Assembly (NCBI GenBank): GCA_905178155.1 | Contig: CAJINV010000032.1 | Span: forward strand, 18,110-46,379 | Length of the DNA stretch: 28,270 nucleotides | Reading direction: 5' to 3' | DNA from: Amoebophrya sp. A120 | Taxonomy: Eukaryota; Protista; Dinoflagellata | Shown here: one piece after another, positions 1 through 28,270 of the stretch | Layout: each line of letters begins with the position of its first letter | Position numbering within the stretch: the first letter of the stretch is position 1 | Program-made: the position numbers and the translations under genes | The notes under the pieces: generated by a model | The model's input: only the letters and a program-made list of their open reading frames with translations | Told to the model about the DNA's origin: nothing | The model's database searches: none

Positions 1-905
1 GGTCAAATCCCGCTTCGGGCGGGCGCCCCCGCGAGGGTCAAATCCCGCTTCGGACGGGGGCCCCCGCGAGGGTCAAATCCCGCTCCGGGCGGGCGCCCCC
101 GCGAGGGTCAAATCCCGCTCCGGGCGGGGGCCCCCGCGGGGGTCAAATCCCGCTCCGGACGGGGGCCCCCGCGAGGGTCAAATCCCGCTCCGGGCGGAGG
201 TCCCCGCGTGGGTCCAATTCCGTTCCGGGCGGGGGCCCCCGCGAGGGGCAAATCCCGCTCCGGACGGGGGCCCGAGGGTCAAATCCCGCTCCGGACGGGG
301 GCCCCCGCGAGGTTCAAATCCCGCTCCGGAAGGGGGCCCCCGCGAGGGTCGAATCCCGCTCCGGGCGGAGGCCCCCGCGAGGGTCAAATCCCGCTCCGGA
401 CGGGGGCCCCCGCGAGGGTCGAATCCCGCTCCGGGCGGAGGCCCGCGCGAGGGTCAAATCCCGCTCCGGACGGGGGCTTCACGAGGGTCTAGTCCCACTC
501 CGGACGGGGGCCCCCGCGAGGGGCAAATCCCGCTGCGGGCGCGGGCCCCCGGGAGGGTCAAATCCCGCTCCGGCCGGGGGGCCCCCGCGCGGGTCTAGTC
601 CCACTCCGGACGGGGGCCCCCGCGAGGTGCAAATCCCGCTGCGGGCGCGGGCCCCCGGGAGGGTCAAATCCCGCTCCGGCCGGGGGGCCCCCGCGCGGGT
701 CAAATCCCGCCGCGGGCGGGGGTCCCCGGAAGGGTCAAATCGCGCTCCTGGCGGGGATGCCGCCAGGGTCGAATTCCCGCTCCGAACGGGGGCGCCCCGG
801 GGCCCGCGCGAGGCTCGAATCCCGCTCCCGGCCGGCGCCTCGCGGGGGTCAAACTCCCGCTCCGGGCGGGGACCTCCTCGAGCGTCAAAGTCCCGGGCCT
901 GGCCG
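1..905. repeat. GC-rich tandem repeat, 35-bp unit GGTCAAATCCCGCTCCGGRCGGGGGCCCCCGCGAG, running off the left edge and degenerating after ~700
   Basis: Units start at 1, 36, 71, 106, 141, 176, 211; palindromic GGGGGCCCCC core; a 3-unit block (~485-590) is duplicated at ~591-696. Confidence 0.97.
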
Positions 906-1988
906 GGTTTCGCGAGGGGTTTTCCCAGGGACCGGGCCGCCGACAAACAAGCGCAGGTGGTTAATGGCAACAAAAACGCAGTAGTCAACGCAATACAGGA
1001 GAGTAAGATATCGCTGGACAGAATATGGTTATCAGATCGCAAAAAAAAATATTTGAAAGACCGACGTCAGCGCCCAGCAGGTTCAAACTTGATACACAAC
1101 CGATTTTATTATCGAAAAGCGGATGCGCATGCGGAGAGCATTCGTAGTACATTAATTGTAACGACAAGGAAAATATGCCTTCGCACGCAACACGAAAGCT
1201 GCGTAGGTGCTACAGGGCCACGTTTATCAATCCGTCTCCGGTTTAATCGTAAACTGGTGAAGAATTGCTTGACAAAACGCACATCCAAGCAGGAACATAT
1301 CTTCACTTCTTGTTCGCAACAAAGAGAAAACCGATTCTGTGCGTCGAAAACGAGACAAGTGAAACAGATCCGCACTATCTCAACAACACGCATTACAAAT
1401 TTCATAGAGTTTTTGTGTGACAATTATGCTCTCATCAATCCATTGGCTACACCGAGAAATAAGTAACCGACTCGCATGTGACCGAGGCGAAAGTGTGGGA
1501 AGAATCTTGTTCACCGAGGATTCGAGTTCTGCAGGGACGTGGAGGTGGAAGAACATAGCGTAAAGAGTCAAAAAATGGCCAGAGCAGCACTGCTGTCTGG
1601 ATTCCGTCTCCGTGCCAAGTAGTTTTTTCTTCGAAATAAAGCAAAAAGGCGCCGTCAACAAAATGTTGATGTATGCATGTATGCAGGGTGTGCGTAATTG
1701 TCAACAAAAGGTTGAAGAACGTCATTGCCAACAAAAGGTTGGAACAATGCGAAAGAAGAATTTATTCCGTTTTTTTTATCTCGAGCATTTACGTACCACG
1801 AAGGGCTACTTTCTTCATGCTGTATCGGTGTCCCTGTTGTGCGTAATGCGTTTTCGCAAAGCTGTGCATCCGTAGCGCTGCGTTCCGTCAGTTTCATTTC
1901 CAACAGCGAGCCTCGGCAGCGGTAGAAAAGAATGCTGTAGAAGTAGAAAAGGCTCGTGAGAGCAAGTCGCCGCAGTGCTCGTGCTTCG

Positions 1989-2300
1989 CTACCGCAAGCA
2001 CTGTTGCTTTCCGCGATAGCCCGACAGAAGATGTTTCCGCTGTTCTGCGATGAAATTCTTTTTGAGCTGCGCTGACGAAACTTCAGTCCTCCGCTGCTTT
2101 CTCCGCACCACCACAGGTTTACTTACTCGGCTGGCTCCTGCGAAAGTTCACAAGAAGACCGCCAGTCGCCTCATTCAGGAGCCAGAGAAGGTTCTCCTGT
2201 TCTTCGCCCTAAAGGGACCACGCAGGATCGGAAAAGTGGAAGTTGCTCGTCAGCTGAAATTCGTGGTGGTGGTTGGCTTTGATGTATCAGCCACTTCTTC
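1989..2300 (-). pseudogene. Disrupted copy of the 2839-3180 ORF
   Basis: Minus-strand translation HEFQLTSNFHFSDPAWSL*GEEQENLL...KPVVVRR...EQRKHLLSGYRGKQ aligns with HEYQLTNGFYLSDPAAPFTPSCEENLL...KPVMRR...EQRKHLSGYCEKQ; in-frame TAG at 2211-2209 and an apparent 1-nt frameshift near 2265. Confidence 0.35.
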
Positions 2301-2838
2301 TCGTTATCAACCCCGCATGAGCAGCACGCACTTACCTCCTTAGCCAGCAGGTGAAGAAATGTGTCGTACTAGCGGATGCCGACACCGACATCGGCGACGC
2401 GAGAAAGTTAATGCGCGGATAAGTAGTAAGTTGCTGGCACCCAGCAGTCGCTAGTTGTAGTTCGTCCCCGGGGCATTTAATGACCCGAAATTCTGGCACG
2501 AGTGGTGCGGCCACCCGTTGTGCCCTTTCTGGAAACAGCTATTCTCGTTTATTTCAGCTTCATCAGCCGATCTGCACGAGCAGGGCCTTGTCCACTTACA
2601 CCAGAAACAGTAACAAGGGTAAGCCGTGCTGTAATCATGGAGTTCTCTGTCGTCGCCGCACATGGTGCTCGGGAAGCGGAAGTGATGGGGCCGCGACTGT
2701 TTTCTGATCCGCACCTACACCTGGTTCGGGCACTACGAGGTATTCCGCTTTTCAGCCAAAGGTGATCCCGAGTTTCAGCCGTATCACGTGGATCCGATTT
2801 TCAGCCGGAGGTGAATCCGACATATCTTAGCACCGCTT

Positions 2839-3180
2839 CTACTGCTTTTCACAATAGCCCGACAGATGCTTCCGCTGTTCTACGACGGAACTTGTCTCGA
2901 GCGACATCTTCAGAGCTGCAGTCGGCTCCACCTCCATCCTCCGCATCACAGGCTTATATCTGGGTGGCTTTATTGCGACCAAGGATTCACAAAGAGACTG
3001 CAGATCGCCTCCTTCGCAATCCACAGCCACAGAAGGAAGGAGATTCTCTTCGCACGAAGGCGTAAACGGCGCGGCAGGATCGGACAAGTAGAAGCCGTTC
3101 GTCAGCTGGTATTCGTGGACAATGGTCGACTTTGTGTGAGTTTGCGCAGCAGCACGCGCCCAAAAAACATGAAAGCGCAT
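2839..3180 (-). CDS. Hypothetical protein or gene fragment (113 aa ORF)
   Basis: Supported only by protein-level similarity to the diverged copy at ~1989-2300; no recognisable domain. Confidence 0.3.
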   Translation of the reverse strand: MRFHVFWARAAAQTHTKSTIVHEYQLTNGFYLSDPAAPFTPSCEENLLPSVAVDCEGGDLQSLCESLVAIKPPRYKPVMRRMEVEPTAALKMSLETSSVVEQRKHLSGYCEKQ

Positions 3181-4996
3181 TCCATCCGCTGGACCGGTTT
3201 GAAGAATCCGGCAAACCTGTTTTGGAGATTTTCAAACTCATGACCAACTCTAGGCGAGATTTGTATAAAGTCGATACTACATGTAGTTGTGGTTTTTCAG
3301 ATTTAATACAGATGCGCATCAGGATAAATTCAAGTGTAGTAGTACCACTGCACGTTCCCAGCTGGTGCTCCTCCAGGAACGGGGTAGCTTCCGTAGAAGT
3401 CGCTGTCGGCCACGGTTTTGCGACTGGATTTCCTGCTTGTTTCTTCTTGCCAAAACGACCGCTTCAAATGCGATCTGCATATTACCAACTGCTTCTCCTG
3501 CCACGACCAACTCCAACGTCCAGCAGAATCAAAGCTTCCGTGGTCTCTCGTCTCGCTGACAGGATTGAGTATGAAGAGCGGTTTTTTGTTCCGCCGGACG
3601 TCCGCCAAACGTGCAGTGATTACGACGCGGGAGGAGAGGCCAGTTGCTTCGCTACTGAAAAGCTGAATTTACCACGTGCCTCACGCTATCCTGCTTCGTT
3701 CTTTCCTGTGCATGATTGCTCGATCGAAGATTTTCAGATTCCTCTTCCCCCACTGCCGACGACACCCCGCGATTCGGGACAAACCAGAGGTCTGCGGAAT
3801 CAGCGGATGAGGGAATGGTTCGCACACAAGAAATCCGATCCACCCTAACATCGTTTGAAGGGACAGGGCATCTCTACGACCGAACTCACCCGCTGTTCGC
3901 GCGGAGGTCGTCGTGAGAAGCCGGAATTCGTCTGCGCGGCATCTCGCTAGTAGTCGTACTTACTGCGCACTGGAGATGAAACTTATGCTTTTCCGATCTT
4001 CAGTCAGTTCTCGCACAAGAACATTTACATTTGCTAGCTGTCTGCACTCCACTCGCCGCTCTGAGATGAGTACTGGTCTTTGCCAGGAAGGTTGTTTCCC
4101 GGTCGGTGGTACCACGATGATGTACAAAAATATGTGGCCACAGTTGTTTTCCCGGTCCCTGTTGCTGGTACTGTAGTTGTATGTTGAGATGAATTTCAGG
4201 TTTGTTTTTTGGAGGACGAGACGATGACGATCTTTTGTTGATTTCGTAGGTCTGCTGCGAGGAAAACGATGAAAAACGGTTGGTGGACTTCTTCTGCTGC
4301 TAGTCGTTGAGGACCCTGTTAATCTAGTTTTGGTTTTTCGAAAAAATTCACTTGGCACCACCAGCACCAGTGGCACTTGTAACTCTTGTTGTGTTCGAGT
4401 TCGGATACGGATCCGATGAAAGCTCCCGCGTAACCCCACAGGACGGAGTCGTCAGTTGTTGGAGGATGGAGTCACCGTGTACTTATTCGAAGGTAAGTGG
4501 TGGCATTTCGCATTCAATCTTCTACATTGCGTCGTAGTATTCGTTTTACGTTTTCGTACCCATACGACCCGCAGTTGTTCAGCTAGCACGAAGCGGAGGA
4601 TGGGTATAGGTAGATCTTGGTATTGCTGTTTGCGCCGGATGAAAATTACGAGGGCTGGTTACTCACTGTGTCGAACCAGGTACTACTGCTGTCTGCGTAC
4701 TGCGAGAAGTAGTGTCGCGGTGGATCACGGGTTGCGCAGTCTTGCGTAAGCAGCCAGGTTGTGGTCCTTTTCGATGATAAGTGAGTCGTGTTGTTTCATT
4801 TTGTGTAGAACCGCAGCTCCGGTCGTGTTGAAAATGTAATTTCGATGATGTCGGTTTCTGTTTCAGTCGAGGAAGACGAGAAAGTTCTTGAACTGGTTGT
4901 CCGGTAAAGAAGAAAAATGTAGTTGGAAGAAGCTGTTGTTTGTCCTATGAAGACACGGTCAAAATGAAACAACCGTCGAATTTAAAACCGACCCTT

Positions 4997-5276
4997 TATC
5001 CTGAGCAAAAACGTCCTCACCCCAGAGTCAAGATGGGAAATCCGCTAGACAAATCAGCCACCTCTGGTTGTTTCGCATGACAAGTTTATCCTCGTAGTGT
5101 AATCCTGTTCAGCTAGTTCCGAAGCATCACAGATCTAGCATATCATGCTGATTCTAGCATTACAAATTCCAAAACAGGATTAAGAAAATGGTTCTCATGG
5201 GGCTCCGCATGAGAAACTTTTTTGGCATACAGATTTGCATGACAACCCTGGTGTGGGGACATTTTTACTCAGGATA
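4997..5276. mobile_element. IR introner/MITE family B, outside CDS
   Basis: TATCCTGAGCAAAAACG...CATTTTTACTCAGGATA; 5-bp DR CCCTT/CCCTT. Confidence 0.92.
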
Positions 5277-5516
5277 CCCTTTTCAACATCGTCACCGGCG
5301 AGCATTGCACGGCTTCGTAGAGGTAGAGATTGATGTAGGGTTTGAAGAAAGCTTGCTTCTTTATCTGGTGGTTTATTCACTGCGAAGATTCTTCTTCACG
5401 GACTGGAAGCTTCAACATGAAGATCTGGTCGAAGTAGAAAAGTCGATTCTTTTTTGTTATGTTGTTTTCTTTCTAACTCGGAGTCGCGTTACGGGGATTT
5501 GCTTGGAGAAGACAGG

Positions 5517-5775
5517 TATCAACTGTAAAAATGTCTGGGCCTGCAAATTTGTGATGCATGGCAGTGAAAAGAAAGCATACTGTAGTGCGCCGCCAGGCAT
5601 GACAAATTTATCCTTGGCTCCCTGTTGCGTATTCCGCATGACAAACACCGTTTTTGCATGACAGATAAGAGGAGCTCTTGCTGGTCACGCAATACAGAGC
5701 TCCGCGTCATGCCCGACTAGCATGACAAATGCAAACTCCGCATCCTTCCAGACCCAGACACTTTTGCATTTGATA
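5517..5775. mobile_element. IR introner/MITE family A, outside CDS
   Basis: TATCAACTGTAAAAATGTCTGGG...CCCAGACACTTTTGCATTTGATA; DR ACAGG/ACAGG. Confidence 0.92.
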
Positions 5776-5836
5776 ACAGGTTGCGAAAGATGAGACGCCA
5801 GAAGGATGCTGCGAAAAGTCGGCTGCTTTAAGTGGT

Positions 5837-8800
5837 TCACTTCTTCTTAGCGGCAGGCTTTTTCTTCGCGGCAGCCTTCGCGGCCGCCTTTTCTTCCTTT
5901 TCTGCCTCCTTCTGGGCTTTCTTTTTCGCGGCCGCTGCAGCCTTTTCAACTTTCTCTTGCTCCTTCTGCGTATCAAATGCAAAAGTGTCTGGGTCTGGAA
6001 ACTTGTGTTGCTGATACTTGCATTGCAAACTTGCTGCGTGTACGGCATAACAGCATGAGAAATTTCCCTCGGCATTCCTTGGGGATTTCATTCGTATTTA
6101 GCATTACAAACTACCATATCCAGCACGACAAAAAAACTGGCCGATGGCATTCATGCATTACAGATCTTGTTGTCCTTGAAGTCCTGCATCACAAACCCAG
6201 ACCCGGACACATTTGCAATTCATACTGTGCCTTCTTGTCCTCGTCAGCCTTCGCCTTAGCGGCTTTAGCGGCGGCTTTTATCAAAGTGAAAAATCCCCCC
6301 TCCCCATACTAAAAAGGGATACTCCTGAAGATTTGTGATGGTGATTTGTAACCACAAATCGTCTCTGCATTGCACGAAGGCAACCCCAGCGACTCCGCTG
6401 CGTTGCGCAGGCAATTTGTGACGGTGTATCGCCTACAGAGGATGTGCCTGCCTTGCTAGGTGCCTACACCAAAACGCCCCTCCTCAGGCTGCGCACCTGC
6501 CTGCAGTCCTCTACTGCAACACAAAGCCGATTTGTGTACACAAATCCCGCATCACAGATTTCCATTTTGATCTGAGGCGGGGGGATTTTTCATTTTGATA
6601 GCTTTCGCGGCGGCTTTCTTCACCTTCTGGTCGTCTTTGTATGCCTGTTATCCTGAGTAAAAACGTACCCACACCAGAGTCAGGATGGGGAATCTGCTAG
6701 ACAAATCAGCCAGCTTTGGTTGTTTGGCATGACAAGTTTGTCCGCGTAGTGTAGTGCTGTTTGAGCTAGTGGAGCAGCATTACAGATCTAGCATCTCGTG
6801 CTGATTGGAGCATGACAAATTTCAAAACCGCATTAGAAAATGCTTCTCATGGGGCTCCGCATGAGAAACATTTTAAGCATGCAGAGTTGCATGACAACTA
6901 TGGCGTGGGTACGTTTTTACTCAGGATACCTGTACGGACAGACCAGCCGCAGTGGCAGCCTCCTTGATCTTATCAACTGCAAAAATATCTGGGTCTGGAT
7001 GAATGCCAGACTTGTCATGCAGGTTGTCCATGACCCATGAGGTTGAGGTCTCGGTCTGGTATGTAGGACATAGCATGACAGATTCTGTGAGAGTTCTATC
7101 ATGCCTATCCTGCATGAGAAACTCCCTCTCGATTAGGTCAAAAGTGGACAGCTTTTGGTAATCATGCAACACAGATTTTTACATGTTTCAGATTTAGCAT
7201 GACAAGTTGTTTTGTTCCAGACCCAGACATTTTTGCATTTGATAGATCTCCGCATTTTTCGCCGCCGCCTTTTCCCGCCTCTCCAGCACCTCTGGCTCGA
7301 AATTTTCCAGGGCCCGCTTCCACTTCGTCCCATTCCATCCTGGATCGAACAGTTCGTAGCCGTCGGCCAGCATCCGGGCAATCCAGTCCTTCTCGGCCTT
7401 ACCAATGTACAGGTGATAGCGTGTTCGACCACCAAAGGTTGCTGTGCTGTACTTTCTGAGTTCACAGAACCCTATGCAGTGCAAATATCTTCGATCTGGG
7501 TTTGGATGGATGCAGATGTCTGTCATTCGCATCCTCCCACAAGGCCTAGGCCATGCAAAGGGCCTTTAGCAATACAAACTTTCCAATAGGCGTGGGCCTG
7601 TAGGCCTAAATTCCGGTCGGTTGGTCGGTCGGTTGGTTGGTTTTGGACAGACGACAACTGACCGAACCCGCTCCATTGTGTTTTGTGTTTTTCTGAGATT
7701 CATCTATTATTACTGTTGAAGCTGCCTACCTACCCACCTACCTGGCGTCTTTTCGATTCATTGTAGTACCGTGATCGCACCGATCCACCTACCTACCTAT
7801 CCCTTGCCACCCAGAGACAGCTGCCTACTGGTCACGCCTACCGACCTACCCACCCACATGGTGGGTAGGTGGGGCGAGGGAGCGCGCGCTGCCTATTGGC
7901 CACGCCTACCGACCTACCGACCCACCAGCCTGGTGGGTGGGTGGGGCGAGGCAGGGCGCGCTGCCTATTGGCCACACCTACCGACCTACCCACCCACCTC
8001 GCTGGTGGGTGGGTGGGGCGAGGGAGCGTGCGCTGCGTATTGGCCACGCCTACCGACCTACCCACCCACCAGCCTGGTGGATGGGTGCGGCGAGCAAACG
8101 CTGTCTATTGGCCACGCCCACCGACCTACCCACCCACCTCGCTGGTGGGTGGGTGGGGCGAGCGTGCGCTGCCCCTTGGCTACGCCTACCGACCTACCCA
8201 CCCACGGGCCTGGTGGGCGGGTGGGGCGAGCGTGCGCTGCCTATTGACCACGCCTACCGACCTACCCGCCCACCTCGCAGGTGGGTGGGTGGGGTGAGCG
8301 TGTGTTGCCTCTTGGCCACGCCTACCGACCTACCCACCCACCTGCCTGGTGGGTGGGTGGAGCGAGCGCGCGCTGCCTATTGGCCGGGCTGCCGAGCGAC
8401 CTACCCACCCACCAGGCAGGTGGGGGTGTGGGGCGAGCGTGCGCTGCCTACTGGCCACGCCTACCGACCTACCCACCCACCTGCCTGGTGGGGGGGGGCG
8501 GGGCGAGCGTGCGTTGCCTATTGGCTACGCCTACCGACCCACCCACCCAGCTGCCAAGCGGGGGGGGGCGAGGGAGCGTGTGTTGGCTATTGGCCACGCC
8601 TACCGACCTACCAGCCCACCTGCCAAGCGGGGGGGGAGGGGGTGGGGCGAGCGTGCGTCGCCTATGGCCCAATCTATTAGCAGGGGGCTTGCAAGCAAGG
8701 GACTCGCGAAGCCAAGGGGTTGCGCAAAAAGCCCCCGCTCGGCTTGACCAAGCGGGGGCTGATCCAAATTTTGCGCGAATTTGTCTCTATTTCCCAAGTG

Positions 8801-11800
8801 TGTTTTGCTTGGGTTGAGGAAACGCAGGCCGTGGCTGGAGAAAAGTGCAGCATTGGAGCCCCGACCTCTTTCTATCTCACAGGCGCAAACTCTCACGAGG
8901 CCCCCTGGAGCTCCGATTGCGTCCACGCAGCACAGATCTGTGTCGGCAGCGAGCTGCGCGCAACACTGCTTTGTGTTGCGCGCAACACAGATGCGCGCCC
9001 ACGCAGCACAGATTTGTGTCTCCGGCGAGCTGCGCGCAACACAGATGTGCGCGCAACACGCAGCACAGATTTGCGCGCAACGCCGATTTGTGCTGCGCGC
9101 ACGCAGCGGAGATTTGTGTCTGCGGCGAGCTGCGCGCAGCACAGATCTATGGCGCGCGCAACACAGATTGGCGTCCACGCAACACAGATTTGCGTCTGTG
9201 TTGCGTGGACACATCGAACTCTCCTTCTGCCGAGACCTTTCTGCCGCCCTGGCGGAAGTGCCTACTGGGCGGCGATAGGATGCGGCGCTACCAGCCTCGC
9301 AGGGGCGGGCTGCAGCCCCGGTAGGGAGGCAGGTGCGCCGCGCGCCCCGACCACCCCCCTATCGTGTTTCGCCCTCCTTGCCGTTGCGGTTGTCTTCTAA
9401 ATCCGAAACCGATATGCGTTTTTCCATAAGTCGGAAATTCGGTCAATTGTCGTCTGTCCAAAACCAACCAACCGACCGACCAACCGACCGGAATTTAGGC
9501 CTACAGGCCCACGCCTACTCAAACTTTCAGAAGGATATTTGTCAACACGACGGCCTTAGCCACATAAAACGAATCTCCTTCTTCGGAGACAAGAAATGCA
9601 CTGCTTGTGCAATGCACTACTTACTTGTGCTTGTCTCCGTGCATGAGAAATTTTTATCTGATCCGAAATGCGCATCACAAGTTAACAAGTACTGCATCCT
9701 CCAAGAGGTGGACCCAAGTCGATATATTTGCAATGCATAAGCAGGAAACACAGCTGGTGCGGAGACTGTGGCTCGGCATGCCCTATATACCCGATTTTGA
9801 ACGCTTTGAGCTGCTCTAGGCGTCTTCCCCATCTCGAATAGTGAATAATGGTCACGAAGAACGCCGTTTTCGTGCAGGCAGACCGCATCGTCTTGGTGGT
9901 AACACCGTCGCGGTGTGTATCTACAAAGGTAAACGCACGAAGTCCGGACTTGGTATACCGCGCTGACGACATATACGCCTCTGCGATTTGGTTCAACAAA
10001 AACGTTGGACCTCGGCCAGTCTCCCAAATTTGTTTGAAGAGACTGGCCGCAGTGCGAAAAAGGTCATCTTTATGGAAAGAAAAAAGTTTGTCACAGTCAC
10101 TAACTTGCAGGTTTTGCATTACAAATTTTTTTAGCATCACAAGTTTTCCTTGTATTGCAGAAACACTAGGGAAAACCCCTATGAAGCTTGGCTGTCATGC
10201 ATTTTTACGCATGACAGCCAGTTTTGTATTGCAAAAATGCGCATGAGTAATCGTGACGAACTTTTTTTGTTTGATAATCTTTGCGGCTCTCGGGTTGCCC
10301 TTTCGCGAACTTTTCCGGGTTCTTCAGGATCACCTCGAGCGCAAACGACAAGCCGAAGTTTTTGTCGTCGCCGAAGAATCGTAGAAGCAACTTATCCTGA
10401 GTAAAAACGTCCCCGCCCCAGAGTTGTAATGCAGATTTGCAAAGACGGGAAGACTTGTAATGCGCCAGCCCATGAGAGCCATTTCGAATCTTGTTTTGGA
10501 ATTTGTGATACTGTAAACAGGATGCCAGGATGGATTTCTGATGCGGTTGTCCTTGATGCTAACCCGCATTACAGTACAGCGAAAAACTTGTCATGCGTGA
10601 CTCCCAAAACTTCTGGATCTGTGTTGCAGAATTCCCAACTTGAGTCTGGGGCGGGGACGCTTTTACACAGGATACAACTCAACTGACGTCCATGCGGTTT
10701 TAGTTGCCCCCAGAGACTTTGGTTTCCCGAAGTGCTGTATGACAGTGCACAACACCCCCTCCCCCTCCTTTGTCATGCAAAAACCTACATCCAGCTGCTA
10801 TTATCTTGGGGCCCCGTGTGCATGACAAATTCCGGAAATGATCCAAACAGTACTACTTACTTACACTCGGCGCATGAAGAACTTGTCATGCACGGGGTCC
10901 ACCAGCTGATGTGCTGGTGTTTGTAATGCTGTTGATGCCATAGTACAAATGAGGGGGAGGGGGAGTTGTGCAGTCTCATATGCATTTCGGCCCATTCCAG
11001 ATCCTTCTCTTCCAGCGGCGTGTTCTTGTATAGGTGATGTCTGGATTCGGACTTACTCATCCCTGGGAGGCACTTGGTACCCATGAACGCCATCCGCGTC
11101 AGGTGTCTGAGCCATGCAAGTGCTTCGTACAGCGTCTTGGACTCTTCGATCTTTTCCATCATGTACACGCTCCGGAAGTCCAATTCGGTGTCGAACTTAG
11201 ACTATCCACTGCAAATATAATCGATCTGGGTCTGGACACTTCTCTTGCTCATCCCTGCATGACAGACTGGCTGCTTCGATACGGCATAACAGCATGAGAA
11301 GTTCTTGTTTTCCTCAGCATGATTTCTTGCGGATGTCAGTCGTCTTTAGCATCTTACAAACTGTGATGCATAAAGTAGGGCTGAGTCGTACTTTATGCAT
11401 CACAAATTTTTCTGTCGTTGAAGTCCAAATTTTTTTTTATCTCATCACACGTCCTTGAAGTCCAGCATCACAAATCCAGATCGATATTTGCAGTGCATAT
11501 ACACCCGTACCGCGTTTGAACCGGCGGACAAAAAAACTTATCCTGTGCAAAAGTATCGCACTCGTAGTAATCGCAATCATGCATTACAAATCTCACTCCT
11601 AACCTAAATCCGCAGTACAAATTCGATTGTTCATGCTGAGGGGATTTGTCATGCGATCTATACTAGTACGATGCTTTTGCATTTCATAAAGCTTCTGCTT
11701 CCCCAACTCTGGTATCAACTGCAAATATGTCTGGGTCTTCTGGAAATTTGTGTTGCTGACACTCGCATCAGAGGGTAGAAGCCGCTTGTATACGGAATAG

Positions 11801-14800
11801 CACCATCAGAAGTTGTTTGGAAAGGCTTGTACTTGCTGATTCATTCGGAAAATAACGCATGACAAGCTTCAATCCAGTATGTACGACAAAAAAACTGGCC
11901 CATCGCATTCATGCATCACAGATCTTCTTGTCCTTCAATTCTCGCATCACAAGTTATCCAGACCCAGATGAGATATTTGCAATGCATATCTGGGTGCATT
12001 GGGTCCTCGTAGTCGTCAACCCGAGCGATGTATCCTGTGCAAAAGTGTCGTACTTGAATTGCAATCATGCATTACAAATTTTTTTTGAAGGGTAAATCAG
12101 CATTACAAATTTTATTTCTCATGCTGAGGTAATTTGTATATGCATTTCTACGAGTACGATAATTTTGCAGTTCATACATTGCCGCGTGGGCGTCCATCAG
12201 CGCATTTCTCACGTTATCACACAGAAAAATAAGCAGGCAGGTCATAAAAGTTGTCATGCAAAAATAATTCAGACAAAAAAATCTGTATTGCAACTCCTAA
12301 ACAGCATGCGGCGGCGCCGCCCATGAAAGATTTTTCTGTGCATTCATTTTGGCATGACAAATTATATGCCCTGCTAGCTTTTTTCTCTGGGATACACGCG
12401 GACCGTAATCGCGGGCGAACAGCGTCACGTAGACCTTCTCGATGCTGGAAATCACGGGGTTCTCGGTGTGGTTGTCACACGCATCCCGCATGAGCTTCGC
12501 ATCGTTCGCGCAAGCGTCGCAGAGGAGAAGCTCGCTCGCCGCCAGGAAGTGTATCCAAGAAAAAAAGTGTGAAGTGTAAGTCTTTTGGGAAAACTGCATC
12601 ACAAGTTTGTCTGCCATGACAGGAAAAATTTGCTATGCGCAGATAGGAAGGGAAAAGAACTAGGAAGGGAGCCGATCATGCACGTCGAGCATGACAAGTG
12701 TAACTGTCTTGCATTTTCTGCATCACAGATTTACACTTACACAGTTTTTTTCTTGCATAAAGTGGAAAGTCGGTTTATTGCCCACGGCACTCGGTGCCTC
12801 GTCTTCTGGAGTCCTTTCGACACCAGCACCCGACCAAAACTCTGCCACTTCGTTTCCTACAGTGTCGAGTAGCGATTTGGTACAGTCCTCTTTCTCGCAG
12901 AGGCAGCACCGGTATGCATTGCAAAGATGTCTGGGTCCTCTGGAAGAATGCTGGTTTACGAAGATGCTAAAGTAAAAATCTCGGAGTGACACCAAAATCT
13001 GCATTGCAGGGGAAACACAACAAGCTGCTCACGAAGAAAGGTTTCTAGATATGGTAAAACGACCCGAGGTCAAGCCCGTGATGCTGTGCCCTGCAAACCA
13101 GACCTTCGGAGTCGTCCATTCAGCGCAAGACAAATTATTATACCTGCATCGTTCCAGATCTCCCAGACACTCTTGCAATTGATAGCCGTCCGATGTGCCA
13201 CTCCCGTTCGCTATGCTTGACCCACATCTTGCGGAACTTTTTCGACGTGTGACGTTTTTTCGGCACGACGTCTGGATTGTTTTTTTATCAAATGCAAAAA
13301 TGTCTGGGTCTGGAAGGTTGCAACTTGTGATGCTGTCTTTGGAAGGTAAAAAAAAACTGTATTGCATGACCAGCAAGAGGAGTTCCGTTTGTGCTACGCG
13401 AAGTGGGCGTTTCTCATGCGGAATACGCATCAGAAGGCCCTTTAAAAATCTGTGATTCTAGGTCATGCATTGATACGATACAATGACCGGCTATGCAAAA
13501 TATGCATGACAAACCTGGCAGTCTTCCAGGTCCAGACATTTTTGCACTTGATACCTTGCCTCCGCCATTGTCCTATGCATTGCAAAAGTATCGCATTCGT
13601 ATGTATGCATTACAAATTTCCTCAGCATGAGAAATGAAATTTGTAATCCGGATTTGCCTTAAGAAAAGGATTTGTAATGCAAGACTTGCATTTATACGAG
13701 TACGATGCTTTTGCACAGGATATGTCCGAGTCGTGCTCGTTCACGTACTCCTCCTATGGATTGCAAATATGTCTGGGTCTGGAAGAACCAAACTTGTGAT
13801 GCTGAATTTGGATGCTAAAAAAATCTGTATTGCATGAGCAGCAAGAGGAGTCAAATTTGGCTACGCGGAGAGGGCATTTGTCATGGAGGATGCGCATCGA
13901 TAGACGCTCAAAAAATCTGTGATGCTATGGCATGCATCGGAGACATCATGGATCATGGAAAATGTGCATGACAAACTTCTACTTTCCAGACCCAGACATT
14001 TTTGCATTCGATACCTCCTCATGTTGTCCCTCTGGCGGATTGTTCTTCTTTTTCCCCTATCAAATGCAAAAATGTCTGGGTCTGGAAACTCGTGGTGCAA
14101 GGAAGGGAATACTGGTGAAAACACTGTAATGCGCTGCCAAGCAAGACAAGTTTTTTCCATGGTTCTGAGTTGCGTACTCCGCATGAGAAACTGCGTTCGA
14201 GCATGACAGGCAAGACGAGCTCTTCGCGGCCATGCAACACAGAGTTCAGAGTCATGCCAGACAAGCATGACAAATCTCGCAATTTTCAAAACCCAGACAT
14301 TTTTGCATTTGATATCGCCCGCGGCTTCGGCTTGGCTCTCGCCTTTGCCGCGGCTTTTGCAGCAACCGCAATCGGTGGAGGAGGTGCTGGCACAGGTGGG
14401 AGTAGAAGGCTGTTCTTCTTGTTCGCTTTTTTGTCCGCACGGTTCTCGTTGTGGTCCGAGTGCATTATTCTACAGAAAAGTAGAAGTACACCGATAGATT
14501 GACCAGAAAAAAATTGTTGAATCTGTCATGGCGCTGTTTATGTTTTCTCGTCACAATAAAACGAGGCTCTATGAAGAAGAAGATCATGCTGATCATCCGC
14601 ATGAAAGTCGATAATTCTCTTTCAGCACGCTACACAAAAAGCTAAATCAGCAAGACAAATTTCTTTTTTTTCTGGCACCAGCATGGGTGTACAACATTTG
14701 TGTTTGCATGGGATAATATTATCCGTCTTCATCTCGTCTCCCTCGACTGAGTGTTTTTTGTTTTTCCTCGCTTGTTTTTTGTTCTCCTTCTTTTCCTTTT

Positions 14801-17800
14801 TTGACTTTTTGTCCTTTTTTTCTTTCTTCTTTTTGCCGTTGTCTTCACTTTCGTCGGCGTGGTTGTTCTCCTGGAGGAAACTCATGTTTTTGTCAAGAAC
14901 AACATCTGCGGGTGGTGAATCTTTACGCACAGCATTCTGGTCGAGGTCAAAGTCCTGGTTGTTCAGTAGCTGTCCGCCACTCGGTTCGTCCTCCTGAAAA
15001 AACACCACTGGCGTGTCCGAGAAGGGTTTATCGAACGCGTTGGGGTTCTTCTTCCTCATCTTCTCTAAGTGCTTGTCCCGCCTAGAATGGATGTACGCGT
15101 TCCAATATCCACTGCAAAAGTAATATCGCACTCGTACCAATTGTGCTTTTATGCATTACAAATCTTTTTCTTAAGTGAAATTCGCAATACAAATTGAATT
15201 TGACGTAATGCTAAGGCATCAATTTGTTGTAATGCATTTATACGAGTAGGAGTACGATACTTTTGCAATCTTCATATCAAAGTATCCGGGTCGAGCTTGA
15301 GCTCCTGGCTGTCGTTGTCCTCTTCATTCTTTTCGATTTCGGATAATTCGTATCAAATGTAAAAATGTCTGGGTCTGGAAGATTCTGACACTTGTCATGC
15401 ACGTTTTGCATGAGCCACGATGTCTGTGATGCATACCCTAGCAATACAGATTTTCTGAGGGCTTCTTGATGCCTATTCCGCATGACAAATGCCTTCTCAG
15501 CGTAGCAAAAATTGCATTCCCTTTGCTACTCATGCAATACAGATTTTTTTGGAATCCAAATGCAGCATCACAAGTTGCATTCTTCCAGACCCAAACATTT
15601 TTGATTTGATAATTCGTCGTCACCGAAGTCGAGATCCAGCTCCAGGTAGTTGTCATCGACAGGTGGTTCTTTCGCTTTTTTCGCGTTGACAAACTTGGCC
15701 TGGTTTTATGAAATGCAAAAGCATCGTACTAGTAGTAATCGCAGTACAAATTTGCTCAGCATGACAAATGGAATTTCTCATGCTGATTGACCTTGAAAAA
15801 AAGATTTGTCATGCATAAATGCGATTACTACGAGTACGATACTTTATTTGCACAGGATAGGTTTTCCCCGGCCCGATTCGAAGATTTCGTCTCCCGACTG
15901 CGGCCACGGTCGGGCTCATCCAGCTCCGCCTTCCGAAGTCTCGCTTCCTCCTCCTGTATGCAGTGCAAAGAAAAGTATCGTACTCGTATAAATGCATTAC
16001 AAATTTCCTCAGCATGAGAAATAAAATTTGTAATGCTGATCTACGTGAAGAAAGAGATTTGTAATGCATGCTTGCAATACGAATACGATACTTTTGCACA
16101 GGATATCCTGTTCTTCCTTCTGTTTTTCGCAAAATTTCTCCACCAGCTGGCCGAGCTTTTTCCTCATTTTTTTCGGCGGGAGATCCTGCATTTCCACGGT
16201 CACCAGCTCGGGATCACGCTGCTCGTACTGCACGAATAGGTGTGGCTTGGACTCGGGCGCAGTGTCGAGATTCTTTTCCCAGGAGACAACCCAGTACTGA
16301 GCAGGTGCTACATCGCCGTCCTCGTTTATGGAAGTGCACAAGAACTCCCTCTTCCCCGCATTTGTGTAAGCATGAACAGCAAGACAAACACCAGCACACG
16401 TGGATGCTGGTGGGCATGACAAGTTCATGCTCTCAGTGTAGTAGTACTGTTCTTTGGGCTATTTCAAAATTTGTGATGCGTAATTAGTGACACAAGGGAA
16501 CAACTGGAGTTGCGATTCATTTGCATGAGAAATGAGAACGAGGGGGAGTAGTTGTGCACTGTCATATCGCCGTCTTCGACGGGTTCGACCTCGACCTTCG
16601 CGTTTGATTTTTTCGCCGTGGGCTTCAAGTCATTGTCGACGAAATATCGTAAGGAAAAATCCCCCCTCCCCATATCGAAAAGGAACGCCGCAGAGAATTT
16701 GTGATGCTGATTTGTGACCACAAATCGCGTTTGTCTTGCAAGAAAGCAACGACATGGGCTCCGCCGCATTATGCAGGCGGTTTGTAATGCTGTTACAACT
16801 CCTACAGCATAAACGTTCCTCATGCCAAGTGCCTAGGCCAAAACCTTTCTGCATGGGCATGATATGGGCCTGCAGTGCTATCCAGCAAGACAGCTCTGAT
16901 TTGTGTACACAAATCCAGCATCAGAAGTTTCGTTTTGATATGGGGAGGGGGCATTTTTCCTTTTGATACGAAACACCACCGTCGCTCATCTTCCCCAGGA
17001 AAAGGCGTCTGCGTCCCGGCCCCCGGCTGGAACGCGAAGTCAAAGTCTATCCTGTGTAAAAACCTTCCCAGCACGACCCCAGAGTTGTCATGCAAATGCG
17101 CAATGACAGGAATCGATTTGGTGTGCGCATTTCCATGAGAGGCATGATTTCCAGTCGTGTTTTGGCATTTGTAATGGGAAACTTGTCATGCAGAACTTCC
17201 AAAACTTGGGGATTTGTGTTGCAGACTTCCCATCATGACTATGGTGTGGGGACGTTTTTACATAGGGTAAAGTCCTCGACGTCAACGTCGTCCTCGTCAG
17301 ACGACGACGAAGAATATCAAATGTAAAAATGTCTGGGTCTGGAAACTTGTGATGCTGGGGGGCGTCTCATGATGAGGCCACAAGTGCTGGCTCAGCATGA
17401 CAAGTTTCTGAGCTTCTAGGTGTTGCCTATTCTGCATGACAAACTGCATCTCTGCATCACAGAAAAATGGAGCTCTTGGGTAACGTGCATGACAGATTTA
17501 AGAGTCATACCAGACAAGCATGACAAACATGCATTCTTCCAGACCCAGACATTTTTACATTTCATAAAGAACAAACGCTCCACGAATTGCGATATGCACT
17601 GCAAATATGTCTGGGTCACTGGATGAGTGGAAGATTTGTCATGCGCATTTTGCATGACTCCTGATCGATCTGTGATGTATGCGCTGGCAACATGACAGGT
17701 TTCATTGTGAGGCCTCCTAATGCAGCCTAAGCCTACACAACATGAAAAGTGCCCCCTCCACGTAAGTAGCAGCTAGTGGACTCCTCTTGCTGCTCATGCA

Positions 17801-20800
17801 ATACAGATTTTTTTTAGAATCGCAAGACAGCATCAAAAGTTGCATTCTTCCAGACCCAGATCGATATTTGCACTCGATATGCGATAGCGGCGGGAGACTT
17901 TGACCCAAGGATTTTCTTCCTGGTGCTTCCTATGAATTGCAAAAGTATCGTACTAGTACGAATTACATATACAAATTTCCTCAGCATGAGAAATGGAATA
18001 TGTAATGCTGATTTCCCTCAAGGAAAAGATTTGTAATGCATAACTGCAATTACAACTACGAGTGCGATACAACTTTTGCACTGGATACTTCCATAGCGCC
18101 TCGTCACCGTAAAGGTCCTTTACGGTCCATTCTTCGTCGTTTCTGGGTTTTATCTCGCCCGTGCTATCCCACGAAACAACTGTTTCACTGTGATGGTTTT
18201 GCAAGATCTGCATCACAAGTTTGCTACACATGACACAGAAAATTTGTCATGCGCGTTTTCCAAGGGAAAACACGCTGAAAGATCCGTTGTGTTGCAGGTG
18301 TAGCAAGACAAACGCATTGGTGTTTCGCTCTCTGCATCACAGATTCACAATGAAGCAGTTTTTTCTTGCGATACGTTCTCTCGTCGATGTAGTGTTGGAA
18401 CACAGGCGTTGCGGTATTCTGAGTAAAAACGTCCCCACCCTCGAGTTGTCATGCGAAATTTGCACGCCAAAAAAGTTAGTCATGCGGAGCTGCATGCTGA
18501 GAGCCATTTTCTAGTTGTGTTTTGGAATTTGTCATGCTAGAAGCAGCATGATGCGCTAGATCTGTGATGCTGCTGAATTACCTAAACAGGACTACTCTAC
18601 CGGGACAAACTTGTCATGCGAAACAGCCATAGCTGGTTGATTTGTCTAGCAGATGTCCCATCTTGACTCTGGTATGCGGACACTTTTACTCAGGATATGC
18701 GCTACTATCAACCGGGACCTGCTGCTGCTGCTGCGGCGCGTCTGGGTTGTTGTAGCAGTACAGGTTCATGTTAAAGTCTGCCGCAGAAACGGCTCCGAAC
18801 TCATAATATGGTATCAAATGCAAAAATGTCTGGGTCTGGAAGAATGCAAGTTTGTCATGCAGCTTTTCCATGACCATCCACGAGGTCTGGAATGCAGGAC
18901 CTAGCATGACAGATTCATCTGTGTGATCTCTTTCGTGCCAATTGTGCATGAGAAACTCCCTGCCGACTTGGTCAAAAGTCGACAGCTTTTGGTAATGATG
19001 CAACACAGATTTTTGCATGATTCAGATTTAGCATGACAAGCTGCATTCAATTCTTCCAGACCCAGATATTTTTGCAGTGGATATTTGGCTGCTGGATACC
19101 AAAGTTACCGTCCGCCTGCGAAAGCGCTCCGTAGGTATACTGGTCATTCTGCATCAAACTTGACCCAGCTGCGCTCTCCATACCAGGAAAAACCGCTGGC
19201 GTTTCCGAGTAGTTCGCAAAGATCTCAGTGTTGTCGCGATTGTAGAAGTCGCTCGCATATCCTGTGCAAAAGTATCGCACTCGTAACGCAATCATGCATT
19301 TACAAATCTTTTCCTGAAAGCAAGTCACCTTTACACATATTATTTCTCATGCTGAGGAAATTTGTAAAATGCATTTATACGATTACGAGTACGATACTTT
19401 TGCACAGGATATCGCAATCGTCAGGCCACCTTTCAGCAGGTGAAATTGTCCCCCAGAAGAACCAAATGCGGTTCCAGACTGGAAATCAAGCGCAGAGCTG
19501 GTGCCTGGTTCTGCCACGCCACCCTCTTGGCCTGGGAAGGGGAGAACGCTTTCTCCTCCTACAGGTTCCGGCTGTTGATTCGATGAAGTTGTACTGGGAA
19601 CATTAAAATGTTGATAGTTAAATGAGTATCAAATGTAAAAATGTCTGGGTCTGGAAGAATGGAAGGCTTGTCATGCTTGTCTGGCATGACCCATGATGCT
19701 TGTAATGCATGACCCAGCATCACAGATTTTTGGAAAGCTTCCTGATGCCATTTCCGCATGACAAATGCCCTCCTCGCGTAGCACACATGTGGCTCCTCTT
19801 GCTGGTCATGCAGTACACATTTTTTTAGAGTCCAAAGTTAGCATCACAAGTTCCAACTTTCCAGACTCAGACATTTTTACATTTGATAAGGAGTTGAAAA
19901 CGTTCCGTTCGCCATGTTGATCCTCGTCCTGGGGTATGGATTGCAAATATGTCTGGGTCTGGAAACTTGTGATGCTGGCTGGCGTATCATGAGGAGGCCA
20001 CAAGTACTGGCTTAGCATGACAAGTTTCTGAGCTTCTAGGTGTTCCCTATATTGCATGACAAACTGCGTCTCTGCATGACAGAAAAGTGGCGCTCTTGGG
20101 TAACGTGCATGACAGATTTGAGAGTCATGCCAGACAAGCATGACAAACATGCACTCTTCCAGACCCAGACATTTTTACATTTGATATGGGGCAACAGAAA
20201 TTCGCGCGCAGCAGTCGCCGACGTTGAACTACTGCTTGCAGCCGCAAATGCAGGAGCAGGAGCCGACGATGAGCTACTACTTGCAGCCGCAAAGGCCCTT
20301 TTCTGCCCGCCGGTACTAGAGGTCATGATCTCAGCAGCCGGTAGAAGTTTTTCTCGATCTGAGTGTAGTTGAGCCTCCTTGTTGTCTCGTGGTGCTTTGC
20401 TCATCTTCCCAGATGAAGCTCCAGCTTCAACAGCAGCAACCGCTGTCGTGGCTGTTGGACGACTAGAAGTCTATCACAAGAAAAAAGTGCTACAGTTACA
20501 CATCTGTTGTAAGTTCAGCAACACAAATTTTCTCTGTGTGGCAGAGAAAATTTGCAATGCAGAGATCCTATGGGAAAACACGTACGAAATGAAGTTTGGA
20601 TGCATTTATTGCATGACAAAGGGTGTCTGTCTTGCGGCTCCTGCAACACAATGTGTAACTGTAGCATTTTTTTCTTGCGATAAAGTCGCCGCGGTTTTTC
20701 GGGGTCGACCACGCCCGCGTTTTGCGGCTGGAGGAGCACTTATTTCTTCATCTTGCGGTCGTGCCTCAATGCGATCAGGATTGTTCTTTTCCGACAGCGG

Positions 20801-23800
20801 CACACCTGTCACAGGGTCGAGCTGTGGTGGAGCAGCAGCGTCCAACGGCTTCGAGGCCGGTCCTTGTTGCGAAGGTTTTATTTGTCCCTCCGCTGCAGCT
20901 GCCGAGCTGCTTTTCGCATCCTGGGACGTCGATGAGATGATTTTCATGTGGGACGATCTACTCACGACCTCCTTGTCCGCGTGGTCAACATCCGCTAACA
21001 CACTAACGCCGGTGCCAACGCCGTTGTCCGGGTTTTCTTCCGTGAGAGGCGGCTCAGCAGCTAAGGTAGTTGGATGTTCCTTTGCAGCTTCTTTCCCGGC
21101 GGCGAATGCTGGTCCTTGTCCATCAGAAGTTTGTTCTGGCCACTTGGCGTTCTTGCCGGAAACTTGCTGTCGTGCACTGCTCAGTTGTCCATGATCTCGA
21201 AGGTCGTCGTCTTCGGACTTGATGTCGAGCTGTTTGTGCATGTTCGCATCTTGTTCCGGGCGCTTGACATTGATGTCCTTGTTGCAACTCCCAGTGAAGA
21301 TTTCACTGATATTATTCTGAACGCCTTTCTTGGCCATCGTCTTGAGCTGGGGAGCAGCGGCATCCAACGGCTTCGCGGCCGGTCCTTGTATCAAATGCAA
21401 AAATGTCTGGGTCTGGAAGGATGCAACTTGTAATGCTAGCTTTGGACTCTACACAAAATCTGTCTTGCATGACCAGCAAGAGGAGTTCAGTTTGTGCTCC
21501 GCGGGGAGGGCATTTGTCATGCGGAATAGGCATCAGGAGGGTCGCTAAAAATCTGTGATGCTAGATCATGCATTACAGACATCCTGAGTCATGCAAAATA
21601 TGCATGACAAACTCCTGCATGCGTCCAGACCCAGATATTTTTGCATTTGATACCTTGTAGTTGCGCAGGTTTTATTTGTACCTCCACTGCAGCTGCCGAG
21701 CTGCTTTTCGCATCCTGGGAAGATTTTTGGATGATCTTCATGTCCGACGATCTACTCACGACCTTGTCCGCCTGGTCAACATCCGCTAACACATCAACGC
21801 GAGTGCCAACGCCGTTGTCCGTTTTTTCTTCCGTAAGAGGCGGCTCAGCAGCTAAGGTAGTTGGATGTTCATTTCCAGCTTCTTTCCCGGCGGCGGATGC
21901 TGGTGCTTGTGCGTCAGAAGTTTGCTGTTGCCACTTGGCGTTCTTGCCGGAAACCTGCTGTCGTGCTGCACTCAGTTGTCCCTGATCTCCAAGGTCGTCG
22001 CCTTCGGACTTGACGAGCTGTTTGTGCATGGTCGCATCTTCCTATGACAGTGCACAACTCCCCCTCCCCCTCATTTGTGTAGCATGAACAGCAATACTGT
22101 AAGCATCAGCAAGAGTGCCGGCTTTGCATGACAAATTCACACTCGAGTGTAGTGCTATTTCGGCTGCCAGAACTTGCCAAGCTAACAGTGCCAAGAGGCA
22201 AAGGGGGGACTGGGTATTTTGCATGACAAATCAGGGGGAGGGGGGGTTGTGCAGTGTCATACTTTCCCGGCGGCGGATGCTGGTCCTTGTGCGTCAGAAG
22301 TATGTTCTTGCCACTTGGCGTTGCCAGAAGCCTGCTGTCGTGCACTGCTCAGCTGTCCATGATCTCCAAGGTCCTCGTCTTCGGACTTGATGTCGAGCTG
22401 TTTATGCATGTTCGCATCTTGTTCCGGGCACTTCACGTTGATGTTGTCCTTTTTGCAATCATTCCCAGTGAAGCTTTTTTCCCCGGAAAAAGAACCACTC
22501 TGACCGCCTTTCTTGACCGTCGTCTTGGCTTTATTCGGTTTAGCCTTGTCGTGCTTGTTCTGCTGTAGCTTAGGAAGATCGGGCTGTTGTTTTTCTTGTG
22601 CATCGTCAACAGTAGTGTTTATTTCCTTGCAGTTCTTCAGAAGACTGCTAGAGCTACCTGGAACCACGTGCGACGCCCCGGCCGCGGGTTTGGCCTGCGG
22701 GTTTTTGTTTCTCTGGTGCTCACCGTCGGCAGATTTTTCCTTCTGCCCCTTGCTGAGTTTCGCGTTGCAGCTCATTGGCGAGATGTCGCTCACACTATCC
22801 TGCAGCAGGGTCATATGGGAGTGTCAGGATTGAAATCGTCAAAGTTGAAATAGTTTGTCATGCAGGAAATGGAGCGCAAAGACTGCCTCTATTGCAGAGG
22901 ACGCAAGGGAGGCACATTGTAGTGCTGGTAAGGGTCGACAGAGGGAAGCCCCATTGCCCTGAACAGCATGACAAACTGGCTTCCGGTACGGACAAAATTT
23001 GTCATGCGCCGACTAGAAACTGCGGGTCCAATTGGTATCCATTTTATGCATGACAAATCATTTCAACTTTGTCGATTTCAAACCTGACGCTTCCATAGGT
23101 CACTGGTTGAGCTTCAGCAGTCGCCACTTGTGGCCCAACAGTCCTGCCTCCTTTGCTGGATGCGCCCTTTGCTTTTTGCTTTTTCATCTTTGTAGTTGTG
23201 GGCTGCTCTTGTCCAGCAATTTTTCCAGCATCACGTTTGTTGTTGCTCCCCCCGACAATATGAGCTGGTTTTATCGTGGGAAAAAAATGTCTCAGTGCCA
23301 ACTTGTAATGCGCAAGAACCTCCTTGACAAGACAATTGCTTGCCATGCTCAACGTGCAAAAAAGCCGGCTTTCGCTGCTTGTGTTTTCCCTTTTATGTGG
23401 TCTGACGCATCACAGATTTTCAACATCTGTGTCATTCTGAGCAAATAATTTGTATTGCTGAGTCTGCAATCAAGGATCCAAAACTTTGGGACTGAGACAG
23501 ATTTTTCTTGCGATAAGTGCGGCCACGCAACTACTGCTGCTGTTTCTTTTCGCAGGAGGGAGACCAAGCTCACTGTCATCCCGACCACGCTTCGTGGCGC
23601 GCCCATCGGGTACGGGTACTTCGTGTCTGGACGTCGTGTCTTTGGAGCTCGCTGCTACTCCTATCAGGGGCGCAGCTTCATCTGATAACTCTCGATCACC
23701 GACAGGCCATTTCGATTGTTCTTTCTTGCCGGCGCCGTCGTGTGCCTTTTGCGGCGCACCTCCACGCACATTTGCTTTCGTTGCAGCAGGAGTTGCCGGC

Positions 23801-26300
23801 CGCTTGGAAGTTGATTTTCGATTGTTTTTCTTGGTTTCCTGTGCTTTCGCAACCTCCTTTCCACCGAGCGATCGGCCCCTCGTCTTCGACGAAACCGTAT
23901 CACCTGCAAAAATGTTTGGGTTCTTTGGAAGAGCCAAAGTTGTGATCATGCTGCATTTGGATGCTAAAAAAATCTGTATTGCATGAGGAGCAAGAGGAGG
24001 TAAATTTCGCTACGCGGAGAGGGGGCATTTGTCATGCAGAATGCGCATCGATGGGCGCTCAAAAAATCTGTGATGCTACTTATGGCATACATCACAGAAA
24101 TCATGGATCACGGAAAATGTGCATGACAAACTCCTCCTCTTCCAGACCCAGATATATTTGCAGTTGATATGCCTCCGCCTCGAATTTCTTCAAAGACGCG
24201 ACTGATCCTGGGGCGACGGGTATCCTGAGGAAAAACGTCCCCACCCCAGAGTTGTCATGCAGATTTGCAATGGCAAGGACATTTGTGATGCACATACCTA
24301 TGGTAAACATTTCCAATCGTGTTTTGGAATTTGTGATGCTATGAACAGGATAAGGAGACGGATTTGTTATGCGGCTTCCCTTGCTAAGCTGCACTACAGT
24401 ACAGTGTGCAACTTCGCATGCGTGACTCCCAAAGCTTCTAGGTTTGTGTTGCAAAGTCCCCATCTTGCCTCTGGTGTGGGGACGTTTTTACTCAGGATAA
24501 CGGGCGGCTTCCGATCTCCAACCTTAGAGGATGAGGACGAGGTCGAAGAGAGTACTGGCACCAGCGATGCCTGCTGATTCATCTTCCCGGAGTCGTTATT
24601 TCCTGCGCGTTATGCATTGCAAATATGTCTGGGTCTGGAAGGTGAGAACTTGTGATGCTAACTTTGGACTCTAAGAAAATCTGTATTGCAGGACCAGCAA
24701 GACGAGCCCAGTTTGTGCTACGCGGGGAGGGCATTTGTCGTGCGGGATATGCATTAGGAAGGCCTTTAAAAATATGTGATGCTAGATCATGCATTACAGA
24801 CATCCTGAGTCATGCGAAATATGCATGACAAACCTGGCAACCTTCCAGACCCAGACATTTTTGCATTTGATACGCGTGCTGTATTTAAAGACGAGGCTGC
24901 CGCTGCAGTGGAGCTGGACTCCTGCTTCTTCTTGATGCCCGCGCCTACATCTTCCGCATTGTTCGTCTTCCCACTGCGTGCACGTGAGCGAGAACCTGCT
25001 TTCCCCTGCTGTGCACCTCTTGGTGCTACCGGAGGCATATGAACTGCAAAAATTGTATCGCACTCGTCGTGTAAATGCATTTACAAATTTCCTCAGCATG
25101 AGCAATGAAATTTGTAATGCGGATTTAGTTTAAGAAAAATATTTGTAATGCATGCATGACTGCAATTACTCCGAGTACGAAACTTTTGCACAGGATAAGG
25201 TACCAGAGCCGGAGGTTTGGCGGCCAGAACAGCCGACGAACTCGAGCTTGGTTGTCCCGGAGCGTTTGGTATGCATTGCAAATATGTCTGGGGCTGCGGC
25301 TGGAAACTTGTAATGCTAAAAGTGAATGGTAGACGCACTGCAATACGCAGCTACGCAAGACAAATTTTTTGGCTGCCATGTCTTACGTATTCCGCATGGC
25401 AAACTGCGTTTTTGCATGACAGGCAGCAGGGCCTTTCCGTGCCTAGGCAACACAGATTCATCTCGAGTCATGCCACACAAACATGACAAAGTTGCATTCT
25501 TCCAGACCCAGACACTTTCACAGTTGATATTGGGGCGATGCGGCCTGGGAGATTTGCATCCCGCGGCCAGGATTTTCTCCGCCAGGTTCTTCTCCCCATG
25601 TGTGCCGCCTTTTGGTGCTACCGGAGGTATATGAACTGCAAAAATTGCATCGCACTCGTGTAAATGCATTACACATTTCCTCAGCATGAGAAATGAAATT
25701 TGTAATGCGGATTTAGCTTAAGAAAAAAATTTGTAATGCATGATTGCAATTACTACGAGTGCGAGTACGAAACTTTTGCACAGGATAAGGTACCACAGCC
25801 GGAGGTTTGGCGGCCGGAACAGCCACCGCTAGCTGTACGTGCTTCGCATCCGGTTTCTGCACACCGGATTTGACAGATTTCGCATCGCCCCGAGAACAAG
25901 CTCTCGCTTTCGAGGCGGCGAGCCGCCTGGGTGCTACCGGAGGTACCAGAGCCGGAGGTTTGGCGGCCGGAACAGCAGACGAGCTGGAGCTTGATTGTCC
26001 CGAAGCGTTGGCGGGTATGCATTGCAAATATGTCTGGGTCTGGAAGGTTGCAACTTGTCATGCTGTCTCTGGATCGTGCAAAAATCTGTGTTGCATGAAT
26101 GCCAGAAGCTGTCCACTTTTGACCAAGTTGAGAGCAGTTTCTCATGCAGGATCGGCATGATAGAGATCTCACAGAATCTGTCACGCTAGGCCCTGCATTC
26201 TGCATTCCAGACAACATGGATCATGGAAAATCTGCATGACAAATCTCGGAACCTTCCAGACCCAGACACTTTTGCATTTGATACTGGGACGATGCGCCAT
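5837..26300 (-). CDS. Large (~2284 aa) putative DNA/chromatin-binding protein, 49 exons: low-complexity and repeat-rich N-terminal half, AT-hook, acidic middle, Cys/His motifs, Lys/Ala-rich C-terminal tail
   Basis: Inter-element segments (each includes both DR copies; drop 5 nt per junction): 26284-26300, 25788-26015, 25530-25629, 25198-25269, 24873-25037, 24500-24610, 24170-24220, 23516-23897, 23098-23271, 22262-22813, 21653-22042, 20683-21388, 20187-20471, 19889-19934, 19412-19626, 19084-19257, 18698-18811, 18374-18414, 18088-18164, 17880-17930, 17567-17592, 17270-17314, 16969-17047, 16567-16644, 16106-16326, 15860-15956, 15612-15706, 15277-15350, 14716-15105, 14315-14465, 14014-14057, 13723-13754, 13554-13573, 13185-13285, 12760-12912, 12395-12551, 12177-12214, 11989-12030, 11689-11712, 11500-11538, 10981-11202, 10675-10737, 10277-10392, 9740-10070, 7245-7472, 6929-6970, 6601-6648, 6225-6278, 5837-5970. 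Sum 7095 - 48x5 = 6855 nt = 2285 codons; all 48 junctions checked by hand stay in one stop-free frame (MAHRP...AAKKKPAAKKK*). The start codon is uncertain because the frame stays open upstream. Confidence 0.9.
5971..6224. mobile_element. IR introner family A (intron)
   Basis: TATCAAATGCAAAAGTGTCTGGGTCTGG...TTGCAATTCATA; DR CTGCG/CTGTG; frame restored. Confidence 0.9.
6279..6600. mobile_element. IR introner family C (intron)
   Basis: TATCAAAGTGAAAAATCCCCC...GGGGATTTTTCATTTTGATA; DR GCTTT/GCTTT. Confidence 0.92.
6649..6928. mobile_element. IR introner family B (intron)
   Basis: TATCCTGAGTAAAAACGTACCCAC...GTGGGTACGTTTTTACTCAGGATA; DR CCTGT/CCTGT. Confidence 0.93.
6971..7244. mobile_element. 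IR introner family A (intron)
   Basis: Family A TIRs; DR GATCT/GATCT. Confidence 0.93.
7826..8668. repeat. ~65-70 bp tandem repeat inside the nested element
   Basis: Unit approx. TATTGGCCACGCCTACCGACCTACCCACCCACC-N-GGTGGGTGGGTGGGGCGAGCGTGCGCTGCC, roughly a dozen copies. Confidence 0.95.
8925..9210. repeat. Array of GCARCACAGAT(TTG) motifs inside the nested element
   Basis: About a dozen copies, e.g. 8927, 9003, 9036, 9060, 9136, 9158, 9179, separated by GCGC-rich spacers. Confidence 0.85.
10071..10276. mobile_element. IR introner family D (intron)
   Basis: TATGGAAAGAAAAAAGTTTGTCAC...GTGACGAACTTTTTTTGTTTGATA; DR ATCTT/ATCTT. Confidence 0.9.
10393..10674. mobile_element. IR introner family B (intron)
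   Basis: Family B TIRs; DR CAACT/CAACT. Confidence 0.93.
10738..10980. mobile_element. IR introner family E (intron)
   Basis: TATGACAGTGCACAACACCCCCTCCCCC...GGGGGAGTTGTGCAGTCTCATA; DR TGCTG/TGCAT. Confidence 0.9.
11203..11499. mobile_element. IR introner family A (intron)
   Basis: TATCCACTGCAAATAT...ATATTTGCAGTGCATA; DR TAGAC/TACAC. Confidence 0.88.
11539..11688. mobile_element. IR introner family F (intron)
   Basis: TATCCTGTGCAAAAGTATCG...CGATGCTTTTGCATTTCATA; DR AAACT/AAGCT. Confidence 0.9.
11713..11988. mobile_element. IR introner family A (intron)
   Basis: Family A TIRs; DR TCTGG/TCTGG. Confidence 0.92.
12031..12176. mobile_element. IR introner family F (intron)
   Basis: Family F TIRs; DR CGATG/CATTG; frame restored. 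Confidence 0.88.
12215..12394. mobile_element. IR introner family G (intron)
   Basis: TATCACACAGAAAAATAAGC...GCTTTTTTCTCTGGGATA; DR CACGT/CACGC. Confidence 0.87.
12552..12759. mobile_element. IR introner family H (intron)
   Basis: TATCCAAGAAAAAAAGTGTGAAGTGTAA...TTACACTTACACAGTTTTTTTCTTGCATA; DR AAGTG/AAGTG. Confidence 0.92.
12913..13184. mobile_element. IR introner family A, diverged (intron)
   Basis: TATGCATTGCAAAGATGTCTGGG...CCCAGACACTCTTGCAATTGATA; DR ACCGG/GCCGT. Confidence 0.87.
13286..13553. mobile_element. IR introner family A (intron)
   Basis: Family A TIRs; DR decayed TTTTT/CCTTG; frame restored. Confidence 0.87.
13574..13722. mobile_element. IR introner family F (intron)
   Basis: Family F, opposite orientation to 11539-11688; DR TGTCC/TGTCC. 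Confidence 0.92.
13755..14013. mobile_element. IR introner family A (intron)
   Basis: Family A TIRs; DR CCTCC/CCTCC. Confidence 0.92.
14058..14314. mobile_element. IR introner family A (intron)
   Basis: Family A TIRs; DR TCCCC/TCGCC. Confidence 0.91.
14466..14715. mobile_element. Highly degenerate IR introner (intron)
   Basis: TATTCTACAGAAAAGTAGAAGTACACC...GGTGTACAACATTTGTGTTTGCATGGGATA; DR lost (TGCAT/ATATT); removal +5 nt joins MKTD to SDHNEN in frame. Confidence 0.7.
15106..15276. mobile_element. IR introner family F (intron)
   Basis: Family F TIRs; DR TCCAA/TCAAA. Confidence 0.88.
15351..15611. mobile_element. IR introner family A (intron)
   Basis: Family A TIRs; DR ATTCG/ATTCG. Confidence 0.92.
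15707..15859. mobile_element. IR introner family F (intron)
   Basis: Family F TIRs; DR GGTTT/GGTTT. Confidence 0.92.
15957..16105. mobile_element. IR introner family F (intron)
   Basis: Family F TIRs; DR TCCTG/TCCTG. Confidence 0.92.
16327..16566. mobile_element. IR introner family E (intron)
   Basis: TATGGAAGTGCACAAG...GTTGTGCACTGTCATA; DR TCGTT/TCGCC. Confidence 0.88.
16645..16968. mobile_element. IR introner family C (intron)
   Basis: TATCGTAAGGAAAAATCCCCCTCCCCATATC...GATATGGGGAGGGGGCATTTTTCCTTTTGATA; DR CGAAA/CGAAA. Confidence 0.92.
17048..17269. mobile_element. IR introner family B (intron)
   Basis: TATCCTGTGTAAAAAC...GTTTTTACATAGGGTA; DR AAGTC/AAGTC. Confidence 0.9.
17315..17566. 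mobile_element. IR introner family A (intron)
   Basis: Family A TIRs; DR AAGAA/AAGAA; near-identical to 19935-20186. Confidence 0.93.
17593..17879. mobile_element. IR introner family A (intron)
   Basis: Family A TIRs; DR TGCGA/TGCGA. Confidence 0.92.
17931..18087. mobile_element. IR introner family F (intron)
   Basis: Family F TIRs; DR CTTCC/CTTCC. Confidence 0.92.
18165..18373. mobile_element. IR introner family H-like (intron)
   Basis: TATCCCACGAAACAACTGTTTCACTGTGA...TCACAATGAAGCAGTTTTTTCTTGCGATA; DR CGTGC/CGTTC. Confidence 0.88.
18415..18697. mobile_element. IR introner family B (intron), inverted relative to 6649-6928
   Basis: Interior is the reverse complement of the 4997 and 6649 copies; DR TGCGG/TGCGC. 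Confidence 0.92.
18812..19083. mobile_element. IR introner family A (intron)
   Basis: Family A TIRs; DR TATGG/TTTGG. Confidence 0.91.
19258..19411. mobile_element. IR introner family F (intron)
   Basis: TATCCTGTGCAAAAGTATCG...CGATACTTTTGCACAGGATA; DR TCGCA/TCGCA. Confidence 0.93.
19627..19888. mobile_element. IR introner family A (intron)
   Basis: Family A TIRs; DR ATGAG/AGGAG. Confidence 0.91.
19935..20186. mobile_element. IR introner family A (intron)
   Basis: Family A TIRs; DR TGGGG/TGGGG. Confidence 0.93.
20472..20682. mobile_element. IR introner family H-like (intron)
   Basis: TATCACAAGAAAAAAGTGCTACAGTTACACAT...ATGTGTAACTGTAGCATTTTTTTCTTGCGATA; DR AAGTC/AAGTC. Confidence 0.92.
21389..21652. 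mobile_element. IR introner family A (intron)
   Basis: Family A TIRs; DR CCTTG/CCTTG; empty paralogous site at 20862-20866. Confidence 0.94.
22043..22261. mobile_element. IR introner family E (intron)
   Basis: TATGACAGTGCACAACTCCCCCTCCCCC...GGGGGTTGTGCAGTGTCATA; DR CTTCC/CTTTC. Confidence 0.91.
22814..23097. mobile_element. IR introner family I with ~50-bp TIR (intron)
   Basis: TATGGGAGTGTCAGGATTGAAATCGTCAAAGTTGAAAT...ATTTCAACTTTGTCGATTTCAAACCTGACGCTTCCATA; DR GGTCA/GGTCA. Confidence 0.92.
23272..23515. mobile_element. IR introner family H-like, diverged (intron)
   Basis: TATCGTGGGAAAAAAATGTCTCAGT...ACTGAGACAGATTTTTCTTGCGATA; DR decayed GGTTT/AGTGC; frame restored. Confidence 0.85.
23898..24169. 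mobile_element. IR introner family A (intron)
   Basis: Family A TIRs; DR decayed AACCG/TGCCT; frame restored. Confidence 0.87.
24221..24499. mobile_element. IR introner family B (intron)
   Basis: Family B TIRs; DR ACGGG/ACGGG. Confidence 0.93.
24611..24872. mobile_element. IR introner family A (intron)
   Basis: Family A TIRs; DR CGCGT/CGCGT; very similar to 21389-21652. Confidence 0.93.
25038..25197. mobile_element. IR introner family F (intron)
   Basis: Family F TIRs; DR AGGCA/AGGTA. Confidence 0.92.
25270..25529. mobile_element. IR introner family A (intron)
   Basis: Family A TIRs; DR TTTGG/TTGGG. Confidence 0.9.
25630..25787. mobile_element. IR introner family F (intron)
   Basis: Family F TIRs; DR AGGTA/AGGTA; empty paralogous site at 25941-25945. 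Confidence 0.93.
26016..26283. mobile_element. IR introner family A (intron)
   Basis: Family A TIRs; DR GCGGG/CTGGG. Confidence 0.9.
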
Positions 26301-26419
26301 GGCAGATTTGCTCCCCGGTGCAGAGGCGGGATCCCACGGAAAAGCATCCCCATAACAGAAAAACGCTGAATTTGCGTTGCTGTTTTTCTGTCCCAAAACA
26401 AAGCGGCGCGCGTCAAGAT

Positions 26420-28270
26420 GGTGGCCCGCGGGCTTGCGGGAAAACAGCGAAAAACGAAGAAGGAAAGCGCGCGCCCGCCCACCTCTTCCGCCTGGCTTAC
26501 TCTGGTAAGAAAGCCGGGCCAACGAATACGAGCCAGAAAGCTCGGCCAGACGACACACACGGGGCGGGGTTCCTGTTTTTTTTCCGGCAGTCTTCTCTGG
26601 GGCGCGCGGTCGCCGCGCGCCCCGAAGGAGCTCGCCCGAAACGAGACGCGCTAGCCCATCGCGAAGCGCGCGGGAAAACAGCGAAAAGCGAAGAAGGGAA
26701 GCGCGCGCCGGCCCACCTCTACCGCCTGGCTACACTTACTCTGGTAAGGGAGCCGTGCCAGCGAAGGAATGCGAGCCAGAAAGGTCGGCCAGACGACCCA
26801 CGCGGGGCGGGGTTCTGATTTTTTTTCGGCAGTTTTCTTTGGGGCGAGCGGTCGCCGCGCGCCCCAAAGGAGCTCTTCCGCAACGAAATGCGCCAGCCCG
26901 TCGCGAAGTGCGCGGGAAAACAACGAAAAACGAAGAAGGAAAGCGCGCGCCCGCCCAACTCTTCCGCCTGGCTTACTCTGGTAAGAAAGCCGGGCCAACG
27001 AATGCGGGCCAGAAAGCTCGGCCAGACGACGCACACGGGGCGGGGTTCCGGTTTTTTTTCCGGCAGTCTTCCTCGGGGCGCGCGGTCGCCGCGCGCCCCG
27101 AGGGAGCTCTGAGAAAACGAAATGCGCCAGCCTATCACAAAGTGCGCGGGAAAACAACGAAAAGCGAAGAAGGAACACGCGCGCCCGCCCACCTCTTCCG
27201 CCTGGCTTACTCTGGTAAGGGAGCCGGGCCAACGAATGCGGCCGGGCCAGAAAGCTCGGCCAGACGGCGCACGCGGGGCGGGGTTCCGGTTTTTTTTCCG
27301 GCAGTCTTCTTTGGGGCGCGCGGTCGCCGCGCGCCCCGAAGGAGCTCTCCCACAGCGAAATGCGCCGGCCTATCGCGAACCGTGCGGGAAAACAACGAAA
27401 AACGAAGAAGGAAAGCGCGCGCCCGCCCACCTCTTCCGCCTGGCTTACTCTGATAAGGGAGCCGGGCCAACGAATGCGAACCAGAAAGCTCGGCCAGACG
27501 CCGCACACGGGGCGGGGCTCCGTTTTTTCTTCCGGCAGTCTTCTTTGGGGCGCGCGGTCGCCGCGCGCCCCGAAGGAGCTCTGAGCCAACCAAACGCGCC
27601 AGGCCATCGCGAAGTGCGCGGGAAAACAACGAAAAACGAAGAAGGAAAGCGCGCGCCCGCCCACCTCTTCCGCCTGGCTTACTCTGGTAAGGGAGCCGGG
27701 CTAACGAATGCGAGCCAGAAAGCTCGGCCAGACGCCGCACACGGGGCGGGGCTCCGGTTTTTTTCCCGGCCACCTTCTTTGGGGCGCGCGGTCGCCGCGC
27801 GCCCCGAAGGAACTCTCCCGCAACGAAATGCGCCAGCCCATCGCGAAGCGCGCGGAAAAACAGCGAAAGGCGAAGAAGGAAAGCGCGCGCCCGCCCACCT
27901 CTTCCGCCTGGCTTACTCTGGTAGGGGAGCCGGGCAAACGAATGCGAGCCAGAAAGTTCGACCAGACGACGCACACGGGGCGGGGTTCCGTTTTTTCTCC
28001 CATCCGGCAGTCTTCTTTGGGGCGCGCGGTCGCCGCGCGCCCCGAAGGAGCTCTGAGCCAACGAAATGCGCCAGCCCGTCGCGAAGTGCGCGGGGAAACA
28101 GCGAAAAACGAAGAAGGAAAGCGCGCGCCCGTCCACCTCTTCCGCCTGGCTTACTCTGGTAAGGGAGCCGGGCCAGCGAATGCGAGCGAGCCAGAAAGCG
28201 CGGCCAGACGCCGCACAAGGGTCGGGGTTCCGGTTTTTTTTCCGGCCGTCTTCTTTGGGGCGCGTGGTCA
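26420..28270. repeat. GC-rich tandem repeat, ~235-bp unit, ~8 copies, running off the right edge
   Basis: GGGAAAACARCGAAAAACGAAGAAGGAAAGCGCGCG recurs near 26437, 26671, 26913, 27147, 27385, 27619, 27853 and 28092. Confidence 0.97.

Follow-up and report, generated by a model that had tools for sequence, protein, structure and literature searches.

The elements that crowd a large gene of Amoebophrya sp. A120, a marine parasite of algae, fall into families with different interiors, and all of these families carry one 11-bp motif, GCAWNACARRY, in spaced and constrained arrays. We propose, at a probability of about 0.6, that this motif is the putative double-stranded DNA binding site of one protein, either a transposase or an accessory factor, that mobilises all of the families. 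A single constrained and phased motif in families that cannot be aligned points to one trans-acting protein, as the first-pass annotation of this DNA had suggested. The elements are already known; the recognition code shared across families is real and likely not previously described.

The window is the whole 28,270-nucleotide stretch that was analysed. Elements were called by an inverted-repeat scan followed by a stricter call, and 9 of the 49 short elements did not pass the stricter call and were included manually. The catalogue comprises 49 TAT...ATA elements of 146-324 bp and one A-type element at 7473-9739, 50 in all, and a 5-bp flanking repeat is exact in 27/49 and matched at four of five positions in 13 more (40/49 at 4-5). 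When 48 elements, each with 5 bp, are spliced out in silico, the minus strand reads from an ATG at 26300 to a stop codon at 5837-5839. The features are as follows, with the strand of individual motif sites given as + or -.

5837-26300, minus strand: host gene, 2,284 codons once 48 elements and 5 bp each are removed
4997-5276: family B element past the host stop codon; sites 5044+, 5075+, 5124+, 5157+, 5207+, 5237+
5517-5775: family A element past the host stop codon; sites 5557-, 5597+, 5636+, 5656+, 5689+, 5720+
5971-6224: family A intron; sites 6011-, 6020+, 6053+, 6101+, 6155+, 6186+
6279-6600: family C intron; sites 6341-, 6516+, 6549+
6649-6928: family B intron; six sites, all antisense to the transcript, 6696+, 6727+, 6777+, 6810+, 6859+, 6889+
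6971-7244: family A intron; sites 7020-, 7073+, 7112+, 7166+, 7197+
7473-9739: A-type intron, TIR 13/14, 2,267 bp owing to a nested insertion; sites 7569+, 9641+, 9672+
7584-9524: nested element with inverted ends of ~85 bp, an 8-bp direct repeat, ends other than TAT and a 68-bp tandem array (7820-8624)
8927-9204: minisatellite of motif variants (GCAGCACAGAT, GCAACACAGAT) within the nested element
10071-10276: family D intron; sites 10116+, 10134+, 10158-, 10200-, 10209+, 10232-
10393-10674: family B intron; six sites, all sense to the transcript, 10432-, 10463-, 10511-, 10544-, 10596-, 10627-
10738-10980: family E intron; sites 10778-, 10820+, 10891-, 10929-
11203-11499: family A (divergent) intron, 6 sites
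11539-11688: family F intron; sites 11581+, 11612+, 11654-
11713-11988: family A (divergent) intron, 4 sites
12031-12176: family F intron, 3 sites
12215-12394: family G intron; sites 12259-, 12291-, 12352+
12552-12759: family D intron, 4 sites
12913-13184: family A (divergent) intron, 2 sites
13286-13553: family A intron, 3 sites
13574-13722: family F intron, 3 sites
13755-14013: family A intron, 5 sites
14058-14314: family A intron, 5 sites
14466-14715: family H intron with a weak TIR (8/14), duplication 1/5 and hand-chosen ends that fit the frame; 2 sites
15106-15276: family F intron, 2 sites
15351-15611: family A intron, 6 sites
15707-15859: family F intron, 4 sites
15957-16105: family F intron, 4 sites
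16327-16566: family E intron, 4 sites
16645-16968: family C intron, 5 sites
17048-17269: family B (short) intron, 4 sites, all minus
17315-17566: family A intron, 6 sites
17593-17879: family A intron, 2 sites
17931-18087: family F intron, 3 sites
18165-18373: family D intron, 5 sites
18415-18697: family B intron, 5 sites, all minus
18812-19083: family A intron, 5 sites
19258-19411: family F intron with one intact site (19352-); skipped in an X5 contig (presumed RNA)
19627-19888: family A intron, 5 sites
19935-20186: family A intron, 6 sites
20472-20682: family D intron, 4 sites
21389-21652: family A intron, 6 sites
22043-22261: family E intron, 3 sites
22814-23097: family I intron; sites 22863-, 22966+, 23007-, 23048+
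23272-23515: family D (divergent) intron, 4 sites
23898-24169: family A intron, 4 sites
24221-24499: family B intron, 5 sites, all minus
24611-24872: family A intron, 6 sites
25038-25197: family F intron, copied together with its flanks (partner 25630); 2 sites remain
25270-25529: family A intron, 5 sites
25630-25787: family F intron, copied together with its flanks (partner 25038); 4 sites
26016-26283: family A intron, 5 sites

Removal of 0, 1, 3, 4, 6 or 7 bp along with each element leaves a longest host frame of at most 405 codons, and offsets of 2 or 8 bp, which equal 5 modulo 3, give 1,566 and 2,289 codons. The 48 intron lengths are distributed 17/16/15 modulo 3, showing no frame bias, and a GT-AG or GC-AG register is missing from 45 of the 48. 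One contig of run X5, presumed to be RNA, fuses position 19252 to 19412, so that the element at 19258-19411 and one 5-bp repeat are gone, and further X5 pieces start or stop at element borders. The open frame, the missing registers and this one presumed RNA joint together indicate that the elements are cut out of RNA at non-canonical ends. In the raw RNA runs X8 and X9 only pieces of paralogous elements were matched, so these runs are silent on splicing in the window. The elements also have the features of MITEs, being short and non-coding, with TIRs, a duplication of fixed length and many dispersed copies.

The encoded protein is large, of low complexity and rich in K, E and A, and its gene contains internal repeats of exons and is interrupted by 48 introner introns; a Pfam search of 24 host exons found no family match. 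GC-rich satellites with 35-bp and 234-bp units, in which the motif is absent, border the gene region at 1-895 and 26436-28269. The two elements past the stop codon have intact arrays and lie within the 3' untranslated part or a neighbouring gene. The host frame stays open if the whole 2,267-bp intron holding the nested element is removed, and the nested element had no match among the loci fetched from a second assembly. Several of the motif variants in its minisatellite, which belongs to no TAT element, are 21-24 or 33 bp apart.

A 10-bp motif, GCATNACARA, had been reported to recur several times per element on both strands and to be essentially absent from exons. Element sequence (11,641 bases) has 88 strict matches and spacer sequence (7,379 bases, mostly exon) has none, whereas dinucleotide shuffles give 0.49 (at most 2 in 100 shuffles); 4,096 upstream bases contain one. 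The strict string occurs in 8/9 window families and GCANNACARA in 9/9. The best k-mers common to the window families are all parts of this motif. A family-weighted matrix extends it to 11 bp, GCA(T/A)(G/C/T)ACA(A/G)(A/G)(T/C), or GCAWNACARRY, alike in all nine families, and finds 210 sites in 49/49 window elements, 114 on the plus and 96 on the minus strand, with two to six copies in nearly every TAT...ATA intron. The full motif is one base longer than the reported 10-mer and often has G or C at position 10. All eight positions cited in the first-pass annotation lie within a few bases of a genuine site (5075, 5157, 5237, 10116, 10134, 12352, 22863 on the minus strand, and 23048); those it gave as 5076, 5237 and 10135 miss its strict 10-mer because of this variation at position 10. 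The motif is present in every window family and is not confined to them, since 11 GCANNACARA matches fall in the minisatellite at 8927-9204, inside the non-TAT nested repeat, and one strong site lies at 1390, outside the TAT elements.

A second set of elements was obtained from metagenome contigs scanned with the family-A end pattern, and it is biased to family A because of this seed. The scan gave at least 167 stretches, and the matches listed share one assembly prefix; at least 70 loci were taken from it, of which 65 (547,899 bases) were used after five overlapping loci had been dropped. Elements were called by their ends and duplication alone, blind to the motif, yielding 292 short elements, and 288 were kept after removal of three copies that represent a single locus present on two contigs and of one element called twice in error. 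Their nearest copies to window elements are 72-95% identical. At least one motif site was found in 285/288 and at least two in 282/288, and the strict motif density is 7.3 per kb inside elements versus 0.57 outside. Many sites outside the called elements group within copies that were missed or are damaged, and lone sites outside elements number 96 versus 25-28 expected. Viral contigs gave two family-A end-pattern and five paired-motif matches, which we regard as chance, and the stretches examined contain no TAT elements.

Global alignment scores between window families are close to zero. Relatedness was then assessed by local scores relative to shuffles, with motif sites masked and 16 terminal bases cut: the excess over shuffles was 0-5 between groups versus 18-130 within groups of at least three copies. 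Only D-Q and F-M exceeded the between-group range under these conditions, and a link of D with P and of E with O was seen only when the ends were retained. Fourteen unalignable groups remain after masking, so that end-to-end alignment of the families, which would have reduced the motif to plain common descent, is not what was found. The ends behave differently: TAT is present at 242/257 ends located by inner anchors, the 5-bp duplication is exact in 33/40 pairs called without flanks (0/40 at 3, 4 and 6-10 bp), and A occurs at positions 11-15 at frequencies of 0.64-0.90 over the 14 groups, the A run being missing from families I and J. Since masked interiors cannot be aligned and these terminal features are common, the interiors are, as judged by alignment, unrelated, and the ends obey one rule. 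The earlier description of otherwise unrelated families thus stands for interiors and falls for the ends, which all share TAT and the 5-bp duplication and mostly the A run at 11-15.

The sites are also arranged in a recurrent geometry. Same-strand pairs 30-33 bp apart occur in 6/9 window families, with 5.1 seen versus 1.1 under a fixed-window null and a look-elsewhere P of ~0.06. With the range preset, the pair was found in 4.14 of nine families absent from the window versus 0.62 expected (0 of 3000 randomisations), four of these families (M, O, P and Q) being distant kin of window families. Among the strict groups it is present in 12/14, in 44-100% of the copies of each; it is rare in J (1/12) and absent in R (0/1). 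At 14/18 window ends (5.0 expected), and at 10.7/18 ends in the new families (4.9 expected), the distance from the end to the outermost site is 34-56 bp. Among outermost sites that point outward, these distances cluster at 40-41, 48-52 and 60-63 bp and are depleted at 45-46 and 55-59 bp; their best period is 10.5 bp (0 of 1500 against a smooth null), periods of 9-12 also passing. Inward end sites show no phase (P 0.44), and in the window alone phasing gives P 0.35. A general 10.5-bp phasing of all site pairs is unsupported, as same-strand distances outside 29-34 bp give P 0.09 and divergent pairs outside 37-43 bp give P 0.15. An alternating lattice of 24 and 8 bp, suggested by A, D and F, was not repeated in the new families (convergent pairs at 23-24 bp in 0/9, divergent pairs at 7-9 bp with P 0.30), and the idea that the element end is a degenerate motif copy was dropped, yielding a weak A-run signal in three adjacent registers with negative scores.

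Constraint on the motif was assessed in 16 subfamily alignments with 245 copies, in which sites were defined on the consensus, a procedure that slightly favours conserved columns. The difference from consensus per cell is 0.051 in the motif core, 0.172 in the linker and 0.176 at motif position 5, so that the core changes ~3.4 times less than the linker. A retained core with one free position is the pattern expected of a base-reading protein. Core and linker differ in shared variants (0.145 versus 0.524 alleles per column) and in private variants (19.9 versus 40.7 singletons per 1000 cells), and the constraint is stronger on the shared ones (odds ratio 1.88, P 1.4e-5). Filtering of copies at the time of movement would produce such a stronger depletion of shared variants, and the TIR bases at 17-30 show the same shared and private behaviour as the core. 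From the closest to the farthest pairs the core-to-linker ratio is 0.49, 0.42 and 0.35; constraint thus holds even for recent copies, and a lasting role in the host is conceivable on this ground.

If the motif is the binding site of a mobilising protein, several protomers would load onto sites on one helix face relative to the element end, draw the two TAT ends together and then cut, and a cut staggered by 5 bp would accompany insertion. Once its array is lost a copy would cease to spread, and for this reason the array would outlive all other sequence similarity. Splicing would take out the element and one duplication, and would probably read the paired ends rather than the motif. Weighing against this account are the negative transposase search described below, the rejection of general transposase mobilisation by Farhat et al. 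2021, the limits of the phasing, the scarcity of the 30-33 bp pair in J and R and a slight antisense excess of sites. Private core changes occur at half the linker rate even in the closest pairs, as a lasting host function predicts; the shared spacing could descend from one ancestral end; and the motif occurs in a non-TAT minisatellite and in an excess of lone sites, while one 111-bp TAT element has no strong site.

That element (L025:1641-1751) is a near-perfect TAT...ATA hairpin without a strong site, and it adjoins the end region of an I-type element. The annotation had proposed a search for long TAT...ATA elements carrying the motif and an open reading frame. In the 548 kb of fetched loci the longest TAT elements are 631 and 1,104 bp, and no transposase or integrase was recognised among the longest 94 of 171 open frames of at least 230 codons. 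The 1,104-bp TAT...ATA element (L029:505-1608) has a 30-bp TIR, an exact 5-bp duplication, four left-end sites in the family-I layout and GC-rich internal repeats, and no transposase was seen in it. Two adjacent long frames at L026:2628-6083 match C-5 cytosine DNA methylase (PF00145), and other loci hold ordinary eukaryotic genes (SNF2, SET, DNA ligase/DRMBL).

Small insertions inside element copies may bear on movement at the DNA level. Distinct insertions in the window and loci L008-L077 number 77, 29, 135, 25, 14 and 38 for lengths of 1 to 6 nt, and deletions inside elements include five of 3 nt and three of 6 nt. Among insertions with clean flanks, 35/59 of the 3-nt class are 2-bp duplications with one base between (6.1 expected) and 8/19 of the 6-nt class are 5-bp duplications split by a single base (0.1 expected). 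The 5-bp form has the length of the target duplication and so fits excision footprints of nested elements, which these insertions possibly are. The same forms occur outside elements (14/22 at 3 nt, 3/5 at 6 nt), where 4-nt events are frequent as well, and a general habit of DNA repair may therefore underlie them; a non-coding control for the indel spectrum gave no usable signal in 531 aligned bases. If these insertions are excision footprints, they would demonstrate excision at the DNA level and provide a path to the rapid protein evolution described for the genus.

Other readings of the arrays were weighed against mobilisation. A host or domesticated DNA-binding protein might mark introns on chromatin for splicing machinery that works independently of U1, whether or not it also acts in mobility. 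We consider this unlikely. In its favour, the same DNA-level geometry would be expected, the persistence of core constraint in private variants and closest pairs suits it, 45/48 introns lack a GT-AG or GC-AG register, and U1 was not found in A25 and A120 according to the accessible text of PMC7789003. Against it, three F copies with 0-1 strong site, one of which retains partial cores, sit in restored frames of 345-615 codons, and the element at 19258, with one intact site, is skipped exactly in the X5 contig (presumed RNA), its broken sites being single-base-run expansions and possibly assembly errors. The pair 25038/25630, the sole F element found copied together with its exon flanks as an intragenic repeat, has three changes within its four sites, which decayed after the duplication. 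Site number does not differ between copies inside and outside long frames, a comparison that includes only nine copies outside. A bolder version, in which one machine reads a helically phased 11-bp array, moves introners by cut-and-paste with mostly frame-neutral +3/+6 footprints and also flags them for U1-independent removal, strikes us as doubtful; if true, a transposon recognition code would have been turned into the host's main intron code.

It is improbable that the sites instead position a general chromatin protein, such as a nucleosome or a dinoflagellate nucleoprotein, and thereby aid insertion or survival. Steps of a helical turn, the motif minisatellite outside TAT elements and the excess of lone sites would be natural consequences, but nucleosome sequence preference is of a dinucleotide type, unlike an 11-bp base-specific core with one free position. 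The phase is moreover tied to the element end; exons have no strict site and the 4,096 upstream bases have one.

The first-pass annotation had also offered that the motifs pair to fold the element, and a related reading is that the pre-mRNA is folded, with the element ends brought together, through mutual pairing of the sites or through an RNA-binding protein attached to them. The outermost sites are indeed mirror-placed in A, E, G, I and J, and folding of 12 families predicted site-to-site pairing from 0.07 (B) to 0.62 (I), with 0.45-0.62 of site bases paired with another site in I, J, F and E. Against this, the strong sites of family B in the window all point in one direction, as do those of family K, and at position 5 the mirror-placed outer sites agree no more often than shuffled pairs do (A, I, J, E and C; 0.29 versus 0.47 shuffled in A). 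Pairing of the TIRs alone is predicted at 0.6-0.9 in 12/12 families folded. Orientation relative to the transcript is also free: the B copies in the window frame are four sense and one antisense, those in the second assembly four mostly sense and five mostly antisense, and both orientations occur in the same restored frame. The frame test behind the second-assembly figures gave 153, 123 and 104 of 293 at offsets of 5, 4 and 6 bp; it does not single out the 5-bp offset, and only strand was taken from it. All sites together show a slight antisense excess, 358 versus 291 sense, and K is antisense in 3/3. The occurrence of B copies in both orientations within open frames argues against an intron mark read as strand-specific RNA, and we judge folding through the sites to be very improbable. 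Given the drift at position 5, the lack of mirror co-variation and one-direction families lying in both orientations, the motif is likely read on double-stranded DNA rather than as RNA or via pairing.

Least credible is a functionless relic of one ancestral transposon end kept by descent, for which TAT, the 5-bp duplication and mostly the A run common to all families, the 18/24/42 layout shared by D and F, and the kinship of D-Q-P, E-O and F-M might speak, but which is largely refuted already, as linkers have diverged beyond alignment with the core retained, the core is constrained within subfamilies (0.051 versus 0.172) with position 5 free, and site number, direction and order vary even among A subfamilies with the same TIR. 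Common ancestry combined with selection is compatible with the mobilising protein that we favour. That protein would bear on the spread and splicing of most A25 and A120 introns, which lack GT-AG ends or U1, and the 11-bp site, paired at 31-33 bp, could serve as bait for its isolation and as a search key for the autonomous element.

Several known systems resemble parts of this picture. hAT transposons usually make an 8-bp target duplication, and 0/40 pairs here have one. They also need subterminal repeats beyond the TIR, and the constrained arrays described here would be a counterpart if movement depends on them. Hermes, a hAT element, carries short protein-binding subterminal repeats of 4 bp, asymmetric between its ends and in mixed orientation, according to the accessible text of PMC10368747. 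The arrays of 11-bp sites are likewise asymmetric, of mixed orientation and inside the ends, with binding putative here; they differ from those of hAT MITEs in being shared across different TIRs and in belonging to elements that are spliced out exactly.

Tn7 makes a 5-bp target duplication. Binding-site spacing in CAST and Tn7-like ends is 10-bp periodic and the distance to the end is controlled, as stated in the available part of PMC10201428. Several sites per element and a 5-bp duplication are found here too; helical-pitch spacing and a set end distance hold for the 30-33 bp pair and the outward end sites and not for inward sites or other distances. Those elements are bacterial, with TG ends and an element-encoded TnsB, whereas ours are eukaryotic with TAT ends and no protein found, so that the comparison concerns the mode of working only. 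IS3EU/GingerRoot elements have TA..TA termini, usually 6-bp duplications and an IS3/IS481-like DDE transposase in the portion of PMC10045372 available; TA..TA ends are also found here, and the duplication (0/40 at 6 bp, 33/40 at 5 bp) argues against membership.

Copia-type integrases make 5-bp duplications. An A120 introner designated family 38 has an integrase-like open frame between its TIRs in the accessible text of PMC12130899, and it would be the obvious candidate mobiliser. The word "subterminal" is absent from the text and the supplement PDF of that article in their available form, and the name "Amoebophrya" has 0 matches in its Dataset S2. Non-conventional introns of euglenids are non-GT-AG, have paired ends and duplication-like repeats and are likely MITE-derived (accessible parts of PMC12501133 and PMC11282704); their boundary signature is N3CDG ... 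CHGN5-6 (PMC12501133). Their signal is a short CAG/CTG boundary pair, with no internal phased array described in those parts.

The closest system is the A120 introners of Farhat et al. 2021. These have a TIR that begins with TAT followed by seven loose bases and an A run, direct repeats of 3-5 nt, non-canonical ends, a length of about 240 nt and a density of tens per gene; they were placed in 1,954 families, with no transposase reported and general mobilisation by transposase rejected (PMC7789003, as far as its text was accessible). The window elements match them in ends, repeats and non-canonical borders, and also in size and density. Neither the internal motif nor its geometry was found described in the accessible text of PMC7789003, PMC12130899, PMC11282704, PMC12005148 and PMC12501133, although supplements or subscription articles may contain one. 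Compared with the published account, whose available text gives repeats of 3-5 nt and neither an internal shared motif nor spacing nor phasing (PMC7789003), the duplication here is fixed at 5 bp and one array unites the families.

What the first reader, a model, noticed from the sequence alone, without database searches (positions are those of the whole stretch)
5837..26300. Hidden ~2284-aa gene split by 48 TAT...ATA inverted-repeat elements, all removed by one rule (element + 5 nt)
Seen: 48 elements from ~9 families interrupt the minus strand. Deleting each one plus one copy of its 5-nt flanking repeat keeps a single stop-free frame at every junction (6855 nt, divisible by 3). Removed lengths are not consistently multiples of 3, so retention would break the frame. 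Every intron in the gene is of this type. Known: IR/DR-bounded non-canonical introners were reported in Amoebophrya genomes with the removal mechanism unresolved; from memory one strain's IRs begin TAT (unverified). Inference: an efficient, precise excision system (non-canonical RNA splicing, or DNA excision) lets MITE-like elements saturate a gene that stays intact.
Basis: partly seen in the sequence, partly recalled or inferred. Interest (0 to 1): 0.92.

Follow-up and report, generated by a model that had tools for sequence, protein, structure and literature searches.

The report
Transposon introns cut by fixed ruler
A gene of the parasitic marine dinoflagellate Amoebophrya is interrupted by 48 small hairpin-ended repeats without normal splice signals; this kind of intron is already known from the organism, but the junctions that can be read fit a cut one base before and four bases after each repeat, likely made in the RNA by a distance-measuring mechanism that would make new insertions harmless.

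Summary
Observation confirmed. Removing each of 48 inverted-repeat elements plus 5 nt gives 6855 nt, 2284 aa and one terminal stop; 0 of 20,000 random offsets stay open. The elements are the published introners of Amoebophrya sp. A120 (PMC7789003): a deposited partial A120 protein matches 24 junctions, 23 of them by the rule. New detail: mismatched 5-nt repeats fix the register at 1 nt + TAT…ATA + 4 nt (0 mismatches; other registers 2-11), in agreement with 4 exon edges in an RNA-like run. The paper calls these sites variable. A DNA-like run keeps the elements, and 9 of 9 junctions lack the mirror product that symmetric DNA excision would give, so removal is likely at RNA level. The 5-nt duplication holds in 319 elements of another assembly. 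One 2.3-kb nested element is also removed. A shared internal motif recurs at 31-33 nt. Protein function unresolved; a single full-length transcript is not shown. This scan earlier noted similar hairpin introns in other protists, not this family.

The parts
5837..26300 (-). Host gene, 49 exons (15-701 nt, median 92), in-silico product 2284 aa; low-complexity N-terminal part, uncharacterised conserved C-terminal domain, K/A-rich tail
   Evidence: the ATG at 26300 is not shown to be the start (frame open further upstream)
5971..26283 (-). 48 introner elements e1-e48 (TAT..ATA, first-last base): 26283-26016, 25787-25630, 25529-25270, 25197-25038, 24872-24611, 24499-24221, 24169-23898, 23515-23272, 23097-22814, 22261-22043, 21652-21389, 20682-20472, 20186-19935, 19888-19627, 19411-19258, 19083-18812, 18697-18415, 18373-18165, 18087-17931, 17879-17593, 17566-17315, 17269-17048, 16968-16645, 16566-16327, 16105-15957, 15859-15707, 15611-15351, 15276-15106, 14715-14466, 14314-14058, 14013-13755, 13722-13574, 13553-13286, 13184-12913, 12759-12552, 12394-12215, 12176-12031, 11988-11713, 11688-11539, 11499-11203, 10980-10738, 10674-10393, 10276-10071, 9739-7473, 7244-6971, 6928-6649, 6600-6279, 6224-5971. 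Inferred intron = 1 nt before to 4 nt after each
   Evidence: 13,369 of 20,464 bases of the gene span
6621..17014 (-). Part of the gene covered by the deposited partial protein P0001 (CAD7974642.1, Amoebophrya sp. A120, 906 aa), junctions e23-e46
   Evidence: window limits read off the sequence by hand
14462..14716 (-). Intron of e29: repeat copies differ at 4 of 5 positions; the one junction that alone pins the 1+4 register
   Evidence: (run X5 piece ends at 14717)
15707..15859 (-). e26: the deposited model keeps 6 nt more than the rule (two extra residues); artefact or true exception, unresolved
17048..17269 (-). e22: 5' end reads TAC; frame still needs the 5-nt rule; no RNA or model evidence here
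7473..9739 (-). e44: 2267-nt introner (about 322 nt without its insert), absent from the deposited protein
   Evidence: homologues are collinear across it
7584..9519 (.). Nested non-coding TIR element inside e44: 80-bp inverted repeats 98.75% alike (9517-9438, 7666-7587), 8-10-bp target duplication, internal 68-bp tandem array 7820-8624
5517..5775 (-). e49, same type, downstream of the stop codon, perfect 5-nt repeat; removal not tested
4997..5276 (-). e50, same type, downstream of the stop codon, perfect 5-nt repeat; removal not tested
20690..20722 (-). AT-hook-like motif, below Pfam's cut-off (15.6 against 17.4 bits, E 0.014)
7312..12866 (-). Exons coding the conserved C-terminal domain (39% identical to an A120 paralogue P0003; 33% to an unnamed ENA protein P0004); limits approximate

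Best explanation
The 48 inserts are Amoebophrya A120 introners, short inverted-repeat elements flanked by a 5-nt duplication that are present in the DNA and are likely removed from the pre-mRNA by a machine that likely measures from the paired ends, cutting 1 nt before TAT and 4 nt after ATA whatever the letters there. Shown: structure, 5-nt duplication, frame, presence in DNA-like contigs, absence from RNA-like contigs and from the deposited protein, no GT-AG, both orientations, and the 1+4 register as the only one fitting all informative junctions. Inferred: the elements spread as non-autonomous cut-and-paste DNA transposons that make the 5-bp duplication; because 1+4 equals 5, an insertion at any site and in either orientation would be erased from the mRNA, which would let a gene fill up with elements; only the ends would be read, so a nested 2-kb insert is tolerated. 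The identity of the machine is not shown: I favour a dedicated structure-guided cut-and-join activity as proposed for euglenid introns (about 0.55) over an adapted spliceosome (about 0.35).
For: Register: the deposited protein P0001 has 0 mismatches to the 1+4 product and 11, 11, 8, 2 and 3 for the other five registers; 11 of its 24 junctions are informative; gene models were built from transcript alignments (PMC7789003 methods). RNA-like run X5: of 8 pieces shown, 7 follow exons or exon edges and one lies inside an exon; one record joins across e15; edges at 14717 (e29: exactly 4), 12908 (e34: 1-4), 15100 (e28: 3 or more), 19083 (e16: 4 or more). My arithmetic: about 1.4e-4 if each junction took a register at random. 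Homologues keep the residues that the register predicts at e40 (Cys, P0003) and e44 (Leu-Leu, P0004). DNA-like run X1: 4 contigs span e40, e34, e29 and e8 with both flanks, no differences, depth 23-39. Against symmetric DNA excision: 9 of 9 junctions that tell 1+4 from its mirror 4+1 show 1+4 (0.002 by my arithmetic). Opposite-orientation pairs obey it (e24/e41, e16/e33). GT-AG at 3 of 50; no base preference at the cuts in 110 oriented elements elsewhere. 49 of 49 short elements fold with z below -2. Duplication: 241 of 319 elements from 142 other loci, called without using the flanks, have a perfect 5-nt repeat; a paralogous empty site for e11 has one copy.
Against: Only e29 pins the register exactly; the others bound it from one side. 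The deposited model breaks the rule at e26. X5 is only guessed to be RNA, is contigs not reads, has depth 3-7, and may share its origin with the gene model. Element-free joints in DNA are not excluded: the joint table showed 15 rows and hid 2903. Of e1-e22 only e15 and e16 have RNA-like evidence and no protein record was found for that half. Predicted pairing of the terminal TAT/ATA is only 0.55-0.63 on average and near 0 in several elements, and positions 4-7 are complementary in only 26-36 of 50, so sequence reading of each end may matter more than the hairpin. No cognate transposase was found. PMC7789003 Fig. 3 legend says the sites are variable relative to the hairpin.
Confidence: 0.82

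Rival explanations
1. Same RNA-level 1+4 removal, but the chemistry is done by the resident spliceosome core (U2, U5, U6), guided by an adaptor in place of U1.
For: A120 keeps U2, U4, U5, U6 and 83 of 89 spliceosomal proteins, U1 not detected (PMC7789003 section 10). The register puts T-A at intron positions +2 and +3, as in canonical donors (recalled). An adapted U2 spliceosome is reported for Fritillaria introns (review PMC11282704, passages).
Against: No base is required at intron +1, -2 or -1; elements work in both orientations, so a polar branch-point signal is not evident.
Confidence: 0.33
2. The elements are excised from DNA in some life stage, like ciliate internal eliminated sequences, and the element-free contigs come from that DNA or its transcripts.
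For: 1+4 is two-fold symmetric on double-stranded DNA (a 3-nt stagger); X5 is not on record as RNA; the internal motif is spaced about three helical turns; DNA joints could not be listed fully.
Against: X1 contigs keep elements at even depth; X5 depth falls from about 5-7 at the 3' end to near 0 at 23.1-24.2 kb, as for poly(A) RNA; replication of a symmetric excision product should give both 1+4 and 4+1 forms, yet 9 of 9 show 1+4; length periodicity of 10 nt was inconclusive.
Confidence: 0.07
3. The cut slides within the 5-nt repeat from intron to intron, as the 2021 paper suggests; 1+4 is only the commonest class.
For: PMC7789003 reports variable sites and inverted repeats 1-5 nt from them; e26 departs in the deposited model; 11 of 12 informative junctions give one-sided or loose bounds.
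Against: All 12 informative junctions include register 4 and none excludes it; perfect repeats make any aligner's position arbitrary, which explains an apparent spread, as noted for Euglena 'slidable' introns (PMC12501133).
Confidence: 0.12
4. The locus is two or more genes or partly a relic; no 2284-aa protein is made.
For: The public model is partial (residues 1315-2219); no record for the N-terminal half; X5 depth near 0 over the 5' exons.
Against: The frame is open through all 22 upstream junctions and each long exon is open only in the frame used; X5 pieces lie on exons at 19083-19569 and 20842-21337.
Confidence: 0.15

Closest known systems
Introner elements (IEs) of Amoebophrya sp. A120 (Farhat et al. 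2021, PMC7789003; read: abstract, sections 10, 11, 12, 16, 25, supplement figure legends; figures not seen)
   Same: Same organism by protein identity; TAT + 7 nt + AAA ends; 3-5-nt direct repeats over the boundaries (a 5-bp example in Fig. S19 legend); hairpins; non-GT-AG; genes with only such introns.
   Different: Not a different system. [quoted passage not shown]
Euglenid nonconventional introns (Euglena agilis/gracilis; PMC12501133, passages read)
   Same: Paired terminal triplets with fixed spacers to the cut sites, no GT-AG, probable MITE origin, unknown machinery.
   Different: CAG/CTG with 3+5-nt spacers and a purine preference after the intron, against TAT/ATA with 1+4 and no base preference; unrelated lineage. 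That 3+5 equals the 8-bp duplication of hAT transposons is my inference from recalled knowledge; 'hAT' does not occur in that paper's main text.
Spliceosomal introners of Micromonas and Aureococcus; MITE-derived introns of Fritillaria (via review PMC11282704 and PMC7789003, passages)
   Same: Short TIR elements whose target duplication is partly spliced out so that the mRNA is restored.
   Different: Those use canonical or specific dinucleotide ends; here any dinucleotides occur.
Ciliate internal eliminated sequences (recalled, no call)
   Same: Transposon-derived, precisely removed with one copy of the flanking repeat.
   Different: Those leave the somatic DNA; here DNA-like contigs keep the elements and the mirror junction is not seen.

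Membership tests
Amoebophrya A120 introner elements | Occur in A120 genes | tested here: met
   Exon 44 is 100% identical to CAD7974642.1, named A120 by NCBI
Amoebophrya A120 introner elements | Inverted repeat starting TAT, 7 freer bases, then AAA | tested here: met
   99 of 100 ends start TAT; 87 of 100 fit the whole pattern
Amoebophrya A120 introner elements | 3-5-nt direct repeat over the exon/intron boundaries | tested here: met
   5-nt identity 0.84 in 50 window elements, 0.91 in 319 others
Amoebophrya A120 introner elements | Non-GT-AG boundaries | tested here: met
   GT-AG at 3 of 50 under the 1+4 register, 0-1 of 50 under the others
Amoebophrya A120 introner elements | Repeated families and hairpin fold | tested here: met
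   7 multi-copy clusters; 49 of 49 with z below -2 against 12 shuffles each
Amoebophrya A120 introner elements | Absent from mature RNA | tested here: met
   24 of 48 absent from the deposited protein; X5 contigs follow exons; raw RNA reads did not cover the gene
MITE (non-autonomous TIR DNA transposon) | TIRs, short, non-coding, fixed-length target duplication | tested here: met
   146-324 nt in 49 of 50; 5-nt duplication; single copy at a paralogous empty site for e11
MITE (non-autonomous TIR DNA transposon) | Cognate autonomous element with transposase | tested here: inconclusive
   10 long end-pairs in 142 loci, 4 examined for ORFs; one 415-aa ORF without Pfam, PDB or NCBIfam match; no whole genome held
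Euglenid nonconventional introns | CAG/CTG motif with 3+5-nt spacers | tested here: not met
   TAT/ATA with 1+4
Euglenid nonconventional introns | Purine preferred at first base of next exon | tested here: not met
   29 of 50 in the window, 63 of 110 elsewhere, as exon composition predicts
Euglenid nonconventional introns | Released as full-length circles without lariat | not testable with these tools
   Feature from review PMC11282704
Spliceosomal (Micromonas/Aureococcus-type) introners | Canonical splice dinucleotides supplied by element or duplication | tested here: not met
Programmed DNA elimination (IES-like) | Element-free junctions in DNA | tested here: inconclusive
   X1 contigs keep 4 elements whole, but its joint table was saturated by other copies
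Tyrosine recombinase (host protein) | Conserved catalytic R, H-x-x-R, H/W, Y pattern or family match | tested here: not met
   Atlas leads under 0.9; no Pfam, PHROGs, NCBIfam or PDB match; candidate motifs not kept in P0003/P0004

The most novel reading that the evidence does not exclude
A120 has a second, non-spliceosomal splicing system that reads transposon ends as a ruler (TAT/ATA, 1+4 nt) whose total offset equals the transposon's 5-bp target duplication, so every insertion is born a perfect intron in any sequence and either orientation; it arose independently of the Euglena 3+5 system, pointing to a general rule that spacer sum equals duplication length, and the shared 31-nt-spaced motif marks the one unknown protein that mobilises or licenses all families.
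Probability: 0.35. Interest if true: 0.85.

Novelty: already known. Interest (0 to 1): 0.5.

Why it matters
How A120 removes tens of thousands of non-GT-AG introns is an open question (PMC7789003). A fixed 1+4 register turns it into a concrete code: it predicts every junction from DNA alone, would repair fragmentary gene models such as this one, says which bases to mutate in a reporter, and parallels the experimentally proven spacer code of Euglena. I did not find the fixed register, the nested tolerance or the internal motif in 6 library searches or in the passages read; figures and Roy et al. 2023 (not held) could hold them.

Tried and rejected
No whole genome is held, so no genome-wide test in A120. 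A depletion of C at repeat position 5 in the window (5-6 of 50) was not reproduced in 110 oriented elements (23) and is dropped. Stop-creation test of registers in other loci: 25 mismatched junctions, 1 stop each for registers 0 and 1, too weak. Ten-base periodicity of family lengths: p 0.015-0.94 by clustering, inconclusive. Alternative frames at e36/e37 and e39/e40 looked protein-like by eye; rejected. Nearby in-frame GT..AG pairs exist for 18 of 48 within 12 nt but do not fit the model. Protein function: Pfam on 9 exons (one in the wrong frame, corrected), Pfam/PHROGs/NCBIfam/PDB on P0001 negative; both folds low confidence (pLDDT 39 and 45), Foldseek nothing at E 0.001. No N-terminal protein record. 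Rfam: one sub-threshold hit in the tandem array, ignored. Element end absent from viral contigs. The gene, nested element and satellites are not in the 142 fetched loci. PMC13326754 does not mention Amoebophrya. PMC12005148 passages: strain Kv uses GT-AG introns.

Full report
Observation. On the minus strand, 48 inverted-repeat elements interrupt a reading frame from 26300 to 5837, and two more lie past the stop. A first pass left 10-11 stops until I reset two boundaries by hand: e22 starts TAC at 17269 and e29 runs 14715-14466. Then element plus 5 nt gives 6855 nt, 2284 aa and one terminal stop; 0 of 20,000 random per-junction offsets stay open; retention of any of 48 breaks the protein. Frame alone fixes only 2 modulo 3; the flanking repeat fixes 5 (identity 0.84 against 0.18-0.34 for other lengths). 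The repeat is perfect in 25 of 48.

Identity. Exon 44 is 100% identical to CAD7974642.1, a partial 906-aa protein named Amoebophrya sp. A120. Farhat et al. 2021 (PMC7789003; sections 10, 11, 12, 16, 25 and supplement legends read, figures not seen) describe A120 introners: repeats starting TAT, seven freer bases, then AAA; direct repeats of 3-5 nt; hairpins; 29,850 repeated introns; genes with only such introns; removal mechanism open. Here 87 of 100 ends fit that pattern, and 49 of 49 short elements fold far below shuffles. Gozashti et al. 2025 (PMC12130899, passages) note tens of introner introns in single A120 genes. The elements are therefore the published kind.

Where the cut falls. Where the two 5-nt copies differ, the product shows how much of each is kept. 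The deposited protein, from a transcript-guided pipeline, spans 24 junctions, e23-e46. Keeping 4 nt of the upstream copy and 1 of the downstream copy gives 0 mismatches; keeping 0, 1, 2, 3 or 5 gives 11, 11, 8, 2 and 3; 11 junctions are informative. One junction, e26, has two extra residues that no register explains. In run X5, guessed to be RNA, the pieces shown follow exons, one record joins across e15, and edges give: e29 exactly 4, e34 1-4, e28 at least 3, e16 at least 4. Homologues keep the predicted Cys at e40 and Leu-Leu at e44 and are collinear over e35-e44. So the intron is 1 nt + TAT…ATA + 4 nt. Only e29 pins this alone; by my arithmetic the 12 informative junctions would all admit it with probability about 1.4e-4 under random registers. 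GT-AG occurs at 3 of 50, and 110 oriented elements from other loci show no base preference at the cuts. Family members lie in both orientations (64 and 58 pairs), including informative pairs.

RNA or DNA. In DNA-like run X1 four contigs cross e40, e34, e29 and e8 with both flanks and no differences at depth 23-39; X5 depth falls towards the 5' end. The 1+4 geometry is symmetric on double-stranded DNA, so a DNA cut is thinkable; but the two strands would then differ, and replication should give 1+4 and 4+1 forms alike. Nine of 9 junctions that tell them apart show 1+4. Element-free DNA joints were not excluded, because 2903 joint rows were hidden. Raw RNA runs X9 and X10 did not cover the exons, so there is no read-level count.

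Generality. A family-A end pattern hit at least 144 stretches of metagenome contigs and none of viral contigs. In the 142 loci held, 319 distinct elements were called without using flanks (the caller found 42 of 50 window elements, no extras); 241 have a perfect 5-nt repeat, mean identity 0.91 against 0.25-0.32. Offsets of 2 modulo 3 put 175-179 elements inside long frames against 112-117 for others. A paralogous empty site for e11 holds one copy of the repeat, as a target duplication should.

Anatomy. TAT is complementary in 49-50 of 50, positions 11-13 in 48-49, positions 4-7 in only 26-36: two conserved boxes at fixed spacing. e44 holds a 1.94-kb element with 80-bp inverted repeats and is still absent from the deposited protein; L076 shows a second nested case with a perfect repeat. 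An internal motif, TGTNATGC in either orientation, occurs 142 times in 13.9 kb of elements and 0 times in 6855 nt of exons; a relaxed form is in 48 of 49 elements, and same-orientation pairs sit 31-33 nt apart 44 times against 3.8 expected (254 against 24.7 in other loci), in 16 of 46 clusters. Copies within a family are not independent. Three helical turns suggests a DNA-binding protein, likely the mobiliser; this is inference.

Mechanism. Shown: elements in DNA, absent from product, one register, no dinucleotide rule, both orientations. Inferred: transposition makes a 5-bp duplication; an RNA-level activity measures 1 and 4 nt from the ends, removing exactly 5, so any insertion is neutral. 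Euglena has a proven analogue, CAG/CTG with 3- and 5-nt spacers (PMC12501133, passages); membership fails, the logic matches. I favour a dedicated activity over an adapted spliceosome, about 0.55 to 0.35; nothing here tests it.

Host protein. No family, structure or fold was found. It has a weak AT-hook, a Cys-rich stretch and a K/A-rich tail, so a chromatin role is a guess. Among 1.84 billion representatives only an A120 paralogue and one unnamed cluster match. The 2284-aa length is in silico: no record covers e1-e22 beyond two X5 junctions.

Verdict. Real and already known as a kind; the fixed register, nested tolerance and spaced motif were not found in my searches, with figures and Roy et al. 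2023 unseen. Earlier scan notes describe hairpin introns in other protists but none of this family. Interest 0.5.

Noticed in passing
window 7584-9519: A 1.94-kb non-coding TIR element of another type (80-bp inverted repeats, 8-10-bp duplication, internal 68-bp tandem array) nested in introner e44; 10 weak matches to the introner motif lie in it.
   Followed up: partly
L076:476-2934: Introner with a perfect 5-nt repeat and an insert of about 2.2 kb carrying a 415-aa frame (P0002) without Pfam, PDB or NCBIfam match; flanking frame is restored by the 5-nt rule (read by eye).
   Followed up: partly
window 26436-28269 and 1-895: G+C-rich tandem arrays of 234 bp (7.8 copies) and 35 bp (25 copies) flank the locus; the 234-bp array ends 136 nt before the ATG; no Rfam match.
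   Followed up: partly
window 26300-25000: The 5' exons were duplicated together with their elements (e1/e3, e2/e4; e2 and e4 87% alike), while a later duplicated segment (exons 10-12) has elements in one copy only.
   Followed up: partly
all elements, end positions 4-8: A small set of end variants is shared across families and differs between the two ends of one element, while positions 1-3 and 11-13 stay fixed.
   Followed up: no
window and L001-L142: Modal element lengths 112, 150, 211, 252, 262, 282, 312, 322 hint at 10-nt steps; not significant in 5 of 6 tests.
   Followed up: yes
window 900-4990: No introner and no convincing long frame (longest 260 aa stop to stop); possibly untranslated or intergenic.
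   Followed up: no
window 15351 and 19000-19040, run X9: Raw RNA reads carry short element pieces joined to other sequence (69 and 145 reads), so related elements are retained in some transcript of that sample.
   Followed up: no

What the first reader, a model, noticed from the sequence alone, without database searches (positions are those of the whole stretch)
5966..26288. No conserved splice dinucleotides in any register
Seen: the 5-bp DRs are arbitrary (GCTTT, CCTGT, GATCT, AAGAA, TGGGG, CGCGT...). Wherever the cut falls inside the DR, the ends cannot be consistently GT-AG, GC-AG or AT-AC. The only invariant marks are the element's own TAT/ATA ends, offset by 5 nt in total from the junction. 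Inference: the cut is measured from the base of the terminal stem, more like a transposase's staggered cut or a structure-guided endonuclease/ligase than U1/U2 recognition.
Basis: partly seen in the sequence, partly recalled or inferred. Interest (0 to 1): 0.8.

Follow-up and report, generated by a model that had tools for sequence, protein, structure and literature searches.

The report
Hairpin-measured introns cut at fixed offsets
One gene of a parasitic marine dinoflagellate carries 48 transposon-like inserts that lack normal splice signals, an oddity already published for this organism; where the cut can be pinned down it falls one base before and four bases after the insert's hairpin, so the cell likely measures from the hairpin, probably with a modified spliceosome.

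Summary
Observation confirmed and already published: these are the TAT…ATA introner elements of Amoebophrya sp. A120 (public gene models match 100%; Farhat 2021 reports no splice signature). Removing 48 elements plus 5 nt each gives one stop-free 2,324-codon frame on the minus strand. RNA-type contigs show the element+5 skips. No register gives more than 3 of 48 GT-AG. The intron starts 1 nt before TAT and ends 4 nt after ATA. This fits 14 of 14 informative junctions (2 exactly); the next-best registers fit 11 and 10. The paper calls this position variable or unknown. So the first base and last four bases are free, but U+2/A+3 are invariant, like GUA. All 18 predominant non-canonical pairs in the paper's Table S4 also have T at +2. 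A ruler measured from the stem is supported. The transposase analogy is not, because the cuts lie outside the repeat ends. The catalyst is untested: modified spliceosome about 0.55, separate euglenid-like nuclease/ligase about 0.35. The scan noted similar hairpin-set introns on other DNA (unchecked notes).

The parts
5837..26300 (-). Host gene, about 2,284 aa of unknown function, split by 48 elements; start Met inferred (the frame stays open to 26420)
   Evidence: 2,324 stop-free codons after removing each element+5 nt. and 37/42/43: public A120 proteins P0001 and P0002/P0003 match. No Pfam family for P0001.
5971..26283 (-). 48 TAT...ATA inverted-repeat elements, each flanked by a 5-bp direct repeat; intron = element plus 4 nt on its left and 1 nt on its right in + coordinates
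   Evidence: Elements: 5971-6224, 6279-6600, 6649-6928, 6971-7244, 7473-9739, 10071-10276, 10393-10674, 10738-10980, 11203-11499, 11539-11688, 11713-11988, 12031-12176, 12215-12394, 12552-12759, 12913-13184, 13286-13553, 13574-13722, 13755-14013, 14058-14314, 14466-14715, 15106-15276, 15351-15611, 15707-15859, 15957-16105, 16327-16566, 16645-16968, 17048-17269, 17315-17566, 17593-17879, 17931-18087, 18165-18373, 18415-18697, 18812-19083, 19258-19411, 19627-19888, 19935-20186, 20472-20682, 21389-21652, 22043-22261, 22814-23097, 23272-23515, 23898-24169, 24221-24499, 24611-24872, 25038-25197, 25270-25529, 25630-25787, 26016-26283
14462..14716 (-). Intron fixed exactly at register 1/4 (element 14466-14715; repeat copies TGCAT / ATATT on +); sense ends TT...GC
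   Evidence: joint 14461>14717 skips 255 with 0 ambiguous letters. P0001 agrees.
13282..13554 (-). Intron fixed exactly at register 1/4 (element 13286-13553; repeat copies TTTTT / CCTTG on +); sense ends GT...AA; long terminal stem
   Evidence: table 5c: joint 13281>13723, whose in-between letters are the microexon from 13555. Fold z = -7.25, 0 of 200 shuffles as stable.
14054..14315 (-). Intron, register limited to 0-2 (element 14058-14314)
   Evidence: joint 14052>14315 skips 262 with 2 ambiguous letters (flagged 'between: not known'). P0001 agrees.
15102..15277 (-). Intron, register limited to 0-2 (element 15106-15276)
   Evidence: joint 15100>15277 skips 176 with 2 ambiguous letters (flagged 'between: not known'). 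P0001 agrees.
18808..19084 (-). Intron, register limited to 0-1 (element 18812-19083)
   Evidence: P0002 residue at the junction; the contig piece begins at 19083.
12909..13185 (-). Intron, register 0 excluded (element 12913-13184)
   Evidence: P0001 residue at the junction; gene model only.
7469..9740 (-). 2.27-kb intron: an element carrying a nested insert of about 1.95 kb, removed in register 0-1
   Evidence: P0001 spans it; the contig piece begins at 9740; 80-bp inverted arms 7587-7666 / 9438-9517.
17048..17269 (-). Variant element whose sense end starts TAC instead of TAT (third terminal pair broken); the frame is still restored
   Evidence: P0002 spans it.
4997..5775 (.). Two more elements (4997-5276, 5517-5775) with perfect 5-bp repeats downstream of the stop codon; splicing not tested

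Best explanation
The 48 inserts are transposon-like elements with paired ends that are absent from the gene's RNA-type contigs and gene models, cut 1 nt before the TAT and 4 nt after the ATA wherever this can be fixed, likely by a modified spliceosome that would measure from the terminal hairpin instead of reading GT and AG. Step 1 (inferred): a transposase inserts a non-autonomous element in either orientation and duplicates 5 bp of exon. Step 2 (predicted fold): the two ends pair in the pre-mRNA. Step 3 (shown for part of the gene): element+5 nt is removed in one register, so the mRNA keeps 4 nt of the upstream copy and 1 nt of the downstream copy. Step 4 (inferred): because 1+4 equals the duplication length, any insertion into any exon in either orientation is removed without a scar, which would explain the invasion. 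Step 5 (inferred, untested): the catalyst is the U2/U5/U6 core, with a stem-binding factor in place of U1/U2AF; the element's own UA supplies intron positions +2/+3, while the first base and the last four bases are not read.
For: Frame restored over 48 of 48 elements. Five exon-exon joints skip exactly L+5, and one further joint spans two elements and their microexon. Public gene models agree with L+5 at 33 of 34 junctions. Register 1/4 fits 14 of 14 informative junctions against 11, 10, 5, 2 and 1 for registers 0, 2, 3, 4 and 5; rough chance under a random register 2e-5, or 8e-4 from the six contig-based limits alone. Terminal three positions are Watson-Crick in 143 of 144 pairs, positions 9-13 in 42-47 of 48. 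Family members sit in both orientations (15 opposite-strand pairs). For the spliceosome: T at +2 in 48 of 48, and in 9 of 9 predominant A120 and 9 of 9 predominant A25 non-canonical pairs of Table S4, although A25 repeats start TTA; 3 of 48 are ordinary GT-AG in the same register; 83 of 89 spliceosomal proteins and U2/U4/U5/U6 are reported in A120 while U1 was not found, whereas a canonical-intron Amoebophrya has U1; Fritillaria precedent.
Against: Only 2 junctions are fixed exactly. The 14 come from one gene, and the gene models probably rest on RNA data like those, so the two sources are not independent. The contig run's RNA status is the tool's guess and no DNA run was laid beside it. Nine of the 23 imperfect repeats give no limit. 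One model junction (15707) does not fit L+5; it repeats the 6-nt ambiguous overlap, which I read as an annotation artefact. Against the spliceosome: no preference for G+1, A-2, G-1 or G-G/A-C first-last pairs (9 of 48, p = 0.24), no branch-point-like motif favouring the sense 3' arm, and no difference between the 5' and 3' arms (repeat bases at background in 102 more elements). U+2/A+3 lie inside the predicted stem and may only be a by-product of the transposon end. Table S4 calls may be biased by aligners that favour GT/CT/AT ends.
Confidence: 0.55

Rival explanations
1. Same fixed 1/4 ruler, but a separate, spliceosome-independent machine (structure-guided endonuclease plus RNA ligase, or a second splicing system as proposed for euglenid nonconventional introns) cuts at the base of the stem and releases linear or circular RNA.
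For: Complete freedom of the first and last bases, no branch-point or polarity signal, identical arms. In Euglena, fixed spacers (3 nt and 5-6 nt) between a paired motif and the cuts were shown by knock-in (PMC12501133). Exons as short as 15-21 nt and a 2.27-kb intron are handled alike.
Against: No such enzyme is known or found here. U+2/A+3 match the spliceosomal donor in two strains with different repeat ends. Some of these introns are GT-AG in the same register. U1 was not detected although 35% of introns are canonical, which points to change in the spliceosome itself.
Confidence: 0.35
2. The cut wanders within the repeat from intron to intron (as the 2021 paper's figure legend suggests), or sits flush with one element end (TA donor or TA acceptor), as a transposase-like cut would.
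For: PMC7789003 Fig. 3 legend calls the splice sites variable relative to the hairpin, and Fig. S23 legend gives offsets of 1-5 nt. Register 0 fits 11 of 14 junctions.
Against: Register 0 fails at 14466, 13286 and 12913; registers 2-5 fail at 4 to 13 junctions. No TA-xx or xx-TA pair is among the 18 predominant pairs of Table S4. Perfect repeats make aligners scatter junctions, which explains the apparent variability.
Confidence: 0.08
3. The joined forms are DNA: excised or never-inserted alleles, not splicing.
For: The run that shows the joints is only guessed to be RNA, and no DNA run was laid.
Against: One contig skips several elements in a row; exon pieces show 0 differences from the window; the junctions are hybrids of the two repeat copies in one register; the gene cannot be read unless all 48 elements are removed.
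Confidence: 0.02

Closest known systems
Introner elements / non-canonical introns of Amoebophrya sp. A120 (Farhat et al. 2021, PMC7789003)
   Same: This is that system. Public A120 proteins match at 100%; repeats start TAT + 7 nt + AAA; 3-5 nt direct repeats; about 240-nt introns; no dinucleotide signature; an alternative mechanism was already proposed.
   Different: In the text and legends I read, the paper treats the splice position relative to the hairpin as variable or unknown and does not remark on U at +2. Here one register (1 nt / 4 nt) fits all informative junctions. [quoted passage not shown]
Euglenid nonconventional introns (Nomura et al. 2025, PMC12501133; review PMC11282704)
   Same: MITE-like ends, terminal pairing, no GT-AG, cuts at fixed spacer lengths from a paired motif, unknown machinery.
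   Different: Motif CDG/CHG with spacers 3 and 5-6 nt and a purine at the exon start; here TAT/ATA with 1 and 4 nt and no preference at the exon start. Circular products are reported for euglenids (via the review) and untested here.
Fritillaria borealis non-canonical introns (Soo et al. 2026, PMC13326754; Henriet 2019 via review)
   Same: Transposon-derived introns with TIR and TSD, removed despite non-GT-AG ends; a modified major spliceosome is implicated.
   Different: AG-AC / AG-AT dominate and U1 is kept; 45-55% of ends can form isosteric first-last pairs. Here first-last pairs are at background and U1 was not detected.
Micromonas / Aureococcus introners (review PMC11282704)
   Same: Non-autonomous DNA transposons whose target-site duplication is absorbed at splicing.
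   Different: They carry or co-opt canonical splice sites, so only some insertion sites work; here no site sequence is needed.

Membership tests
Amoebophrya A120 introner elements | Terminal inverted repeat starting TAT, seven looser bases, then a run of A | tested here: met
   47 of 48 TAT; A at positions 11-13 in 42-46 of 48; definition
Amoebophrya A120 introner elements | 3-5 nt direct repeat at the boundaries | tested here: met
   5 bp; 201 of 240 positions match; 169 of 232 perfect in other loci
Amoebophrya A120 introner elements | Removed from transcripts at non-GT-AG ends | tested here: met
   Five L+5 joints plus one double joint in a run guessed to be RNA; 33 of 34 gene-model junctions
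Amoebophrya A120 introner elements | Repeated families in that genome | tested here: met
   Related copies in the window; at least 128 loci with an exact 30-nt end; A120-named proteins match 100%
U2-type spliceosomal intron | GT/GC donor and AG acceptor | tested here: not met
   3 of 48 and 1 of 102 GT-AG in the supported register; only U+2 and A+3 are kept
U2-type spliceosomal intron | Branch-point motif near the 3' end on the sense strand | tested here: inconclusive
   YTRAY in the last 70 nt: 14 of 48 sense against 19 of 48 antisense; this organism's consensus is unknown to me
U2-type spliceosomal intron | Excision as a 2'-5' lariat, dependent on U2/U5/U6 | not testable with these tools
   Needs lariat sequencing or knockdown
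U12-type intron | AT-AC or GT-AG with the U12 donor and branch motifs; U11/U12 snRNAs | tested here: not met
   AT-AC in 1 of 48 and 5 of 102, near chance; minor snRNAs reported absent
Euglenid-type nonconventional intron | Paired terminal motif at fixed spacer lengths from the cuts | tested here: met
   Fixed 1/4 offsets at 14 of 14 informative junctions; motif and spacers differ from Euglena
Euglenid-type nonconventional intron | 5'-N3CDG ... CHG-N5-6|R signature | tested here: not met
   Ends are TAT/ATA; exon-start base at background
Euglenid-type nonconventional intron | Full-length circular excision product | not testable with these tools
   No raw reads covering this gene were found
MITE (non-autonomous TIR DNA transposon) | Short, TIRs, constant-length TSD, either orientation | tested here: met
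   146-324 nt (47 of 48), 5-bp TSD, both orientations
MITE (non-autonomous TIR DNA transposon) | Cognate autonomous element or transposase | not tested
   No genome is held; PMC12130899 passages mention candidate elements in A120
Group I/II self-splicing intron | Conserved catalytic core | tested here: not met
   0 Rfam matches in the window; element bodies differ between families

The most novel reading that the evidence does not exclude
Amoebophrya runs a sequence-blind splicing ruler: a machine that binds the transposon's terminal hairpin and cuts 1 nt upstream and 4 nt downstream, exactly the 5-bp duplication, so every insertion in either orientation is erased from mRNA. It is either a U1-free spliceosome that keeps only the U+2/A+3 contact, or a new lariat-free splicing system that arose independently of the euglenid one.
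Probability: 0.5. Interest if true: 0.8.

Novelty: already known. Interest (0 to 1): 0.5.

Why it matters
How more than 60% of introns in this parasite are removed without GT-AG has been open since 2021. A single register turns 'variable, unknown' splice sites into a rule that can be tested. It says where to look for the lariat's 5' base or the circle junction, and which bases to mutate (U+2 versus pairing, spacer lengths). It also lets tens of thousands of gene models be corrected. And it offers a reason for the invasion: the cut offsets add up to the transposon's duplication length, so insertions cost nothing in protein sequence.

Tried and rejected
No genome is held for the window, so snRNAs, Prp8 and transposases could not be searched. 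Three raw RNA runs with the same species label (X10-X12) laid only 163, 9 and 164 reads, nearly all only partly and on element parts; they gave nothing on junctions. The run search listed no holder on record as RNA. Ten of the 15 joints shown join element copies to each other and were set aside as repeats from other loci; 27 further joints were not shown. Protein searches with two N-terminal exons found nothing (0 of 6,195 candidates; 0), so the junctions at 22043, 23272, 23898 and 26016 stay untested. A stop-codon test of the register in other loci was uninformative (0 of 21 imperfect repeats). A shortage of C at intron +1 in the window (5 of 48, p = 0.013 uncorrected) did not repeat in 102 other elements (24 of 102) and was rejected. 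Frame-keeping excisions of L-1, L+2 and L+8 were rejected: no canonical register, and the contigs show L+5. My first coordinates for one element (23899-24170) were off by one and corrected to 23898-24169 from then on. Pfam and Rfam gave 0 hits. Roy et al. 2023 is not held. No earlier notes exist for this place.

Full report
Scope and identity. The finding concerns the junctions of repeated elements between 5966 and 26288. A repeat scan and a script found short elements with inverted ends starting TAT and ending ATA, flanked by 5-bp direct repeats. I curated 48 inside one gene and 2 downstream of it. Two exons used as protein queries each returned one 100% identical public protein, labelled Amoebophrya sp. 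A120. Farhat et al. 2021 (PMC7789003; I read sections 10 and 11, passages, Table S4 rows and supplementary legends, but no figures) describe exactly these introner elements: inverted repeats beginning TAT, 3-5 nt direct repeats, no clear splice signature, splice position relative to the hairpin 'variable' or 'unknown', U1 not detected. The system and the lack of a dinucleotide signature are therefore already known.

Observation. Of 48 repeats, 25 are perfect; 201 of 240 positions match against a shuffle mean of 65 and maximum of 99; only length 5 stands out; 44 different 5-mers occur. Removing each element plus 5 nt yields one stop-free frame of 2,324 codons on the minus strand in every register. 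In no register are more than 3 of 48 junctions GT-AG, 1 GC-AG or 1 AT-AC; other frame-keeping lengths give at most 4 GT-AG plus 8 AT-AC. There, 169 of 232 elements called without using the repeat had a perfect 5-bp repeat. In 102 of 265 elements whose gene strand could be assigned by reading frame, repeat bases were at background and 1 was GT-AG. Corrections: one element begins TAC; registers 0 and 5 have an invariant TA at one end; register 1 has an invariant T at +2.

The elements leave the RNA as element+5. One contig run, guessed by the tool to be RNA, tiles the exons with no differences in the exon pieces shown. Among the 15 of 42 joints shown, five are exon-exon skips: 264, 262, 255, 176 and 266 nt, each the element length plus 5. 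One of eight rows with in-between letters spans two elements and their microexon. The other ten joints link element copies and were set aside. Three raw-read RNA runs did not cover the exons, and no DNA run was laid. Public gene models agree with element+5 at 23 of 24 and 10 of 10 junctions. The exception, at 15707, has two extra residues that equal the 6-nt ambiguous overlap counted twice; I read this as an artefact (inference).

The register is fixed. Where the two repeat copies differ, the mRNA shows which copy each base came from. Let k be the number of bases before TAT (sense strand) that go with the intron. Joint 14461>14717 has no ambiguity and gives k = 1; the 13281 joint also gives k = 1; two joints allow 0-2 (both flagged 'between: not known'); two contig piece ends allow 0-1, which is weaker evidence. 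The gene models add eight more junctions. Of 23 imperfect repeats, 14 give a limit; of the other nine, five are silent in protein and four lie outside the models. Register 1 fits 14 of 14; registers 0, 2, 3, 4 and 5 fit 11, 10, 5, 2 and 1; rough chance under a random register is 2e-5, or 8e-4 for the six contig-based limits. The intron therefore starts 1 nt before TAT and ends 4 nt after ATA. Limits: one gene, two exact sites, and gene models that are probably not independent of the RNA data. A genome-wide hint agrees: all nine predominant A120 non-canonical pairs in Table S4 have T second (GT-AC, CT-AG, AT-AG, GT-CG, GT-AA, CT-AC, AT-AT, AT-AC, TT-AG), all nine A25 pairs start TT, and none starts or ends with TA. 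Aligner bias may contribute.

What is read and what is not. In this register the first base (A15, G14, T14, C5) and the last four bases follow exon background. AG ends 5 of 48. G-G or A-C first-last pairs are 9 of 48 (p = 0.24). The two arms do not differ, and branch-like motifs do not favour the sense 3' arm. The terminal three positions pair in 143 of 144 cases and positions 9-13 in 42-47 of 48; predicted pairing of the outermost pair exceeds 0.5 in 32 of 47 folds; related copies lie in both orientations. One intron folds with z = -7.25. Exons run down to 15 nt, and a 2.27-kb element with a nested insert is removed in a compatible register. All of this fits cuts set by distance from the paired ends.

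Mechanism. Shown: anatomy, element+5 removal, one register at the informative sites. Inferred: transposase insertion with a 5-bp duplication; stem formation in vivo; and that 1+4 = 5 makes any insertion scar-free, which would explain the spread. The transposase analogy does not describe the RNA cut, since the cuts fall outside both element ends. The catalyst is untested. I put a modified spliceosome at about 0.55: U+2/A+3 match the canonical GUA (my knowledge) in two strains with different ends; some members are plain GT-AG; 83 of 89 spliceosomal proteins are present while U1 was not found; an Amoebophrya with canonical introns has U1 (10.1101/2024.09.05.611473, passages); and Fritillaria shows that a spliceosome can adapt (PMC13326754, abstract and section 30; PMC11282704 section 6). 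I put a separate nuclease/ligase at about 0.35: no first/last base or branch signal is seen, U+2 may be a by-product of the transposon end, and Euglena nonconventional introns use fixed spacers from a paired motif (PMC12501133, abstract and sections 8 and 12).

Novelty. Filed as already known: same organism, same elements, same stated puzzle. Eight searches and passages of PMC12130899, PMC11453091, PMC9860276 and PMC12621601 (abstract of the last) showed no statement of a fixed 1/4 register or of the conserved U+2. However, the 2021 paper's figures 3 and S19-S23 could not be seen and may show a modal offset, Roy et al. 2023 is not held, and most subscription papers are outside the library. Earlier AI notes of this scan describe similar hairpin-bounded introns in other genomes; I did not test them. 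Interest 0.5: a known oddity, but the register makes the open question about its machinery directly testable.

Noticed in passing
window 7473-9739: An introner split by a nested insert of about 1.95 kb with its own 80-bp near-perfect inverted arms (7587-7666 / 9438-9517), an 8-9-bp direct repeat on its flanks and GC-rich tandem repeats inside (about 68-nt unit at 7800-8645); it looks like a second non-autonomous transposon family. The 2.27-kb whole is still spanned by the gene model.
   Followed up: partly
window 5837-26300 (-): The public annotation splits this gene into partial models (906 aa and 314/315 aa found; none found for two N-terminal exons). The element+5 rule joins it into one frame of about 2,284 aa with no ordinary introns, internal repeats and a Lys/Ala-rich tail; no Pfam family for the 906-aa part.
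   Followed up: partly
window 15707-15859: The public model has two extra residues here, equal to counting the 6-nt ambiguous overlap twice; probably a systematic annotation error at perfect repeats.
   Followed up: partly
window 24873-26015: An exon stretch is tandemly repeated: elements 25038-25197 and 25630-25787 are similar and sit in the same context, while a third copy of that context near 25935-25950 has no element (an empty site).
   Followed up: no
window 1-890 and 26330-28270: GC-rich tandem arrays at both window ends (35-nt unit, about 25 copies; about 234-242-nt unit, at least 7 copies).
   Followed up: no
window 4997-5276 and 5517-5775: Two elements with perfect repeats lie downstream of the stop codon; whether they are spliced from a 3' UTR is unknown.
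   Followed up: no
window 15351-15384, 19000-19040, 24457-24499: Raw RNA reads of 2026 with the same species label match only element ends and continue into other sequence, so element-end sequence is present in total RNA (retained or unspliced copies from other loci, or another strain).
   Followed up: no
window 1900-3100: Two diverged copies of a roughly 350-nt sequence (about 2020-2300 and 2855-3080) outside the gene, without TAT/ATA ends.
   Followed up: no

Follow-up and report, generated by a model that had tools for sequence, protein, structure and literature searches.

Introduction

Introner elements of Amoebophrya sp. A120 have been described by Farhat et al. 2021 (PMC7789003). According to the available text of that report, their direct repeats measure 3-5 nt at the exon-intron borders, and their splice sites are variable relative to the hairpin, at a distance of 1-5 nt from the repeat. 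The same report puts the share of Amoebophrya introns without canonical ends above 60% and poses the way in which they are removed as an open question; U2, U4, U5, U6 and almost every spliceosomal protein were reported from A120, with U1 undetected. In the published table of top non-canonical pairs, the donor is N-T in 9/9 pairs of A120 and TT in 9/9 pairs of A25. The main text of the report, in its available part, holds no table of element orientation, and its four uses of 'orientation' concern genes.

Introners that serve as introns either way are known from Aureococcus anophagefferens and Polarella glacialis (Roy et al. preprint 10.1101/2020.10.14.339549; Huff 2016). As far as the available text of these sources goes, they are non-autonomous DNA transposons with target duplications, carry or co-opt GT, GC or GA together with AG, and require particular targets. 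The introns of Fritillaria borealis are described, in the available part of the source (PMC11282704), as transposon-derived, with inverted repeats and target duplications; AG-AC and AG-AT ends dominate, the target is TAC, and removal is ascribed to a modified U2 spliceosome. Euglenid nonconventional introns have terminal inverted repeats, direct repeats and non-canonical ends, carry a CAG/CTG motif at +3/-8, and leave as circles (PMC12501133; PMC11282704). Ciliate IES, including MITE-derived ones in Blepharisma, are given in the accessible literature as sequences of transposon origin with TA-starting ends, which interrupt coding regions and are removed exactly, from the DNA of the somatic nucleus. 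Ciliates are alveolates, as is Amoebophrya.

Here we analysed a stretch of 28,270 nt from the marine parasite Amoebophrya sp. A120 (the window). The inserts in it are the published A120 introner elements, an intron class already known; by a protein identity of 100%, the strain is the same. In common with the published elements, as far as these are set out in the available text (PMC7789003), are the repeat of TAT, seven bases and three A, the direct repeats at the borders, the non-canonical ends and the hairpin potential, and the elements here likewise form repeated families. What the window adds to the published system is a cut register that appears fixed, lying 1 nt ahead of the element and 4 nt beyond it, and conserved ends.

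Results

Within the window, 50 inverted-repeat elements with TAT...ATA ends and 5-bp target duplications were found, of which 48 interrupt one minus-strand gene (Table 1). There are seven multi-copy families. The observed end pattern is TAT-N7-AAA...TTT-N7-ATA: TAT stands at 47/48 5' ends and, mirrored, at 48/48 opposite ends, as expected of the symmetric removal signals that an earlier note on this DNA had proposed, and repeat positions 11-13 are A in 42-47 of the 48 elements. A perfect 5-bp direct repeat flanks 25/48. At fetched loci outside the window, where the detection score partly rewarded the repeat, a 5-bp repeat was seen at 263 of 354 elements and a 6-bp repeat at none; 283 of 341 unique elements at other loci fall into the window families.

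The earlier note had singled out seven copies of three families as internal reverse complements of one another. The boundaries of the leading pair were confirmed (6649-6928, 280 nt; 18415-18697, 283 nt; both TAT...ATA elements). To compare cores, 30 nt of inverted repeat were trimmed off each end before alignment. On opposite strands the identity was 0.80 for 6649 and 18415 (family B), 0.76 for 11539 and 13574 (family F), 0.78 for 6971 and 26016, and 0.76 for 18812 and 26016 (family A), against same-strand values of 0.52, 0.51, 0.53 and 0.54, respectively; 6971 and 18812 lie in the same orientation (identity 0.78). The observation thus holds, at 76-80% against about 52%. The cores are not palindromes (identity to their own reverse complements 0.45-0.67), so orientation is a real property of an element. 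No pairwise edge was inconsistent in orientation in family A (0/39), F (0/36) or B (0/8). In a second assembly, among 119 family-assigned elements of 144 that were strand-called, the two orientations were near even (A 14:23, B 6:5, E 7:6, F 14:13).

When the element plus 5 nt was removed at all 50 sites, one minus-strand frame of 2317 codons opened across 48 of them. Removal on the plus strand or at other offsets gave at most 405 aa, except for a frame-equivalent offset of 2, and random frame offsets gave a median of 412 aa and a maximum of 1186 aa in 2000 trials. Leaving in any single element truncated the frame (48/48). Elements were detected by their ends, and the frame closes without any additional intron. 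The earlier claim that copies facing both ways restore the frame is borne out by the 48 removals together and not by its leading pair, for which the removal units, 285 and 288 nt, are both multiples of three and therefore uninformative. For this pair the evidence of removal lies instead in the five in-frame stops inside each of 6649 and 18415 and in the absence of both elements from public proteins.

The public proteins P0001 and P0002/P0003, source-labelled Amoebophrya sp. A120, derive from gene models made by BLAT alignment of assembled transcripts. They span 34 of the 48 junctions, including six of the seven named copies; the other junctions are 12 upstream, 26016 among them, and two downstream, and a search for protein records covering the first 1011 residues found none. 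Elements of both orientations are missing from these proteins, and 33 of the 34 junctions are exact, with no change of length. The reading frame together with the transcript-based gene models supports the removal of elements of both orientations, as the earlier note had supposed. Pfam gave no family for P0001 or P0002, the annotated parts of the host, and Rfam no match across the window.

Read along the transcript, register 4 denotes cuts lying 1 nt ahead of the element and 4 nt beyond it. With register 4 at every junction, no residue mismatched P0001 and P0002, while registers 0, 1, 2, 3 and 5 gave 14, 13, 9, 3 and 3 mismatches. Register 4 fits 14/14 informative junctions, that is, those at which the duplication copies differ, and the mirror register was rejected at 11/11 discriminating junctions (p 0.001 if orientation were random). 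On the public gene models of one gene on one strand, the cut appears to be fixed to the direction of transcription in both element orientations. Registers 3 and 5 are each excluded at only three junctions, and 20 of the 34 covered junctions are uninformative or anomalous for register. In families A and B, the -1 copies that are informative (13286, 18415) still permit the mirror register; only family G, whose cores are 64% alike, rejects it in both orientations. A codon-likelihood test of register made without annotation gave p 0.18 over 90 sites, with a calibration that failed in the window. In a stop test of 38 elements, registers 0 to 5 met 2, 2, 0, 0, 0 and 1 stops.

We then compared the splice signals with an antisense control. 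An exact GT-AG intron is possible at 3/48 elements in sense (6649, 21389 and 13755) and at 3/48 in antisense; in the second assembly the figures are 2 and 6 of 144. For 6649 the GT-AG reading is available through its target duplication, and 18415 has none. A frame-preserving GT-AG within 12 nt exists at 13/48 in sense and 14/48 in antisense. At the fitted register the donors are GT 14, AT 15, TT 14 and CT 5, and the acceptors comprise 14 different dinucleotides among 48, with AG at five. Strand bias was absent at all 16 repeat positions tested (144 elements). No fixed branch-point candidate was found in 47 elements: GCAT-N-ACAA within 60 nt of the 3' end occurs in 23/47 in sense and 29/47 in antisense. 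The polar cryptic signals for each orientation against which the earlier note's idea was to be checked were not seen in these comparisons. The ends of families B and F have a U-tract and then CAG; pairing an in-repeat GT with this CAG would add five codons, which are absent at the covered junctions.

The two arms of an element differ at repeat positions 1-3 in 1/144 comparisons and at positions 11-13 in 5/144, against 39/240 for the duplication copies; at positions 4-8 they mismatch in 91/240. Conservation of positions 1-3 and 11-13 relative to the duplication copies suggests that both ends have been under selection since insertion, the outer TAT/ATA being far more conserved than the flanks.

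Folding predictions pair the termini in all seven named copies, with z between -2.8 and -10.2 (25 shuffles per copy), and the predicted terminal pairing probability exceeds 0.5 in 36/47 elements. No enrichment of G-U over A-C mismatches on the transcribed strand was found in the window (33 against 46, p 0.18) or in the second assembly (74 against 67, p 0.61), and folding energy did not differ between sense and antisense (p 0.18, 47 elements). Hairpin-based processing, as the earlier note suggested, is possible on the predicted folds; the strand-specific pairing that would speak for it did not appear in these two comparisons.

Table 1. Host coding sequence and inserts in the window; further copies are given by their starts, and P0001 and P0002 are public proteins.
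Feature	Position	Orientation or strand	Remarks
Host coding sequence	5837..26300	-	49 exons, 6855 nt, 2284 aa plus stop from first ATG; 48 introner elements
Family B	6649..6928	+1	perfect 5-bp duplication; predicted intron 6645-6929 on minus
Family B	18415..18697	-1	4/5 duplication; predicted intron 18411-18698, AT...GC ends
Family B	10393..10674	-1	missing from P0001
Family B	24221..24499	-1	junction outside public proteins
Family B	4997..5276	+1	lies 3' of stop codon
Family F	11539..11688	+1	P0001 permits register 3-5
Family F, further copies	12031, 15106, 19258	+1	
Family F	13574..13722	-1	missing from P0001
Family F, further copies	15707, 15957, 17931, 25038, 25630	-1	
Family F	15707..15859	-1	sole junction with two additional residues in public protein
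Family A	6971..7244	+1	missing from P0001
Family A, further copies	15351, 17593, 18812, 19627	+1	
Family A	18812..19083	+1	P0002 permits register 4-5
Family A	26016..26283	-1	first intron; placed by reading frame only, outside public proteins
Family A, further copies	13286, 13755, 21389, 23898, 24611	-1	
Family A	13286..13553	-1	register 0-4 permitted, 5 excluded
Family A	21389..21652	-1	exon paralogue near 20860 is an empty site
Family G	10738..10980	opposite to 16327 and 22043	register 2-5 permitted
Family G	16327..16566	opposite to 10738	register 2-5 permitted
Old element outside families	14466..14715		1/5 of duplication left; P0001 fits register 4 only
Long introner	7473..9739		outer part 322 nt; nested 1937-nt inverted-repeat element at 7584-9520

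Discussion

The inserts are short inverted-repeat transposon copies, and we consider it rather probable that they are spliced from pre-mRNA by a relaxed spliceosome in either orientation. Such a spliceosome would read identical end motifs whichever way a copy faces. The premise of the earlier note, that orientation independence is at odds with spliceosomal splicing, was too strong: owing to the inverted repeat, the RNA motifs at the 5' and 3' ends do not change when a copy is turned round, and two-way introners have been published. Going by the public gene models, cuts placed 1 nt ahead of the element and 4 nt past it would take out exactly one duplication's worth besides the element, so that the intron would start with N-U-A-U-(C/G) and end with a U-tract...A-U-A-NNNN. 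In a donor-like site whose +1 base is free, the +2 U may come from the first T of the repeat; the inner stem, at about positions 9-30 of the repeat, may draw the ends together, and the 3' cut would be placed by its distance from the terminal AUA and not by an AG.

The GT/GC donor and AG acceptor of a U2 spliceosomal intron are not what these elements show. They also depart from the Aureococcus and Polarella introners in that an exact GT-AG is possible at only 3/48 and the target seems free, and from the Fritillaria borealis introns in having no dominant dinucleotide pair and free 5-bp targets. A stronger proposal, which we hold tentatively and are inclined to doubt, is a splicing code without a dinucleotide rule, in which the machine reads TAT...ATA plus an A/U tract and removes the insert scarlessly at -1/+4 from any target in either orientation. 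If that were true, each insertion would be harmless to the protein, by way of an undescribed U1-independent ruler mechanism.

Though the system is known, the apparently fixed, orientation-independent register is a useful mechanistic handle on non-canonical splicing in A120. Target duplications with mismatches become natural markers for where the cut falls, and the +2 U and the terminal AUA are singled out as testable bases. A fixed register would also account for a single gene bearing 48 insertions, with exons down to 15 nt.

Alternatively, the RNA might be cut by a stem-guided nuclease and rejoined by a ligase independently of the spliceosome, a route that has been put forward for euglenid nonconventional introns, with a staggered -1/+4 cut at the terminal helix. 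Such a pathway would account for the transcript-polar register equally well, and it agrees with the predicted pairing of the termini, with the lack of a conserved acceptor dinucleotide and with the undetected U1. Euglenid cuts are likewise offset from the terminal stem, with the longer offset on the 3' side as in A120 (PMC12501133; PMC11282704); the likeness is in the way of working only, between unrelated lineages and with a stem that is predicted here, and A120 has TAT/ATA at -1/+4 in place of the euglenid motif. Against it are the absent excess of G-U over A-C on the sense strand, a helix often broken near the very ends (positions 4-8), and a +2 U in the top donors of both strains that looks spliceosomal. 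We know of no stem-guided splicing nuclease and ligase in this lineage, and on this evidence we regard the pathway as unlikely.

The single register might also be an artefact of transcript assembly or alignment, the true cuts being heterogeneous within the duplication and both orientations still spliced. The variable sites, 1-5 nt from the repeat, in the available text of PMC7789003 would suit this, as would the many uninformative or anomalous junctions and the deviating one at 15707. However, where the duplication copies differ it is the transcript that sets the placement, and only register 4 is free of mismatches; moreover, an aligner rule of left-most or right-most placement would yield register 0 or 5. 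An artefact seems improbable.

DNA-level excision in transcribed nuclei, in the manner of ciliate IES, was the other route raised by the earlier note. The transposon anatomy, the TA-starting ends and the exact loss of the element with one duplication are what it would produce, spliced-looking transcripts are compatible with it, and the kinship of ciliates, noted above, adds to its appeal. But under a symmetric reaction, independent of direction, one would expect the register to go with the element or with neither strand, and at all 11 discriminating junctions it follows the transcript. A register that follows the transcript makes removal from RNA likelier than excision from DNA, so the evidence favours the former and disfavours the latter. 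In addition, the elements are present in two assemblies, and to our knowledge no germline-soma split exists in Amoebophrya. We therefore find DNA excision very improbable. Canonical sites particular to each orientation, whether cryptic or co-opted in the way of the Aureococcus and Polarella introners, could draw on the three exact GT-AG elements, the 13/48 frame-preserving ones and the U-tract-CAG of families B and F, but are scarcely credible, being largely refuted by an antisense control that gives equal numbers (3 and 14 of 48) and by protein length unchanged at 33/34 junctions, where an internal CAG would have added residues, and the 144 elements show strand bias at 0/16 repeat positions.

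As for their origin, the elements resemble MITE-like non-autonomous DNA transposons with terminal inverted repeats, and insertion may be the work of a cut-and-paste transposase acting in trans. Among seven longer repeat-bounded elements of the fetched loci, no transposase with matching ends was found; they hold a single long frame (L064, 415 aa), for which Pfam returned no family. Target duplication is shown by one empty site: the exon paralogue has the five bases once, and they stand twice at 21389. The long introner, with its nested element, is lost as a single unit in P0001.

Elements and reading frame

Fifty elements that start with TAT-N7-AAA and end with TTT-N7-ATA were recognized in the window, all of 146-324 nt in length with a single exception of 2267 nt. 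The five bases preceding an element are repeated after it, without a mismatch in 25 of the 48 copies that lie in the coding region. It can be seen that an exon paralogue near 20860 carries only once the five bases found on both sides of element 21389; the repeat is therefore a target duplication. When the elements were removed together with five bases each, a single minus-strand frame of 2317 aa was obtained, running from 26399 to 5840 across 48 elements and closing without further introns. The plus strand or frame-shifting offsets gave at most 405 aa, and 2000 trials with random frame offsets gave a median of 412 aa and a maximum of 1186 aa. Keeping any single element truncated the frame (48/48). 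These results agree with the observation in an earlier note that the copies named there lie in one coding sequence and restore its frame.

Single-exon searches returned Amoebophrya sp. A120 proteins P0001 (906 aa) and P0002/P0003 (314/315 aa) at 100% identity; the public A120 gene models were built on BLAT-aligned assembled transcripts. The public proteins span 34 junctions. Among these, element families A, B, F and G occur in both orientations, all but one of the seven copies named in the earlier note are present, and length was unchanged at 33. The deviation at 15707 would stem from cutting at another position or from an error of assembly. Searches of protein records for the first 1011 residues of the host frame found nothing, and this part is absent from the public annotation.

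Features of the window and of one locus of the second assembly
Feature	Position	Remarks
GC-rich tandem arrays, 35-nt and 234-nt units	1-895 and 26436-28269	flank the element region
Weak extra candidate element	2550	left out of the set of 50
Two elements	4997-5276 and 5517-5775	perfect duplications; 3' of the stop codon, in untranslated or intergenic region
Host frame, minus strand	5837-26300	split by public annotation into two partial proteins with ten-residue overlap; no Pfam match
Introner with nested element	7473-9739	still taken out whole, as a 2272-nt unit
Nested element	7584-9520	1937 nt; 8-bp direct repeats, ~80-nt inverted ends, internal 68-nt tandem array
Junction	15707-15859	two extra residues in public protein although duplication is perfect
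Internal exon duplication	21091-21344, 21882-22040, 22262-22527	element 22043-22261 at its breakpoint
Family F copies	25038-25197 and 25630-25787	copied along with flanking exon, 88% over 236 nt
Family D and family A elements	25270-25529 (D) and 26016-26283 (A)	nearly paralogous exon positions; identical outer repeat variant at one end
Introner-like stretch, locus L064	476-2934	2459 nt; same ends as introners, perfect 5-bp duplication; 415-aa frame inside without Pfam match

Orientation

Families and orientations were called from cores with the repeats trimmed, and the calls were mutually consistent. The trimmed cores confirmed that the pairs for which opposite orientation had been claimed (B 6649/18415, F 11539/13574, and A 6971 and 18812 versus 26016) are indeed opposed. 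In the coding region the ratios of one orientation to the other were A 5:6, F 4:6, B 1:3, G 1:2 and D 4:0 (14058, 17315, 19935 and 25270). Having been duplicated with their exon flanks, F copies 25038 and 25630 count as one insertion event.

A pattern scan led to loci of a second assembly that hold the same families and, with flanks taken for 80 of at least 132 stretches, gave at least 354 elements in 79 loci (at least 341 unique), at least 144 of them with a callable host strand and at least 119 of these assigned to a family. Among the matches listed the ratios were A 14:23, B 6:5, C 0:1, D 12:4, E 7:6, F 14:13, G 0:3 and H 8:3, and no single family's ratio was significant. An orientation bias of family D, unlike the other families, is possible. 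The presence and removal of the elements in both orientations is a real and strong observation.

Mechanism of removal

Insertion would be driven by a transposase, and removal would take place at the RNA level, somewhat more probably than otherwise by a relaxed spliceosome. The intron would begin with a donor-like N-U-A-U-(C/G), which we take to resemble the GUAUG donor, and the 3' cut may be placed in a ruler-like manner. A branch-point search gave no motif at a fixed position.

The ends of the elements are strongly conserved. At repeat positions 1-3 the two arms differ in 1/144 comparisons and at positions 11-13 in 5/144, as compared with 39/240 for the duplication copies and 91/240 for repeat positions 4-8; in copies with a decayed duplication (n=23) positions 1-3 differ in 0/69. 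A stem-guided, non-spliceosomal route is a less likely explanation, though one to be taken seriously. The hairpin-based processing proposed earlier gains from the pairing of the termini in predicted folds and loses from G-U-compatible mismatches, which showed no enrichment on the RNA strand in the window or the second assembly; recognition of the ends by sequence is therefore as plausible as by pairing.

The cut register, k, is the number of upstream duplication bases retained in the exon, readable where the two copies differ. At 14 informative junctions, k of 0, 1, 2, 3, 4 and 5 was compatible with 2, 3, 6, 11, 14 and 11, respectively, and k 4 at all junctions left 0 residue mismatches against P0001 and P0002. 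This fit places the intron start 1 base before TAT and its end 4 bases after ATA in transcript direction, from which we infer a -1/+4 cut for one gene, on public models, not reads. A heterogeneous register is improbable; only three junctions exclude each register adjoining k 4. Two annotation-free tests were weak: in-frame stops for registers 0-5 numbered 2, 2, 0, 0, 0 and 1 (38 elements), and a codon register test, which failed calibration, gave p 0.18. In a published table of top non-canonical pairs, an N-T donor appears in 9/9 A120 rows and TT in 9/9 A25 rows, which fits U at +2, subject to the aligner's placement of sliding junctions.

DNA-level excision, also suggested earlier, is highly improbable, since the register follows transcript direction and the ends are conserved: k 4 is preferred over its mirror, k 1, at every one of the 11 junctions able to tell the two apart (p 0.001 under random orientation). 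In families A and B, the reverse copies that are informative also allow k 1. Cryptic canonical sites are just as improbable, exact GT-AG ends being possible for 3/48 elements on the transcribed strand and 3/48 on the opposite strand in the window, and for 2 versus 6 of 144 among the second-assembly matches listed. Canonical sites particular to each orientation are therefore lacking, and separate cryptic polar signals found no support. Among the 144 second-assembly elements listed, 5' and mirrored 3' ends showed no difference at any of 16 repeat positions. The symmetry of the end signals, which the earlier note had supposed, follows from the inverted repeat and yields the same RNA ends whichever the orientation.

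Relation to published introners

The end motif is that published for A120 introner elements in the part of PMC7789003 covered, and the window elements belong to this class; figures 3 and S14-S25 of that paper might already contain the modal cut offset. Introners active in either orientation are described for Polarella and Aureococcus in the covered part of 10.1101/2020.10.14.339549, and the A120 elements resemble them in being two-way. Further prior art, likewise covered in part, comprises PMC12130899, PMC9860276, PMC10228655, PMC13326754, PMC11282704 and PMC12501133, and, through other papers that cite them, Huff 2016 and Henriet 2019. The literature covered, which took in few subscription papers and is weak evidence on this point, held no statement on A120 introner orientation or a fixed register. 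The A120 introner class and two-way introners in other organisms were already known; the transcript-polar register and the end conservation are added here, and together they make the open splicing question testable. As for elements 25270 and 26016, their likeness could reflect exchange via the shared repeat or repeated targeting.
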